From Candidatus Doudnabacteria bacterium (GTDB lineage Bacteria; Patescibacteriota; Doudnabacteria; UBA920), in assembly GCA_031291995.1 (NCBI GenBank), contig JARLHZ010000016.1, positions 1 through 54,148 on the forward strand: 54,148 bases of DNA. Direction: 5' to 3'. Both the position numbers and the translations under genes were made by a program. The notes below the pieces were generated by a model that saw nothing but the letters and a program-made list of their open reading frames with translations, was not told the origin of the DNA and did not search any database. This document shows, piece after piece, positions 1 through 54,148 of the stretch (position 1 is the first letter of the stretch; every line of letters begins with the position of its first letter).

Positions 1-140
1 CCAGAGCCGGAGACAGGCAATGCGGAAGTCAGGATTTGGCATCAGAACACCCTTACGGCGACCAAAACTATTCTGCTTAAAGACCTGCCCCAAGTCCATC
101 TTTGAATTTTAAGAAGTCCGGTTTTGAATTTTTGCTAACA
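1..140 (+). mobile_element. Possible right end of an IS (IS481-like): ORF tail 1..105 plus terminal region ending in ACA
   Basis: Frame-1 ORF tail PEPETGNAEVRIWHQ...QVHL* stops at 105; imperfect 19-mer repeats AAGTCCnnnTTTGAATTTT at 92-110 and 114-132; ends ...GCTAACA at 140. Truncated by window edge. Confidence 0.35.
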
Positions 141-147
141 GAATTAT

Positions 148-173
148 AAAAACCCCTAACTTAAGGGGTTTTT
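148..173. terminator. Bidirectional intrinsic terminator
   Basis: AAAAACCCCT-aactta-AGGGGTTTTT between convergent ORFs. Confidence 0.75.
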
Positions 174-202
174 GAGCTCAAAACTAAAAATAAAAGATCA
201 AA

Positions 203-628
203 CTATTTAATTGGCCTGCTCCCTAAGTCCTGAAAAAACCTTAGTAGATAACCATCCGGATCTTGTACCAAAAATTGTTTATTACCAACTTCTTTATCGC
301 TCGCTCGGTACCATTTTTCTTCCATCTCGAAAAAAATCGGATGACCAGCTTGCTTAAAATTGTTATACAAGCTCTGCACGTTAGCAACTTCAATTTGAAA
401 ATGCATGCCACGACCAAAAGGTCTTTCTAATTTTCCAACATTCCAAGTGCGACTTTTTTCTGTCAGGCCTTCTATCATAAGGCAAGCCCCGTTCAACCCA
501 AGCATGGCGAAGTCCTCCTCTGGCCGATCATACAGAACGTCAAAACCAGCAAGTCTTGTATAAAAATCGAGACTCGATTTAAAATCCAGCACCTTAAGCT
601 CAGGAATTAATGTTGCTTTTCTAATCAT
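203..628 (-). CDS. VOC/glyoxalase/bleomycin-resistance family protein
   Basis: LIPELKV...SLDFY N-terminus and FLVQDPDGYLLRF C-terminus. Confidence 0.85.
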   Translation of the reverse strand: MIRKATLIPELKVLDFKSSLDFYTRLAGFDVLYDRPEEDFAMLGLNGACLMIEGLTEKSRTWNVGKLERPFGRGMHFQIEVANVQSLYNNFKQAGHPIFFEMEEKWYRASDKEVGNKQFLVQDPDGYLLRFFQDLGSRPIK

Positions 629-1799
629 AATTTTTCACTACTTCCTTTTGATAATTTTTAAAGAGTCTCCAGTAGAGGTATACAACAGAAAGCGAAAGAG
701 TCTCGGTAATAATGATTGGGCCTTTTACTCCCAGACGATCGGCAACCAAACCGAATAGGTAAGCAAAAATTGCAAAAAAAATGTTCCCAAAAAATGAATT
801 GATCGAACCCATTGTAGCGCGTTGTTGATTGCTGAACTCCCTGTGCATCAATGCATTTAAAGCAATTGACGTAACACCAAATGCGATGGAAGTAAGAGCA
901 ATAAGGATTGGCGACCAAACCCCGGAGTATAGCACTGCTAAAACTGTAACTGCCATACCAATCACTTGTCCGACAATCAATACCTTGAATGAGAAAAACT
1001 TTTTTAAGATAGGTCCTGCTTGATGTGAACCAAGGAACGTAAATAAATTGTTCATGGCTTTTGAAATTCCCAGCGCCCAAACTGGCCATACCGTGCTAAT
1101 AAATGCCGGCATGAACTGGTTCTCAACTTCACCCATTCCGAAGTTTAAGATAGATGACAAGCTCAGGTCGCGAAGTTTATTGTTTTGTTTGAAGGCAATA
1201 AAAGACTCCCGTAAATGCGAGTAAACATTTCCGGAATTAGCGGCGCGCTGGATTTTTGGCTCGACAAGTTGGAAGCCAATAACAAGTGCAATCGCCAACG
1301 GGACAATAGAAAACCAAAAAATCCAGCTAAGCGAAAATCCAAACACAAAGGTGGCGATAATGGCTGAAGTCCCGAGACCCAACGGAATCATTGCATTGAT
1401 TTTCCCTAAATGCTCATCGAGTGTTTTCTGCTCGTTTGTTTCAGCCAGAGTGTCGTAAATGAGCGAGTCGTTATTGCCACTGAAAAGGGAATCCGAGAGC
1501 CCGGCAAAAATCGCTCCGATAGCAAGAAACCAAAATGAGCCGCCTATGGCATAGAAAGCAACACACAAAATGCTTGCCAGCACCCCAAACATCAATGTCT
1601 TTTTGCGACCGATTCTATCTGAATAAATACCAGTTGGAATCTCAAAAATGCACGTTGAAATTGAAAAAATTGAAAAAACCAAAAGAGCCAAGGCATAAGA
1701 CTTGGTCACTTGTGCAAAATAAACGATAGCGATTGGGTTATAGGGTTTAAAGCTCAAAAAGAAATTAAACCACTTCATCAATTTCAGATTTCTGTGCAT
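621..1799 (-). CDS. MFS transporter
   Basis: About 12 hydrophobic segments; motif A-like GIYSDRIGRK. Confidence 0.9.
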   Translation of the reverse strand: MHRNLKLMKWFNFFLSFKPYNPIAIVYFAQVTKSYALALLVFSIFSISTCIFEIPTGIYSDRIGRKKTLMFGVLASILCVAFYAIGGSFWFLAIGAIFAGLSDSLFSGNNDSLIYDTLAETNEQKTLDEHLGKINAMIPLGLGTSAIIATFVFGFSLSWIFWFSIVPLAIALVIGFQLVEPKIQRAANSGNVYSHLRESFIAFKQNNKLRDLSLSSILNFGMGEVENQFMPAFISTVWPVWALGISKAMNNLFTFLGSHQAGPILKKFFSFKVLIVGQVIGMAVTVLAVLYSGVWSPILIALTSIAFGVTSIALNALMHREFSNQQRATMGSINSFFGNIFFAIFAYLFGLVADRLGVKGPIIITETLSLSVVYLYWRLFKNYQKEVVKNYD

Positions 1800-1937
1800 A
1801 ACATTTTTGCTAACATAATTCTAAATTTCATGGCGCCAAGCTCAATTCTCATAGATGGCCAAAACCCTAGTTTGGTCAGGGCTTATAAGTAAAAACCATA
1901 AGGGAAAGAGATTCTTCTATTTATTATCTTAAAATTA

Positions 1938-2459
1938 TTAATGACCGATTGCCACCATAATCCTGTCGGCCATCTGTTGTGTGGTTTCTTCCGAATCAAT
2001 AGGAACTGCTCCGGATTTGAGCATATTATCCTCAAACTCTTTATACCAAGACAAAATATGTTCCTGTTCCGACTTGTCTTTGGCAAACTGGTTCTCCCCA
2101 TCGCGGGTGCTTAAGCGATGGATAAAAGTTTCTTCTTTGCAACGAAGTAGGAAAATCTTTTCAAACAGAGATTGAAAGTCGTTCTGATTGGAAGCCAGCC
2201 CGAGAACTGCGACATCTCCTGATTGTCCAGCTAAAAGCCCTTCCAACTTATCCTGATCGCATATCCATTCGTGAGCCTCCAGCCAGTCCTTGCCAATGCC
2301 GTATTGGTATTCAGCTCTTTGTTTGGTTTGCCTGTTTCTCCAATGACAAAGGTCAGAAATGGCATCAATATCAAAACAAACAACCCCCCGCTTGGCCAGC
2401 TCTTCTGTCAGGGTTGATTTTCCCGTACCCGAAACACCGGTAATGTAGATTTTACTCAT
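1938..2459 (-). CDS. P-loop small-molecule/nucleotide kinase (AAA_18-like)
   Basis: N-terminal ITGVSGTGKST Walker A, 173 aa. Confidence 0.8.
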   Translation of the reverse strand: MSKIYITGVSGTGKSTLTEELAKRGVVCFDIDAISDLCHWRNRQTKQRAEYQYGIGKDWLEAHEWICDQDKLEGLLAGQSGDVAVLGLASNQNDFQSLFEKIFLLRCKEETFIHRLSTRDGENQFAKDKSEQEHILSWYKEFEDNMLKSGAVPIDSEETTQQMADRIMVAIGH

Positions 2460-2468
2460 AGTGTTGCC

Positions 2469-3509
2469 TTAAGAAAAAAGGTAGTTATAGTCATTTAACT
2501 CCAAAGTTTTTATGGGGAACTTCATCCATTCTAGGGCCTTTGGCGATGACTGGTTTTTTAAATACCAATCCATCGTCCACAGAAGCATATAGAACATATA
2601 AGCCTTTAGCGCAATTTTAAGAAGATGATTCTCTCGCGGTAAATCAAGCTCACTTTTTCCGAAAGCTTTCCTGTATGCCCTCAGGCCTAAGTTAACCCTG
2701 CGTTTGTTATATTTCCCGGTGTTAATGCCCTTGTAGCGATAGCAAGACTGGCCAATAGTGCCAGCCAAGTCCGTAATGCGGCTGTCAAAACGAACCCAGT
2801 CAAAATCAAAGATCCCTGAAACCTTATCGCCGGAAAAATTAACATTGCCGGGGTGCAGGTCAAAATGGACTACTTGTTTTGGTAGTTTATCATAACCCGC
2901 CTTGTCCAGTTCTTTTTTATTTTCTTCAATAAATTTTAAAATGAATTTTCTATTTGCACTTAGCAATTTTCTGACATCTGAGTTAGGCATTCGATTAAGC
3001 AAGCCATTGAACAGCTTTGCGCCATTCTTTGCGTAATAGTATATTGGTCTGTTGTGTTTTATTTTAGTTTTGAAACCGGCTACAGTTTTTGTAAATTTTG
3101 CCGATGCTATAAAAAAATTGGCCAACTTTTTGTCGCTGAACCGGGTTAAATTGTTCCAGCTGGCTTGGGTTTTGCCAGGCATAAAATTCTGCAAAATGTA
3201 AAACCTTTTGTTATAGATAGTAATGTCCTTGCCTAGGTTATTTTGGATAGCATAAGGCGTCAATTTAAACCGCTTGTTTCTTAAATAATTTAAGACAGCA
3301 ATTTCCAATTTTAAGTGATGTATGGACTTTTTAGGTTCTGACTCCCGAAGCACAAACTGCTTCTTTAAGCCCTGAACAATAAAAATGTTATTATTGTTTG
3401 CAACTGTGTTTTTACTCAATCTGATTTTTTGCAGACCAAACCCGTAGCCCTCAAGGACTTTAAGAACTCTGATTTTTTCTTGTGATGTTAAAATTTTACC
3501 TTGGGCCAT
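2469..3509 (-). CDS. APH/homoserine-kinase type II family phosphotransferase
   Basis: HFDLHPGN and FDFD motifs; start moved to ATG 3509 to avoid overlap. Confidence 0.8.
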   Translation of the reverse strand: MAQGKILTSQEKIRVLKVLEGYGFGLQKIRLSKNTVANNNNIFIVQGLKKQFVLRESEPKKSIHHLKLEIAVLNYLRNKRFKLTPYAIQNNLGKDITIYNKRFYILQNFMPGKTQASWNNLTRFSDKKLANFFIASAKFTKTVAGFKTKIKHNRPIYYYAKNGAKLFNGLLNRMPNSDVRKLLSANRKFILKFIEENKKELDKAGYDKLPKQVVHFDLHPGNVNFSGDKVSGIFDFDWVRFDSRITDLAGTIGQSCYRYKGINTGKYNKRRVNLGLRAYRKAFGKSELDLPRENHLLKIALKAYMFYMLLWTMDWYLKNQSSPKALEWMKFPIKTLELNDYNYLFS

Positions 3510-3519
3510 TTCAATAAAA

Positions 3520-4614
3520 TTAATCCCTCTTATAGGCAAACTCAAGTTGCTCACAAAGTTTTAAATTCTCTACGACATCGGTGCTATCGGTAAATTGGTC
3601 AACAGAACCGATGTTGGTTTTAATGCCTTTGACTCTTGGATCTTTGATTACCTTTTTTATGGCCTCTGCAAAAACATCAGCGTGAATGACTAGGTACGGC
3701 CGACCGTAATAGCTACTCACTTTTGATGACAAAGGCTTAGTAATTTTTAATGCGTTATAATTTTTTGCTACAATTTCGTAAGCTTGAGCCAGCCACTTCT
3801 CCCTTTCCTTCCAATTTTTTGACACCAAAACTTTCCGTAACACTGGCGCTAAATTTTTGGAGATTTTAAGTGCGCCGAATGCCGCGCCAAACCATTTACT
3901 GTACGGGTAGTATCTCTTTTCCATTAAAAAGCAAAGCTTCATTATTTCCCTTACAATTCTGGCAGCAACTATCTGCGAACCAAGCTCATCGCCAACATCG
4001 CCAGCCCGTCCGACAAAGGCCTCTTCCTGCGAAATTTTAATCCACTGACAGGCTAGCATATAAAGCCAAACGTCTTTGGGGTAGTAGCTGAATTTTTCCC
4101 TGACTTTTTTCAATTCTCCCAAGCCGTCATAAAATACTTCACCGCTCACCATTTCCAAGAGCCGTTGTTGGGGAAACGTTAGCCAGTTTTCTACCGTGAT
4201 ATTTTTTGTTTGGTCAAACCTTAATCGTAATTCATAAAAAGATTTTACGGTATAAACATTGACCATGTGATCTACTGGGCCGGATGTAATTTTTATAGCA
4301 CGGCGGACACCATTTGGCGCCGGTTTGCTGTAGTTTGTTGAGTAACCCATAAAATCATAGGGTAAGTTGTTAGCTATAGCTTTATGAATTTTATCCTTTA
4401 ATTTCGGATAATCTTTTTCGCTGAGAAATATAAAAACCCGCGGTCCCCAATGGTGGTCCCGTGATATCTCCGTATCGTAACCCAAAACCTCACTACCCCA
4501 GCCAAACAGGGCGGCCGAGTATTTTAATTTTGAAAACTCTTTATCCAAAATTGGTTTGATTTCTTTTTGATAAAACAGTTTGCTTAATTCTAAGCCGGGA
4601 ATAAATTTTGTCAT
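3520..4614 (-). CDS. DUF4037-domain (nucleotidyltransferase-like) protein
   Basis: GWGSEVLGYDTEISRDHHWGPR and YYPYSKW motifs typical of this family. Confidence 0.7.
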   Translation of the reverse strand: MTKFIPGLELSKLFYQKEIKPILDKEFSKLKYSAALFGWGSEVLGYDTEISRDHHWGPRVFIFLSEKDYPKLKDKIHKAIANNLPYDFMGYSTNYSKPAPNGVRRAIKITSGPVDHMVNVYTVKSFYELRLRFDQTKNITVENWLTFPQQRLLEMVSGEVFYDGLGELKKVREKFSYYPKDVWLYMLACQWIKISQEEAFVGRAGDVGDELGSQIVAARIVREIMKLCFLMEKRYYPYSKWFGAAFGALKISKNLAPVLRKVLVSKNWKEREKWLAQAYEIVAKNYNALKITKPLSSKVSSYYGRPYLVIHADVFAEAIKKVIKDPRVKGIKTNIGSVDQFTDSTDVVENLKLCEQLEFAYKRD

Positions 4615-5147
4615 ATATTTAATAATCCTTGATCCGTATCAATTAGTTTTTCTAATTCCGCAGCATCAACCTCCGGCGAGTTTATATTCTGATATACATA
4701 CCCTGGCCAAGATTCGATTTTGTCACGATCCTGCTGATCTTTGTATAAATCGATAAGCGAATGCCGCCCTCTTTGCTCAAGCCTTCGTTTCCGTAGCGCA
4801 AAAGGCACGTTTAAGTGATAAAGATATACCGGCACTTTTTTAGTCACCTTACTGCTATAGCGCAAAACACCCTCTTTTATTAGGAACCTGTCTCCAATTC
4901 CGATAACTATAAAGCCCTCAGCGAGAAATTTATTTAAATCACTGGTAAAATCAGCTCTGGCCTTAAGCAAATCATCCTCTTTTTGATGGTCATTATCCCA
5001 AATCCATGTTGGGCAAAATTTTTCTATATATGTGTCCAAGTCTAGCAAGATTGATTTTTTTCCGTGCGCAATAAAGTCCTCAACTAATATCTTGCCAAGC
5101 GTATTCTTTCCTGATGCCGGCCCTCCATCAATTAATATCAATTTCAT
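4611..5147 (-). CDS. P-loop kinase-like protein
   Basis: LILIDGGPASGKNT Walker A; start at ATG 5147. Confidence 0.75.
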   Translation of the reverse strand: MKLILIDGGPASGKNTLGKILVEDFIAHGKKSILLDLDTYIEKFCPTWIWDNDHQKEDDLLKARADFTSDLNKFLAEGFIVIGIGDRFLIKEGVLRYSSKVTKKVPVYLYHLNVPFALRKRRLEQRGRHSLIDLYKDQQDRDKIESWPGYVYQNINSPEVDAAELEKLIDTDQGLLNI

Positions 5148-5157
5148 AAAAAATATA

Positions 5158-5736
5158 TTATATTCCTTTTGCTTCAAAGTCCTCAACCGATTTAACGCCA
5201 TTCTCTAAAACGGCAGTATAAATATCAAAACTTTTTATGTTGTCTTTGTACTTTACGCCGTCAAAATAAGCCTCTTTAATTTTGAGAATTATTTCCGCTT
5301 TTTTAGGATCAGCGGCTAACAGTGGTTCAAACTTATTTATGGAATCGCGCACTAGATGGGCATAACTTTCATCAGGCTTTAGGTACCAAACATCAAACTT
5401 CCAGTTTTTGTCCTCGTGCGGTATTATCAACTCCCAAAAAAATCCAAGCGGCATATCATAAGCAGGATAATTTTGATAATCAGCTGTGCCGATTGTCTGA
5501 AAAATATCCTTATCAATTAACTCTTTGGTTATTTGATGGGCCTTATTTTTCTCAATGCTGTCTGATATAACAAAGAGGTCGATATCGCGACGGTACATAA
5601 GCTTCAAACGAAGGCTGCCGATTTTTTCAACCTTCCCCAATTTTGAAAAGACTTCCACAACGCCTGTTTTGGTTATAATTTCCTCTGCTGACTTGCAAAA
5701 ATTTTGGGAATTTTGGATTAGGTTATTTTCAGTCAT
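5158..5736 (-). CDS. Hypothetical protein, pol-beta-type nucleotidyltransferase-like
   Basis: GS-x9-DID signature (GSLRLKLMYRRDIDL). Confidence 0.55.
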   Translation of the reverse strand: MTENNLIQNSQNFCKSAEEIITKTGVVEVFSKLGKVEKIGSLRLKLMYRRDIDLFVISDSIEKNKAHQITKELIDKDIFQTIGTADYQNYPAYDMPLGFFWELIIPHEDKNWKFDVWYLKPDESYAHLVRDSINKFEPLLAADPKKAEIILKIKEAYFDGVKYKDNIKSFDIYTAVLENGVKSVEDFEAKGI

Positions 5737-5800
5737 AAAAGGAATTCTTTTACCTTTATTTTAACACATTTTTCACTTTAAAGTAGGACTTTTGACGAGG

Positions 5801-6790
5801 CTAATAATTCAAAAACTTTCCATGCGCTTCCTTGGCCTTGGTTTTATCTAGACCCAAGTAATAACGGCAGGTGGTCTCGAGCCGGTCATGGCCGAGGATT
5901 TCTTTTACGTGAGAAATTGGGCAGCCGTTAAATAAAAGGTTGGTGGCCATGGTATGCCGCAGAATGTGCGGCGTTATTTTTTTAGTAATGCCAGCTTTCC
6001 TGGCCTGCCAGCTGAAGGCCTTACTAATGTCGGACTTGGTTAAGCGCGTGCGGTTTTGGGTTATAAACAGCGCCGGGTTATTGTCCTTGCGATGCTCAAG
6101 ATAATGCTTAATCCAGTCCAAGGATCTCTGGTTAAAAAATACCGTGCGCTCCTTGCTGCCCTTGCCGATAATTTTGGCCTCGGCCTTTTCAAAGTCTATG
6201 CTGTCGCGGTTTAAAGACAGGGCTTCGGAAATTCTCATACCGGAGCCGAGCAGAACCTCGACCAGCGTCCGGAACCTTAAGCCGTTCATCCTGACTCCGG
6301 GCTTACGCAAATGGCCGGTGTGCTTTTTTTCTATGCTGATGCTGTTTACGAACTGCTCAATCTCCTCGTTGGTTAAAAACAGCACGTCGCGGCGCCTCCG
6401 CTTGGGCGACTTTATTCTTTTGCTATCAAGCACCGGCAGATCTAAAAAGTCCTTGCAGTATTTTAAAAAACTTTTAGTGGCAAACACAATGGAATAAATC
6501 CTGGCCTCGCTGGCCCCTCTGGCCAGGACTTTTTGTTTGACCTCGGTTATGTGGATGAGGTTTAGTTGGTTTATGGGCAAATCGCCGATATACCGGATGA
6601 CCCAATGCAGGCAGTCCCCGTATTTATCCACTGTGCCGGGAGAGAACGACAGCTCAAACTGGCCGTATTTTAAAAACCCCGGAATCAGCTCGCTGAATTT
6701 CGGGCAGGTTGGCGCCTGTGGGCTGGCCAAAATTGGCACGGCCAAAGTTCCTACATTTGTATTTGATTCTAAGGCAATCCCCGGATACAT
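5801..6790 (-). CDS. Tyrosine recombinase (XerC/D-like), integrase B of element 2
   Basis: GMRISE, GKGSKER, HILRH, LGH, TTCRYY catalytic set; start ATG 6790 by analogy with 40416. Confidence 0.95.
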   Translation of the reverse strand: MYPGIALESNTNVGTLAVPILASPQAPTCPKFSELIPGFLKYGQFELSFSPGTVDKYGDCLHWVIRYIGDLPINQLNLIHITEVKQKVLARGASEARIYSIVFATKSFLKYCKDFLDLPVLDSKRIKSPKRRRRDVLFLTNEEIEQFVNSISIEKKHTGHLRKPGVRMNGLRFRTLVEVLLGSGMRISEALSLNRDSIDFEKAEAKIIGKGSKERTVFFNQRSLDWIKHYLEHRKDNNPALFITQNRTRLTKSDISKAFSWQARKAGITKKITPHILRHTMATNLLFNGCPISHVKEILGHDRLETTCRYYLGLDKTKAKEAHGKFLNY

Positions 6791-6830
6791 AAAAAGCCTC
6801 GCGTCAATTGATGACACAAGGCTCTTTAAT
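6789..6830 (-). terminator. Terminator-like hairpin abutting integrase B start codon
   Basis: Minus strand AAAGAGCCUUGUGUCA-UCAAU-UGACGCGAGGCUUUUU-AUG; fully paired only with G-U pairs on the minus strand. Confidence 0.75.
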
Positions 6831-7052
6831 TGCAATTTCGTTAAGTTCCCTTAACGGCTAAATAGTGACCCCGAGCATTAAAGGCGCTCAGGCTCCGCAT
6901 AATCTTGCGATTATATGGAGAAGAATTACCGTACAAAACCGTTTACGTTAACGTCGTTTCTTAGAGTCAGGATTGCGTTAAAAATCGAAATAATTAACGA
7001 CGACCAACAGAATGCCGCAAATAGTAAGATCGAAATCCATACTTTTGCGGAA
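6791..7052 (-). ncRNA. Orphan 16S pre-rRNA 3' trailer copy B (structured)
   Basis: Homologous to 40417-40669; segments 6849-6868, 6931-6940 and 6941-6951 are complementary to the 16S leader; UUCG and GCAA hairpins. Confidence 0.75.
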
Positions 7053-7072
7053 TGTTCCTTAGAAAGGAGGTG
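7053..7072. repeat. att-like direct repeat (copy of 16S rRNA 3' end)
   Basis: TGTTCCTTAGAAAGGAGGTG identical to 40670-40689. Confidence 0.9.
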
Positions 7073-7221
7073 TTTATCCCGACCACTACCTGAAATAAAA
7101 AATATGACCAAAAACTGTATTAATTTTTTAACTTTCTGTAGGAAGAATAACTCTAAACTTGTAAAGTTGCAAATCGTAAATTGTGGAAATCTAAAACTAT
7201 ATTACCTGCCGCGTTTGTCAT

Positions 7222-7237
7222 CGGGACAGCGGTACAA
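7222..7237 (+). repeat. 16-bp sequence with inverted copy at 16295-16310
   Basis: CGGGACAGCGGTACAA; reverse complement TTGTACCGCTGTCCCG at 16295-16310. Confidence 0.6.
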
Positions 7238-7277
7238 AAATTTAAATTTTTCTTTTGGCATATTGGTTTACTGCATC

Positions 7278-7306
7278 AAAAAACCGCCCTGGTTTTAGGT
7301 GGCTTT
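7278..7306 (-). terminator. Intrinsic terminator after zeta-toxin pair
   Basis: Minus strand AAAGCCACCU-AAAACC-AGGGCGGUUUUUU. Confidence 0.55.
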
Positions 7307-7477
7307 ATGATTAGCTCTTTGGTACTGCTCCACCAGCTCTCGCTGATCCTGGTTGGCTTTGCGGATAACATCTTCCATCAGCGTGCGCTTTTCTTCCGGT
7401 GAGGCATGATTAAAAAAAGAGGAAAAATTTTTCTTCTCCGATTTGGGAGTAAATAATTGCTTAAGTTTCTTGATCAT
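7295..7477 (-). CDS. Small helical protein coupled to zeta toxin (putative partner)
   Basis: 4-nt overlap with the zeta gene; FSSFFNHASPEEKR-type motif. Confidence 0.6.
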   Translation of the reverse strand: MIKKLKQLFTPKSEKKNFSSFFNHASPEEKRTLMEDVIRKANQDQRELVEQYQRANHKAT

Positions 7478-8172
7478 AATAGCTTCTCCAACGCTTCTTT
7501 AGTATACACTTTTGGCAAATACACATCAAGGCTTTCGACATTATCATAAAGTTTTTCAAAACTTTTGCTAAAATCCTTGATAACTAAGTTAAGTTCAATT
7601 TTGGAGCCAAAATGGGCTTTAGCCTGGCTGACGTTCTCCCGGGCGCGAACGAAGGAATGTATAAAGACTTCCTTGGAAACATGGCGACCCTCCTTTTCTT
7701 CGCGAATCTTGGTAAACGTCCAGGCCACGACCGGGTCCTGAAACAAGTAATAAATCACCACGCGCCGGTTGTGCTTAAGCGAACGCTCTATATTCTCCAT
7801 CGCCCGCTCATAGGCAAAAGTGCCGTCTAAAATAGCGTTGATATTATTGTGCAGGACGTAATCAAATAACACGTTAACACCCAGGGTGCAGGCACGCTGA
7901 AAAATATGGGAATTGTTGCCGTTATAGTCTGGAAAAATCGCTCTTATATCGTCGGCGTCAATTCTCACCGGCTGACTGCCGTCAAAGACCTCAATTAACC
8001 GTTTTGATACTTCGGTTTTGCCAGCTCCGGGAGAGCCAGCCATAAACAAAGAAACCGGCTGCGCTTCCGGCTTATAAATTTTAGGGTTGGCGAAACGTTC
8101 AACCAACTCAAACTTATGTTCTTTGATGTATTGGTAAGCCGAGTCACTAAGTTGTTGATCATCTTCTAGCAT
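7474..8172 (-). CDS. Zeta toxin family P-loop kinase
   Basis: FMAGSPGAGKT, RIDADDIR, ILDGTF, EGRHV; start ATG 8172. Confidence 0.85.
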   Translation of the reverse strand: MLEDDQQLSDSAYQYIKEHKFELVERFANPKIYKPEAQPVSLFMAGSPGAGKTEVSKRLIEVFDGSQPVRIDADDIRAIFPDYNGNNSHIFQRACTLGVNVLFDYVLHNNINAILDGTFAYERAMENIERSLKHNRRVVIYYLFQDPVVAWTFTKIREEKEGRHVSKEVFIHSFVRARENVSQAKAHFGSKIELNLVIKDFSKSFEKLYDNVESLDVYLPKVYTKEALEKLL

Positions 8173-8179
8173 AGTTGTA

Positions 8180-8695
8180 TTACCTTTCTCCCTGCAACAT
8201 TCTCTCAAAAGCCTCCACATTACCCATGGAGTCATGCACCGGATTATGGTCATGTAGGGTAACGCGCAACTTTTTCCAAGATTGAGTATTAGTAAAGTCG
8301 CCAACAAGACCGGCATAAAAGTCACTAAGCCTTCTTGCGGAATGCCCAAAAGGAATTCTGCCAAGCGTTCTCCAAAAGCTGTCGTTAATCCATTGCCAAT
8401 CAAAAGCCGGGTTGTCGCTGACAAAAATTGGACGTTCGTGCTTCGTCAGATTTAAAATCCACTTTTCAAACTTCTCAAAGATTTCCCGCTCATCATAAAT
8501 TTTTCCGGTAGGGGCAGGGATCATAGGATTCCCCTCAGATGGCTTGGTTTCAGCCAGGACTCCGTGAAAAGTCGCTTTGGAAGGATATGCGACCGCGCCA
8601 AACTCGGTAAGTTTCCCTAACGCTGGACACTTGCCATACGCTTCACAATCCACGAAAATTAAATTGGTTAAGTTTCCACTCTTCATATATTTCAA
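8180..8695 (-). CDS. DEDDh 3'-5' exo(ribo)nuclease (Rv2179c/DUF5051-like)
   Basis: FVDCE, SDNPAFDW, HNPVHD motifs. Confidence 0.75.
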   Translation of the reverse strand: MKYMKSGNLTNLIFVDCEAYGKCPALGKLTEFGAVAYPSKATFHGVLAETKPSEGNPMIPAPTGKIYDEREIFEKFEKWILNLTKHERPIFVSDNPAFDWQWINDSFWRTLGRIPFGHSARRLSDFYAGLVGDFTNTQSWKKLRVTLHDHNPVHDSMGNVEAFERMLQGER

Positions 8696-8755
8696 TAATG
8701 TTACTTATACCAGAATATATCCCTTTTCCTATAATCGTGCAAGGCTTTACGCTAA

Positions 8756-9319
8756 TTAGTGCGTGAGCTTATAAACCTCAACCCATTGGTTGCTAATAAG
8801 TTCCTGGGCTTCCGGCAGGCTGATTTGGCCGGAACAAAGCTTGTCATGAAGAAAATTTTCTACTTCGTCTTTTTCATGAAACCCTGGCTTTGGTTCAGCC
8901 GCTTCCGGCCACAAGTTGGCAATATCATTGGAGCCGCCAAGCTCCAGGCTGATATAATGGTCAACTTCATACTGTCCGGCGGCATGGGCTGTAATGCCAT
9001 ATTCAGCATAAACTTGATTTTTAGTAGATTCTGAAACGTCCCTGGTTGATTTGCTGTAGCCCGAACTACAGATTTGGTCCTTGGTAGCAGTGGCAATAAT
9101 GGCTCCTGGGGTACAGGATGAATCGGGCAACGCACCGCTGATTACGCAATTATTAGTCTTAGTCCTTGGCGCTAAATGAAATTGCTGGGTTACTAATTGG
9201 TGAAGTTTTTTCAACTGTTCCGCCGACTTATACTGGTTCACGCCGTAGCTTACCCCTAAAACAGCGGCAATAACAGCCACGCTTAATACTATTTTATGTT
9301 TGGTTTTGATTTTCATCAT
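8756..9319 (-). CDS. Membrane-anchored/secreted HNH nuclease-like protein
   Basis: N-terminal TM; YEVDHYISLELGGSNDIANLWPE. Confidence 0.75.
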   Translation of the reverse strand: MMKIKTKHKIVLSVAVIAAVLGVSYGVNQYKSAEQLKKLHQLVTQQFHLAPRTKTNNCVISGALPDSSCTPGAIIATATKDQICSSGYSKSTRDVSESTKNQVYAEYGITAHAAGQYEVDHYISLELGGSNDIANLWPEAAEPKPGFHEKDEVENFLHDKLCSGQISLPEAQELISNQWVEVYKLTH

Positions 9320-9351
9320 TAGGTTTATTATAGCCTAATTTTAAAATTTTA

Positions 9352-10317
9352 TTAATCGTATTTTAAATATTTTTCGTGCGCTTCTTTTAGTTTCTTTTTG
9401 TCGGTGCCAAGATAATATTTCGCCGTTGTGGAGATCGTGGAATGTCCGAGGATATCTTTGATAAACATAATGTCGGCGCCTTGGTGGAGCATTAGAGTGG
9501 CCATGCTGTGGCGCAAAATATGGGGCGTAACTTTTTTCTTGATACCGGCTTTTGCAGCGTAACGCCTGAATTCTTTGCCCAAATCGTGCCGTGTGAGCCG
9601 ATTGGAAGTACCAAAGGCTACAAACAATGCAGGCTCGGAATCGGTACGCTGTTTGAGATATTTATTAATCCATTCAATGGTACGCGGTTTTAGATATACC
9701 GTCCGCTCCTTATTGCCCTTACCAATAATATTTACTTCCAAATTCTTTAAATCCAAATCTTGGCGGTTCAAAGAAAGAGCTTCACCGATACGCATACCGG
9801 TGGCCAAAAGCAATTCCATAAGAGCCCGCATCCGCAAACCGTAAATGCTGTCCACATTAATGCTGTTGAGCAGTTGCTGGATTTCTTCCTTGTCTAAAAA
9901 TGTAACCTGACGTTTTGGTAACTTCATAGGCTTAATGTCCTCAATATTAATAATTGTAGCAATTTTTTGAATTTCCTGGCAGTAAGCCAAAAATTTTCTT
10001 AAGGCGAAAAGAATACTATTCGTCCTTGACTCCCCGGCTCCGCGTTCCTGAATCCGCTGCTTTAGCAGGGTTATATCTTCCAGACATAGGATAGACGGAC
10101 TCAACACTTTCGGTAAATGCTTCATTACCCACTTTAGAGACTCTCCATATTTTTGCACCGTCTGCGGTGACAATTTAAGATCGTAAGCTGCATAGCCTAT
10201 AAACTTCGGGGTCAACTCTAAAAAAGTCTTGTCTGGCGACTTACGCGGGGCTGTGAGTTCAGTAGCGCCAAAAGGCCTGTTCAAAAGCACAGAGCTGTCT
10301 AAGATGGCTGTATCCAT
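9352..10317 (-). CDS. Tyrosine recombinase (XerC/D-like) C
   Basis: GMRIGE, GKGNKER, HILRH, LGH, TTAKYY. Confidence 0.95.
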   Translation of the reverse strand: MDTAILDSSVLLNRPFGATELTAPRKSPDKTFLELTPKFIGYAAYDLKLSPQTVQKYGESLKWVMKHLPKVLSPSILCLEDITLLKQRIQERGAGESRTNSILFALRKFLAYCQEIQKIATIINIEDIKPMKLPKRQVTFLDKEEIQQLLNSINVDSIYGLRMRALMELLLATGMRIGEALSLNRQDLDLKNLEVNIIGKGNKERTVYLKPRTIEWINKYLKQRTDSEPALFVAFGTSNRLTRHDLGKEFRRYAAKAGIKKKVTPHILRHSMATLMLHQGADIMFIKDILGHSTISTTAKYYLGTDKKKLKEAHEKYLKYD

Positions 10318-10347
10318 AATCGTATAGTTATGACACGGCGGCGCAAA

Positions 10348-13176
10348 CTAAAAGCCGAGTTCCTTTTCCAATTCCGCTGATTTTCCATCATCGGCAGCAA
10401 TACCCAGGGTATCCTGAACCTGCTTTAATTGTTCTTCGGTAATGGTAACTTCCACGGCTGGCTCTTTTACCAACGGCAGTAACTCCCCGGTAACTGGATT
10501 ATAAGGTTTGGATTGGTCCGCACCGCCATACTTCGCCCACAGGGCGGCTACTTCGGGGAGAATAACAGAATCGGCCGCGCCTTCTTTGCCGGTTAGCGCG
10601 TACTCTCCTGATCTGCGGCCGGCCCCGGCTAGTTCAAGGCTAATGTAGCCCTTGTCTGTCAGAGGATCCATCCATTTCAGCACAGTATCATAATTCAGCT
10701 TAGTGCGACTAACTATTTCTGTAATGGTAAAAGTCAACTTTTTTGGCTCGGTGGACTTCTGGTTTTCCGCCACAATCGTTTTGGCAATCTGAAAAATCTC
10801 CTTGCACCTCGGCGGCAAGTCAAAGATAGTTTCCCGCAAAATTTTGTCCGCGATTATTTTAGCGATTACATAATCCGTTATTTCGGCGACCAGGTATGGT
10901 TGCCCTTTAATCTCGGTTATTTTCCTTTGATACTGATGGAAAAAAGCCGAAGCTTCAACCAAGGCCAAAAAACGCTTGTAGTCGCGACGCACGCGTACCG
11001 GCTCCGTGGGAAAAACCCGCCGGATTTCCTCTACAAAGGGAATTTGCACCCGCTCATAAATCTTTAAAATTTCAGGATGTTGGACCAATCGCCAGCCATT
11101 TAGTTCGTCTTCCCCCATTTCGCTGATACCGCGATATTTGGAATCTGTCATTTCAAACGTCCGCACGGTTTGGTCTTCGGACTCATCCACATACAGCGAA
11201 AAATTACGCGTTTCATTTTCGGCATGAATACTGGCGCTGGTCGTGGTGGTAATAAATCCGGTAGGGCCTTCAACTTCCTTAATCTCGACGTGAAAATTCC
11301 CGGTTTCCGGGTCCTTAACCGTCAGCTGTAACTTTAGCTTACCTTCGGACTGCAGGGATCTAATGGAGTAGTCCGTCTGTTCGGCTCCGTGCTTTTCAAA
11401 CAGAATAATCATTTTATGTTTATAGGCATCGGACTCTACGTGGTAAAAACTCCTGGCCGTCGCGTCAGTAATATCCACATACTCGCCGGGCGGAAACAAT
11501 TTTAAACACTGGCCGACGCCATATGATTTTCCCCCGCTGCTAGCTCCTTTGGCAATTACTGAGATAGGGCTACTTAATAGACGTGAAGTCAAGGCCAAGT
11601 ATGTAAGTAGCCAATTTTCGGACTCTCCCGCAACCAGCAATTTCGGACGCAAATTGCAAACGTCAGCCAATAGAGTCGGAGACTGCAGTATTTTTTCCGC
11701 ATCCTGCCGTTGCTCGTCTGTAAACGCAGGCTCTGTTGGCGCGATTTTTAATTCTGATAATCGTTTGAATTTTAACGCATCACGGAATTCAATAATCCGC
11801 CTGATGTCTAACAAAATAGCGGCAAAATCAGAAACTTCAACGCCACAGCCACGGGCAAACCGATTCCGACTAATGGAGGAATCAAAAGTAAGGTTATCGC
11901 AATACAAGAGTTTTTCTTGCCTGGAATATTCAATCGCCGCCTGCAAACCCTTATCGTCAGTATCCATAATCCTTTTAACAAAAAGGGAGTGACTATCAAG
12001 TGTTATGGTTAAACCGCCGCCGAAGTCTTCGATAATCCGATAACGTTGCAGGTCATCGGGCAACTGGTATTCCAGAGTAGTTTTAGAATCTCTAAGTAGC
12101 TGCTGGAAATCTTCTTTAGAATGGCCGGCCACGGTAAATTCGTTAATGTCCTTGCCGGCGTGGCCTTCCTTAGTCGTAAAAGCCGGCAAGGTAATAATTT
12201 TTGCCTTACTGCCGATTCTTTCAGCAAGTTTTAGTGGATCACTCTGTCCGTCCGTATCAAGACAAATGCCAATAGTATCGCAATGGGAAAATTTTTCAGC
12301 CAGACCATCTTTTAGCTGGTTGCCGAGCAAAGCAACGGCCGGCAGCTGCCATTGCAACAGGCTAAGGCAATCCGGAATTCCTTCGCACAAAATTACTTCT
12401 TTATTATCCCGTAGCGCGTCTTCGTTATAGAAGTAATCGTTGCGGATAAATTCATTCACCGGCAAATGGCGATTCTTGGCCTCCTCCCATTTATGCGTAA
12501 GCGTGTGGTCAGTTTTGCGGCCAGTCATATAGACCACTCGGCCATTCTTAATAAGCGGAAAAGTTATGCGAAATTGGAAAAAATCATGTTTTCCCGTTTT
12601 AGTATCTACTATCAAGCCTGTCTTAATAACTTCTTCTACCGTAAAGCCTAACTTTTCCAACGCGGGCATGAGTGACTCGTCCGGGCCGGCAAAGCCAATT
12701 AAATTTTCAATCAATAACTCCTCAGACCAGGCGCGTTGCTTCAATTTCTCAAGCACGTCTTTGGCCATAAAGTCATCACCCATAAGCCTTTGATGATATA
12801 AGTTCGCGGCCGCAGTGAGCACTTCCTGGCAACGCCGGCTTTGGGAAATCTTTTGTTCGGCTTCCGGGGTTAACGGTTTTAGTTCAATATGATATTCCGC
12901 AGCCAGCCATTTAATTGCTTCGGTTGTCGAACATTGTTTTATTAGCTCCACAAGATCAATGACATCGCCGCCGCTTCGACCTTTCGGTGTTTTGTCACCT
13001 GCAAAGTGAAACCATGATTCGGTCCTGGTATATATTCTCAAAGCTGGGGTTACCTCGCCGCGTGCGGTGGTAACATAATCAGCTCCCGACTTCTTCAAAG
13101 TCAATCCCAGCTTTTCCGCGACTTCCACGATAGATGCGCGTTGCTTGATTTGCTCAATGATGGAATGTGTTATCAT
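10348..13176 (-). CDS. DnaG-type primase (TOPRIM) fused to P-loop helicase-like domain
   Basis: FRITFPL...GR, LCEGIPD, LDTD TOPRIM motifs; GASSGGKS Walker A; C-terminal wHTH-like region. Confidence 0.85.
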   Translation of the reverse strand: MITHSIIEQIKQRASIVEVAEKLGLTLKKSGADYVTTARGEVTPALRIYTRTESWFHFAGDKTPKGRSGGDVIDLVELIKQCSTTEAIKWLAAEYHIELKPLTPEAEQKISQSRRCQEVLTAAANLYHQRLMGDDFMAKDVLEKLKQRAWSEELLIENLIGFAGPDESLMPALEKLGFTVEEVIKTGLIVDTKTGKHDFFQFRITFPLIKNGRVVYMTGRKTDHTLTHKWEEAKNRHLPVNEFIRNDYFYNEDALRDNKEVILCEGIPDCLSLLQWQLPAVALLGNQLKDGLAEKFSHCDTIGICLDTDGQSDPLKLAERIGSKAKIITLPAFTTKEGHAGKDINEFTVAGHSKEDFQQLLRDSKTTLEYQLPDDLQRYRIIEDFGGGLTITLDSHSLFVKRIMDTDDKGLQAAIEYSRQEKLLYCDNLTFDSSISRNRFARGCGVEVSDFAAILLDIRRIIEFRDALKFKRLSELKIAPTEPAFTDEQRQDAEKILQSPTLLADVCNLRPKLLVAGESENWLLTYLALTSRLLSSPISVIAKGASSGGKSYGVGQCLKLFPPGEYVDITDATARSFYHVESDAYKHKMIILFEKHGAEQTDYSIRSLQSEGKLKLQLTVKDPETGNFHVEIKEVEGPTGFITTTTSASIHAENETRNFSLYVDESEDQTVRTFEMTDSKYRGISEMGEDELNGWRLVQHPEILKIYERVQIPFVEEIRRVFPTEPVRVRRDYKRFLALVEASAFFHQYQRKITEIKGQPYLVAEITDYVIAKIIADKILRETIFDLPPRCKEIFQIAKTIVAENQKSTEPKKLTFTITEIVSRTKLNYDTVLKWMDPLTDKGYISLELAGAGRRSGEYALTGKEGAADSVILPEVAALWAKYGGADQSKPYNPVTGELLPLVKEPAVEVTITEEQLKQVQDTLGIAADDGKSAELEKELGF

Positions 13177-13178
13177 AA

Positions 13179-13811
13179 TTATTTAAGACTACTGTTAGCT
13201 TTTTCTGAATTATGGTCGGTTGTGGACTTTGCAGATTCGGTTGGCGGAGTTGGTTCTAAAAGCCCTGATAGTTTTCCCATGAGGGATTTAAGGACTTTGT
13301 CAGCCTCCAAATAAAAAAGGTGAAAATCTTTAACTTGATACTTATCTGGCACTAAGGCCTCACCCTCAACATGGGAGCTGCAGCGCCAGAGCATCTCGAT
13401 GGAGGCGGTGCGGTAAACCCTCAGCCAATCGATGATTTCGTAAATTTTCATTATCATCTTATCCTTGTCTTCGGGCTCTTCCACAAATTCCAGGGTATTT
13501 ACAGCTGTGTCAATAAACATACTTGCGTTATGCATATTTTTCACTGACTCCGATACAATAAAGGGATTTGCCACAACATCAAAGGTTGAGGCGAATTTAG
13601 ATTTACTGGTCGGCACATAATCAGGTAAATAAAGCTTCCCTTCTTCCTGAAACGCCGCGCTCGGATCAAATGTTTTTACTATAACCACGGAGACCCCCGG
13701 GCGGGCTTGGCCTGATTTAATAGAGACCGAAAGTTGATCCGGCGTGGTCGTTGCCTTGTGATCTTTATCTCGATTAGATTTATTGGCTACTGGCTTTAGA
13801 ATTTTGTCCAT
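13179..13811 (-). CDS. Hypothetical protein
   Basis: Abuts primase gene; ATG 13811 preceded by AAAGAAAGGT. Confidence 0.65.
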   Translation of the reverse strand: MDKILKPVANKSNRDKDHKATTTPDQLSVSIKSGQARPGVSVVIVKTFDPSAAFQEEGKLYLPDYVPTSKSKFASTFDVVANPFIVSESVKNMHNASMFIDTAVNTLEFVEEPEDKDKMIMKIYEIIDWLRVYRTASIEMLWRCSSHVEGEALVPDKYQVKDFHLFYLEADKVLKSLMGKLSGLLEPTPPTESAKSTTDHNSEKANSSLK

Positions 13812-13892
13812 ATATATTACCTTTCTTTGTTCGGGGAAGGCACGCACATCGCTGGACGTACCTGTCCTCCCCGAACCTTACCTAAACCTAAT

Positions 13893-15074
13893 TTAATGAT
13901 TATTGTTTAACCTAGCCTTGGCAATATCCACATATCCTTGGAATTTTTCTATCCCGATAAATGGATGACCTAAAGTTTTGGCGGCTACCAAGGTTGAGCC
14001 AGAGCCTGCAAAACAATCCAGCACAATGCCATTGGGCGGCGTGATAAGCTTTATAAGATACTGCATCAGGGCTTGGGCTTTGACGGTGGGGTGGTTATTT
14101 TTCGTTGGTTTGGTTCTGGCCGCTTCGTTCTCTCTTGGAGCATTAGTCCGTATGCCCGCTTTGGCTTCCATGTTTTCTAGCCCCAAATCACGTTCGGCTT
14201 TGCTGGCCTTGGCGCAATAAAAGAATCTGGCTTTAGGTAACTCCGCCAGCACTATCGGCGAGCCATCGTGAATCAAATTAGCAGGGAAGCGTCCTTTAGT
14301 GTTCCATAGACCCTGCTTTTCAATTTTCTTTTTTTTAAGATTCCAGCTATACCTGCCCGTGCCGCTTCGTTGACCATATTCAGCCGAGATAACTTCATCA
14401 GTTTCCACCCGGCAAGCGTCAATATTTAAGCCGCCAACATCCCACTTTAAAACATTCTCCGCTATTGTCTTTTCGCTTAACGGCTTTCGCGCCAACAGCC
14501 AATGCTCTACGGCGGGCTTTAAGGCTGTACCCCAACCCTGCCACTGTTTAGCTGATTCGCTAATGGGCGTGTTCTTTGGGTGCTTAACCTCTTGTTTTCT
14601 GTCAATCGCTTTGGAGATATTAAGGCTCTTGGGAAATCCGGTGCCAAATAAATGGTGCTGAATATCTCTAATTTCAAACCCAGCATTCTCTAAAGCAAAT
14701 GCCGTCCAATGAGAAGTTCTTGGCAAAGCCCATACCAAAGCGTGCCCGCCAGGTTTTAAAACCCTATTACATTCACACAGAATCCTTGCCAGCCATTCAA
14801 TCCATTTATCACGACCTCCTTTGTCGCTGTCCCATTCTTTATTCATAAAGCCAATTCCAGCCGGGGGATCAGTCACCACGCTGTCTATGGAGTTATCGGG
14901 AATAAGCTTTAATACTTCCAAGCAATCTCCGATGGTAACATTATTTATAAATTTTTTACCATGTAAAACACGGCCAGCCAACTCAACAAGCTTAGCTCGC
15001 GCTAGTAGTTGACCGGGACGACATTCCCGCCAAACGGCTTTGAATTCTTTTAAATCCTTGTCTGTTGGTTGCAT
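13893..15074 (-). CDS. N4/N6 DNA methyltransferase (beta class, orphan)
   Basis: VVTDPPA (motif IV variant), HPTVK, VLDCFAGSGST. Confidence 0.9.
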   Translation of the reverse strand: MQPTDKDLKEFKAVWRECRPGQLLARAKLVELAGRVLHGKKFINNVTIGDCLEVLKLIPDNSIDSVVTDPPAGIGFMNKEWDSDKGGRDKWIEWLARILCECNRVLKPGGHALVWALPRTSHWTAFALENAGFEIRDIQHHLFGTGFPKSLNISKAIDRKQEVKHPKNTPISESAKQWQGWGTALKPAVEHWLLARKPLSEKTIAENVLKWDVGGLNIDACRVETDEVISAEYGQRSGTGRYSWNLKKKKIEKQGLWNTKGRFPANLIHDGSPIVLAELPKARFFYCAKASKAERDLGLENMEAKAGIRTNAPRENEAARTKPTKNNHPTVKAQALMQYLIKLITPPNGIVLDCFAGSGSTLVAAKTLGHPFIGIEKFQGYVDIAKARLNNNH

Positions 15075-15077
15075 GTA

Positions 15078-15281
15078 TTAAAAATCTTTTAGGGATTTAG
15101 TATTAATCATCATCTGGCACAAGTACCTGTTATTATCTTTGCCTAACTTTTTGCTACAAATGGAGAGGAACGCCAGGGGAATCTCGGGAAAAAAGTCAGA
15201 ATCTTTCAACTTTTTAGCCCTCATTCCATCTTTTATCATTCTGTTCGTCCTATCCCACTCTTTTTTGGACACGTAGCACAT
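15078..15281 (-). CDS. Small basic hypothetical protein
   Basis: First ORF of the MTase-primase-recombinase run, 3 nt from the MTase start. Confidence 0.45.
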   Translation of the reverse strand: MCYVSKKEWDRTNRMIKDGMRAKKLKDSDFFPEIPLAFLSICSKKLGKDNNRYLCQMMINTKSLKDF

Positions 15282-15343
15282 AAATGACAGATTAATTTTT
15301 TAATTATCTGCCGTGAGTGTATAATTTGGCCCTGTGACCAAAG

Positions 15344-15365
15344 TTGCTAACGGTTTGCTAACGGT
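15344..15365. repeat. Tandem 11-bp repeat (possible operator)
   Basis: TTGCTAACGGT x2 upstream of the primase operon. Confidence 0.55.
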
Positions 15366-15375
15366 TTGGGTAAAC

Positions 15376-15404
15376 AAAAAAGCAGCCCGTTTTAGGCTGC
15401 TTTT
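15376..15404 (-). terminator. Intrinsic terminator
   Basis: AAAAAAGCAGCC-cgtttta-GGCTGCTTTT. Confidence 0.75.
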
Positions 15405-15420
15405 GACAGTAGTTAACTGC

Positions 15421-16230
15421 TTACGAAGGGGGTAATTTTACCCTTAATTGATGTTGATTTCCCCGTGTTTCGAAAACCTCAAATCCAAGGTTCTCCGTTT
15501 TTTTTGCCCTATCATTTAAATTAAATACTGTTGACCTTATTGCGCCATACTGATCTCCGGTTTCTTCAAGGGTTCTTGCCTGATCAGTACTACCTCTGAT
15601 AAATACCATTTCGTTAATCTTTTTATAGGTGACCCAATCACCAATCTTATAATCTGCCAGCCACTCATCGTCAGCTATACTCACGTGTGCTCCGTGTTCG
15701 TCCTCGTCATGGATAGGATGATTAAACAGGAAAAGACATAAATTAAGCGCATGGGCTCCGAACTGCCCGCCCCCCGGCCTTACCGACATACGTTTGTCTT
15801 TAAATCTAAATTCGTAGTCCCGAGGGTTAAAAACTAGCAGATGATAATCAGGGCCTGCCAGCATTTCCCGCAATCCGCTGTCCAGACGACCCAAATACCA
15901 ACCAAAGTCTTCTTTGTCATAAAGTAAATTTATCGTTCCACCGTTGCGATAGTGATTTTCCAAATCATCTAAAATTTCAGGTCCCCGAATCTCAAGCAAG
16001 GGCTGCCGTTGGCTATTTTGACCGTCGGCAAGACGGAGCAATATTTTATGTAATTCTCTTAAGTCGGATGTATTTAAACCTTGCCTTTCAGACTTACCAA
16101 AAGCTTCCCTAAAATCCCTTAGAGGAATCGTTATAGGCTCAAGGACACCTGGCTCATAAAGACGTTTTTGGTATAAAAAATTGCAAACCGCAATAAGCAA
16201 TCTTTTGTCTGGTATGTTAGGCATACCCAT
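15421..16230 (-). CDS. Hypothetical protein, possible C-terminal winged-helix regulator
   Basis: 269 aa; C-terminal helix plus beta-hairpin pattern (AIRSTVFNLNDR...FETRGNQHQLRV). Confidence 0.55.
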   Translation of the reverse strand: MGMPNIPDKRLLIAVCNFLYQKRLYEPGVLEPITIPLRDFREAFGKSERQGLNTSDLRELHKILLRLADGQNSQRQPLLEIRGPEILDDLENHYRNGGTINLLYDKEDFGWYLGRLDSGLREMLAGPDYHLLVFNPRDYEFRFKDKRMSVRPGGGQFGAHALNLCLFLFNHPIHDEDEHGAHVSIADDEWLADYKIGDWVTYKKINEMVFIRGSTDQARTLEETGDQYGAIRSTVFNLNDRAKKTENLGFEVFETRGNQHQLRVKLPPS

Positions 16231-16468
16231 ATTTTACCCCAAAATCGCCCATAAAGCCAAAGGTAGAAAAAATAAGCTTCGACCCATACAGAACTTGTAC
16301 CGCTGTCCCGCCTAAGGTTGCCAAAACAATATTAAACTTTACTTGTCTTCTGTTCATGTAATCTTACTTTTAAAGTAGGAAGAAATTCATTTTATAAAAC
16401 TGTAGTAATACTTAGGCGCAAGTCCCTTCAAGCCCCCACACCACGAAAACCTGCGGACTTACAAGAGT

Positions 16469-17140
16469 CTACCCCAGCTGTTTATAGACTTGGGCCACCA
16501 AATCAGGGCTTCTGTGCCATTTGTTGGCTAAATGCATAAACGCCCCCGCCCGCCTGGTATAGCGCTCTAGGCCGACGGTTTTGTCCATATAGAAAGGACG
16601 GCGGATTAAGCTTTGCATCAAATGCAGTTTGTCGCTGCGGTTTTGATAGTAAAGAAAAGCGTTAAGCTTCCAGCGCTTATCTACTTCCTTAATGCCGTAC
16701 CTAATCGGCTGACAGCAGTCAAAACACATAAAGTAAATGCAATCGGGGCGAAGGTACAACTTACCCGCGTGGCCGCAATCACACACCAGCCGTGGCTTAT
16801 TGCCCAGCGTGGTCGGGATGGTATCCAGGCGGATGGTCTGTTCTCTAAAATTTGTATTATCGACGCTATAGCGAATAAGGATATTAGGATTAACGCGGCC
16901 GAGTTGTACCTGAAAACTTATTAGCATATTCGCCGCCAGGCTTGGCTTTATAACTGCCGTAATGCCAACTTTACCGCCACCGCCCGCCCTTGGGTGTAGC
17001 AGGTTGCGGGTAAAGGTTCCGGCGGTAATGGCAAAACAATCCTCCACGTTAACTTTTGGCAATGACTTAACCGCCTTGTCCGGAACATATTCGCCATCTT
17101 CGTCATTTTCTATTATGTTGTCCCATAAATATTCTTCCAT
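16469..17140 (-). CDS. Hypothetical protein with zinc-binding motif
   Basis: CDCG...KLYL...FMCFDCC; SD AAGGAG upstream. Confidence 0.7.
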   Translation of the reverse strand: MEEYLWDNIIENDEDGEYVPDKAVKSLPKVNVEDCFAITAGTFTRNLLHPRAGGGGKVGITAVIKPSLAANMLISFQVQLGRVNPNILIRYSVDNTNFREQTIRLDTIPTTLGNKPRLVCDCGHAGKLYLRPDCIYFMCFDCCQPIRYGIKEVDKRWKLNAFLYYQNRSDKLHLMQSLIRRPFYMDKTVGLERYTRRAGAFMHLANKWHRSPDLVAQVYKQLG

Positions 17141-17451
17141 GGTTATAACTCCTTTATTTATATTTTAGAACTAGTCATTGGCTTGGGCAATTTTGAAAAA
17201 ATTTGGGTTCCATTTTTTTTGATTCCTAAATTTTTTATTCCATTTATTTTAAAAACAAAATACCTCTTTTTTATAAAAGTCTTATGGGCCTGGGCGGTGG
17301 GGCCAACTAACTTCAAATCCAACAACCGTATGGAACTGCCCACAAACCGCTCCCCATCCGGTTTCCCGCGCGACTTACGCGTGCCAGATTACCAATTCCT
17401 TTTGCTTGAATTATTAATGCGTAATTTCTTACGCAAAGGAATTGATAATAT

Positions 17452-17574
17452 ATGCAGCACAACATCAACTTCTTCGGCACAGCCCAGCAACTTAAGGACT
17501 ACACATCCGCCCTCGCTTGGCTCGAGGCCGAGGCCTGGGAGCCAGTTGACGGATGGCCGGACGAACATCATTAG
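17452..17574 (+). CDS. 40-aa microprotein (not in ORF track)
   Basis: MQHNINFFGTAQQLKDYTSALAWLEAEAWEPVDGWPDEHH*, upstream AAAGGA, downstream terminator. Confidence 0.5.
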   Translation: MQHNINFFGTAQQLKDYTSALAWLEAEAWEPVDGWPDEHH

Positions 17575-17613
17575 TCCCCATATTTACCAGCCGCTTTAAG
17601 CGACTCAACGGCT

Positions 17614-17650
17614 AAAGCCCGATGCCGTTTCCAAGTCCGGGCTTTTTATT
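17614..17650 (+). terminator. Intrinsic terminator
   Basis: AAAGCCCG...CGGGCTTTTTATT. Confidence 0.6.
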
Positions 17651-17663
17651 ATTAACCTAACTA

Positions 17664-17781
17664 ATGTATGTAAGAGAAAAATCGCTGTTCCCAATGTAAT
17701 TGGCCGCTCGACTACGAAGACCAGGAGAACATGAACTGTCCCGATTGCGGTTATTCGTGGGCTGAGAATGTAGAAAAATAA
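17664..17781 (+). pseudogene. Zinc-ribbon microprotein with one-base frameshift
   Basis: Removing one A from the run at 17677-17681 gives MYVRENRCSQCNWPLDYEDQENMNCPDCGYSWAENVEK*. Confidence 0.45.
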
Positions 17782-17849
17782 AAAAACAAAAATACCTTTG
17801 TAATGACTTGCAAGTCAAAAACAAAAACTTAATAATTAACGACAACTTT

Positions 17850-18065
17850 ATGAATAGAACTGTCACGGTGGCAATCCCTGACCATAACTGTCCTGGCTTT
17901 AATGGCTGCCCGGTATGCCGGGACTTTTTGTTTGCCCGCTCGCGTCAAAAATGGAACGCCTTGCAGGAAAAATGGTCCTTAGTCCGGCAACGCATGAACC
18001 GGCCATACCAGCCGGACGCGATGGTGATCGCAGCCATAATGAGTCCGGAAAAGGAGGAAAAATAA
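17850..18065 (+). CDS. Small Cys-rich hypothetical protein
   Basis: HNCPGFNGCPVC; its 3' end provides AGGAGG for the next gene. Confidence 0.6.
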   Translation: MNRTVTVAIPDHNCPGFNGCPVCRDFLFARSRQKWNALQEKWSLVRQRMNRPYQPDAMVIAAIMSPEKEEK

Positions 18066-18067
18066 AA

Positions 18068-18367
18068 ATGCAAAGCGTAGCACAAGTTCTAAGTTCGTGG
18101 CGTGGTAGTCCACTCACGGAAAGCAAAACTCGCGAGATCATTTTGCAGAGATTCGGACCCAAGGCCGCGGAAATCTATAATCCACGAACCAACGCAATGA
18201 CCTACAAAAATTGGCTTCGTTGCGGCCGGCGGGTTATAAAGGGGCAAAAGTCCATCCCCTCGGTCACAATCGTGGAGAAACGAAACTCCAAGGGAGAGGT
18301 AGAAAAGAAGTACGCTAAAGTCGCGCATCTTTTCTTTATCGCCCAGACAGAGCCAATCAGCCAATAG
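18068..18367 (+). CDS. ArdC-like N-terminal ssDNA-binding domain protein
   Basis: TYKNW...GRRVIKGQKSI...LFFIAQT; AGGAGG SD before ATG 18068. Confidence 0.75.
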   Translation: MQSVAQVLSSWRGSPLTESKTREIILQRFGPKAAEIYNPRTNAMTYKNWLRCGRRVIKGQKSIPSVTIVEKRNSKGEVEKKYAKVAHLFFIAQTEPISQ

Positions 18368-18445
18368 AATCAAATCGTCAGCTTGCCTGACTTAAGCGTT
18401 GCCGGATCGTAAACAACCGGCTCCAAAAAATAATATCCAAAATCT

Positions 18446-18916
18446 ATGCAATATTTAGTAAACCTAAATTGCAAAATTAACGCCGATACCGAAGAACAAG
18501 CCAAGGCTCAGGCCTTGATGAATATCCAAATCCGGGAAGCCACATATGCAATCACTACACCCCTAAGCGTCTATGAACGACTTAAAACCATTAGAGGCAG
18601 GGCCAAAGAACACCTCATTGTTTTCCTGTTAAATGTTCATCACAAAATAATTAAACAGGAAGTCGTCTCCGTGGGGACGCTCGATTCGTCTTTGTTGCAC
18701 CCGAGGGAAATTTATCGCTCCGCAATTAAGGCGGGTTGTTCCCACATAATTTTGGCCCATTCACATCCAAGCGGGAGTCTTGAACCAAGCGAGGCTGACT
18801 TGACGGCTACCCGACGTATCGCGGACTCCGGCCGGCTTCTTGGAATCGAACTTCTCGATCACGTGATTGTGACTAAGCATGGCTACTACAGCCTAAAAGA
18901 ACACAATAATTTATAA
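18446..18916 (+). CDS. radC: RadC-like JAB-domain protein
   Basis: GTLDSSLLHPRE, HSHPSG...PSEAD, LLDHVIV. Confidence 0.9.
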   Translation: MQYLVNLNCKINADTEEQAKAQALMNIQIREATYAITTPLSVYERLKTIRGRAKEHLIVFLLNVHHKIIKQEVVSVGTLDSSLLHPREIYRSAIKAGCSHIILAHSHPSGSLEPSEADLTATRRIADSGRLLGIELLDHVIVTKHGYYSLKEHNNL

Positions 18917-18959
18917 AGCCAACGCTGCTAAACCAGCGATTGGTAAGAAAGGTAACCCC

Positions 18960-19340
18960 GTGAACACGAAAATACAATTAAATTTTTCCAGCAAAGTTAA
19001 TGCGGAAAATCGCGTTTTGGAACGTTCGACTTTGTGCAATATAGCTACAAATTCAATTTCCGAAGCCGCAGAATTATACGAGCAATTAAAAGCCGCCCTG
19101 GGCGGCGAGGTGTTGGTTAGCCAGCATGAAAATCTCCCGCAGATTCATTATGTCGCACCGGCCAGGCTACCAGCGCCAGCGCCTGTAGTCACGACATCCC
19201 GGCAAACCGAACTCGGATGTTGCCCGCATTGTGATGCGCCGCTCCGGCAATTCGTAAGCAGAAAGAATAATAAAACCTACGTAGCCTGCCCTCGCTTTAG
19301 GACAACGGGCTGTAGTTTTATTCAGGAATTGGAAAAGTAA
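18960..19340 (+). CDS. Hypothetical protein with C-terminal topoisomerase-type zinc ribbon
   Basis: CPHC...YVACPRF...GC. Confidence 0.65.
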   Translation: MNTKIQLNFSSKVNAENRVLERSTLCNIATNSISEAAELYEQLKAALGGEVLVSQHENLPQIHYVAPARLPAPAPVVTTSRQTELGCCPHCDAPLRQFVSRKNNKTYVACPRFRTTGCSFIQELEK

Positions 19341-19342
19341 AC

Positions 19343-19385
19343 AAAATAAGGGCTTAGGCTTTAACGGCCTGGCCCTTATTTTTTT
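19343..19385. terminator. Bidirectional terminator
   Basis: AAAATAAGGGC...GCCCTTATTTTTTT between convergent genes. Confidence 0.75.
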
Positions 19386-19420
19386 ATGTTACCCTAGTCC
19401 CACGTTGTTAGCTTAAAACT

Positions 19421-20662
19421 TTACTTAACAAAACCCATTCCCTTACTTAACATACAGATTTGATAGTAACCGCCAAGTGTATTAGAGTCCGGGCTTGATC
19501 CCCATTGAGCGGCAGCCGTACGGTAACATTCTTGTCTGATAGATTCCGGCCGGATCTGAAACCAATAAAAAAGGAGAACCGCAATCAATATTAACCCCAA
19601 ACCGCCCACGATTTTTGGGTTAGCTTTCATCTTATTCCAAACTATTTTTATTACAGTTTTAAAATCAGCTAGGTAGGGAACAATATAAAGTATGCTACGG
19701 TATATAATATCGCGCACCAAAAAGAATCCAATCAACGGCAAGAAAATTGTCAGCAGTATATAACCTACCATTGCCCAAATGGTGCCTGCTCCTACCTGGT
19801 GCATTCTAAAAGATTTAAAGGACAAACCGTTAAGCGCCCCGGATTGCCGCAGTTGCTCTAGTTCATTGCTATCGGTAAAATACCCAACGCTACCGGGCAT
19901 ACGAAAGTTCCAAAGCTGGCTGTTTTCAATACCGTTCCCAGTTTCATAAGGTAAGGTTGCCTTAAAATAATTGGGAAAGTAATTGGGGGCGGATTCAGCG
20001 AAGGCTCTGGTTAAGTCACCGCCGCACCAGAGGACGTATCCTGTCCCCAGCACTTGGGAACCTAAACCTCCGGTGGTAATTTGAACCTTTTGCATACTAC
20101 AGGACACCGGGTCGCCCGGTACCGAGGCATAACCCTGCTCAAAACTGAATTTGTTGCTATATGTGTAGTCACTTGATTGATCCCAAGGTTGAGCCTGAAT
20201 TGTCCAGCCCGCTAATAGGATGAAGGCGACGACGGCACTGGCATAGATTAAAACCATAGCCAGTCGATGCCACCATTTACGTTTTAGTTCCAGATCATTT
20301 TGGTATTTATTTTTGAAACTTAAGGACACGCCAGTTACTATTAAAAGGCTGGCTATAATTGAAATAAAGAAGTTGGCAGGTGAACCATAGAAAAAAATAT
20401 ATATTCGCGATGCCTGTGGCGCAAATAAGGATAGCAAAATTACCGCTACAAGGCATAACCCATAATAACGGAAGGCAAATAAAAAGTCTAACTTTTTGCC
20501 CGGTTGTTTAGGCTTAATTCCTAATGGCAATAAAAGGACAAAGCACAGCAATAAACCCGAAAGGCCTAATATAATGCTTTTTGGGAAATCTGGTTGCGAC
20601 AAAGCGCCTATCAAAATTAATATGACCCAGACAGCAAAAATCACAAGAAATGTTTTGCGCAT
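19421..20662 (-). CDS. Polytopic membrane protein
   Basis: About 7 hydrophobic segments with an extracellular loop. Confidence 0.7.
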   Translation of the reverse strand: MRKTFLVIFAVWVILILIGALSQPDFPKSIILGLSGLLLCFVLLLPLGIKPKQPGKKLDFLFAFRYYGLCLVAVILLSLFAPQASRIYIFFYGSPANFFISIIASLLIVTGVSLSFKNKYQNDLELKRKWWHRLAMVLIYASAVVAFILLAGWTIQAQPWDQSSDYTYSNKFSFEQGYASVPGDPVSCSMQKVQITTGGLGSQVLGTGYVLWCGGDLTRAFAESAPNYFPNYFKATLPYETGNGIENSQLWNFRMPGSVGYFTDSNELEQLRQSGALNGLSFKSFRMHQVGAGTIWAMVGYILLTIFLPLIGFFLVRDIIYRSILYIVPYLADFKTVIKIVWNKMKANPKIVGGLGLILIAVLLFYWFQIRPESIRQECYRTAAAQWGSSPDSNTLGGYYQICMLSKGMGFVK

Positions 20663-20677
20663 AATTTTAACTATATG

Positions 20678-23600
20678 TTATGGGAACATACTGTCGGTGG
20701 TCAGGGCTTGATCTCTGGATTGTACTGTAGTGCTTTCAGGCAAGTTCACGTCCGATGTATTGGCTTTGACAACCAAACTAAACGCCAAACCATAGGAGTT
20801 AAATACATCCAAAGATGGGAAGCCGTGGCGCTGGCCATTGTTAATCCACCAAACTGTTTTGTTGCCCAAAACCAAAGCGCCGTCCGGATGCGGGTCGCTG
20901 CTGGAACTAATAAACGGTCCTGCTTGGTAATCCGCTAAGTTTATTTTTCTGGCTTGGCTGAATTTGTAGCCTAAGTCTTTAAAAACTTTGGCTGACACAA
21001 AGCCGCGTTTAATTCCGCCCGCGCCAATGAGGTAGATGGTGCCTTTGCCGGAAGTATCCAAAACCAGCATACCGTCCATAGCGCGCATAACGGGGCCTTC
21101 CGGAATATCCTTAATTGCGTCGCTGGTGATGGCGTCGGAAAACTTAAAACCGTAACTTAAAAATTCCGCCGCCGAAACAAACGGCCGCTTTTGTCCTTTG
21201 CTTATCAGATAGATGACAGAACCGTCCAAGACCAGCGTACCGTCTTTAATGGCAGCCGTGCCTAAAATTTGCCCTTGTGGTGCTATGGTAACAGGTGTAG
21301 TTGTGGGCGTTGTGGTTGCCGCAGGTGTTGGCGCAACATAATAATAGCCACCCCCGCCTCCACCACCCGAACTTACGGGAGCTGGGATAGCAGTCTGTAT
21401 ATAGGTAATGAACGTAGTGAAGTGCTTGGTCCAGACTATAAGATTGCCCTTGCCATCGTCGTTTATCTTGCAGTTACCACCATCGGGAAACGCCGTATCG
21501 CCATTGATAGTCGTATTGCTTGCGTTGGAGTCACAGATATCCGTTATCTCATGGTAAACGCCAGCTTGCGACCAACCCACAGAACTCCCTGTCTGCTCCA
21601 GGAACGTCAGTTCTGCTGGCACACTCAACTCCATTGGGATCTCGCCGAGGCCGATTTCAATTGCCGATGTGCCCGACACGGTATCTCCGGCATCCGGCGG
21701 AGGGGGTGTAAATATATTAGTAAATGTCGGGAGGTTAAAAATACCGTTCCAGACCGGCGTCGCCGCAGTAATAACCTCCCCTGCCGGAATAGAGACCGTC
21801 ATAGCAGCCCCCGGCGGCGTTTCTACGGTCGCATTAATTTCACCTGGAAGCGTAGCCGCATCTCCTCCTGTAACAAGGGAGCTAAGGTCAAGAGTTGGGT
21901 TAGTTACGCCGGGTAGGATCGTGATAGGCAACGCACCCGTGTCGGTACTATTAATTGTCATGGAAGGAGCTGCGGAAGACAGCTGATGGGCACAATCGTG
22001 CGTCACAAATGGAAGAAAAACGCAGGGTTGTGGTTGTGTCCCCAGACTATATTGTGTGGGAAGCAATGGCAGTGCTGACTCGAGAGATAATTGAAAACCA
22101 TATTTGGTGGGGATGTCAATATATTTGTAAACGAGCGATGATTGTAATCCCGATCCTATGAAGGGATTCTCAAGAACGGTGTTCGTCGTGTTGTATATGC
22201 TATCTTGATACCAAACTTCTGGCCAGAAATGCACTTCATTTAGATAAGGGAAGGGGGTTGCCCCGCCACCAATACCGTCACAGTTCGGTATATTATCGGC
22301 GAAAGATGTGCACGGATCTAATGCCGTAACATCAAAATTATAAGCGTATTGCAGAGTAAGAGCAGCATTGTCAAGAATGGGGCGTCCGTTCGTGTCAACG
22401 TATTGCTCCGCCCACCACGTTCCTGGACTATTGGGGTCTGGATCCTCGCCATACGCCAACTGTTCTTCGTTCGGATCATAGGCACTGAGAAACGTAAGAT
22501 GAAGGTTGGTACTTGGGGAATTCTCTCGAATAGACTCTGCGGCCTTTTGAATCACGTTGGATCCGGCGCTATGCGCGATAAAATGTATAGTCGCCCACTT
22601 GGTTTGGGATAAATCAATTTGGCTTCCTTTGTTCAGCACTTGGATGCCCGTATTTGACCAAGGTCCTGGTAATAAAGCATGACCTAAACTCGTACCATCG
22701 GGTCCTGCATTGGCGACCGCAAGATTCGGAGCTGTAGCTGGGTTTGAACCAGTATCTGCACCATTGTGCCAGTCAAACGCGCAAACATCCCAACTGGCCA
22801 ACTCCGCTGGAGGTATTCTGTTAGCGATTGATCGTGCCATAGTCTGAACCCATCCAGTCAAAGTAGTGGCGTTATCGTTCCATCCATGTGTTATCACAAC
22901 TATGTTTATTGCATTCGTTGAATACTGGGCGCTACAGTCCAATGTATTTACCGTGGGAACATACGTGAATTGATCTGCGTCGTTCTTGGCACTCGTACCT
23001 TCGGGAGATACAACTGTAATATCAACGGTACCGGCACTACTAGTTGCCGGAGAAGTCGCGGTTATTGATGTATCGGAGGTGGTGGCAAAGCTGGTCGCGG
23101 CGGTATTTCCAAAGTATATGGCAGTCGCATCGTTGAAACCGCTGCCGGTTATTGTTACAGAAGTACCACCGGCAGTGTCGCCGGTAAGCGGTGAAATAGA
23201 AGAGACCACGGGTGCCGATGTGACAGGCGCGGTAATGCTTAACGGAACCAGATTGCTTTCCGACCCACCTACCCCATCATTGACGCTAAGAATGTATGAG
23301 CCGAGAGTTGTTACCGACGGAACGGTAAAACTAACCTCGGTCGACGAGATCAGGTTAACATCAACGTCGCCACAGCCTGGCGCATTCGAACTGGCAAGAC
23401 TTATACATGCAACGCTGTTTTGATCGAAGTTCGTGCCGTAAACATAGACAGTGCCGCCTTCGGCTGCTGTCGTCGGATTGATATGCGAGATCGTAGGAGC
23501 TAGTGCTGATGCTGACGTCACGGTGATTGTCTCCGTGCCAATAACCCTTGAGCCATCGTTAGCCGTCGCCGTCACGGTCACGGTTCCCGGACTTCCTGCC

Positions 23601-25087
23601 GTAAGTAAACCGGATAAAAAATCAATGGTCGCTGTCCCACTGCCGTTGGTTACGGACCAGGTAACGGCTGGCTTGCTGGCATTCTGCGGCAACACGGTCG
23701 CGCTCATTTGCAGACTGCCGCCGCTGGCAACGGTGGTGGTTCCATTGGCGGCTGATACTGTGATGCCAGTTACCGGCGTGTCGGTTAAAGTGCCAATGGT
23801 TAAGCTGATCCCGGTAGAAGTTAACGGCGAGCTTGGAGAAAGCCAGGACGATGTTGCGCCTTGGAAAGCATTGGCCGGGGCCACTAGATCGGCGCGCACT
23901 GCGGAAACCGCGCCGGTATATAACGCGCCATCGCCTTTAACGGCTAAAGTTACAGTTGTCCCGGCCAGTATAGTAAAAAGGTTGGCGGTAGAAAAAGAAT
24001 AAGTAAAGGTGTTGTGATTGCCATCAGCTTGGGCGTTGAGCGAAGGGCCGACTTGGCTGCCATTTGCGTAGAGGCTCAAGTTGTTAAAACCGTCTACGCT
24101 GGCCGGAGTGCCGGTATAGTTTAACACAACCTGCAAGGACTGGACTTTCATATCCTCGCTATAGCCGGTCATGATCCATTGTCCCAGTGTTACCCCGGAC
24201 TGGTTACCAGGGAACGGACTAGCTGTAAAAGTTGGATCTTGTTGCAGGGTGATTGAACCGGGATTAATATAAATTATTCCGGCAGCGTTTGGAACTCCGG
24301 AAGCAGTAATATTTACAGAAGCCTGCGGGTCGGTAATTGTTAAGTCAGACGCCTGCTGAATTGAAAATTGGACGTGAGTACCCGCGCCTATACTCTCTGG
24401 AATATCCGCTCGCACCTCAATTGCATGTGAGCCAGTTGTCAAACTGATAGGAGCTGACGTAAAATCAAACACCGCATAGTTAGAGCCGCTGATTGCTGTA
24501 ACTGTCGCGGTCTTACCGGCATCACTGCCATCAACTAACATTTTAATGTTTGTCAGGGCATTCGCGGGCGCGGTGTCGGTCATTAAAAAATTGGCTGTTT
24601 TTAACACAACCGCTTCGTTGGCAACCTGAAATGTGCTTAACCAGATGCTATAACCTAATGTGCCGGCGTTTACGTTTCTCGTTCCCAGATTGCTGCCAAT
24701 GCTGACTGTGGCTTGGCTGGCCACCGGCCCGGTCAGAATATAATATCTTGCTGTTGTTGTTCCGTCCTCGGCCGTTACCAATAAAAAATTGTCATTTTCT
24801 ACCGGATCCGCAATGTTAGAATCGTCCCAAGTTTGTCCGACTTGGCCTTTGCTTAACGCAGCCTTAAAGTCAACCTTAGATGTTCCAACAGGAATACCAG
24901 TAATAGAAAAGATGTTTCCCGGTCCTCCTGTAACCGGGCCTATTAAATAAGTTGAAGAGGTTATTGTAGTATCGCTTGAATTTGCCCTGACGGTCGCCAC
25001 AAAGCCGGGTGCGATTGGCAAAACTATCATTGCTGCAGACAAAGCAATGTGGATGAATCTTTTAAAATATTTGGTGCGTGTTTTCAT
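20678..25087 (-). CDS. Giant surface protein: Ig-like (Big_2, IPT/TIG) domains, alpha/beta-hydrolase-like domain, C-terminal CPR-type repeats
   Basis: Signal peptide; VTGITV...VTWSV; PVVSSISP...GGTSVTITGSGF; ITHGWND and IAHSAG; three DG(T/M/A)LVL...(K/R)xF repeats. Confidence 0.8.
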   Translation of the reverse strand: MKTRTKYFKRFIHIALSAAMIVLPIAPGFVATVRANSSDTTITSSTYLIGPVTGGPGNIFSITGIPVGTSKVDFKAALSKGQVGQTWDDSNIADPVENDNFLLVTAEDGTTTARYYILTGPVASQATVSIGSNLGTRNVNAGTLGYSIWLSTFQVANEAVVLKTANFLMTDTAPANALTNIKMLVDGSDAGKTATVTAISGSNYAVFDFTSAPISLTTGSHAIEVRADIPESIGAGTHVQFSIQQASDLTITDPQASVNITASGVPNAAGIIYINPGSITLQQDPTFTASPFPGNQSGVTLGQWIMTGYSEDMKVQSLQVVLNYTGTPASVDGFNNLSLYANGSQVGPSLNAQADGNHNTFTYSFSTANLFTILAGTTVTLAVKGDGALYTGAVSAVRADLVAPANAFQGATSSWLSPSSPLTSTGISLTIGTLTDTPVTGITVSAANGTTTVASGGSLQMSATVLPQNASKPAVTWSVTNGSGTATIDFLSGLLTAGSPGTVTVTATANDGSRVIGTETITVTSASALAPTISHINPTTAAEGGTVYVYGTNFDQNSVACISLASSNAPGCGDVDVNLISSTEVSFTVPSVTTLGSYILSVNDGVGGSESNLVPLSITAPVTSAPVVSSISPLTGDTAGGTSVTITGSGFNDATAIYFGNTAATSFATTSDTSITATSPATSSAGTVDITVVSPEGTSAKNDADQFTYVPTVNTLDCSAQYSTNAINIVVITHGWNDNATTLTGWVQTMARSIANRIPPAELASWDVCAFDWHNGADTGSNPATAPNLAVANAGPDGTSLGHALLPGPWSNTGIQVLNKGSQIDLSQTKWATIHFIAHSAGSNVIQKAAESIRENSPSTNLHLTFLSAYDPNEEQLAYGEDPDPNSPGTWWAEQYVDTNGRPILDNAALTLQYAYNFDVTALDPCTSFADNIPNCDGIGGGATPFPYLNEVHFWPEVWYQDSIYNTTNTVLENPFIGSGLQSSLVYKYIDIPTKYGFQLSLESALPLLPTQYSLGTQPQPCVFLPFVTHDCAHQLSSAAPSMTINSTDTGALPITILPGVTNPTLDLSSLVTGGDAATLPGEINATVETPPGAAMTVSIPAGEVITAATPVWNGIFNLPTFTNIFTPPPPDAGDTVSGTSAIEIGLGEIPMELSVPAELTFLEQTGSSVGWSQAGVYHEITDICDSNASNTTINGDTAFPDGGNCKINDDGKGNLIVWTKHFTTFITYIQTAIPAPVSSGGGGGGGYYYVAPTPAATTTPTTTPVTIAPQGQILGTAAIKDGTLVLDGSVIYLISKGQKRPFVSAAEFLSYGFKFSDAITSDAIKDIPEGPVMRAMDGMLVLDTSGKGTIYLIGAGGIKRGFVSAKVFKDLGYKFSQARKINLADYQAGPFISSSSDPHPDGALVLGNKTVWWINNGQRHGFPSLDVFNSYGLAFSLVVKANTSDVNLPESTTVQSRDQALTTDSMFP

Positions 25088-25089
25088 AT

Positions 25090-25305
25090 TATTATTTAGC
25101 AACTTTAAAAAAATAAAAAACCCTAAAAAAGAGCATCCTTTTTACGGGCTGTACTTAATCAATCCGCTTATTGAGTTATTTTGCAACATTGGGTTTGGTG
25201 GCGGTCGTCTTCTTGTGCCGCTCTTCCAAAAAATAAAAAGCTATCCCCTAGAAGTCATCCGTTGGAGGAACTCCTATAAGATGGCTCTTTACTCTCGAGC
25301 TTAAC
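25090..25305 (-). promoter_or_regulatory. Long leader with two terminator-like hairpins
   Basis: Hairpin plus U-run at about 25228-25285 and 25107-25148; TATAGT near 25304-25309. Confidence 0.45.
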
Positions 25306-25440
25306 TATACAACTATATTGTAGACCTTTTGAGCTAAGAATCAAGCGCCGATTTTTTCCCCACATTTTCCACCGGTTTTCCCCTCCATACACCCTTTTTG
25401 TCTGCTGAAATTTTATAACCCGTAACCGGTTAGGGCAAAG

Positions 25441-26010
25441 CTACCTGATTATGCTTAAAAACCAACCGCCATAAGCCCACAAGAAAATTATCAAAGCAAT
25501 CGCCAGCCGGATCCAGCCGGGATTCTCATGACTAATCCGAATCCCTAACCACTTGTCCCAATAAAAACTTTGGTGGTTTATAAAATAAAAATAATTGCCT
25601 ATGGCAAAGGCCAGCATTAGCAAAGGGGTGGCTAGGGCGACATAACTTTCGTGGCCGCTATAAATAAACATTAAAGCTACAAACGGGACTGCCGCATAAC
25701 CTATTCCAAATAGTAGAACTAATACGCTTCTAACTAAGGCCTGGGCGTAGGTTAGCTTTCCGCTTTCCGCTTTTTCCATTTTTATTCTTAGTAGCCACCA
25801 CGCCGGTGTGGTTCCCCAGCCTGCCAGCAGTAATGGTTCAAGTATGACAAACCACAAGGCCAAAGTCAGCAATACGGCCAAGTCCATACTCTGGTTATTA
25901 ATGGTATGTCCGGATATTGCAAAAATTGCTATCAGGATAAAGTCCGAGACTAGGATGTTAAGGCCAATGGCGATTAGGCGAAGCAATGGATGAAATAGTT
26001 TTGTATTCAT
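25441..26010 (-). CDS. RDD family membrane protein
   Basis: GTTPAWWLLRIK...QALVR...HQSFYWD pattern. Confidence 0.7.
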   Translation of the reverse strand: MNTKLFHPLLRLIAIGLNILVSDFILIAIFAISGHTINNQSMDLAVLLTLALWFVILEPLLLAGWGTTPAWWLLRIKMEKAESGKLTYAQALVRSVLVLLFGIGYAAVPFVALMFIYSGHESYVALATPLLMLAFAIGNYFYFINHQSFYWDKWLGIRISHENPGWIRLAIALIIFLWAYGGWFLSIIR

Positions 26011-26039
26011 ATGTACTTTGTTAATTTTTTAAAACAATT

Positions 26040-26348
26040 TTAATTCCCTGGCGGGTCCAAACTGGGATAAAATTGGCCATTGCCGCATTCTGTACCGGTT
26101 TCTGTTGTTGGTATATTCCCGTTAATGAATAACTGCTTGCCCTGTTCGTCCCGAATGATGGTCGTTTCGGTTACCGTAACCGAATGGCAGGTAGAATCAA
26201 CCGCTACGGGATAGTTAGGGCTGGCTGGGCGGTTAAATACTATTGCCCAATAAAAAAACAATATAACCCCTATTAAAAATAGGAAAATTTTCCACTTGCC
26301 TTTAACCGCCAGAGCGGGATTTTTATTATTTGGCGGACTTGGATTCAT
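26040..26348 (-). CDS. Small single-pass membrane protein
   Basis: One TM helix, co-oriented. Confidence 0.6.
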   Translation of the reverse strand: MNPSPPNNKNPALAVKGKWKIFLFLIGVILFFYWAIVFNRPASPNYPVAVDSTCHSVTVTETTIIRDEQGKQLFINGNIPTTETGTECGNGQFYPSLDPPGN

Positions 26349-26373
26349 ACAGTTGAACTAAAATCAATTACTT

Positions 26374-26691
26374 TTAGAAAGGCCTGCCTTCATCGTCAGG
26401 TTCTTTATGGATGGGGGTTGTGGCGAGTTCTTCCATATTGGGATAGTCTAGCATTTTAGTTTTCGTTACAGGCTGTTTGTAATTTTTTATTTCTTCTTCG
26501 TCCGGCATTTCAAGCCAAGGATTATAGTCACCGCACGAGCATGGATCGTCACTGCCGCATAAATCACAGGGCGGATCAAATTCGCCGCAAGCCCGGCCAC
26601 AACCCTGGCACATTATTATAGTTTCCGGGCCATCATCCCCGGATCTCTGGCCGTATTTAACCTTGGCTCTGCAACATTTAGAAATAGGCAT
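26374..26691 (-). CDS. Cys-rich small protein
   Basis: SKCC, CQGCGRAC, CDLC, CSC; ATG 26691. Confidence 0.6.
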   Translation of the reverse strand: MPISKCCRAKVKYGQRSGDDGPETIIMCQGCGRACGEFDPPCDLCGSDDPCSCGDYNPWLEMPDEEEIKNYKQPVTKTKMLDYPNMEELATTPIHKEPDDEGRPF

Positions 26692-26710
26692 AAATAATTT
26701 ATTAGACAAT

Positions 26711-26878
26711 CAAAAAGGGCCACCCGCTTGCCCCACCTAACCTTTCGGTTAGGGACCTCTATAAAGGCTAAGACAAGACAGGTGACCGTCTTCGCTTTAT
26801 AGAGGATTTATGCCATGCCCGTAACTTACGCGGCGGGTTTAGGCAAACTTATTCAGTTTTACTGCTTATATTATAGCA
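26711..26878 (-). promoter_or_regulatory. Extended -10 promoter and structured leader with alternative terminator
   Basis: TGcTATAAT at 26870-26878; stems 26756-26766/26795-26805, 26736-26753 (GAAA loop), 26718-26734/26770-26787 followed by U-run. Confidence 0.6.
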
Positions 26879-26904
26879 TTATTTTGGCTTTTGTTCATTA
26901 TCCA

Positions 26905-27609
26905 CTAGGGTTTTAGCAATTCTTCAATTTGCTGGCGGTCTTTTGGGAAATGGTAAAAAGGGTGGGAGGCAATAAGCTTTTGAACCCACTGTTTTTGAAT
27001 AACGTAGGTATTCTCTAAGGGCTTGAGGCCAAAAGTTATTCTGGCTCTGGAAAAAACAATAGCGGGTTTTATATAAATATCTACACCTAGTTTTTCCTTA
27101 AGAAAATTATGCAGGCATAAAGCCTCGGACTTGGCTTGCCTTAAAAAGTCTTTTTCCAATAGTTGTCCGTGCCTGGTTAGCTCGCTGCCGTTAAAGTTAA
27201 TTATGCCTCTATGGCTCTTAACTTCAATCGTAAATATTCCCGTAGGGCCAACCAGTACAAAGTCTATATTCCCCTGTCCCGGCTTAACCACAACATCAGC
27301 ATAGACGGAGTATGCGTCCGGCAGTTTTTTAAGTTCGTCAGCTACCGCGTCCTCTCCATTTAGGCCTTGAAAAAATCTACCAGCCAATCCATCTTCTTTG
27401 GCCATCAAATTTTTAATTAGCAAAAAAATCGGGCTAAAAACAAGCAACACTACCACAATGTAACCGGGCTGGGATATATGGCTGATCAGTTGACCAAAAT
27501 ATTTATACAAAGCCCAAAGACCAATTAGTCCGTAAGCCGAAACCCCAAACACGGAGACCCAGGCCATACGCAGAGAATATTTGCTTCTACTTCCAAAAAA
27601 TTGCGCCAT
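26905..27609 (-). CDS. Membrane-anchored NERD-domain nuclease
   Basis: Two TM helices; GEDAV, NIDFVLVGPTGIFTIEVKS. Confidence 0.85.
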   Translation of the reverse strand: MAQFFGSRSKYSLRMAWVSVFGVSAYGLIGLWALYKYFGQLISHISQPGYIVVVLLVFSPIFLLIKNLMAKEDGLAGRFFQGLNGEDAVADELKKLPDAYSVYADVVVKPGQGNIDFVLVGPTGIFTIEVKSHRGIINFNGSELTRHGQLLEKDFLRQAKSEALCLHNFLKEKLGVDIYIKPAIVFSRARITFGLKPLENTYVIQKQWVQKLIASHPFYHFPKDRQQIEELLKP

Positions 27610-27613
27610 ATAG

Positions 27614-28186
27614 TTATAACTCAGGCCCCCAATAAATTACGTGGTGAATCCAAGTATGCCAAAGCCAGCTGGTTTGTAAGCCCGAATCTACAAACATTTT
27701 CCAGGCAAAAAATCTTACTAACAGGTTTGGTGTCATGCAGGCCGCTTTCTCGTGAGCATCAAAAAATTCCATATGAATTTTGCCTGAGCCAACATCGGAA
27801 TATCTTAATACTGCCCTATAGTCTGCGCCAAAATGAATGACATTTAGGTTAACCTGCGGACCGTCAACTTCTGTTATTATTCTGCCATCGTACGCGGTAC
27901 GTGTAGTTACGTAAAAACCATATTTCTTTTGCAAGTCAGAAATATTGGCAGGGACTTGGTTACCATATCCGATATACAAAATATCCGCTTGCACTCCATT
28001 TTTTCTGGCCTCCACAGCCACTTGCCTTAAGTCATACGTTCCTTGAATTTCCATCGCGTTTCCGACGATGCTTTTATAGTCACAAAACGCCAGGCTTCCG
28101 AAGTCAAAAACGCAGTAGTTAATCGCGGGTAAAACTATAAAAATTATTAACAGCCAAAACCAAACCTTTTTGTAATATTTTTTCAC
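27614..28186 (-). CDS. Hypothetical exported protein
   Basis: YKKVWFWLLII N-terminal anchor. Confidence 0.6.
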   Translation of the reverse strand: MKKYYKKVWFWLLIIFIVLPAINYCVFDFGSLAFCDYKSIVGNAMEIQGTYDLRQVAVEARKNGVQADILYIGYGNQVPANISDLQKKYGFYVTTRTAYDGRIITEVDGPQVNLNVIHFGADYRAVLRYSDVGSGKIHMEFFDAHEKAACMTPNLLVRFFAWKMFVDSGLQTSWLWHTWIHHVIYWGPEL

Positions 28187-28188
28187 AG

Positions 28189-28386
28189 TTAAATATTTTT
28201 ATTTGTTTTAAGAAATTCAACCATTTTGGCCACGGCTTCTTCCAGAGTTTCCCCGGTTTCTTTATGCTGGCTTCCGCCACTAAAATAAGTTCTAACCAAG
28301 CAATCGCCGGGTTTGTAGTACAAGCTAAAGGTGTTTTTATGAGCCAGCGAAATTAATTCTTGAAATTGATTCTCCATAGGCGTCAT
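28189..28386 (-). CDS. Small hypothetical protein
   Basis: 65 aa, GETLEEAV motif, tightly packed. Confidence 0.55.
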   Translation of the reverse strand: MTPMENQFQELISLAHKNTFSLYYKPGDCLVRTYFSGGSQHKETGETLEEAVAKMVEFLKTNKNI

Positions 28387-28393
28387 TAAGAAT

Positions 28394-28549
28394 TTATAAA
28401 TCTAAATCATCAACATCAATTCCTAAATTTCCCATCCGCTCTAAAGCCTCGTCCGCGTCGCCATTGTTAATCTGCTCGGCCAATTCTTCCTTAAGCCCGT
28501 CTTCGTCCACTTCCATTCTTATTTCGTCCACTAAATCTTCAAGTGGCAT
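28394..28549 (-). CDS. 51-aa highly acidic microprotein (not in ORF track)
   Basis: MPLEDLVDEIRMEVDEDGLKEELAEQINNGDADEALERMGNLGIDVDDLDL*; fills the gap in the gene run. Confidence 0.65.
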   Translation of the reverse strand: MPLEDLVDEIRMEVDEDGLKEELAEQINNGDADEALERMGNLGIDVDDLDL

Positions 28550-28567
28550 AGGTTTTAACTATTTGAT

Positions 28568-28717
28568 CTATCTTCTCCGGTTGTGCTTATTTCCAAGACT
28601 AAATAAAGCCCAAACGACAGAAAGCAGGCTTAAGAAAATTGCCAGTCCTTTGTGTCCGGTCTTAAAAAGGGCGTATATTAAGCAACAAAATGCTACAAAT
28701 AGTATGAAGTCTAACAT
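28568..28717 (-). CDS. 49-aa two-TM microprotein (not in ORF track)
   Basis: MLDFILFVAFCCLIYALFKTGHKGLAIFLSLLSVVWALFSLGNKHNRRR*; may extend to ATG 28764 if the A6 run is short by one. Confidence 0.55.
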   Translation of the reverse strand: MLDFILFVAFCCLIYALFKTGHKGLAIFLSLLSVVWALFSLGNKHNRRR

Positions 28718-28783
28718 TGGAGTTTGGTTATAATTTTTTCGTCTTCCAAATCTTCAAGCGACATAAATTACTTTATTAAGTTT

Positions 28784-29884
28784 TTAGGGTTGCTTCAATT
28801 CTTTAAGTAAAACATCCCAACCTATTCTGCCGGCTGTATAATCTGCAAAAATTTTATCCCAGCCCTCATTTGGAAGAAAACCGCTGTATTCAAGTTTAAT
28901 TTCATGGTCAAAATTATTTTTTGCTCTTAGTGTTTCTAGCACTTGTTTGTTAAATTGATCCACTAAATACTTTCTCCAATCATTGAGAGTTTTTTTATAT
29001 CTAATTACAGTGTAAACATCATAATAGGTGGTTACGGCCACATCCTGAGAAAGTAGCGACTTAAACGCGTAACCTATTTCCCCCTTAATAATATCATGTT
29101 TTCGCTTTTCTTTTTTATAATTGGTGTACCTAGTGAATTCTATCGGTAAATAGCGCTCGGTTGGCTCGTTGCTTCCTTTTCCTTGTTTGATACCGAACAT
29201 CCAAAATTTTTTTATACTGGGATAATAGCCTAAAGTTTTTTGTACGGGAGATCTTTTTGACAAAGGATTTTCATAATACAACACTTCATCCCTGTCAAAT
29301 TCATATTTTCTTGGTTTCAACTGTCCTTCCCAATCCCTAAAACGGTTGTTAGTAAGATAGGTTAACCAACTGTATTTTTGTTGATAAGTAACACTGCCTC
29401 CTATACCACTTACCCTTTTCATTGTTTCGGTAGGGAGGAAATTAAAATAAACCGGCAAAATTAATTTTTTACCTTTTAACTCAACCTCTCCCCAATCTAC
29501 TCCACAAAAGCATTTGTTTAAAGTTAACACCTCTCGGCAAGCCCAAGCAAGATACCCAGCAATATTGTATCCAAAAGAAAATAGATTATCTCTGGCAACA
29601 AGGCCGGAAAAAAAATGCCTGTTTAAAATATCCGGTAAACCCGCAACTTCTGTCTTTATAGTAAAATAATCATGTTCATAAGTGACATATCCTGGACGGT
29701 CATCTACTGGCCTTGCACGGGACGGAAAGAGTGACTCGGTTATACCTTCAATTTCTGAACGGCATCCAAAGTTAACATCACCGGCCACCCTCTCAAGTTG
29801 AGAATACCCTTTAACGAAATTTAAAAAGTAATCGGGTTGCTTAAATCCTTTGCTGGATTGGGCTTTGCTGCTATGTTTTTGCAT
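28784..29884 (-). CDS. Hypothetical protein (4th gene of defence-like operon)
   Basis: 366 aa, overlaps upstream gene by 14 nt. Confidence 0.7.
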   Translation of the reverse strand: MQKHSSKAQSSKGFKQPDYFLNFVKGYSQLERVAGDVNFGCRSEIEGITESLFPSRARPVDDRPGYVTYEHDYFTIKTEVAGLPDILNRHFFSGLVARDNLFSFGYNIAGYLAWACREVLTLNKCFCGVDWGEVELKGKKLILPVYFNFLPTETMKRVSGIGGSVTYQQKYSWLTYLTNNRFRDWEGQLKPRKYEFDRDEVLYYENPLSKRSPVQKTLGYYPSIKKFWMFGIKQGKGSNEPTERYLPIEFTRYTNYKKEKRKHDIIKGEIGYAFKSLLSQDVAVTTYYDVYTVIRYKKTLNDWRKYLVDQFNKQVLETLRAKNNFDHEIKLEYSGFLPNEGWDKIFADYTAGRIGWDVLLKELKQP

Positions 29885-32366
29885 AGGCGTAATTTGCCAA
29901 AATATTTACCATTTTATTTAATAAATCCTGTCTTTCTTTTACATATTCTACAAAAGCCTCAATGCTATCTTCTTCATAGTTTGAAACTCCATAGCTTAAC
30001 TCCCTAATCAACTTGCTTGGGTGGGCCGCCACCTCCTGTAATCCTGAATAAAAACGGACATTATCATAAGTTTTTGGTAGCAGACTAATTTTATACATAA
30101 TTTGTCCAAACCAATGATTATAGCGCGAAACTTCGCGGCTGATAAGTTTTAATTTTAGATTTAAGCCACCAAGGCTTTGAGGATCAGATAGTGTCTCTAC
30201 AGCCTTAGCAAAAAAGCCAGGTTTATATATTCTTTCCATCTCGTATATATACTTGGTAACAAAACTCCAGTCTTGTTCAAACTCTGCTGTCAAATAACAA
30301 ACGCCGCCCGTAATCACAATGATCCTGTTCGTTGTTACTAATTTTTCAACATCGGTTTCCTTATCATTTAATATGGTCAACATCATAGACAATGCTCTAA
30401 CGGAACCAGCAAACAACTTTTTTTGTTTTTCTATAATTGCTGGAAAGATAATCTTTTCTAACTGCTCAAGCATCTCATAGTCAACCAAGTCCTTTTTTGA
30501 TAGGCTTAATAAGTACCCGATGGTCATTTTAGAAAAAATTTTGTCCGATTCTTCCTCTGCTATTTCATATTTTTCTAAAAATATTAACCGTGCCAACCAT
30601 TCCATTCTAATCTTTAACCATTGAACAATCTGCTTTCCTTGCCCCACATTAACCAATCCAAGCATTATCTTATCTTGATTTTCTAAAATCATCCTAAAAT
30701 ATTTAGCCGTCATCGTTTTTTCTGTTTGCTTTAAGTCATCTATTATTTCCTTTTTTAACAAAGGCGCGGGTGTTATTATCTTGCCTTCAAATGATTGCTC
30801 TGCCTCTAAGCGATACCAATAATCCTTAATTTTTTCGTAAAAAATTGTTGGCAGATTGGCAGTTAGAACCTGTCTTTCTTTTATCCCTAAAATGGAATTT
30901 GTAGCTATAAGTTTGCCAACCCAACTTTCAACTTTTGAATAATCACCAAACCCGTCTAATATACTCAGGCTAATTGCAAAGTAGTCATTTACATATTCGT
31001 CTGACTCTATTTCTTTATTAGAGTCAATTTTTGGATAAAGATAAATAAAATTATTAAAAAACTTTTCTGCTAGTTCCATTTCCTGGGCTTCAAATAAACC
31101 AGGAAGAATTTTTTGGTATCTGTTAAAATTATCTCGGGAATAATTGCCCACCAATATTGTTTTATAAGCTTCAATTATACTAAGTAGAAGTGCGCTCCCC
31201 TCCAGGGTTTTTTCTACCTTTTGTTCTATACCATTTATTATTTTTTCCACTTTATTCTCAAACCAGGCGAAATCTGATTCTGTAAGATAAAGCGGCCCTT
31301 GCCCGCGCATCTCATAATTCAATTTTAAATTTATGGCAACCATATTGTCCGATTTAACCTGTTTATATTTTGTGGCGGCCCACCAGCCCGTGTCTTTATC
31401 TATATACCTTTTCTTTGCAGAGTAGTTATTCATAACATAAGCCAAAACCGGCAAAGCATATTGTGCGTTGGTATAGTTACCCGCTTTCCACAAGTCTTCA
31501 AATAGCTGCTCAATTAGCGTCAGGCTATTACGCGCCTTTGTTTGGGCATTTTGAATCACACTCCAGCTGTAAAAAGTAATTTTTTTGCGGTTGGTAGCAA
31601 GGCTTATAGAATCTATTATGTCGCTTCCTAATTTTTCAAATAGACGCTTAGGCTTTAGGGATAAAATATAGTGATCTTTAAAAATAAGTATCCCTAAGAT
31701 TGAAACAGTTGCCAAAATAATGACTGCGGGAAAGCTAAAAAAGGGCTGGCTATTCAAAAACTTTATTTTTATCAAAACAAAAAGTGCATACAAGTCCGTA
31801 AAGACCAAAAGCTTAAAAAAGAAATTTGTTACTGTGTCTTGATTAATGAAATTTGAGACTTCGGCTGAATATTTTTCCGTAGTCAATTGGAGGCCAACTG
31901 CGTATAGGGCAAAAATTAATCCTAAAATAGCGGATATGGCACCAATAATTATTTCTAGAGCGAGCTGGAAAAAATTACTATCGGGGAAGGTGAAGCGAGG
32001 AATGTCCGTAAATTGGCCAATTGATCTTAGATGAAATAAGTTCAACTCTTTAATTTGTATATAGTAATGCTGAAGCGCGGAATCAAAAAAGAGTGAAAAC
32101 ACAGCAAGGGCAAACAATTCCCAAAGGAGTTTTTTTGAGTGCTTTAATATTTGTAAGTCAATGGTATATTCTGTTCTTTCTCTATCCTCCTGGGCCTTCC
32201 ATACCCTAGCCCGTTCTTTTAGGTTTTGATAACTATGGTAAAAAACGCCCGCTATCCGGCCAGAATAGAGAGCGAAAAAACTCGGTTCTTTTCCTGGTTC
32301 AAAATCATCCCTATCTTTAGGGAAAATTTTATACCAAAAATATTGAATTATCCTAATCAAAGACAT
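29871..32366 (-). CDS. Large protein with N-terminal 4-TM region (DUF2254-like) and helical C-terminus
   Basis: ISAILGLIFALYAVGLQLTTEKYS pattern; 831 aa. Confidence 0.7.
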   Translation of the reverse strand: MSLIRIIQYFWYKIFPKDRDDFEPGKEPSFFALYSGRIAGVFYHSYQNLKERARVWKAQEDRERTEYTIDLQILKHSKKLLWELFALAVFSLFFDSALQHYYIQIKELNLFHLRSIGQFTDIPRFTFPDSNFFQLALEIIIGAISAILGLIFALYAVGLQLTTEKYSAEVSNFINQDTVTNFFFKLLVFTDLYALFVLIKIKFLNSQPFFSFPAVIILATVSILGILIFKDHYILSLKPKRLFEKLGSDIIDSISLATNRKKITFYSWSVIQNAQTKARNSLTLIEQLFEDLWKAGNYTNAQYALPVLAYVMNNYSAKKRYIDKDTGWWAATKYKQVKSDNMVAINLKLNYEMRGQGPLYLTESDFAWFENKVEKIINGIEQKVEKTLEGSALLLSIIEAYKTILVGNYSRDNFNRYQKILPGLFEAQEMELAEKFFNNFIYLYPKIDSNKEIESDEYVNDYFAISLSILDGFGDYSKVESWVGKLIATNSILGIKERQVLTANLPTIFYEKIKDYWYRLEAEQSFEGKIITPAPLLKKEIIDDLKQTEKTMTAKYFRMILENQDKIMLGLVNVGQGKQIVQWLKIRMEWLARLIFLEKYEIAEEESDKIFSKMTIGYLLSLSKKDLVDYEMLEQLEKIIFPAIIEKQKKLFAGSVRALSMMLTILNDKETDVEKLVTTNRIIVITGGVCYLTAEFEQDWSFVTKYIYEMERIYKPGFFAKAVETLSDPQSLGGLNLKLKLISREVSRYNHWFGQIMYKISLLPKTYDNVRFYSGLQEVAAHPSKLIRELSYGVSNYEEDSIEAFVEYVKERQDLLNKMVNILANYAYAKT

Positions 32367-32368
32367 AA

Positions 32369-35300
32369 TTAAAAATTTCCTACAATTTTAATTTCCTCAC
32401 CGGTTAGGCCATAAAGTTTATAAACCATTTTGTCTATCTGTTCTTCAAGGTCGTGGACTTTGGCTTTTTTGGCGGCATTGTTTAAATAATCGTCTGATTT
32501 CGTTATAACTAAAATTATATCAACAATCTCGTTAAACTGCTTTTGTATATTTTCACCGACAATTTTAATTGGTATTTCAGAAACGGGATTTCCTATAAGT
32601 TCTAATATTTCACCTTTTCTTTTACCTCGGTGATATAACCATAGATAATAAAGTTTAGAATTTAATAACGCCAAAATATATTTTAAATCTATATTTTTAT
32701 AGTCTCCTTTTTGAGTTATAAAAAAAACATCCGACATGGCATACCAAGTAACCTCATTGTAGCCAAATGTATTTGTATTGCTTCTTTGCGGGAACACGAT
32801 TTTAGGACCGTCAAAGTTTAATTTTCTACTTGTGGACATAACGTACCAGTATCCGTTATTGAAAGCAGATTCTAGTGTGCCAGTTCTCGGCCTGTCGGTT
32901 AAAAGTTTTTCAAATCTTTTTAAATGCTTTTTTATTTTTGGGTAGGCATTTAAATCCGGCCTATCTGTATACCTCAAATTTATCAAGTTCAGCTCATTTT
33001 TTGTATTTGTATAAAACTTTTTTATATCGGAATTTTTAAACAAGGGCTTAATTATTTTAGTCTCGTCATTAGAAAAACCATTATCCTTCACTTCCTGGTT
33101 TGTTAAAATGAAGATCCCTTCGCCTGTACTCGCGTCATTTATTTTATATTTACTTTTTTTATCCGCGCTCAACTTATCGGCTCCGGCAAAAACTCCGTTA
33201 TTAACATTACAAATGGTGCCTAGTAAGGCTCCTTGTAGTTTTATTTTGTTTAACAAAATTTGAATTGGGTCACTATTATTTGACGAAGCTCCGCTTAATC
33301 TAATATAATATTCATCGCCGTCGAACAAATCTTTTTGTTTAACGTCAAAATATTCAGTTTCATTATCTTGCCAGCTCACTATTTCACTAAGGATTTTTGA
33401 ATTAGCAATCCCCGCTTGCTTTGTTATAGCGGTTTTTGCCATAATTTGATCATTTTGCCCTTTTGATAAAATGGTGACCATATTATGCTGCCCCATTGCT
33501 GATTCAAAGATTCTCAAATCGTTAAAATTAATTAGCCTTCTGATTATTGTTCTGTTTCTAAAATCCTCTCGTAATTTTTTCGCACCCAAAGCTGTTGGGT
33601 AGTAATCTGTTGTTATAAAAGCTATCTGCGAATTTACATTTCCTAAATTTAGGGCTAAATGAAAAAAGAAATAGAAAAAATCCATTTTCCCCAGATAAAA
33701 CTTACCAAGAAAATCACTATTTTTTATCTCTCTAAATGATTCCTTATGGCCTTTTTCGCCAATATAGGGTGGGTTTGCTATCAAAACATCAAAGCCGCCT
33801 TTCTGTTGAAATACTTCAGCAAAGTTAAGTTTCCAAAGGAAAAATGGCTTCGTATTAGTTTGCTTTAGTTGCTCAAGCTTTTTTAACTCGGAGGTTTTTT
33901 TATTTTCTTCCAGGCTTGCTTCAATCAAATCCCATTCCAGATTTTCAATTTTTCTCTTTAATTCTTCTTTTGTTCGTTTGTTGGTTTCTTCAAAGAATTT
34001 TTTATGCAGATTTTCCAGCTCATCCCTAATCTGCTTTGACTCTGCAACGCTGGCAAACAGATCTTTTTGCTCAATACTACTGTTGTTTGGTAGTCGCTTT
34101 TTCTCTTTAAGGATTGCCCGGAGCTGAGTTTCCATATTAACGACTTCCAGCGGCTTAACAGCTTCTTTGTTATTCATCCATTCCGGATTTTTCATGTAAA
34201 ATTTTAACAGCTCACCTTGCAAAGAAATTATTTTTTGGTTGTCCGGCTGGAATATTCGCGCATCAATGATTGGCGATTCAAGGAGCTTCTCATCAAAAAG
34301 TTTTATACCCTCAAACTCTTCCAGGAGGCTGTTGCCCTGCATAATCTTGTAATCCAGGTTTGGCAATGGCTTAATGTCCTTAATATCCTCTTCGTCCACA
34401 ATTAAAGACAGCCAAAGCCGCAACTTGGCTATTTCCACGGCTCCGGGGTCAATATCCACACCATAGAGCGAATTTTGAATGCAGTCGCGCTTAAAGCTAT
34501 ATATAGTCCTACTTTCCTGGTACGCGGCCATTTGTTCCGCGTGCGGAGCGAGTAGATAATTAGAAAGCACGTTCCTGGCTTTTACAATCTCGCTCATCAT
34601 ACCGACGGGGAAAGCGCCGGACCCAATGGCTGGATCGCAGACTTTAATATTCGCCAGTTTGTAATCTATGTCGGCCGCGCTATGATAAATATTTTTTGAA
34701 AGCTGATGGTAGTAGGTTTCCGTTTCTTTACCAAGTTTCTCTACCTGGGCTTCGTTCTCGGCTATCAACTCCCCATATTTAACCAACTGCTCAATTTCTT
34801 CCTTTGGTATGCTATTTTCAAATTCAGTAGCCAGATAGTTAATTAGGCTTTGCTGGCACATATAATGGACGATTTCGCGCGGTGTGTAATAAGTGCCTTT
34901 GGACTTGCGGTCCTTAACTTCCAGTAAGTTTTCAAATACTTTCCCGAGCATTTCCGGGTCAACGGCTACCTCTTTTTCCAAGGGCTCATCTTCCTTAACC
35001 GTAAAGTTATAACGGTCAAAAATATCCAAAATGCCGGTGCCGATGTCTCCGGTTTTTAAATCTTTAACTTCGTTTGAAAATAACTCATTGGGCAACTCAA
35101 TGTCCGTATGCACCCAGTCATAATTCCTTAATGGATCAAAAAGTCCGCCGTTTAAAAAAGGAATTTTGCAGTTAAACCTGTCCGACCAGTCATCCTGGCG
35201 CTCCACAGCCAGGGCGTTATAGAACAGCGGCTCCAAAACATCATTAAAGAAATTTTTGTACTCACAGTAACGCTTTACGTACAGCCGGCGCAAAAAGTCT

Positions 35301-36115
35301 TTTGGCCCAGTGCCCCATTCGCTATCCCTTTCTACACCAAACCAGCCCTTTTTTTGCAGGAAGTAGAGGAAAACAATCTGGCCTAAAAGTTTTTTGGCAA
35401 AGTCTGCTGTTTCGACAGCTTTACTGGAAAATTCCTGTTTTATTTTAAAATCGGTTTCCAAAACTTTATCCAAAGCCTCTTTGACCTCAAGGAATAACTC
35501 ACGGTATTTATTAAAGAACTCCTTAGTAACAATTTCAATGTTAAATGCCGTTTCAAGATCGGAAAGTAATGGATTATTTTGGTCATCCGCCAGTATCGGC
35601 AAAAGCTGTTTTTGGGCGGTATGGCTGTTTTCATTCTTGCCAACCAGGAAAGAAAAGCGTTTGGCTGGGGTTAACTCTTTGGTGACTTTGCTTTTGCCTT
35701 TGTCATCCTTGCCCAGCTGGTAATCCATTTTGATAAGCGAAAAACGCCAATCCTCGGATTCGTCAGTATAAAAGGCCACAACGGCCGCGTCTTTAAGCTC
35801 GCCTCCTCTGCTGCCATTTAAATACCACGCAACGAAATTACGCTGCATGGTTCGGGCGTGTTCAATGGATTTTACTTTTTTGAGACGAACTATTAGGATG
35901 TCTAGCCTATTGCCTTCCGCGTCCGTATATTTGCCTAAGCGTTCTAGGGTATGGATGAATGGCTGATAAGCCTGCGGCACAGTGTTGCCCCGATACACAA
36001 AAGTCGCAACTTCAATTTTGTTGAAAAGCTCTTTTATGAATTTGGTAAAACGTTCTTTATCAAAAGAATTTTGGAATGTTTCCCGGACAATTCTTTTCGC
36101 GGCATTTGTGTCCAT
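32369..36115 (-). CDS. Type IIG/Eco57I-like N6-adenine methyltransferase with TaqI-like specificity domain
   Basis: FLNGGLF, GTYYTP, CDPAIGSGAF, NPPY, LALLNS. Confidence 0.9.
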   Translation of the reverse strand: MDTNAAKRIVRETFQNSFDKERFTKFIKELFNKIEVATFVYRGNTVPQAYQPFIHTLERLGKYTDAEGNRLDILIVRLKKVKSIEHARTMQRNFVAWYLNGSRGGELKDAAVVAFYTDESEDWRFSLIKMDYQLGKDDKGKSKVTKELTPAKRFSFLVGKNENSHTAQKQLLPILADDQNNPLLSDLETAFNIEIVTKEFFNKYRELFLEVKEALDKVLETDFKIKQEFSSKAVETADFAKKLLGQIVFLYFLQKKGWFGVERDSEWGTGPKDFLRRLYVKRYCEYKNFFNDVLEPLFYNALAVERQDDWSDRFNCKIPFLNGGLFDPLRNYDWVHTDIELPNELFSNEVKDLKTGDIGTGILDIFDRYNFTVKEDEPLEKEVAVDPEMLGKVFENLLEVKDRKSKGTYYTPREIVHYMCQQSLINYLATEFENSIPKEEIEQLVKYGELIAENEAQVEKLGKETETYYHQLSKNIYHSAADIDYKLANIKVCDPAIGSGAFPVGMMSEIVKARNVLSNYLLAPHAEQMAAYQESRTIYSFKRDCIQNSLYGVDIDPGAVEIAKLRLWLSLIVDEEDIKDIKPLPNLDYKIMQGNSLLEEFEGIKLFDEKLLESPIIDARIFQPDNQKIISLQGELLKFYMKNPEWMNNKEAVKPLEVVNMETQLRAILKEKKRLPNNSSIEQKDLFASVAESKQIRDELENLHKKFFEETNKRTKEELKRKIENLEWDLIEASLEENKKTSELKKLEQLKQTNTKPFFLWKLNFAEVFQQKGGFDVLIANPPYIGEKGHKESFREIKNSDFLGKFYLGKMDFFYFFFHLALNLGNVNSQIAFITTDYYPTALGAKKLREDFRNRTIIRRLINFNDLRIFESAMGQHNMVTILSKGQNDQIMAKTAITKQAGIANSKILSEIVSWQDNETEYFDVKQKDLFDGDEYYIRLSGASSNNSDPIQILLNKIKLQGALLGTICNVNNGVFAGADKLSADKKSKYKINDASTGEGIFILTNQEVKDNGFSNDETKIIKPLFKNSDIKKFYTNTKNELNLINLRYTDRPDLNAYPKIKKHLKRFEKLLTDRPRTGTLESAFNNGYWYVMSTSRKLNFDGPKIVFPQRSNTNTFGYNEVTWYAMSDVFFITQKGDYKNIDLKYILALLNSKLYYLWLYHRGKRKGEILELIGNPVSEIPIKIVGENIQKQFNEIVDIILVITKSDDYLNNAAKKAKVHDLEEQIDKMVYKLYGLTGEEIKIVGNF

Positions 36116-36125
36116 ATCATTTGAA

Positions 36126-39100
36126 TCATTTGGCGGTTAAAAATTCCGACAAGATAACTTCTCTCGGCCCGGAAGTTTTGGCGCTGTTTTCAGCCAGTGT
36201 CTCCTGGAAGAACTCCTCGGCTATATTGGTTTTCAATATCCCAAGAATCTTTAGAGGGTTAGTTTCTTCTTTCAGCGCCTGAACTAAAACTTTTGTGGTT
36301 TGTTTGGGCAGGCCGCCTTCTTCAAGGAGTTTAATAAGCTTCTTTATATAGGCTTCGTCCTCGTCGGTGTAGCCCTTAAAGTCCTTAATCTGCTTGGATT
36401 TTAAATATCTTAAAACCATTGAGGCGTTATCACGCCCTGCCTTAGTCGCCAACTCCACAGCCTGATCCGTAGTGGCAAACTGGAATTCTTTTTTATTGAA
36501 CTCCAAGAGTTGGTAAAAGTCAGTTTCCAATTTTTCCTGTTTGGTGTCGGCCGTGGCTTCTAAAGTTTTAGCCGCCTGGACAAAGTCCAGTTCATTAGCC
36601 GCTGAAATATCGGCAAGATAAAACTTTTGGATTTTGCCCTTTCGAAAATATGTTAACAAGGCGTTCCCTTTGTCTTTGTTTGCCCTGGCAGTCCGTGCCT
36701 TTTTGGGCAATCTTTTTATTTTTTCAAACATATCGGGCTGATTGTCCCGAAGGTCCCGAATGACTTTTAGATACTTCAAATCGCTGTCCTCGGCCTCACC
36801 CTCTTGGGTTAAAGTTTCTTTGGAAGTTAAACGGCGGAATAAATCGTGAGACTTAATTTCTTCGCCCTCGGTTAACAGCCTGGCATCGGCTCCCAGCATT
36901 TCTATAAAGGCCTGAATTTTATATTCCGCAGCCTCTTTGAGCTTTAACAGGTTGTTGGATTGGACAGTGGGAAAGAAATTAAAGGTGTAAATTTTCGGGA
37001 ACTTGGTATCTACCCTGTTTATGCGCCCGACTCTCTGGATTAGCCTTGTGGGGTTCCAGGGGATGTCATAGTTAATAACCACGCAGGACCGGTGTAGGTT
37101 TACGCCTTCGGCCAATATTTCGGTGGTGATTAAAAGGCGGTATTCATCTTTAGGAAACCTGACTTTAGCGTCAAAGTTTTGGATAACTTTTTCGCGGACA
37201 ATGGAACTGGAAGCCCCGGAAAATGCTATAACCTGGCTGCCGAATTTTTCCCTTAGGTTCTTTTCCAAGTAGTCGGCCGTTTCCTTGGACTCGGTAAAAA
37301 TAATTAGCTTGTTATCTTTTAATATCTGATTCTCGGAAAGAATCTTAATAAATGTCAGAAGTTTTGGATCACGGTTAACCGAATCCCATAACTTGGATAT
37401 TTGCTTTAGCACTTCTAAATCTTTTTCTAAGTCATTTTTAAACTGGGCTTCAAAATCTTTTGCTGCCAGCCTGGTGGCCTTGTCTTCATCAATCAATTTT
37501 TGAACCGCGTCGTCATTGCCGTCTTCCAGGAACTCAAAAATTTTGTTTGTGTACTTTTTGCTGACGTAAACGCTGCCTTTATCAAATTCGCCTATAAACT
37601 GCTCGTAGGAATGGATAAAACGGCGCAGCGACTGCTTAAAGGCGTAAAAGCTGCTTTCAAGGCGTTTAACCATCAAGATTTTTAAGAACTTGCGCATGTT
37701 GGTTTGCGCCATCTCTTCGCTTTGATTTTTCTCCCCTTTGTAATACAAATAAGGGATGTAACGGGAGTATTTAAATTTATTTAAAAGCAGGTTTATGGTT
37801 TCGTTAAAAACTTTGTCCTCGTTTTCATCCAATTCATAAAACACGGCTTCCGGCTTTTCCACATCGGGGAACTTTAATTTTTGTTTGATTAAATCGTCCT
37901 CAAAGTATTTAATAATCTCGTTGCGGGTGCGGCGAACCATTAAATATTTTAAGACTTTATCGCGGATTTCCTGGGCATTGGATTTAACTATTTCCAGATA
38001 CTTTTCCCTGTCCTTTTGCCTGTCTAAGTTTTTTAGTTTTTTTTCAAGATTGCCAAAGAAACTATCCAAATCAGCCACATTAGGGATAGTGCTTTTTTTG
38101 GATTTTTGGAAAAGTTTAATCAGCCCCAAAATATCTTTTGGGGAGTTGTTTAGGGGCGTGGCCGAAACTAAAATGATTCTTTTGCCACGGCAGACTTGGG
38201 CCAGTTTTTCGTATGTAAAGTTTGTTTCGTTGCGGAAACGATGGGCTTCATCAATAAAGATGTTTTTATATTTTTCCGTACCCTTTTGGACCAGAGCATC
38301 CAGTTTTCCTAAAGACTGATAATCAGCGTGGACTTTGAAATCGGAAAAAACATTTTTCCAGGAGCCAGGGTTTTCTTCATCTAGTAAAACTGGCGGCGCA
38401 ATAACCAAACTCCTACCGTCAAGCTGTTGTGCCAGCATTGCTGAAATATAAGTTTTACCAAGACCAACCACATCAGCAATAAAAACTCCGCCATACTCTT
38501 CTAATTTTGCCTTGGCATCCTTTACGGCTTCGGTTTGGTATTCCAGATCAAGAAAATTTTCCGGCAGGTATTTTTTAAAAATACTTTCCTGATCCGTATT
38601 GATTTTTTCCTTAAAATATTCGTATAAAAATTTGAGATAAAGCTCATAAGGCGTGATGGTGTTGCTTAGCCAAGTTTTATTCTCAATAGTTTCAATGTAT
38701 TTTTCGCTTACATCAACCGCGTTAGCCCACAGCTCATTGAATTTTTCCAGGGCATAATCGTAATCGGCGCGGGTCTTTAACTCCACATTAAATTCCAAAT
38801 TGTCTATAAGCCCGGCTCTGGTAAAATTGCTTGAGCCTGTTATCACTCTGCCAGCGTCTCTGTCTCCCTCCGCAAACGTCATTATGTAAAGCTTGGCATG
38901 GATATTGGCGGAAGGGTAGGCTTTTATTTCCAGCTTGCCACTTTTCAGCCATTCGATAAATTTTGTAACGCCGTCTTCAACTTCCCGGCTGTCTTCGGAT
39001 TTTTCCAGTTCGCCTGTTACTAACCCAGAAAAAGTTTCCTTAACTTCGGCATGGGAAAAATTCATTTCCTGCTGCTCTTCCTTGGCTTCCTGAATTGAAT

Positions 39101-39311
39101 CATAAACTTTTTGATCAGTATTTATGCCAATAAGGACACGGACTTTGTCGGTGTGTGCAAGAGACTTATAAATAGCGTGAAAACCGCTTGTATAAAAATA
39201 GCCAACCAAGGCGTCAAAAAATTGAGTATCCTTGATTAAAACTTTAAAGCGATCTAAAAGATTCCGTTCCTTTTCATTAGTGATAAAGGTTAGGTCGTGG
39301 TTTGTGTTCAT
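36126..39311 (-). CDS. PLD-nuclease/SNF2 helicase fusion
   Basis: HAKLYI...GSSN; DVVGLGKT, DEAH, SATP, QRVGRINR. Confidence 0.9.
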   Translation of the reverse strand: MNTNHDLTFITNEKERNLLDRFKVLIKDTQFFDALVGYFYTSGFHAIYKSLAHTDKVRVLIGINTDQKVYDSIQEAKEEQQEMNFSHAEVKETFSGLVTGELEKSEDSREVEDGVTKFIEWLKSGKLEIKAYPSANIHAKLYIMTFAEGDRDAGRVITGSSNFTRAGLIDNLEFNVELKTRADYDYALEKFNELWANAVDVSEKYIETIENKTWLSNTITPYELYLKFLYEYFKEKINTDQESIFKKYLPENFLDLEYQTEAVKDAKAKLEEYGGVFIADVVGLGKTYISAMLAQQLDGRSLVIAPPVLLDEENPGSWKNVFSDFKVHADYQSLGKLDALVQKGTEKYKNIFIDEAHRFRNETNFTYEKLAQVCRGKRIILVSATPLNNSPKDILGLIKLFQKSKKSTIPNVADLDSFFGNLEKKLKNLDRQKDREKYLEIVKSNAQEIRDKVLKYLMVRRTRNEIIKYFEDDLIKQKLKFPDVEKPEAVFYELDENEDKVFNETINLLLNKFKYSRYIPYLYYKGEKNQSEEMAQTNMRKFLKILMVKRLESSFYAFKQSLRRFIHSYEQFIGEFDKGSVYVSKKYTNKIFEFLEDGNDDAVQKLIDEDKATRLAAKDFEAQFKNDLEKDLEVLKQISKLWDSVNRDPKLLTFIKILSENQILKDNKLIIFTESKETADYLEKNLREKFGSQVIAFSGASSSIVREKVIQNFDAKVRFPKDEYRLLITTEILAEGVNLHRSCVVINYDIPWNPTRLIQRVGRINRVDTKFPKIYTFNFFPTVQSNNLLKLKEAAEYKIQAFIEMLGADARLLTEGEEIKSHDLFRRLTSKETLTQEGEAEDSDLKYLKVIRDLRDNQPDMFEKIKRLPKKARTARANKDKGNALLTYFRKGKIQKFYLADISAANELDFVQAAKTLEATADTKQEKLETDFYQLLEFNKKEFQFATTDQAVELATKAGRDNASMVLRYLKSKQIKDFKGYTDEDEAYIKKLIKLLEEGGLPKQTTKVLVQALKEETNPLKILGILKTNIAEEFFQETLAENSAKTSGPREVILSEFLTAK

Positions 39312-39447
39312 ATAGGTATTTCATATATAAAGCAGGGAAGCCAAAGCGAAAAGGCGAGGCACAGTCTGCATTATTGCCTTTATTTTCGCATTTTTTCAGC
39401 TATAAGTCAAAGCTCTAAAGATGTATAGTACGTCGCCAAATACGACA

Positions 39448-40416
39448 TCAATAATTCAAAAACTGCTTGTGGGCTTCCTTGGCTTTGGACTTATCTACCC
39501 CCAAGTAATATTTACAAGTTGTCTCGAGCCGGTCGTGGCCAAGTATTTCCTTGACGTGATTAATAGGACAGCCATTGAAAAGTAAATGCGTTGCCATGGT
39601 ATGACGCAAGGTGTGCGGTGTAAGGTGTTTGGTAATGCCGGACTTTTTAACATAGCGTTTAAATAGGCCGCTAACGTCTTCCCTGCTAAAGCGGGTGCCA
39701 CGGCTGGTTATAAATATCGGTTCCAGGGTGTCGCTTCTTTGTTCCAAATAATATTTTACCCAATCCAAAGACCGCTGGTTAAAAAATACCGTCCGCTGTT
39801 TGTTTCCTTTGCCGATTATTTTAGCTTCGGCCTTTTCGTAATCTATCTGGCCGCGATCAAGCGACAAGGCTTCGGAAATTCTCATACCGGTGCCAAGCAG
39901 GACTTCCACCAGCGTCCTAAACCTTAAGCCGTTGATGCGCACGGCTTTCTTACGAATCTTGCCCTGCCACTTCCTGTCTATTTTTATAGAATTTACAAAT
40001 TGCTCTATTTCTTCTTTGGTTAAAAAAATGACTTCCCGCCGGTGGTGCTTAGGCGGCTTGATTCTTGTCTGGTCCATTACCGGCAATTCCAGGACTTCGG
40101 CGCAAAACTTAAGGATGCCTTTTAAGGCAAAGACAATTTGCGAAACCCTGGACTCGCCGCAACCGCGCATAAACATTTTTTGTTTAACCGCGATAACGTT
40201 TTCCAGTTTTATGTCGGTTACCGGGATTGTTCCGATGTCCCGATGGGTATAGAGCAGGTTCTCTTTATACTTGGCAATAGTCTGCGGCGCGAGGGAAAGT
40301 TCAAACTGGGCATACTGCAAAAAGCGGGGAATAAGCTCTAAAATAGTCGGCTTAAATATAGGGGGAACGGGTGTGCCTACTATCGTGGTTGTTTCTAAGG
40401 ATGTTTCCTGCAACAT
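39448..40416 (-). CDS. Tyrosine recombinase (XerC/D-like), integrase A of element 1
   Basis: GMRISE, GKGNKQR, HTLRH, LGH, TTCKYY; long identical blocks with integrase B. Confidence 0.95.
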   Translation of the reverse strand: MLQETSLETTTIVGTPVPPIFKPTILELIPRFLQYAQFELSLAPQTIAKYKENLLYTHRDIGTIPVTDIKLENVIAVKQKMFMRGCGESRVSQIVFALKGILKFCAEVLELPVMDQTRIKPPKHHRREVIFLTKEEIEQFVNSIKIDRKWQGKIRKKAVRINGLRFRTLVEVLLGTGMRISEALSLDRGQIDYEKAEAKIIGKGNKQRTVFFNQRSLDWVKYYLEQRSDTLEPIFITSRGTRFSREDVSGLFKRYVKKSGITKHLTPHTLRHTMATHLLFNGCPINHVKEILGHDRLETTCKYYLGVDKSKAKEAHKQFLNY

Positions 40417-40455
40417 AAAAAGCCTCGCGCCAGTTAATGGTACGAGACTTTTTAT
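40415..40455 (-). terminator. Terminator-like hairpin ending the rRNA trailer and abutting integrase A ATG
   Basis: AUAAAAAGUCUCGUACCA-UUAAC-UGGCGCGAGGCUUUUUAU(G). Confidence 0.75.
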
Positions 40456-40669
40456 TTCAATTTCTGTTAAAAACTTTAACAGCTAAATAGTGACCCCGAG
40501 CATTATGGCTGCTCAGGCTCCCCTTATTCTTGCGAATAATTGGAGTAGAATGCCGTACAAAACCGTTTACATCAAATCGTAGAGTATGTGCACCTTCTAT
40601 CGAAATAGAAGATGACGACCACGGAATGTACCTCAACAGTCCCTTCGAAAAGGTCCAGGAGGCATATTT
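40417..40669 (-). ncRNA. 16S pre-rRNA 3' trailer copy A
   Basis: 40476-40493, 40555-40564 and 40565-40575 pair with leader 43392-43409, 43347-43356 and 43297-43307. Confidence 0.8.
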
Positions 40670-40689
40670 TGTTCCTTAGAAAGGAGGTG
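40670..40689. repeat. att-like direct repeat overlapping the 16S 3' end/anti-SD
   Basis: Identical to 7053-7072; internal dyad TCCTT-AGA-AAGGA. Confidence 0.9.
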
Positions 40690-41136
40690 ATCCATCGACA
40701 GCTTCCGCTACCGATGCCTTGTTACGACTTAGCCCCAGTTACGAGCTTCGGCTTAGGCCACCTTACGGTGAACTTTAGCCGCTTCCCGCTTCCATGGCTT
40801 GACGGGCGGTGTGTACAAAACCTGAGAACGTATTCACCGTGACGAGGCTGATTCACGGTTACTAGCGATTCCGGCTTCATGAGGGCGAGTTGCAGCCCTC
40901 AATCCGAACTGGGGGTAGTATTGATAGGATTTGCTCCGGATTACTCCTTGGCGTCCCTTTATTCTACCCATTGTAGCACGTGTGTGGCCCAAGTCGTAAG
41001 AGCCACGCTGATTTGACGTCATCCCCACCTTCCTCCAGCTTAAACGCTGGCAGTTCTGTGAGACACTTGTAACTCACCGTAGGGGTTGCGCTCGTTTTCA
41101 CACTTAAGTGAACACCTCACGGCACGAGCTGACGAC

Positions 41137-42036
41137 CATATTTGTCCACTATTCCTAGTGGTACGGACTATACCATATCCGTTTCATCAATTTTGATGAA
41201 GTGCGGATCCGACCGTGTTATAGCGTTATAAGATATTTGATATAAGTGTCGCTATCTAACCTTGGTGGTCAAACCAAGATTAAGTCTCTACGGGATTCAA
41301 ACGCTAATTTTTGCAACTTTAGTGAATGTTGAATGCAATTTCCAACAAACTTTTTACTTTCACTCCTGGAAACATATAGGACATAAGCACTTGATGTTCT
41401 ATAATAATAAACTTTACACAACTGTAACCCCAAGCTTTCAAGAATTTTTTTATCTTGACCAGCTTCTTGTTTGGTTGTATAACTGATTCTTAAATCTCTT
41501 TTTAAATCCTTGCCTATGTTCCGTCCCCGTCGAATCTTCCGGCCATATAGCACCACGCAACTTCTTTACTTATAAATTGCTTTATTGGCGATTGTTTGGC
41601 TCGAACAAATTCTCGAAGCAAGCCCCTGCTATTTACATACAAATGGTATGCAATATGTTTGGCTTTTTTAGAATACAAGATGGAAATAGATTTTACGCCA
41701 AAATTTAAATAATTTTTTGGCGTAGAGTCGCTAATATAAACCTTTAGACGAAGCCTCTCGTCGGTATAGGCTTGTTTTAGGAACTCAAGAAATTTTTCAA
41801 TCAGCTGTGGGTTTATGTTGCTCAATCCTATGCTGCTAGTCCTGTGGTAGCCATCGGCACACCAAAGACCCAGCACATATGCATGAGCTTTAGAGGAATA
41901 AAAGTCACAAAAATTAGCGCTTGAATTTCCCACGGTATTACCCATTCTTTAATTATATCATTAATTAAATATTGGGGCTTCACCGTTTTGAGTCGGTATT
42001 TTTCATCCCAAATTACTTTGGGAGCGGTCGATTTTC
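41137..42036 (-). mobile_element. Group I intron in 16S rRNA after about U1060 (E. coli numbering)
   Basis: Exons rejoin as GCACGGTT|GTCGTCAGCTCGTG; P1 CGGUU/GACCG with U-G at the splice site; CCGUAGAGACU and UAUAGUCC core elements; terminal G. Confidence 0.92.
41269..41945 (-). pseudogene. Two-motif LAGLIDADG homing endonuclease, frameshifted near 41519
   Basis: AYVLGLWCADG and YMAGRFDGDG; one added A (GGA AAC ATA GGC) fuses 41514..41945 with 41269..41556. Confidence 0.85.
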
Positions 42037-42128
42037 AACCGTGCAGCACCTGTGTACCACCCTCGAAGGCTACCCTATCTCTAGAGTATGCAGGTACATG
42101 TCAAGACTTGGTAAGGTTCCTCGCTTAC

Positions 42129-42162
<34 letters not shown>

Positions 42163-42166
42163 AGGT

Positions 42167-42217
<51 letters not shown>

Positions 42218-42995
42218 TGATTTAACGCGTTAGCTATGGCACTAACGAGGGTCGATACTCGCTAGCGCCTAATCATCATCGTTTACAGCGTGGACTACTG
42301 GGGTATCTAATCCCATTCGCTCCCCACGCTTTCGTCCTAGCAGTGTCAGGTGGCACCCAGAAGCCTGCCTACGCTATTGGTGTTCCAAGCGATATCAACG
42401 CATTTCACTACTACACCGCTTGTTCCAGCTTCCTCTTTGCCCCTCTAGTTTTACAGTTTCAAAAGACAGTCTCCCAGTTAAGCTGAGAGATTTCACTTCT
42501 GACTTGTAAAACCACCTATCGGTACGCTTTACGCCCAATGATTCCGGATAACGCTTGAGGTCTCTGTATTACCGCTGCTGCTGGCACAGAGTTAGCAACC
42601 TCTTATTCTCTCGGTACGCTCAAAATATTGTTCCCGAGCAAAAGGACTTTACAACCCGAAGGCCTTCATCGTCCACGCGGCGTCGCTGGATCAGGCTTTC
42701 GCCCATTGTCCAAAATTCCAAACTGCTGCCTCCCGTAGGAGTCTGGACCGTGTCGCAGTTCCAGTGTGGGGGTTTCCCCTCTCGGGGCCCCTAACCGTCA
42801 TAGCCTTGGTAAGCCATTACCTTACCAACTAGCTGATGGTGCCCAGGCCTCACTTTAAGCGTCTTGCGACTTTGACCTTGCGGTCACATGGAGTATTATC
42901 CAATCTTTCGACTGGTTATGCTCCACTTAAAGAAAGTTCCTAGGTATTACTCACCCGTTCGCCATGCCCCTTGCGGAGCATTCGACTTGCATGTC

Positions 42996-43039
<44 letters not shown>

Positions 43040-43046
43040 TATTAGA

Positions 43047-43813
43047 ACTAAATATAAGTCTTGAATTGTCCCGCAGAGCGGGACAGAGTTATAAGTAGTG
43101 GTTCGATCTGTCTAAAAGACAAACTTTACCCTGTACCGGAGTCTCGCGAAGCGAGATGACTGGTATAGGGCTGGCTTAATTGATTTGGGAAAGGCTCAAT
43201 TAATAAAACCTATAATATATCATTGAACTCTCCCCCTCCGCATAAAGCTTCGGGGGACTGCAGCTATAAAATTAATTATAGTTTGCAGAAATTGAATTGA
43301 CGCAAACATTGCATTCCAACTGGGTTTAAATCAGTCGGAACACGATGGTTTTGTACACAATTATAACCGGGCGGTTATAATTGTTTTCTAATCACTATTC
43401 AGCTGTTAAGGTACGCCGCGGATCTAAACGCGGATAGCTACGCGGATCTGACGCTGAACCTTCAGGGTCATCTGAGCAACTATCTAAGCTTGATCTCGCT
43501 CTCCCCCTTAGGGGGAGATGTCGCCATCAGATGGCGACAGAGAGGGTGCAGTTATTAATGTGTATTTCCTGGGGACAAGAAGTGTAAATATGCTCTCCGC
43601 TTTCGTCCGCCAATGGCGGACTTCGGCGGATTGACCCTCTAATATGTAGTTATATGAGGGTCAAAAAAAACACATACGCATTTGGCGTATTATGTTCAGC
43701 TCCCAGACTTTTTGGGATCCCCAGTAATCAGCGATTTTTCGCTTACACTAGAGCAAAATTGAACCTAAGGTTTATGCCGTTTTTAAACGTTAAGATTTAA
43801 ACTTATTAAATCC
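43047..43813 (-). other. Long structured 16S 5' leader with processing-stem arms and palindromic repeats
   Basis: Lies between consensus promoter and 16S; many hairpins; three arms complementary to the trailer. Confidence 0.7.
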
Positions 43814-43819
43814 TTAGCT

Positions 43820-43848
43820 ATTATATGCCTTTTTAAAAATGGTGTCAA
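43820..43848 (-). promoter_or_regulatory. Consensus sigma70 promoter (probable rRNA promoter)
   Basis: TTGACA-17 bp-TATAAT pointing at the 16S gene. Confidence 0.85.
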
Positions 43849-44265
43849 GTGAAAGTAGGAAATGTAGGAAAATGAAAGTAGGAAAATAAACCGGCAAGGG
43901 AGGGCTTGCCGGTTGCTGCGTTTTTCGGCGTCCAAACATCCTTTCGTGACGCTCCGCTGCTGCCTCCCCTCCGGACAGCGCGGGTTTAAAAAACCGTCGG
44001 AGACGTACAATCGCCGCGGCCAAGGCCGCATTTACAATTATAATCGTCAAAGACTAAAACTGCCGGTTTGGCCCTATTGGCGCCAATCATTCAATTCCGG
44101 CAGGAAACGTTTGCAGTTAAACTATATACCCTATGCGATTTATTACAACCGGATTATTTATTATCCAGTTTTATATTATTTCAAACAACTTTGTTTTAGG
44201 GGGTTGAATCCAGTTTACACCCCTTTGCCCAAAAACCGAAAATCTGTTAAATTAAAGACTATCAA

Positions 44266-45369
44266 ATGCCTAAAAGATTTATTTTTGCTCTAGTAATAGT
44301 CCAAGCTATCCTGACTTTCCTGCATTGGCTGATGTATTTGGAGGTTTTAGCCTTGTTCCCCACGCTTGCGGCTTATAAGACTTCACTGGCCATTATAATA
44401 TTGGCTTTTTCTTTTGGATTTTTGTGTCTTTCGGCCGTTAGCCACTTTAGGGAAAATTTTGTTATTCGGGTGCTTTATGTAATTTTTGGAGCCTGGAATA
44501 TTTTTGTATTGTATTTTTTGCTCGGGGGGCTGTTGGCAGTTATATTGAAACTTCCTCTTTTCTTATCGTTGCCTTTTTTTGGAATTGGGGTTTTATCAAT
44601 CGCCATAGTTTTAACTGTGTATGGGTTGGTAAATGCCAGGATTTCCCGAGTTACCTCAATATTAGTAAAATTACCAAATTTGCCGCCCGCTTGGAATGGG
44701 AAGACTGCCGTATTGGTTTCTGATTTACATTTAGGTCATATATTAAAAACCGGTTTCGCCAGGAAAGTAGTGAAACTGATTAACTCGCAGACGCCGGATA
44801 TAGTTTTTGTCGCCGGCGATTTTTACGACGGCGTCCAGACAAATTTTCAGGAATTGGCCGATGAATTTAAAAATATTAAAGCGCCGTTAGGCACTTACTA
44901 TAGCTCGGGTAATCATGAAATTTACGCCGGTTACCAAAAATGTGAACAGGCATTGACTGCCGCCGGAATAAAAATTTTGGAAGACGCAAAAGTTGAACTT
45001 TCCGGCCTGCAAATTTTGGGTTTGGCTTATAAATCGGAAACCGACGAAACCGTGGCTGAGCGGTTGGCCAAATTAAATATAGATCCGGCAAAGCCCTCCG
45101 TATTGTTAAAGCACATTCCCGACCATTTGAAGGCCGTGGAAAAAGCCGGGGTTAATTTCCAGTTGTCAGGCCATACTCATTTGGCCCAGGTCTGGCCGTT
45201 TATGTTTATTACCCATAAAGTGTTTAAGGGATACGATTACGGGTTGAATAAAATTGGTAATCTGCAGATTTTTACATCCTGCGGCGTCGGAACCTGGGGT
45301 CCGCCTTTGCGGGTCGGAACAAAATCGGAAATAGTAAAAATAACCTTTCAACCGCTGAATGGCCGCTGA
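44266..45369 (+). CDS. Membrane-bound metallophosphoesterase (YkuE-like)
   Basis: SDLHLG, GDFYD, GNHE, SGHTH. Confidence 0.9.
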   Translation: MPKRFIFALVIVQAILTFLHWLMYLEVLALFPTLAAYKTSLAIIILAFSFGFLCLSAVSHFRENFVIRVLYVIFGAWNIFVLYFLLGGLLAVILKLPLFLSLPFFGIGVLSIAIVLTVYGLVNARISRVTSILVKLPNLPPAWNGKTAVLVSDLHLGHILKTGFARKVVKLINSQTPDIVFVAGDFYDGVQTNFQELADEFKNIKAPLGTYYSSGNHEIYAGYQKCEQALTAAGIKILEDAKVELSGLQILGLAYKSETDETVAERLAKLNIDPAKPSVLLKHIPDHLKAVEKAGVNFQLSGHTHLAQVWPFMFITHKVFKGYDYGLNKIGNLQIFTSCGVGTWGPPLRVGTKSEIVKITFQPLNGR

Positions 45370-45403
45370 TTCGGACACCGGCGTTGAAATGACGCTGAAA
45401 CAC

Positions 45404-45427
45404 AAAACCCTCCGCGTGGAGGGTTTT
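45404..45427. terminator. Bidirectional terminator
   Basis: AAAACCCTCC-gcgt-GGAGGGTTTT. Confidence 0.7.
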
Positions 45428-45507
45428 AAAATTTGGAGTTACGTTTTTGTCATTCGTACTAAATTCCGCGAGTGATCCACGTCGCAATCTGCGTGTGGAT
45501 CCGCGGC

Positions 45508-45996
45508 TTACTGGAAACCGCCCTGGGTCAGAGTATGCGGTCCGGGTGGAAGGTTACCTGTTGTGGAACCTAGACAGAAAGTAATCGCGTAAGTCGAGGC
45601 TTGGTTGTTGTTATTGTTCGGTAAAAAGTAATACTCATTGCTGTTTTGACCCTTGGCGGGACAATTTCCGTCCTTGGGTACGACCGTCTGTGGCATGGTA
45701 ACTAAGTAAGTCGGGGTTAGGCCGATGTTTAAGCTGTCCAATGGTCCGCCGAGGGTGGAAGTCGGATAACTGTTTCTGTCGCTGACAAATAACTCAAACC
45801 CTTTTAAAAGTTGGTTTAAATCGGCCACCCTTTTGGCGTCCCTGGACTTGGCGCGGGCGTTGCTTAGTGTCACTAATACTATGGATGCCAACAGTCCGAT
45901 AATGGCAATCACTACCAATAACTCGATTAAAGTAAAGCCCCCTTGGTGTGACCGGTAAGGCTGATGGTTATTTTGATTGAATTTTTTTTGTTTCAT
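45508..45996 (-). CDS. Type IV pilin/pseudopilin
   Basis: [21 protein letters not shown]...[10 protein letters not shown]. Confidence 0.9.
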
Positions 45997-46049
45997 CCCA
46001 ATAGTATTCTTAACAAGGGAATTATAGAGCAAAAGTCGAAGTTGTACAA

Positions 46050-46625
46050 TTATTGGATAATTTTGTCTATAATACCGTACTTTTTGGCTTCCTCGGCGGT
46101 CATAAAGTAGTCGCGGTCGCTGTCTTTTTCAATTTTACTTATGGGCTGGCCGGTGTGCTTGGACAAAATGGAATTGATCTGATTTTTTATGCGCATCATT
46201 TCCCTGGCCTGGATTTCCACGTCTTTTTGTTGGCCTTCCGCGCCGCCCATTACCTGGTGAATCAGTACTCGGGCATTGGGCAGGCTAAAACGCTTGCCCT
46301 TGGCGCCGCAGGCCAAAAGTACGGCAGCGGCTGAGGCAGCCTGGCCGATGCAGATGGTGGAGACGTCGGCTTTAATGTGCTGCATGGTGTCGTAAAGCGC
46401 CATGGCTGAGGTTACCGAGCCGCCGGGAGAGTTTATATAAATTTTTATGTCTTCCTTGCTGTTTTCCGCGTCCAAAAATAACAGTTGCGCAATGACAGTA
46501 TTAGCAACAGCGTCATCTATGGGTTCGCCCAAAAAAATGACGCGGTCTTTTAACAAGCGGGAATAAATATCGTACCCGCGCTCCCCCTGTGGGGACTTTT
46601 CGATGACCATTGGAATTAAAGGCAT
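46050..46625 (-). CDS. clpP: ATP-dependent Clp protease proteolytic subunit
   Basis: [23 protein letters not shown]. Confidence 0.97.
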
Positions 46626-46728
46626 AGGTATTAAATAAAATTAATTAAAATTACTAAAATTAATTAAAATTGATGAGCCCAAATTTTAATTAATTTTGGG
46701 CAATTATGGTCAATTTTATGTAATAATA

Positions 46729-47940
46729 TTATTCCTGCTTTGCTTCCTCTGCGGCGGTATCAATGGATTCCTGTTCAACCGTGCCTTCGGACGCAACCTC
46801 AACTTGTCCCGGTTCGGCCGATTGCTGATTGCTGTCCGCTGACGGCTCCGCCCCTGCGAGCTTTTCCCCGCTAATATCGATTTTCCATCCGGTCAACCGG
46901 GCGGCCAGGCGGACGTTTTGTCCGGCTTTGCCGATGGCTAAAGACAGTTGGTCTTCCAGTACGCCGACTTTGGCTTCTTTGGCGTCGTCGTCCAGCTGGA
47001 CATTAAGGATTTTTGCCGGAGACAGGGCGTTGGCAATAAATTTTACCGTGTCATCGCTCCACTCGATAATATCAATTTTTTCCCCGCCAAGTTCGGCCAT
47101 TACAGTTTGCACGCGGCTGCCTTTTTGGCCGACGCAGCTGCCTATTGGATCAATCCCGTCCTGGGTCGACATAACGGCGATTTTGGAGCGCGAGCCGGCT
47201 TCCCGAGCCACGGCCTTAATTTCCACGCTGCCGTTGTAAATTTCCGGAACTTCCAGTTCGAATAATTTGCGCACCATGTCCGGGTGCGAGCGCGACAGGG
47301 TAATTTTGGGTCCTTTGGTGGCCGGTTCGACATGGAGAATTAAAACTTTTACCCGCTGGCCAATGGTATAACGCTCGCCGCGAATTTGTTCGCTCGGAAA
47401 TAAAACGCCGGTGGCTTTGCCCAAGTCAACCAAAACCGTGTCGCCCTCCACACGCTGGACTATGCCGTTTTGCAGGGTGCGTTCCTTGGCTTTAAAATCG
47501 GAAAATTGCACGTTGCGTTCGGCTTCGCGTAATTTTTGAATTATAACCTGTTTGGCGGTTTGCGCGGCAATTCGCCCATAAGAAGTGCCGGTTTTGGGAG
47601 TAATGTTGGTACGAATTTCATCGCCGACTTTGTAGGATTTTTTTCCGCCGGAGGCGGATCCGCCTTTGGCGGATATGAACTCTTTGACCGCTTCCAAGTC
47701 AATCAACTTTTGCGGATCTTCTTCTGCTTCGGTGGGGGTTTCCACTACGGTCTTAACGTCAAACACTTTGGTACCCATGGTCTCCGGATCAAATTCCACC
47801 ACGACATTTTGGTCTTTAGTGCCGTAGTCTTTCCTGAAAGCCGCGGCCAAAGACGCCTCAATCATGGAGATAAGTTCCGTTCTGGAAATGCCTTTTTCTT
47901 CGGCGATTTGTTCTAGGGCTTGTTCGAGTTGTTCGTTCAT
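46729..47940 (-). CDS. nusA: Transcription termination/antitermination factor NusA
   Basis: GRIAAQTAKQ, AREAGSRSKIAV, AIGKAGQNVRLA. Confidence 0.97.
   Translation of the reverse strand: MNEQLEQALEQIAEEKGISRTELISMIEASLAAAFRKDYGTKDQNVVVEFDPETMGTKVFDVKTVVETPTEAEEDPQKLIDLEAVKEFISAKGGSASGGKKSYKVGDEIRTNITPKTGTSYGRIAAQTAKQVIIQKLREAERNVQFSDFKAKERTLQNGIVQRVEGDTVLVDLGKATGVLFPSEQIRGERYTIGQRVKVLILHVEPATKGPKITLSRSHPDMVRKLFELEVPEIYNGSVEIKAVAREAGSRSKIAVMSTQDGIDPIGSCVGQKGSRVQTVMAELGGEKIDIIEWSDDTVKFIANALSPAKILNVQLDDDAKEAKVGVLEDQLSLAIGKAGQNVRLAARLTGWKIDISGEKLAGAEPSADSNQQSAEPGQVEVASEGTVEQESIDTAAEEAKQE
47644..47673. repeat. 30-bp double palindrome inside nusA
   Basis: TCCGCCggaGGCGGA TCCGCCtttGGCGGA encoding SAKGGSASGG. 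Confidence 0.75.
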
Positions 47941-47943
47941 AGT

Positions 47944-48031
47944 ACGCGGATCTTAACGCGGATCTGCTACGCGGATCTTAACGCGGATCTGCAAAGATAT
48001 CCGCGTCCGGGATCGGCGTTTCAGATCCGCG
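47944..48031. repeat. ACGCGGATCT tandem/inverted repeat cluster
   Basis: Four direct units followed by inverted units; related cluster at 43417-43455. Confidence 0.75.
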
Positions 48032-48123
48032 GTTTAATAAAAAAGATGAGCATCGCTCATCCGTAAAAACTCAAAAGAAAAAAATCCGTGTTCATCCGTA
48101 TCATATCAGTGTTCATCAGTATT

Positions 48124-48543
48124 TCAGCTCCAGTCCTCAACCGCATTCGCTATTATTTTAGCACATTTAAAGCTTTTGTCAACCTCGCTGTAATCCATCA
48201 GACAAACGTCAATTTGCGGCTGTAACTCGAAGTATTTACGGTTTCGCAAAAAATACATTTTCACCGCGGCTAAAATTTTTCGCTGTTTGTAAATATTGAC
48301 CGCTTCGGCACCGGTCCCGAATTTATTGGAGGCGATATTTCTGGTTTTTACTTCTACAAAAATTATTTTATCCTTATTAACGGCGATAAAATCTATTTCT
48401 CCCAGCTGCTTGCCTTTTTTATTGTATTCGTTGGCGGCAATAATTTGGTAACCGAGTTTTTTGTATTCTTCCCGCGCCGCTTCCTCGCCAAGCAGGCCGA
48501 GGGTCTTGGGTTTCGTGTCCGCGGGTTTGTGCCAGTTAAACAT
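48124..48543 (-). CDS. yraN: YraN (UPF0102) endonuclease-like protein
   Basis: GEEAA, GEIDFI, FVEVKTR. Confidence 0.88.
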   Translation of the reverse strand: MFNWHKPADTKPKTLGLLGEEAAREEYKKLGYQIIAANEYNKKGKQLGEIDFIAVNKDKIIFVEVKTRNIASNKFGTGAEAVNIYKQRKILAAVKMYFLRNRKYFELQPQIDVCLMDYSEVDKSFKCAKIIANAVEDWS

Positions 48544-48671
48544 ATAGTAATCGCGAATAAACGAATCTTAATTAATATACAAAACCGTCAGTTGTAGGCA
48601 GGTCAGGATAGAAAAGATAACTTACAGTGTACGGCTTCGTATATTAATATTAATTTGTATATTCGCGATTA

Positions 48672-49070
48672 CTACTTGGGAAGGTACTTAAGCCGCACCT
48701 GCTCTTTGTCCCAAACCTGCTTGTTGCCTTTGTAATGGCGGGCCATATTTGTTACCAGCACGGCAAACCAGACAATCCCGACAACGGCAATAATTAAAGC
48801 CACAAAGTGCGTTCCCAAAAACATCGCGTTTTCGTAGCGGAGGAAATACCAGAAGATTTCGCCCAAGCCGACAGTCAAAAAAAGACCGTAAAATTTTCGG
48901 CGATATTTGGCGTCTACAGGGTTGGGGGCTAAGATGGCCGAGATTTTTAATACGATGGCCAACAACACCAGGATGATGCCGGAAATAAACACCAATTTTT
49001 CCCCGGGGCTGATGTTGGCGGAGTTAAAAGTAAATAGGAACTCTGGGCTAATGTATTGCTTTATGTTCAT
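48672..49070 (-). CDS. Hypothetical 3-TM membrane protein
   Basis: Hydrophobic segments, C-terminal KYLPK. Confidence 0.7.
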   Translation of the reverse strand: MNIKQYISPEFLFTFNSANISPGEKLVFISGIILVLLAIVLKISAILAPNPVDAKYRRKFYGLFLTVGLGEIFWYFLRYENAMFLGTHFVALIIAVVGIVWFAVLVTNMARHYKGNKQVWDKEQVRLKYLPK

Positions 49071-49073
49071 ATG

Positions 49074-49159
49074 TGAAGTTTACGAAGTACGAAGTTTTAC
49101 GAACGTACGAATTTGGGTACTCACGTTCGTAAGTTCGTACCTGTTCGTACTTCGTAAAA
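49074..49159. repeat. TACGAA/TTCGTA tandem-inverted repeat cluster
   Basis: Four TACGAA units followed by four TTCGTA units. Confidence 0.7.
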
Positions 49160-49163
49160 TAAA

Positions 49164-49691
49164 TTATTTTTCAAATAGCATCGCGTAATGGTAGCCGTCC
49201 GCCTGTAGTTCTTTTTCCTTGCGGAAACCCGCCTGCATGAGCAATACTTCCAGCTTTTCCTGGTCTATCCTTTTGTTAAGCGGCGGCCCGAACGGGGTGG
49301 CGGTTTTTTTCCATTCCACTACCATTACCCTGCCAGGGCTTTTAAGTACGCGGTAAATATTTTTAATAAACTGTTCGGTCTGGCTAATTTCGTGCAAAAT
49401 ATTGCCGACAATTACCATATCGCAGGAATTGGCTTCTATGTCCAGCAGGGGTTTGCTCAAGTCGGCCCGCAATATCCGAACATTTTTATAGCCAAACTGG
49501 CTGGTAATGGACACGGTGGCCGCCAGTTTTTGTTCCATAACGTCCACGGCAATTACCGATCCGGTCGGCCCAACCATTTGCGCGGCCGGCAACACATAAA
49601 ACCCGTTACCGCACCCCAAATCCGCCACCACCTGGCCCTGCATAAGCCCGGTCTGCGCCACTACTGCCGCTGGATTTATGAATTTAGTCAT
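49164..49691 (-). CDS. Class I SAM-dependent methyltransferase
   Basis: VADLGCGNG, EWKK...FGPP. Confidence 0.88.
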   Translation of the reverse strand: MTKFINPAAVVAQTGLMQGQVVADLGCGNGFYVLPAAQMVGPTGSVIAVDVMEQKLAATVSITSQFGYKNVRILRADLSKPLLDIEANSCDMVIVGNILHEISQTEQFIKNIYRVLKSPGRVMVVEWKKTATPFGPPLNKRIDQEKLEVLLMQAGFRKEKELQADGYHYAMLFEK

Positions 49692-49700
49692 AGTTTTATT

Positions 49701-49886
49701 TTAATTTTTATTCCAGACTGATTTTGCCACAAAATACCCAAATACTGTTAAAAATAAACCGATCATACTCAGCTAAATTCTGTAATTAAGATCAGAATTG
49801 AAAATTGTGTCGGCCAGAAAAAGTAATCCAAGTATTATAATAATTACCGATGAGTACTTTATGAATTTACCATTATTGCCGGACAT
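49701..49886 (-). pseudogene. Two-TM microprotein interrupted by TAG at 49773-49775
   Basis: MSGNNGKFIKYSSVIIIILGLLFLADTIFNSDLNYRI*LSMIGLFLTVFGYFVAKSVWNKN* fills the intergenic gap. Confidence 0.4.
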
Positions 49887-49891
49887 TTGAT

Positions 49892-50716
49892 TTATATTTC
49901 TTGATAAAGTTTTTCAACGCTCGTTGCCCGTGAATCGTTGCCCGTGATTTCTATCAGCACCCCATTTATTTGCAATACCCCGTCCTCCTCGACTTCGTTT
50001 TTAAATTTTTCTTCGGGATGTAAAAATTTTCGCAGGACGCTTTCTTTTTTTACGCCAATGACCCCGTCGCGCGGGCCGGTCATGCCGACATCGGAAATGT
50101 AGGCTGTACCGCCGGGCAATATCCTCGCGTCGGCGGTGGGCACGTGGGTGTGGGTGCCAAATACGCCGGTTACCCTACCGTCCGCGTAATATCCGAAAGC
50201 GATTTTTTCCGAGGTGGCTTCGCTGTGGAAGTCCACTATTATTATATCACCTTTTTGGCCTTCCTGAGTCAAGACCCCGTCCAAAGCAAAAAACGGATTG
50301 GCAATGCCGCCATTAAACTGTTTTTCCATAAATACCTGGCCATTGAGGTTTATAACCAAATATTGCCGGCCTTTTTTGGAAAATCGATAGTATCCGTGCC
50401 CCGGGGCCTGCTGTTTTTGGTTGGCCTTATCCAGGAGAAATTCATAGTTTAACGGGCGGATGAGCTTATTGTATTTTTCAAAACACCCCGCCGCGTCTTT
50501 GTTGAAAATATGGTTTCCGGAGGTATAGCAGTCAATATCCAAATCATCCAGTTCCGCCAAAGTTGACGGGGTCACGCCCTTGCCGTGAGCCATGTTTTCC
50601 ACGTTAACGATTACCGCGTCGGGATTATATTTTTTCCGCCACTGGGGCAGGACCTCGCGGAGAATTTTCCGTCCGCCTTTGCCGACTATATCGCCGATGA
50701 ATAAAATTTTAGGCAT
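49892..50716 (-). CDS. ymdB: YmdB-family metallophosphoesterase
   Basis: LFIGDIVG, DFHSEATSEK, GTHTHVPTAD; follows rny; start ATG 50716. Confidence 0.92.
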   Translation of the reverse strand: MPKILFIGDIVGKGGRKILREVLPQWRKKYNPDAVIVNVENMAHGKGVTPSTLAELDDLDIDCYTSGNHIFNKDAAGCFEKYNKLIRPLNYEFLLDKANQKQQAPGHGYYRFSKKGRQYLVINLNGQVFMEKQFNGGIANPFFALDGVLTQEGQKGDIIIVDFHSEATSEKIAFGYYADGRVTGVFGTHTHVPTADARILPGGTAYISDVGMTGPRDGVIGVKKESVLRKFLHPEEKFKNEVEEDGVLQINGVLIEITGNDSRATSVEKLYQEI

Positions 50717-50773
50717 GAAGCATGAAGCATGAAGCATGAAGCATGAAGCATGAAGCATGAAGCATGAAGCATG
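50713..50773. repeat. Perfect heptamer tandem repeat (GCATGAA)8 + GCATG
   Basis: Read directly; overlaps the ymdB start codon. Confidence 0.95.
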
Positions 50774-50812
50774 GTTAGTATGTGCCATGTTTCAAGTTTC
50801 ATGTTTTATTAT

Positions 50813-52351
50813 CTATCTCGCGTACTCTATAACCCTGGTCTCCCTAATAACGTGCACTTTAATTTCTCCGGGGAACTTGAGTTCGTTTTCCAGGCGATTG
50901 GCAATTTCGCGCGCCAATTTTTGGCAGGCCAAATCGTCCAATTTGGAAGGTGTGACAAACACGCGGATTTCACGGCCGCCCTGAATGGCGTAGGTTTTTT
51001 CCACGCCTTCAAACGAGTTGGCAATATTTTCCAAATCGGTTAAACGCTTGATATAATTTTCTAATGTATCCTTGCGCGCGCCGGGTCGGGCGCCGGAAAT
51101 GTTGTCGCACGCGTCCACTATAATAGCTTCCACGCTTTGGGCGGCTTCCGATTTGCCGGAAACGTCGGTATCATGGTGGTGGGAAGCAATGGCTTCAATC
51201 ACCCGGGCATCCAGCCCGAATTTTTCGGCGACTTTTTTGCCCAAGTCCACATGACTGCCTTCCAAATCCTGATCCAAAGCTTTGCCGATGTCGTGGAGCA
51301 AGCAGCCTTGTTTGGTAATGTTAACATCGGCTTCCAGCTCTTCGGCCATAAGCGCGCCGATTTTAGCCATTTCCACCGAGTGCCTTAATATATTTTGTCC
51401 GTAAGAGGTCCTAAAAAGCAACCGTCCGATTAAATGCACCAGCTTGGGAGGGAAATTGGTAATGCCCAATTCATAAACCGCGGCTTCACCGGCCTGTTTG
51501 ATTTGCTCGTTAATTTCCGCTTTGCTTTTTTCGTATGCTTCTTCAATGCGTGCCGGATGGATGCGTCCGTCGGCCAAAAGTTTTTCCAAAGTCATTTTGG
51601 CAATATGGCGGCGGATGCTGTTAAAGCCGCTAATTACCACGGTATCCGGGCTGTCGTCAATTAAAATTTCCACGCCCAACATCTGCTCAAAAGCGCGGAT
51701 GTTGCGGCCTTCCTTGCCGATAATGCGCCCCTTCATTTCTTCGCTGGGAATTTGCACCGTTGTGGTGGTCACTTCGGCCGTTACTTCGCTGGCTACGCGC
51801 TCAATAGCCTGGGCCACAATATTGCGCCCCTGGCGCTCGGCGTCTTCGTGGGTTTGGGTCAGCAGCTTTTTATGCAAGCCGACCAGTTCCTCCTTGACGG
51901 TTTTTTCGGCGTTGTCCAAAAGGACTTTGGCCGCTTCTTCGCGGGTCATGCCGGCGATTTTTTGCAAATTGTCGAGTTGTTTTTGGCGCAACTCCTTGAT
52001 TTCTTCCTGAATTTGTTTTATTTGTTCGCCTTTTTGTTCCAGGTCGGACTTTTGTTTGTCCACGGAAGCGGATTTTTGTTCCAGCTCTTTTTCGCGCCGG
52101 TCTATCCGTTCTTCAAAACGCACAATCTGCGAGCGGAATTCGGACTCCTGCTTTTTGGCCTGCTCAATAATTTCCAAAGACCTGGTCTTGGCTTCCAAGA
52201 GCAGTTCTTTTTCACGGTTTTTAGCGTCCTCCAAAATTTTCTCGGCCCGTCCTTCGGCGCTGCCGATTTTTTTACCGGCCTGTGACTGGCGGTACAAATA
52301 GCCGCCTGCCGCTCCGGCCACTAACCCGATGACAATGTATAAGACAATCAT
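50813..52351 (-). CDS. rny: Ribonuclease Y
   Basis: TM, coiled coil, KGRIIGKEGRNIR (KH), LLHDIGK (HD). Confidence 0.97.
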   Translation of the reverse strand: MIVLYIVIGLVAGAAGGYLYRQSQAGKKIGSAEGRAEKILEDAKNREKELLLEAKTRSLEIIEQAKKQESEFRSQIVRFEERIDRREKELEQKSASVDKQKSDLEQKGEQIKQIQEEIKELRQKQLDNLQKIAGMTREEAAKVLLDNAEKTVKEELVGLHKKLLTQTHEDAERQGRNIVAQAIERVASEVTAEVTTTTVQIPSEEMKGRIIGKEGRNIRAFEQMLGVEILIDDSPDTVVISGFNSIRRHIAKMTLEKLLADGRIHPARIEEAYEKSKAEINEQIKQAGEAAVYELGITNFPPKLVHLIGRLLFRTSYGQNILRHSVEMAKIGALMAEELEADVNITKQGCLLHDIGKALDQDLEGSHVDLGKKVAEKFGLDARVIEAIASHHHDTDVSGKSEAAQSVEAIIVDACDNISGARPGARKDTLENYIKRLTDLENIANSFEGVEKTYAIQGGREIRVFVTPSKLDDLACQKLAREIANRLENELKFPGEIKVHVIRETRVIEYAR

Positions 52352-52738
52352 AAAAATACCTTACAACCGCGCGGGTAAGGGACAAAATTATGCAAAAATA
52401 GCTAATTTTAAATTAGCGGATGATCTTTCTATTGGATTTGGAACTGATGATGAAGTTCACAGTTGAAAAATCAAGAAAAATGCTGAAGTTTGCGAAATTC
52501 TGTCTTTTGCCTTGCCTTTTCGCGGAAAAATTAATCTCTTTCAATAGACCAATGCTACCATAGTTTGGAGTTTTGGTCAAACGGGACTATAATAGGTTAT
52601 GGGTTATAAGTTATGGAAACCGGTAAGGAAAATGGATGTTGGTCTTAAGGTCTTTAGCGCTAATGGTCTACATACTAAAGCCTGTGACCTTACTAACTTT
52701 CATAACCTACAACTACTTACTATTAAATCCACAAACAT

Positions 52739-53320
52739 ATGAAGCACACATTGCCCCCCCTGCCTTACGGCTACGATGCTCTGGAACCCTACATAGACGC
52801 CAAGACAATGGAGATTCACTACACCAAGCATCACCAGGCATATATAGACAAATTGAACGCGGCTTTGGAAAAATATCCGGAATTGCAGGATATGGCGGTG
52901 GAAGTTTTGTTAAAGAACATTAAGACCTTAAAAGTTGAGGACAAGGATCGAATGGCCATCCAAAATCACGGCGGCGGTCATGCGAACCATTCGTTTTTTT
53001 GGCAGATAATGGGCCCTCAGAAAGAAGTTGATAAAAAGTTAGTTTCCGAAATCGAGTCGGCATTCGGCTCGTCGGATGAATTTAAGAAAAAATTTACGGA
53101 CGCCGCCGCATCCCGGTTCGGATCGGGATGGGCTTGGCTGGTTAAGAAGGCGGATGGAAAATTGGACGTTTATTCCACGGGCAACCAGGACAGTCCCCTT
53201 ATGGCGGGAGACACGCCGGTTATCGGACTGGATGTATGGGAACATGCTTATTACCTGAAGTATCAAAACAAGCGGCCAGATTATATTACGGCGTGGTGGA
53301 ATGTGTTAAAGTTGGTATAA
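52739..53320 (+). CDS. sodA: Fe/Mn superoxide dismutase
   Basis: [24 protein letters not shown]. Confidence 0.93.
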
Positions 53321-53342
53321 TCAAAATAAATTTAGTCAAAAC

Positions 53343-53376
53343 AAAAGGACTGCCTAATTCGGGCAGTCCTTTTTTT
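53343..53376. terminator. Bidirectional terminator
   Basis: AAAAGGACTGCC...GGCAGTCCTTTTTTT. Confidence 0.85.
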
Positions 53377-53385
53377 AATTTCAAA

Positions 53386-53628
53386 TTACATAGTCGGCTT
53401 TGGCATGCCGGGGTTGGAGGATGTGCCGCACATCTTACAGTTGGTTTTGTGGGTGAATAATTCGTAAATGGCGGATAAGCCGACTAAAATGTAAACAATC
53501 ATCGGCAGAGCCGAGCGCATATCCATACCTAAGAAACCAAAAAGATCTTTGCCGAAAATACCGACCAAAAGCCAGTTAAGGCCGCCGATTATAACTAAAA
53601 TCCAGGCAATCATGTGGAGAGCTTTCAT
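53386..53628 (-). CDS. DUF378 family small membrane protein
   Basis: LVIIGGLNWLLVG...VYILVGLSA. Confidence 0.85.
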   Translation of the reverse strand: MKALHMIAWILVIIGGLNWLLVGIFGKDLFGFLGMDMRSALPMIVYILVGLSAIYELFTHKTNCKMCGTSSNPGMPKPTM

Positions 53629-54029
53629 AATACTCACCCCCTTTTTGCCCGCTGTCGAATCATTTATTCAATCAACGGTTTTTGTTTCAGTTAGTTTATC
53701 CAGGCACCTTCTTCAATATTCCAGATTTATGAGGAGGTTATTAAAGTTTATGACCTTTCCGCGGAGATTAAATATCCCTTGGAAAGGTGCCTGGAATTAA
53801 TTTCCGCTTAGACCTGAGCGGAAAGCCCTGTTTTTACTCGTTTTACTGAGGGCTTTTTCAACTGCCTTAAGTATAGTAGTTAAGCCGGAATATGCCAAAT
53901 TGGAGTCTTGGTTATCCCCCAAGGGGAATTGACAAAAATGACAAAATTTAAAAAATTTAAAAAATTGACATAATTAGGCGCAATCTAATTTTGTCAATTT
54001 TGTTCAATTATTTAAATTTTGTCAATTCT

Positions 54030-54148
54030 TTTTACCATCCAAACATTTTTCCCACTTCTTCCGATGTTTCGCGACGGCGGGTTTACCCGCCAAAGCGCCA
54101 AGATGGTATCGGCTGAGGTAATTATTTTACCATCCAAACATTTTTCCC
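54030..54148. repeat. 24-bp direct repeat, second copy cut by window edge
   Basis: TTTTACCATCCAAACATTTTTCCC at 54030-54053 and 54125-54148. Confidence 0.85.

Follow-up and report, generated by a model that had tools for sequence, protein, structure and literature searches.

Probable integrative elements with surrogate trailers, arrayed in tandem at the 16S rRNA 3' end in a Saccharibacteria-type bacterium

The 16S locus, its core repeat and its recombinases

The stretch of DNA analysed here (the window) is one whole contig, C31, of 54,148 nucleotides from assembly G000. Its 16S rRNA gene (40682-43041, minus strand; Rfam SSU, model positions 1-1478) is the only SSU locus in the assembly and forms a stand-alone transcription unit, with no 23S gene after it. 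The gene contains an 899-nt insertion (41137-42035, minus strand) that is without counterpart in the same-genus genomes G007 and G065 and that holds a LAGLIDADG ORF (41514-41945; LAGLIDADG_3 match).

A whole-window scan confirmed that the exact 20-mer of the original prediction occurs twice, at 7053-7072 and 40670-40689. No copy was expected by chance, 0 of 100 shuffles matched, and the window has no other site with three or fewer mismatches. Read on the minus strand, the 20-mer is the end of the 16S gene. The copy at 40670-40689 (minus strand) consists of about the 8 last nucleotides of the Rfam SSU match and 12 nt past it, comprising the anti-Shine-Dalgarno CCTCC and the first trailer bases. 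With 16S as its left flank, it is the putative attL core. The left flank of the copy at 7053-7072 (minus strand) is not 16S, and this second core would be the junction between the right end of element 1 and the left end of element 2, an attR/attL hybrid. The dyad described earlier for the core, TCCTT/AAGGA, was present and unchanged in all 17 aligned sites.

Both cores lie upstream of related PF00589 recombinases in the same orientation, as the original prediction had noted. The first, intB (39448-40416, minus strand; E 4.7e-40, 137.6 bits), is an Xer-like tyrosine recombinase of what we call the 16S-end clade and is separated from its core by 253 nt. The second member of this clade, intA, is an intact frame of 329 amino acids at 5801-6790 (minus strand; E 9.2e-38, 130.1 bits) when counted from the ATG homologous to the intB start; its spacer is 262 nt, or 217 nt from the upstream TTG at 6835 where the listed ORF begins. 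IntA and intB share about 62% identity. Inside element 1 lies another relative, intC (9352-10317, minus strand; PF00589, 140.9 bits), which is 44-46% identical to intA and intB and has no core beside it. All three exceed the PF00589 cut-off of 27.1 bits and so belong to the tyrosine recombinase superfamily. Their alignment showed that R179, K203, H268, R271, H294 and Y303, which we take to be the catalytic-type residues of tyrosine recombinases, are invariant.

More specific identities were rejected. The NCBIfam scores were 173-199 bits for XerA (cut-off 220), 151-190 for XerD (329.6) and 162-180 for XerC (335). Integron integrase models gave 62-100 bits against cut-offs of 265-435 (TIGR02249, 90-100 against 265), and there were no repeated attC-like sites among the direct repeats. 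No relative of the element was found in IMG/VR, and matches in the phage collection had at most 30% identity.

The cargo of element 1 (7073-39447, minus strand; annotated by Pfam, PADLOC and Rfam) has a GC content of 0.426, compared with 0.459 for the genome. It includes an HKD+Snf2 helicase (36126-39311), a type IIG restriction-methylase (32369-36115), a NERD protein (26905-27609), an RDD protein (25441-26010), a 1474-aa Ig-domain protein (20678-25102), a DNA methylase (13893-15074), a DnaG/Toprim primase-like protein (10348-13176) and a zeta-toxin-domain protein (7474-8424). It also carries a LOOT RNA (RF03000; 26717-26845), which scored 62.1 bits against a gathering threshold of 46.4 and was found in L006, L009, L019 and L010 as well. 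The start of the element 2 cargo (142-5800, minus strand; Pfam) ends at the contig end and encodes an unknown 192-aa protein, two AAA_18/KTI12-like kinases, a DUF4037 protein, an APH-family phosphotransferase, an MFS transporter and a glyoxalase-fold protein. The GC content of the element 2 region is 0.393.

The contig closes with a multi-copy repeat (1-141) that matches the ends of C26, C30, C6, C18, C15, C1 and C16, and Logan contigs branch at 140-141. Positions 113-20000 are spanned by a 28,448-nt Logan contig, free of differences, in each of 4 runs, which come from one study and are possibly the source data of this DNA. Because this contig bridges the junction at 7053-7072, the junction is not an assembly join, the misassembly that the original prediction had named as a refutation. 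The contigs of the 4 runs, which cannot reveal rare forms, had no loose ends at the junction; for the window they gave neither a circular excision product nor a variant with an empty site, nor any further indication that it is mobile now. None of 28 full contigs checked was circular.

Occupied and empty 16S ends across genomes

We found that homologs of these integrases are tied to 16S ends, in agreement with the original prediction. In a tree of 75 sequences, all 41 core-linked integrases (23 at a 16S end, 18 at an orphan core) fell in one clade of 50 (support 98), and 25 of the 28 tree rows without a core lay outside this clade. The integrases beside a real 16S end were from candidate-phyla-radiation (CPR) bacteria in 23 of 23 cases. 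Among 60 other genomes of the same family, the core was upstream in all 8 hits with at least 57% identity (6 with a visible 16S flank, 1 on a contig starting at the core, 1 a second tandem unit) and in none of the 19 hits with at most 45% identity. In genome contigs, 17 of 20 loci with at least 48% identity had a core 209-340 nt upstream, and an 18th had it 1.2 kb upstream, behind an intron-bearing 16S gene. Metagenome contigs had a core in 20 of the 48 loci examined, 10 of the 20 with a 16S flank. Rfam confirmed the 16S gene beside L006, L009, L016, L023, L088, L090, L094, L095 and L093. A close homolog occurred in only 7 of the 60 other family genomes and in 1 of 7 other same-genus genomes. 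MAGs whose labels read Deltaproteobacteria, Syntrophobacteraceae, Methylobacillus and Terracidiphilus had orphan cores only. One genome, G001, carries a single core on a 250-kb contig and a normal unoccupied 16S-tRNA-tRNA-23S operon elsewhere, an arrangement that does not fit a simple 16S-anchored array.

Complete single elements, running from the 16S end through integrase and cargo to a second core and a native-type trailer, were present in four loci: L009 (4,916 bp, 187-nt repeat), L010 (5,922 bp, 31-nt repeat), L088 (6,435 bp, 116-nt repeat) and L094 (9,499 bp, 20-nt repeat). In these pairs, as with the cores of the window, direct repeats flank an element and one of them is the 16S 3' end. 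Further tandem arrays were found in L016/L019, which share one contig, and in G036:C28. The empty sites that the original prediction called for exist in the same-genus genomes G048, G007 and G035, which have no integrase match; behind 16S they have a trailer and a terminator and then protein genes. There is no 23S within 10 kb of 16S in G007. The two 16S loci of G065 share 98.9% identity up to a point 18 nt into the core, where they diverge: G065:C2 is empty, and the other locus has an integrase with stop codons. At all four of these unoccupied sites the breakpoint falls at the repeat. The clade link, the empty sites and the bridged junction support, at the level of sequence, the proposal that this clade uses the 16S 3' end as attB.

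A third repeat, expected from the original prediction on extension of the contig, was indeed found, with 1 mismatch; its location is another contig (G000:C2:136021-136040). The sequence behind this third core is a trailer that hardly differs from the native ones of G048 and G007. Because element 2 ends in a repeat and the C2 core lies mid-contig (267 kb), 530 nt from an IS3-type transposase, we infer rather than observe the link between C31 and C2. Synteny around 16S within the genus is too poor for reconstruction of the ancestral locus, and the predicted order, with element 1 inserted ahead of element 2, is no more likely than its reverse.

The C2 core also bears on the number of elements. 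The native-type trailer, which is expected after the last element, is absent behind intA and present on C2. Together with the intact intA frame and its full set of conserved catalytic-type residues, the low GC content of 1-5800 and the lack of any blastn or tblastx match to that segment in the same-genus loci L085 (G007) and L086 (G065), this makes it improbable that element 1 is the single real element, inserted before an old scar, with the intA unit a decayed remnant and the 5.8 kb beyond it ordinary host DNA. Such an arrangement would be compatible with the position of the right end of element 2 outside the window and with the kinases, transporter and glyoxalase-fold protein at 142-5800, which could be host genes, and clade integrases do decay in place, as the G065 gene with stop codons illustrates.

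The pairs of occupied and empty sites already contradict a further possibility, that a resident, domesticated Xer-type enzyme sits at the 16S locus, that the core was repeated by local duplication and that nothing is mobile. The proteins do resemble XerA, XerC and XerD, and their genes always have the same orientation directly behind 16S. However, the distribution is patchy in both family and genus, the cargo between repeats varies, tandem arrays exist, one copy is a pseudogene, the empty sites stop exactly at the core and all Xer equivalog scores are far under their cut-offs, and we regard this possibility as very remote. An assembly artefact of conserved rRNA, creating the 16S-integrase adjacency or the second repeat, is hardly credible at all: MAG contigs frequently break or mis-join at rRNA genes and many homolog contigs stop within tens of bases of the core, but the same layout recurs in contigs of 99, 868 and 949 kb with several kb on either side, a 20-nt repeat is presumably below the usual assembly word sizes, and the contig of a second assembler bridges 113-20000 in 4 of 4 runs, possibly source data though these are.

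Trailer copies and the leader-trailer helix

Comparison of the regions upstream of intA and intB revealed that homology covers the entire spacer, not the 20-mer alone. The spacer of intB, a putative surrogate 16S trailer (trailer B; 40417-40669, minus strand), is homologous to the native trailers of empty sites and has two conserved hairpins, the second of which covaries. The corresponding trailer A (6791-7052, minus strand) aligned to trailer B and to the native trailers and has the same boxes. A terminator-like hairpin at 40415-40455 (minus strand; -20.9 kcal/mol, z -4.3) has a U-tract that abuts the intB ATG, and another (-26.8 kcal/mol, z -6.8) precedes the intA ATG in trailer A. These hairpins probably act as terminators.

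The 16S leader and trailer B contain three collinear antiparallel complementary runs, formed by leader boxes at 43297-43308 (12 nt), 43347-43357 (11 nt) and 43390-43409 (20 nt) and trailer boxes at 40564-40575, 40554-40564 and 40476-40495 (all minus strand). The leader box in the 20-bp run of trailer B lies 368 nt upstream of the 16S gene, and none of 200 shuffles gave a run as long; trailer A has a 14-bp complementary run with the same box. This leader box is conserved in G007, G065 and L006, and all 17 sequences compared, native trailers and element-borne ones, have the trailer boxes. The best leader-trailer run fell on the same box in 7 of 7 Saccharibacteria-type pairs and on one shared box in all three L016/L019/L023 pairs. 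For 6 of 11 pairs (runs of 20, 19, 23, 24, 22 and 22 bp), 0 of 200 shuffles were as good; the runs of the other 5, taken singly, were no better than shuffles. In L009 there are changes on both strands of the helix, and in G000 trailer B pairs perfectly with the host leader where the native-type trailer has a mismatch. The leader-trailer helix is likely to be the pre-rRNA processing stem.

Judged by these alignments, the arm of ~250 nt duplicates the native trailer of 16S, a feature that is new here. An interpretation of the arms as classical integrase arm sites was not supported; because the recombinase is a short Xer-like protein, they are better read as a carried trailer copy.

Proposed mode of integration and its implications

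These results make it very likely that two or more integrative elements, each equipped with a surrogate trailer, stand in tandem in the window, inserted at the 16S 3' end of a Saccharibacteria-type (CPR) bacterium whose assembly has no second 16S gene. Each element would encode a short Xer-like tyrosine recombinase and carry an attachment site that starts with the last 16S bases, CACCTCCTTTCTAAGGAA, including the anti-Shine-Dalgarno, and continues with the full trailer copy. Recombination, at a point that we infer to lie in the 18-20-nt core, would insert the element so that it parts the 16S gene from its native trailer. The trailer that the element brings would take over the place of the native one and supply the 3' strand of the long helix enclosing 16S, and its terminator would end rRNA transcription immediately ahead of the integrase start codon. 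Displaced in this way, the native trailer would come to lie behind the last element, here as the third core on C2. The elements may be mobile at present.

A more far-reaching view, which we hold to be doubtful, is that of a cassette-array system on the anti-Shine-Dalgarno end, the best-conserved bacterial sequence, in which units stack without limit, the locus is the main defence and accessory-gene island of CPR genomes, elements are transferred across phyla, and trailers and leaders co-adapt. Stacking behind a stand-alone 16S gene could go on without limit since a leader-pairing trailer and a terminator come with every unit, and phylum boundaries could be crossed because the core is nearly universal. 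If this were true, transfer between epibiotic CPR and other bacteria would have left as its footprints the orphan cores that have CPR-type trailers in MAGs with the labels Deltaproteobacteria or Acidobacteria.

No earlier description of such elements was found in the literature searched. Tyrosine-integrase islands and prophages integrate at the 3' ends of tRNA and tmRNA genes (Islander/TIGER-type islands). The elements proposed here resemble them in having the integrase gene beside attL, a direct repeat that is the 3' end of a conserved RNA gene restored by the element, tandem accretion, and variable, often defensive cargo. They differ in that the target is the 16S 3' terminus, that the whole downstream trailer (processing-stem strand and terminator) is carried along, and that the recombinase is short and Xer-like instead of a lambda/P4-type Int with an arm-binding domain. 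XerT of Helicobacter TnPZ belongs to a mobile element with its own Xer-like enzyme. As in Xer systems, the enzyme is a two-domain tyrosine recombinase of ~320 aa, with its best NCBIfam similarities to XerA, XerD and XerC, and the core site is short and dyad-like. Unlike XerC/XerD/XerA, it is not at dif, is not universal in its lineage, scores under the cut-offs and would act at the 16S end. The R1/R2 retrotransposons of eukaryotes are specific to rDNA and interrupt 28S; they share with the present elements the specialization on an rRNA gene as a conserved safe harbour, whereas here a DNA recombinase system leaves the rRNA sequence intact. Integrons likewise have a tyrosine recombinase by a fixed site and then an array of units parted by recombination sites, and their integrase models show weak similarity to these proteins, but the units here are 5-34 kb, multi-gene, mostly with their own integrase, and free of attC-type sites. 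In a 2026 provirus-border survey, rRNA makes up 0.01% of RNA targets (PMC13626063). The phage phiEf11 attaches in ffs, with an attB identity block inside this structural RNA gene, and the excerpted account gives tRNA/tmRNA, csRNA and ffs as RNA targets, rRNA being unmentioned there (PMC12540744). The elements described here have a comparable identity block and, unlike phiEf11, are not a recognisable phage.

The finding may account for the frequent breakage of 16S-bearing CPR MAG contigs a few hundred bases before an integrase, and it gives the orphan LOOT RNA motif a genomic home. The recombinases are candidate tools for site-specific integration in bacteria that are now very hard to manipulate genetically. 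To our knowledge, the accepted view is that integrating elements hardly ever target rRNA genes. Here an entire clade of recombinases appears, in several lineages of the CPR, to be specialized on the 3' terminus of 16S, and the stand-alone 16S locus would be a hotspot for CPR restriction, helicase-nuclease and toxin-antitoxin genes. The proposed arrangement would show how an essential single-copy rRNA gene can be occupied harmlessly, through replacement of the downstream half of its processing helix and of its terminator.

The repeated core and its recombinase family

Scanning the window, we found two exact copies of the core 20-mer, at 7053-7072 and 40670-40689, and no other site with three or fewer mismatches; shuffled sequences likewise gave none. 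The sole 16S locus of the assembly, identified with Rfam, lies on the minus strand at 40682-43041, and the repeat therefore consists of the last bases of 16S rRNA, including the anti-Shine-Dalgarno CCTCC, and about a dozen nucleotides beyond. On the same strand, each copy is followed by a tyrosine recombinase gene (PF00589): intB (39448-40416) after a spacer of 253 nt, and intA (5801-6790) after 262 nt, counted from the ATG homologous to the intB start. The two proteins are ~62% identical and their spacers are homologous over the full length. These results confirm the original observation that the repeat adjoins related recombinases in the same orientation.

A third recombinase, intC (9352-10317, minus strand; 44-46% identical to intA and intB), is located inside element 1, the unit following 16S, behind a DnaG/Toprim primase-like gene. 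No core was detected beside it in the window with a degenerate 15-mer (three or fewer mismatches). The four matches to this 15-mer, against 1.86 expected, were rejected as extra degenerate cores, as 13 of 100 shuffles equalled them, and no convincing pair of direct repeats bounding a nested intC element was found in the window. Element 1 may be composite. In two relatives, an intC-type recombinase (G045:C9:45601-46479 and G057:C11:31943-32815) lies ~8 kb downstream of the 16S-linked integrase.

The three proteins, each ~320 aa, retain the residues that are catalytic in the tyrosine recombinase superfamily; their top models were XerA, XerD and XerC, with scores far under the cut-offs. Judged by length, they would be too small to include an arm-binding domain of lambda type. 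The core is dyad-like (CTCC, a 7-nt centre, then GGA(A/G)), and among Saccharibacteria-type elements the sequence left of orphan cores, those without a 16S left flank, varies. The short proteins and unconserved left flanks are both compatible with a simple recombinase whose site is a short, dyad-like core.

Scanning the genome collection with an alignment of intA, intB and intC gave 40 loci, 36 of which were examined (L005-L040). At 48% identity or more, 17 of 20 loci carried CACCTCCTTTC(T/C)A(A/G)GGA 209-340 nt upstream of the integrase. The other three were a locus with only 5 nt of upstream sequence, L023, whose core is 1.2 kb upstream and coincides with the true end of a 16S gene that contains a group I intron, and one locus without a core. 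Among the 16 loci below 48%, the core was found only at L031, itself a partial match. A same-family search of 60 other genomes detected the core in 8/8 matches at 57% identity or more (three of them on the same contigs as L005, L008 and L009) and near none of the 19 matches at 45% or less. Six of the eight had a visible 16S left flank, one contig started at the core and one match was a second tandem unit. On metagenome contigs, 20 of 48 examined loci had a core no more than 700 nt upstream, ten with a 16S-type flank and ten orphan. Rfam confirmed an adjacent 16S at L006, L009, L016, L023, L088, L090, L093, L094 and L095.

In a FastTree tree of 75 integrases, one clade of 50 (support 98) held all 41 core-linked sequences; the rest of it comprised six with their upstream sequence cut off and three without a core. 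Its sister group is intC and two relatives, which lack a core, and the other 22 core-less sequences fall outside. The tree supports the proposed tie between this integrase clade and the 16S 3' end. We found no relatives in IMG/VR, and the best matches in plasmid and phage collections were ~30% identical. A search for extrachromosomal forms found terminal overlaps in 0 of 28 full-length contigs.

Occupied and empty sites

Four contigs hold a single element with both ends: L009 (4,916 bp; exact repeat 187 nt), L010 (5,922 bp; 31 nt), L088 (6,435 bp; 116 nt) and L094 (9,499 bp; 20 nt). In each, the order is 16S end, trailer, integrase, cargo, second core, native-type trailer and host genes. Window-like tandem arrays are present on the L016/L019 contig and on G036:C28.

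The empty site expected in relatives was seen in three genomes of the same genus, G048, G007 and G035, and at one locus of G065. The first three gave no integrase matches; in them a 230-400-nt trailer directly follows 16S, then a terminator and protein-coding genes, and no 23S lies within 10 kb of the G007 16S. Without an element, 16S is thus a unit that stands alone. The two-contig G065 assembly has two 16S loci (G065:C1:~942800-944040 and G065:C2:~1500-3300), 98.9% identical until 18 nt into the core and then divergent. One is empty; the other is followed by an integrase 92% identical to intB with TAA stops, which shows element decay in place. The pair represents either two rrs copies or two strains. 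Reconstruction of the ancestral locus from G007 and G065 synteny was abandoned because gene order around 16S is not conserved.

In the window genome (1.49 Mb in 39 contigs, 94% complete), 23S is on a separate contig (G000:C7:13067-16903), unlinked to 16S in the assembly and preceded by 13 kb of non-rRNA sequence. At 3,837 nt it exceeds the 2,925 positions of its model, and probably carries insertions too. The 16S gene contains an 899-nt insertion (41137-42035, minus strand) with a LAGLIDADG homing-endonuclease-like ORF (41514-41945) and without a counterpart in G007 or G065. The archaeal SSU model of Rfam outscored the bacterial one for this gene, perhaps due to the insertion. Among relatives, group I introns occur near the 16S 3' end at L023 and L093, and group II fragments at L016.

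The window is the entire 54,148-nt contig C31, and 33.6 kb of accessory genes lie between its two cores. They encode an HKD and Snf2 helicase protein, a type IIG restriction-methylase (PADLOC E 2e-245), a NERD protein, a 1474-aa Ig-domain protein, a DNA methylase, a primase-like protein and a zeta-toxin-domain protein, together with a LOOT RNA (RF03000; 26717-26845, minus strand). LOOT was also found on the integrase strand at L006 (7016-7144), L009 (9494-9611), L010 (4399-4512) and L019 (7362-7492). This RNA is thus present in five elements, among them the smallest two of the four with both ends (4.9 and 5.9 kb), and may be a backbone component of 16S-end elements; the ORFs downstream of it showed no homology across the five. 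LOOT is not discussed in the main text of Weinberg 2017 (PMC5737381). Past intA are kinases, an APH-family phosphotransferase, an MFS transporter and a glyoxalase-fold protein. This region has a GC content of 0.393, versus 0.459 for the genome, and is followed at the end of C31 by a 141-nt multi-copy repeat (1-141), with which at least six further contigs also terminate.

Misassembly at the second repeat, one way in which the prediction could fail, is contradicted by a contig of 28,448 nt that another assembler built. Present in each of four runs, which are listed as bioreactor metagenomes and may be source data of the window assembly, it spans 113-20000 with zero differences, so the second repeat is not an assembly join. 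Contigs of the four runs contained no loose ends at 7053-7072, although contigs cannot show that excision is absent. A Logan contig in each run touches the window only at ~5753-5772 and 8580-8602. This joint, a 2,807-nt skip, would delete intA, the second core and the zeta-toxin gene; with sides of 20 nt it was too short to be accepted as a real excision, and probably comes from a related strain or a repeat.

A third repeat does exist, with one mismatch, at C2:136021-136040 on another contig of the genome, rather than where extension of C31 had been expected to reveal it. Its left flank is not 16S and starts with 'AA', the dinucleotide also found before the second core of the window (at 7072) and before most of the other orphan cores. 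On the right comes a trailer that is almost the same as the native ones in G048 and G007, with its own terminator and no integrase. This core and trailer would be the displaced native trailer, and the right end of the window array is probably on C2. An IS3-family transposase gene (rve; G000:C2:136570-137781) lies 530 nt upstream of the C2 core, and the ends of this copy, which is distinct from the 141-nt repeat of C31, match the ends of contigs C33, C25 and C14. Insertion sequences fragment the assembly and may have rearranged the array; C31 and C2 are separated either by the path that assembly took or by a genuine rearrangement through an IS. The proposed order of insertion, element 1 ahead of element 2, is one of two equally possible orders. 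A crossover within the first 18 nt of the core is suggested by three observations taken together: the G065 breakpoint, repeats that differ in length, and the native-type base found in the C2 core at position 19.

The trailer and its predicted pairing with the 16S leader

We aligned 17 post-core sequences, of which 12 are element-borne and 5 native; L009 has identical trailers of both kinds. All 17 share a TTTCGA-loop hairpin, ACATTCC and GGTCGTC, a second hairpin, GGT(T/G)TTGTA, the box TCACTATTTAGC(C/T)GTTAA and a terminator. In hairpin 2, both sides have changed at 7 of 8 pairs. RNAalifold recovered the core dyad and hairpin 2 alone; hairpin 1 and the terminal box were recognised by eye in the alignment, with their pairs uncounted.

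In pre-rRNA, a leader-trailer stem encloses 16S and is cleaved during maturation. When the 300-nt leader was folded with each trailer as a whole-length duplex, the result did not beat that of shuffled sequences, and pairing was scored instead as ungapped complementary runs. Segments of the window 16S leader at -368, -316 and -267 are complementary to trailer B, the copy before intB, at +194, +125 and +114, in runs of 20, 11 and 12 bp that are collinear and antiparallel. The leader box is kept in G007, G065 and L006. Among 11 leader-trailer pairs, the best run fell on the same box in all seven of Saccharibacteria type and on one common box in the three from L016, L019 and L023 (Parcubacteria- and Moranbacteria-labelled contigs); L090 is the eleventh. 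In six pairs the run was reached by 0 of 200 shuffles: the window leader with trailer B (20 bp) and with the C2 trailer (19), G065 (23), L016 (24), the L016 leader with the L019 trailer (22) and L023 (22). The remaining five, the window leader with trailer A, before intA (14 bp), G007 (14), L006 (14), L009 (16) and L090 (12), were not significant alone. In L009, both helix strands have changed at the same place and pairing is kept. The pairing in the window has the architecture of a predicted 16S processing stem. By bringing such trailers with them, the elements would replace the displaced sequence with a functional equivalent, its processing role being predicted.

The hairpins that end the two element-borne trailers of the window are stable (-20.9 kcal/mol, z -4.3; and -26.8 kcal/mol, z -6.8). 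The hairpin U-tract runs into the integrase ATG, and the 3' arm has the sole GAGG near the start. A consensus scan detected no sigma-70-like promoter on the minus strand between 16S and intB, nor in 6600-7500. The hairpin may shield the integrase from rRNA read-through and keep it nearly silent once integrated.

Orphan cores and relation to known islands

Orphan cores account for 18 of the 41 core-linked integrases. Clear second array units among orphan-core loci are intA and L019, both in the tree, and L075, which enters only the same-family count. Ten loci are in metagenome-assembled genomes (MAGs) labelled Deltaproteobacteria, Syntrophobacteraceae, Methylobacillus, Terracidiphilus or Syntrophorhabdus, or on unlabelled soil contigs. 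In these, both flanks of the core are of element type and 16S is absent. An orphan-only subclade (n=7 contigs) consists mostly of metagenome contigs without organism assignment.

The orphans outside the candidate phyla radiation (CPR) may be mis-binned CPR contigs, arrays that lost their 16S anchor or true residents of other phyla at another site. G001, one of these MAGs, has a normal unoccupied 16S-tRNA-tRNA-23S operon on another contig and a single core on a 250-kb contig. In G002, two orphan junctions are separated by 19.7 kb, and the first of them lacks an integrase. The genes upstream of such cores are defence or mobile genes (AbiEii toxin-antitoxin, UvrD-like helicases, a CBASS-like sensor). 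Boxes in the trailers of these loci pair with CPR-type leaders (L090); the G001 leader has no such boxes. A check for mis-binning found one rpoB in each of G001-G005 and a GC content of 0.40-0.58 for the non-CPR MAG contigs.

In two members of the orphan-only subclade, L108 and L109, the core is preceded at ~80 nt by the end of a second tyrosine integrase gene (1673-2875 and 3335-4597), whose product is longer (400-420 aa). The core therefore lies between two recombinase genes, a layout that differs from that of CPR elements. On L017, a Terracidiphilus-labelled contig (GC 0.58) with a trailer of Saccharibacteria type, a 1591-aa tailspike-like protein with pectate-lyase-like and endosialidase-chaperone (Peptidase_S74) domains is encoded at 36-4811, upstream of the orphan core.

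Full-text searches of the literature found no account of integration at the 16S 3' end. The accessible text of PMC9580842 does not mention rRNA, and that of PMC12540744 (2025) lists tRNA/tmRNA, csRNA and ffs as RNA targets. A survey of 430,134 provirus borders (PMC13626063, 2026) puts the share of rRNA among RNA targets at 0.01%. Mechanistically, the elements are of a familiar type, islands that a tyrosine recombinase places at the 3' ends of RNA genes. What appears to be new is the use of 16S as target, the processing trailer that is carried along and a distribution across CPR. In the window genome, the sole 16S gene would depend on the trailer of element 1 for its predicted processing.

What the first reader, a model, noticed from the sequence alone, without database searches (positions are those of the whole stretch)
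6791..7052. Each element carries its own replacement 16S pre-rRNA trailer that re-forms the processing stems
Seen: both post-att regions (6791-7052 and 40417-40669) keep three blocks complementary, in nested order, to the host 16S leader: leader 43392-43411 with 40476-40493 or 6849-6868; 43347-43356 with 40555-40564 or 6931-6940; 43297-43307 with 40565-40575 or 6941-6951. Differences are mostly G-U pairs or single mismatches. Between these blocks the sequences diverge but the hairpins covary: two UUCG-capped stems, a GCAA-capped stem (UUAUUC/GAAUAA vs AUAAUC/GAUUAU) and CCUGAGC/GCUCGGG. Established: leader-trailer helices flanking 16S are needed for pre-rRNA processing. Inference: the element supplies a functional trailer and terminator so that insertion does not disable what may be the only 16S gene, an rRNA-level analogue of tRNA 3'-end restoration.
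Basis: partly seen in the sequence, partly recalled or inferred. Interest (0 to 1): 0.95.

Follow-up and report, generated by a model that had tools for sequence, protein, structure and literature searches.

The report
Mobile elements that replace the 16S trailer
Integrase-carrying mobile elements have inserted at the very 3' end of this small bacterium's only 16S rRNA gene, and each brings its own copy of the downstream RNA "trailer" that pairs with the gene's leader, so the ribosomal RNA can probably still be matured.

Summary
The window is a whole contig of a 1.49-Mb CPR/Patescibacteria genome with one 16S gene. A 19-bp core (the anti-Shine-Dalgarno end of 16S) occurs exactly twice in the window. 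Each copy is followed by a 250-270-nt trailer and then a Xer-like tyrosine integrase whose ATG lies in the U-tract after the trailer's last hairpin. A third core with a native-type trailer lies on another contig.

All trailers pair with the 16S leader in nested helices, far beyond shuffled controls. In relatives this integrase clade nearly always sits behind a 16S-end core plus trailer. It is patchy: 15 of 146 genomes of the order. It forms tandem arrays, and the whole trailer travels with the integrase to its right. Element trailers match host-specific leader variants through compensatory changes, and their hairpins covary.

Contigs from three metatranscriptomes match the 16S end plus trailer A exactly. 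All stop 2-3 nt before the outer-helix strand, and the integrase has no RNA cover.

Not shown: a role in processing, termination at the last hairpin, and excision. Seven literature searches found no earlier report. I read it as a new variant of target-restoring integrative elements.

The parts
40678..43041 (-). Single 16S rRNA gene (bacterial, CPR type). The mature 3' end ...CACCUCCUUUCU lies at about 40678. It contains a ~900-nt insertion at 41136-42035.
   Evidence: Rfam match 40682-43041 covering the full model. RF00177 pieces occur only on this contig. An RNA contig joins 41135 to 42036.
43042..43420 (-). 16S leader with four trailer-pairing strands: 43412-43391 (outer), 43356-43347, 43307-43294 and 43055-43044 (innermost).
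   Evidence: Cofolds. Outer helix found in 45 leader/trailer pairs and counted column by column in 38 of them.
40671..40689 (-). attL core: the last 12 nt of 16S (including the anti-SD CCUCC) plus 7 nt beyond. The final C marks the element-type variant; the native sequence in the genus ends in T.
   Evidence: the C variant occurs only in G000, G017 and G018-C1; homology between the occupied and empty alleles of G018 ends at the core.
40417..40670 (-). Trailer A, the element-borne trailer now attached to the 16S. It holds two UUCG hairpins, pairing blocks 3' and 2' (40578-40555), a GCAA hairpin, the CCUGAGC/GCUCGGG hairpin, the outer-helix strand 40494-40473, and a terminal hairpin plus U-tract that contains GAGG and runs into the integrase ATG.
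   Evidence: Contigs in RNA libraries identical to 40496/7-40662..40697 in 3 runs.
39448..40416 (-). Integrase A, a Xer-like tyrosine recombinase of 322 aa.
   Evidence: PF00589 at 4.7e-40. Below the XerA/XerC/XerD cut-offs.
7073..40670 (-). Element A (33.6 kb), bounded by the two exact cores. From left to right on the minus strand: trailer A, integrase A, HKD+Snf2 helicase, type IIG restriction-modification enzyme, DUF2254, NERD, LOOT RNA, a 1474-aa Ig-domain protein, RadC, an ArdC-like protein, a DNA methylase, a DnaG-like primase, a second recombinase, and a zeta-toxin-domain kinase.
   Evidence: No phage structural families were found in the 10 cargo proteins scanned.
7054..7072 (-). Second exact core: attR of element A and attL of element B. 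It is preceded by non-16S sequence (ggtcgggataaa).
6791..7053 (-). Trailer B, the trailer carried by element B (the stretch named in the finding).
5801..6790 (-). Integrase B (329 aa, ATG at 6790-6788), 62% identical to integrase A. Element B runs on to the contig end.
   Evidence: Window 1-141 is a multi-copy repeat found at contig ends.
9352..10317 (-). Second recombinase type ('int3') inside element A, next to the primase at 10348-13176. This type has no 16S-like core upstream.
   Evidence: 0 of 9 int3-type loci have a core.

Best explanation
The window holds a tandem array of integrative elements at the 3' end of the single 16S rRNA gene of a CPR (Patescibacteria) bacterium.

A Xer-like tyrosine recombinase recombines an 18-19-bp core, CACCTCCTTTCTAAGGAA(C), which is the anti-Shine-Dalgarno end of 16S plus a few bases. 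In the element, the core is followed by a complete 16S trailer homologue of 250-270 nt and then directly by the integrase gene. Integration therefore disconnects the native trailer, which ends up behind the far core, and connects the element's trailer to the 16S.

That trailer keeps four nested helices with the host leader, the conserved internal hairpins and a terminal hairpin with a U-tract. The pre-16S RNA can thus still fold into the long leader-trailer stem that RNase III-type processing uses.

Shown here: the anatomy, the distribution, the complementarity, the covariation, and that trailer A is present in RNA libraries joined to the 16S end.

Inferred: that the stem is needed for maturation in this organism, that the last hairpin terminates transcription, and that the elements still move.
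For: Anatomy.
- Two exact cores, a third on contig C2 and four trailers.
- The integrase ATG sits in the motif GAGGCTTTT(T)ATG, or a close variant of it, in 15 of 15 aligned element-type trailers. One of them, G026, has no intact integrase behind it.

Association with the integrase.
- All 16 genome-collection loci whose integrase is 42-62% identical have a core-like site 190-330 nt upstream. Three of three more distant loci checked have none.
- In the order-level search, all 12 int1-type loci have it and none of the 9 int3-type loci does.

Signs of mobility.
- The profile matches 15 of 146 genomes of the order, in 4 families.
- There are arrays of 2-3 cores in G017, G064, G052 and G054.
- G018 has an occupied and an empty copy that are 99.1% identical over 3009 bp and diverge exactly at the end of the core.
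- The native core in the genus ends in T and the element-linked one in C.
- Whole trailers travel with the integrase on their right, whatever the array position.

RNA-level constraint.
- Cofold gains of -24 to -39 kcal/mol against about -8 +/- 3 for shuffles.
- An outer helix of 20-34 bp in 44 of 45 leader/trailer pairs.
- Columns -13 to +8 of that helix are almost always paired, apart from a conserved A-C at column -6, in 26 native and 12 element pairs. Element pairs show changes on both sides at columns -5, -1, 4, 6, 7 and 8.
- The element trailers of G147, G143, G065 and G057 fit their own leader better than nearly all foreign leaders.
- Internal hairpins: 79.3% of cells paired against 70.2 +/- 0.9 in shuffles (0 of 500 reached it) and 39-49% when slid; 31 of 57 pairs changed on both sides.

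RNA.
- Three RNA runs from three coded studies each hold a contig with 0 differences over 40496/7 to 40662-40697.
- They have no depth on the integrase, on 40442-40495 or on the 16S insertion, while the DNA run covers all of these at about 21x.

Other. An RNase III gene is present. The integrases are simple Xer-like proteins.
Against: - No excision product or attP was seen. A search for the right end plus core found nothing in the metagenome collection, and the DNA run showed no loose end at the core.
- The far end of element B is not in the contig. Gene order downstream of the 16S is not conserved among relatives, so no clean empty site exists for this genome.
- The last unit of the G017 array has no closing core, and G064 ends in only a partial trailer.
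- The two G018 copies could be paralogues or two strains.
- The terminal hairpin is not called a terminator by the scan, and no RNA cover reaches it.
- Contig ends are only a weak hint of RNA ends. The RNA runs could hold a relative that carries the same trailer.
- One integrase at 55% identity in a high-GC metagenome contig has no 16S-like core within 2.2 kb.
- One native pair (G041) shows only a 12-bp outer helix.
- The structure tested was derived from one of the aligned sequences.
Confidence: 0.72

Rival explanations
1. The trailer-like DNA between core and integrase is kept as recombination-site DNA (attP arms, binding sites for the integrase or accessory proteins), not for any RNA role. 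Its likeness to host trailers is a relic of the capture that created the element.
For: Some strongly conserved motifs have no RNA partner that I could assign: CATTCYGnTGGTCGTC and GAAATTGCAA. The 3' half of the trailer is 98% identical between G000 and G018a, while the adjoining integrase DNA is only 82-85% identical. That would also fit a protein-binding site.
Against: Hairpin stems change on both sides while staying paired. The outer-helix strand follows host-lineage-specific leader variants in four families, which a DNA-binding role does not predict. The integrases are short and Xer-like; such enzymes generally use a simple core site without arm sites (recalled, not tested). Trailer A is present in RNA libraries while the integrase gene is not.
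Confidence: 0.12
2. The crossover lies inside or after the trailer. On this view the 5' part of each 16S-adjacent trailer is native and only the 3' part plus integrase belongs to the element. The 16S-end core would be just the left edge of a longer duplicated target.
For: Trailer A and the G018a trailer are 97% identical in the 3' part but only 71% in the 5' part. The 5' part of trailer A resembles native trailers of the genus. Trailers A and B share several other identical blocks of 11-24 bp. The two trailers of G052, and those of G054, are mosaics of identical and divergent segments.
Against: Two pairs of related modules are alike along the whole trailer although they sit at different array positions in different genomes (95/92% and 84/95%). 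The occupied and empty G018 copies diverge from the first base after the core. The base at the end of the core (C or T) goes with the trailer to its right. The mosaics are as well explained by homologous exchange between resident and incoming trailers.
Confidence: 0.1
3. The units are old, immobile remnants: a domesticated recombinase next to a duplicated trailer. They persist by descent, and the arrays come from ancient duplication and rearrangement in a genome rich in insertion sequences.
For: No attP or empty-site read was found. The last units of arrays lack a closing core. Partial trailers without a core exist (trailer D; G064 C28:~92705). The G018a integrase is split into three frames and the G054 integrase is a fragment. 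The genome is fragmented at multi-copy repeats.
Against: The distribution is patchy across four families. Integrases A and B are intact with catalytic-domain matches. The cores are exact at 19 bp. Cargo differs behind a conserved trailer-integrase module. The same module types occur in a different order in G017 and G064.
Confidence: 0.06

Closest known systems
Genomic islands and prophages that integrate into the 3' part of tRNA or tmRNA genes and regenerate the gene (the class catalogued by Islander; PMC4383910, start of abstract seen in a search listing)
   Same: A tyrosine integrase lies next to attL. The crossover is inside the 3' end of a structural RNA gene. The element carries the sequence that restores the gene, and the displaced native fragment marks the far end. 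Tandem arrays form at one target.
   Different: The target is the 16S rRNA 3' end (the anti-SD), not a tRNA or tmRNA. Only 12 nt of mature RNA are restored. The bulk of what is replaced is about 250 nt of non-mature precursor sequence, which has to pair with a leader about 2.7 kb upstream that the element does not carry. The recombinase is Xer-like.
Leader-spacer processing stem of bacterial pre-16S rRNA, cut by RNase III (E. coli model; recalled, no paper read here)
   Same: Long-range pairing between the 5' leader and the sequence 3' of 16S encloses the whole gene. An RNase III gene is present in this genome.
   Different: 16S is unlinked from 23S here. The 3' strand therefore lies in a free-standing trailer with several nested helices and hairpins, and in this genome it is supplied by a mobile element. 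Cleavage sites are not mapped; there is only a hint from contig ends.
Islands that integrate into an end of a protein gene and restore it: dusA 5' end (PMC4482086) and trmE 3' end for SGI1 (PMC8409611); starts of abstracts seen in the listing
   Same: Site-specific insertion into a conserved housekeeping gene, with the element replacing the displaced end.
   Different: Those restore coding sequence. Here the restored part is a structured, non-coding precursor segment constrained by pairing with host RNA.
rDNA-specific elements of eukaryotes such as R1/R2 (review PMC10946416, listing only) and introns or insertions inside CPR rRNA genes (recalled)
   Same: They use the most conserved genes of the cell as a safe target.
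   Different: Those insert inside the mature rRNA region, and either inactivate the copy or are removed from the RNA. This element inserts at the boundary of the mature RNA and swaps the flanking precursor sequence. It is a DNA element moved by a tyrosine recombinase.

Membership tests
Target-regenerating integrative elements (tRNA/tmRNA-island type) | Tyrosine integrase gene adjacent to the regenerated target end | tested here: met
   PF00589 at 4.7e-40 (A) and 9.2e-38 (B). The ATG lies 255-265 nt after the core.
Target-regenerating integrative elements (tRNA/tmRNA-island type) | Direct repeat: the 3' fragment of the target gene repeated at the far end, preceded by non-target sequence | tested here: met
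   An exact 19-bp core at 40671-40689 and 7054-7072, against 0.02 expected. The second copy is preceded by ggtcgggataaa instead of the 16S sequence.
Target-regenerating integrative elements (tRNA/tmRNA-island type) | Target gene left intact after insertion | tested here: met
   Full-length Rfam SSU match, model positions 1-1478. The 3' end sequence is identical to that of island-free relatives up to the last base of the core.
Target-regenerating integrative elements (tRNA/tmRNA-island type) | Presence/absence polymorphism at the same site among relatives | tested here: met
   5 of 39 16S-adjacent trailers have an integrase. 15 of 146 genomes of the order match the profile. G018 has an occupied and an empty copy.
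Target-regenerating integrative elements (tRNA/tmRNA-island type) | Target is a tRNA or tmRNA gene | tested here: not met
   The target is the 16S rRNA 3' end. There is no tRNA in the window. For this reason I file it as a variant, not a member.
Target-regenerating integrative elements (tRNA/tmRNA-island type) | Excision or circular form (attP) detectable | tested here: inconclusive
   No exact match to the right end plus core in the metagenome collection. No loose end at the core in DNA run X1, which is held as contigs only.
XerC/XerD/XerA chromosome-dimer resolvases | Score above the curated equivalog cut-off | tested here: not met
   Integrase A: XerA 173.1 bits against a cut-off of 220, XerD 168.4 against 329.6, XerC 167.6 against 335.15. 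Integrase B: 196.8, 151.1 and 161.6.
Pre-16S leader-trailer processing stem (RNase III substrate) | Long-range complementarity of leader and trailer enclosing the 16S, beyond chance | tested here: met
   The outer helix is 20-34 bp in 44 of 45 pairs.
Pre-16S leader-trailer processing stem (RNase III substrate) | Pairing kept by compensatory changes across lineages | tested here: met
   in native and element pairs. Lineage-specific variants appear.
Pre-16S leader-trailer processing stem (RNase III substrate) | Cleavage within the stem by RNase III | tested here: inconclusive
   An RNase III gene is present. RNA-library contigs of three runs stop at 40496/7, 2-3 nt before the outer-helix strand. 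Contig ends are only a weak hint.
Prophage | Virion structural and packaging genes | tested here: not met
   9 of 10 cargo proteins had no PHROG match; the tenth matched only through an Ig-like domain. No close integrase relative in IMG/VR: 3 distant hits at 24-37%. Not all cargo ORFs were scanned.

The most novel reading that the evidence does not exclude
The trailer is an exchangeable adapter that sets host range. After entering a new host, the element recombines its trailer with the displaced resident one; the mosaic 5' and 3' halves point to this. It thereby acquires the strands that fit that host's leader. This lets one recombinase clade use the invariant anti-SD end of 16S as an attachment site across CPR lineages.

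The integrase's GAGG ribosome-binding motif and its AUG are also buried in the trailer's last hairpin and U-tract. Integrase synthesis would then be gated by how the pre-rRNA 3' end is transcribed, folded and processed, which would couple element mobility to ribosome synthesis.
Probability: 0.3. Interest if true: 0.9.

Novelty: new variant of a known kind. Interest (0 to 1): 0.82.

Why it matters
Integrative elements are known to restore the tRNA, tmRNA or protein gene they cut. Here the same logic is applied to a ribosomal RNA gene, and what is restored is mostly precursor sequence whose only evident task is to pair with a distant leader.

- It gives a natural experiment on how much of a pre-rRNA flank is needed. 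Selection on a mobile element marks the leader-pairing strands and hairpins as the parts kept.
- It shows that the single rRNA gene of tiny CPR genomes is a hotspot for the arrival of defence systems and other cargo.
- It explains why contigs of such genomes often break right after 16S. Several integrase loci start 210-320 nt from a contig end.
- An integrase with a 19-bp site present in every member of the group could serve as a site-specific integration tool for bacteria that are hard to manipulate.

Tried and rejected
Synteny as proof of an empty site. Genes upstream of the 16S are conserved in G012, G002, G017 and G013. Genes downstream are not. The genus-level downstream anchor, homologues of G000:C25:~56296, lies inside another contig of G000. 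G056 and G052 share nothing downstream. So contig C2's core plus trailer C cannot be placed relative to the window.

Contig joins. Window 1-141 is a repeat found at many contig ends, and the insertion sequence next to the C2 core is multi-copy. No join could be made.

Horizontal transfer judged from identity. Integrase DNA is 82-85% identical between G000 and G018a, which is lower than 16S at 92-94%. That gives no argument for recent transfer of the whole module. Only the 3' half of the trailer stands out, at 98%.

Non-CPR hosts. Four contigs binned as Deltaproteobacteria or Syntrophorhabdus carry a displaced core-like site, a trailer-like stretch and a 42-51% identical integrase. In G061 the only 16S found lies in an ordinary 16S-tRNA-tRNA-23S operon on another contig. 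The trailer-like stretch does not pair with that leader beyond shuffles (score 29; shuffled maximum 29). I left this unexplained.

Metagenome integrase loci. 46 of the 80 loci were examined and 8 have a core-like site upstream. Most of the rest are 31-49% identical and may be of the int3 type or unrelated. Of the 4 loci with at least 50% identity and usable upstream sequence, 3 have the site and L213 does not.

RNAalifold on the 15 trailers found only two helices, because of gaps in the alignment. I therefore tested the structure taken from trailer A.

No protein-database, structure or complex jobs were run, because the question did not need them. Supplementary files of papers were not consulted. 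For all papers cited I saw only search listings. The exception is PMC12424338, where a term search found 0 occurrences of rRNA, ribosomal RNA, 16S or target gene.

The statement that the arrangement is not in print rests on searches of the held library only.
Full report
WHAT IS IN THE WINDOW

The window is the whole of contig C31 of a 1.49-Mb genome in 39 contigs, 94% complete. Close integrase-bearing relatives are labelled Candidatus Doudnabacteria, Saccharibacteria or Patescibacteria in public records.

A 16S rRNA gene lies on the minus strand at 43041-40678. It is the only 16S found in the genome. The 23S gene is on another contig, so this 16S stands alone with its own leader and trailer.

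The 16S carries an insertion of about 900 nt at 41136-42035. A contig of RNA run X20 skips it exactly.

CHECK OF THE OBSERVATION

- The 19-nt string CACCTCCTTTCTAAGGAAC occurs exactly at 40671-40689 and 7054-7072 on the minus strand, against 0.02 matches expected by chance. Its first 12 bases are the 3' end of 16S, including the anti-Shine-Dalgarno CCUCC.
- The first copy is preceded by 16S sequence and the second by unrelated sequence.
- After each copy comes a homologous stretch of 250-270 nt, and then an open reading frame with a tyrosine-recombinase catalytic domain.
- Cofolding leader 43285-43420 with trailer A or B gains -36.0 or -24.0 kcal/mol. One hundred dinucleotide shuffles of each trailer gave about -8 +/- 3, with the most extreme at -21.4 and -16.5.

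ADDITIONS TO THE OBSERVATION

- There is a fourth, innermost helix: leader 43055-43044 with trailer 40675-40664. It overlaps the last bases of the core.
- The genome has two more trailers on contig C2. Trailer C follows a third core that ends in T instead of C. Trailer D is a partial copy 1.3 kb further on, without a core.
- C and D pair with the leader as well as or better than A (-37.2 and -39.3). Their outer helix is longer, 27 bp, reaching into the leader's TTAGAAA.
- They look like native trailers of the genus.

IS IT A MOBILE ELEMENT OR THE NATIVE ARRANGEMENT?

I searched 61 genomes, the window's own and 60 relatives, for the core.

- Most have one copy. In the genus the native copy ends ...GGAAT.
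- The ...GGAAC form occurs only where an integrase follows: G000, G017 and G018 contig 1.
- Of 39 16S-adjacent trailers that I could read, 5 are followed by an integrase within 460 nt and 34 are not. For 5 of the 34, only 400 nt were read.
- In the whole order, 15 of 146 genomes match the integrase profile at E <= 1e-60, spread over four families.
- Several genomes have arrays. G017 has three cores within 30 kb on one 868-kb contig, each followed by trailer and integrase. G064 has two, and G052 and G054 have two each.
- G018 has two copies of the region. They are 99.1% identical over 3009 bp and part company exactly at the last base of the core. One continues into an element-type trailer and integrase, the other into a native-type trailer. 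They may be two strains or two gene copies.

Copy B is not a plain duplication either. Integrases A and B are 62% identical and the gene content behind them differs.

THE LINK BETWEEN THIS INTEGRASE CLADE AND THE 16S END

- In the genome collection, all 16 loci whose integrase is 42-62% identical to A have a core-like site 190-330 nt upstream. Three more distant loci that I checked have none.
- In the order-level search, all 12 loci of this type have it 198-461 nt upstream of the matched part.
- The 9 loci of a second recombinase type have none. That type occurs once inside most elements, next to a primase in element A.
- In metagenome contigs the picture is mixed. 8 of the 46 loci examined have the site. 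Of the 4 with at least 50% identity and enough upstream sequence, one (L213, a high-GC contig) lacks it.

WHOSE TRAILER IS IT?

A serious alternative was that the crossover lies further right, so that the 5' part of the 16S-adjacent trailer would be native.

- For the alternative: trailer A and the G018a trailer are 97% alike in the 3' part but only 71% in the 5' part.
- Against it: the G017 third-position trailer and the G064 first-position trailer are 95% and 92% alike in the 5' and 3' parts. The G017 first-position and G064 second-position trailers are 84% and 95% alike.
- The G018 copies diverge from the first base after the core.
- The C or T at the end of the core goes with the trailer on its right.

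The whole trailer therefore belongs to the unit on its right, and the crossover is in the core. Mosaics such as A versus G018a, and the pairs in G052 and G054, then point to exchange between trailers.

IS THE TRAILER CONSTRAINED AS RNA?

The outer helix.
- It exists in 44 of 45 leader/trailer pairs from the order, at 20-34 bp. G041 has only 12 bp.
- Its sequence differs between lineages while both strands change together.

Integrase-linked trailers follow their host.
- G065 carries the GCGGTAAG/CTTACCGC variant of its genus.
- G057 gives a 32-bp helix that no foreign leader equals.
- G147 (family f2) scores 56 against a shuffled maximum of 35 and a foreign maximum of 39.
- G143 has a C-G pair where others have A-U.
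- Within 12 element pairs, columns -5, -1, 4, 6, 7 and 8 show changes on both sides.

Internal hairpins of 15 element-type trailers.
- 79.3% of cells are paired, against 70.2 +/- 0.9 in shuffles (0 of 500 reached the observed value) and 39-49% when partners are slid.
- 31 of 57 pairs changed on both sides, against 22.0 +/- 2.6.
- Caveats: the structure came from trailer A itself, and the sequences are related.

Displaced trailers pair with the leader as well as attached ones, as expected if they are still parts of elements.

RNA EVIDENCE

- Four runs held as contigs were laid on 40100-43500.
- The DNA run, probably the source of the window, covers everything at about 21x. It has a contig bridging the core from 40100 to 40817.
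- Three metatranscriptome runs from three coded studies each hold a contig with no difference from the window, over 40496-40662, 40497-40693 and 40497-40697. A fourth covers 40633-40699.
- These contigs reach only 4-10 nt past the core into the 16S, where 16S sequence is shared by many organisms.
- The RNA runs have no depth on the integrase, on 40442-40495 or on the 16S insertion, so DNA carry-over is unlikely.
- All stop at 40496/7. That lies at the base of the CCUGAGC/GCUCGGG hairpin, 2-3 nt before the outer-helix strand begins, and there is no loose end there.

This fits a precursor cut in the outer helix and trimmed back to a stable hairpin. The tool itself rates coinciding contig ends as a weak hint only. 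The three studies may also be one campaign.

An RNase III gene is present in the genome.

THE JUNCTION WITH THE INTEGRASE

- In 15 of 15 aligned element-type trailers, the last hairpin ends in GAGGCTTTT(T)ATG or a close variant. Fourteen have an integrase behind them; G026 has only a broken frame.
- The ATG is the start of the integrase.
- The GAGG, six bases upstream, is both the 3' strand of the stem and a ribosome-binding-like motif.
- The stem covaries (helix 7).
- The simple scan does not call it a terminator, and finds no sigma-70-like promoter on this strand between the core and the ATG.

Termination there, and control of the integrase by this hairpin, are therefore ideas and not results.

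WHAT THE ELEMENTS CARRY

- Element A (7073-40670) has an HKD+Snf2 helicase, a type IIG restriction-modification enzyme, a NERD protein, RadC, an ArdC-like protein, a methylase, a DnaG-like primase, a second recombinase and a zeta-toxin-domain kinase.
- It also holds a match to the LOOT RNA family.
- Nine of ten further proteins have no PHROG match, and the tenth matches only by an Ig-like domain.
- No close integrase relative occurs in IMG/VR.
- Cargo differs between related modules: G018a and G000 share nothing beyond the integrase.

These are integrative, plasmid-like islands with defence cargo. They are not evident prophages.

COMPARISON WITH WHAT IS KNOWN

The logic is that of islands in tRNA and tmRNA genes, which restore the gene they split and leave the displaced fragment at the far end (PMC4383910, abstract start seen in a search listing).

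It differs in three ways:
- the target is 16S rRNA;
- what is restored is mostly precursor flank, constrained by pairing with a host leader the element does not carry;
- the enzyme is Xer-like but below the XerA, XerC and XerD cut-offs.

Seven full-text searches and a term search in the TIGER/Islander announcement turned up no description of integrases that target the 16S 3' end. This holds for the held library only, and supplements were closed.

VERDICT

- The anatomy, element-borne surrogate trailers at the 16S 3' end, I hold at about 0.9.
- The full statement, including function in maturation, I hold at about 0.7.
- It is a new variant of a known kind. It is of high interest for rRNA processing, for the biology of mobile elements in CPR bacteria, and as a possible genetic tool.

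Noticed in passing
window 41136-42035 (-), inside the 16S gene: A ~900-nt insertion in the 16S with two small ORFs (41269-41556 and 41514-41945). It is absent from the 16S genes of G017, G018 and G064. An RNA-run contig joins 41135 directly to 42036, and RNA depth across it is zero. It therefore seems to be removed from the rRNA.
   Followed up: partly
window 26717-26845 (-): A match to the Rfam family LOOT RNA (62.1 bits, gathering score 46.4) inside element A, between a NERD-domain gene and small ORFs.
   Followed up: no
window 9352-13176 (-); G017 C4:358853 and 370560; G127, G111, G145: Most elements contain a second Xer-like recombinase type, about 43-45% identical to the first. In element A it lies directly after a 942-aa DnaG-like primase. 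It has no 16S-like core upstream (0 of 9). It may be a replication or resolution module of an episomal form.
   Followed up: partly
window 40417-40450 (-) and 6788-6825 (-): GAGG lies six bases before the integrase ATG and is part of the 3' strand of the last trailer hairpin. It is conserved, or replaced by a close variant, in 15 of 15 element-type trailers. A TTGCAA/TTGAAA motif lies just upstream of the hairpin. Both could bear on integrase expression.
   Followed up: no
outer helix, leader 43405 region with trailers (column -6): An A-C mismatch in the middle of the outer leader-trailer helix is the majority state (16 of 26 native pairs, 7 of 12 element pairs). Trailer A has A-U there instead.
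   Followed up: no
G000 C2:134520-136040 (L003, L012): The third core and trailer C are followed by a gene for an HATPase_c plus STAS-like protein, and then by a partial trailer D without a core. A similar core-less partial trailer lies at G064 C28:~92705. The left flank of the C2 core (GGCTCGGTAA) is identical to that of a displaced core in G127.
   Followed up: partly
L049 (G054 C27:6545-10928) and L050 (G005 C77:2336-3565): A different unit behind a 16S-type core and trailer: three TGCGCGAT repeats followed by a Fic/DOC gene, with no integrase next to the trailer. In G054 it is flanked by two cores 4.4 kb apart, and an integrase fragment follows the second trailer.
   Followed up: partly
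L073, L074, L075, L078 (contigs binned as Deltaproteobacteria or Syntrophorhabdus): A displaced core-like site (CACCTCCTTTCTAGGGAGAT), a ~320-nt stretch and a 42-51% identical integrase, not next to a 16S. In G061 the only 16S found is in a normal rrn operon on another contig, and the stretch does not pair with its leader beyond shuffles.
   Followed up: partly
L103 4740-4790 (G065 leader, just upstream of the 16S 5' end): The leader holds a hairpin whose 5' strand copies the 16S 3' end (CACCTCCTTTCTAC...GTAGAAAGAGAGG). It was first picked up as a false core.
   Followed up: no
window 1-141; C2:136570-137781: Window 1-141 is a repeat present at the ends of at least seven other contigs. An IS3-like element about 500 bp from the C2 core also has copies at contig ends. 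The genome is rich in repeats that break the assembly.
   Followed up: no
window 43415-43451 and 47943-47992; 50696-50766: Short direct repeats (units around ACGCGGATCT) lie just upstream of the outer-helix strand of the leader and again 4.5 kb away. There is also a GAAGCAT-type tandem repeat near 50.7 kb.
   Followed up: no
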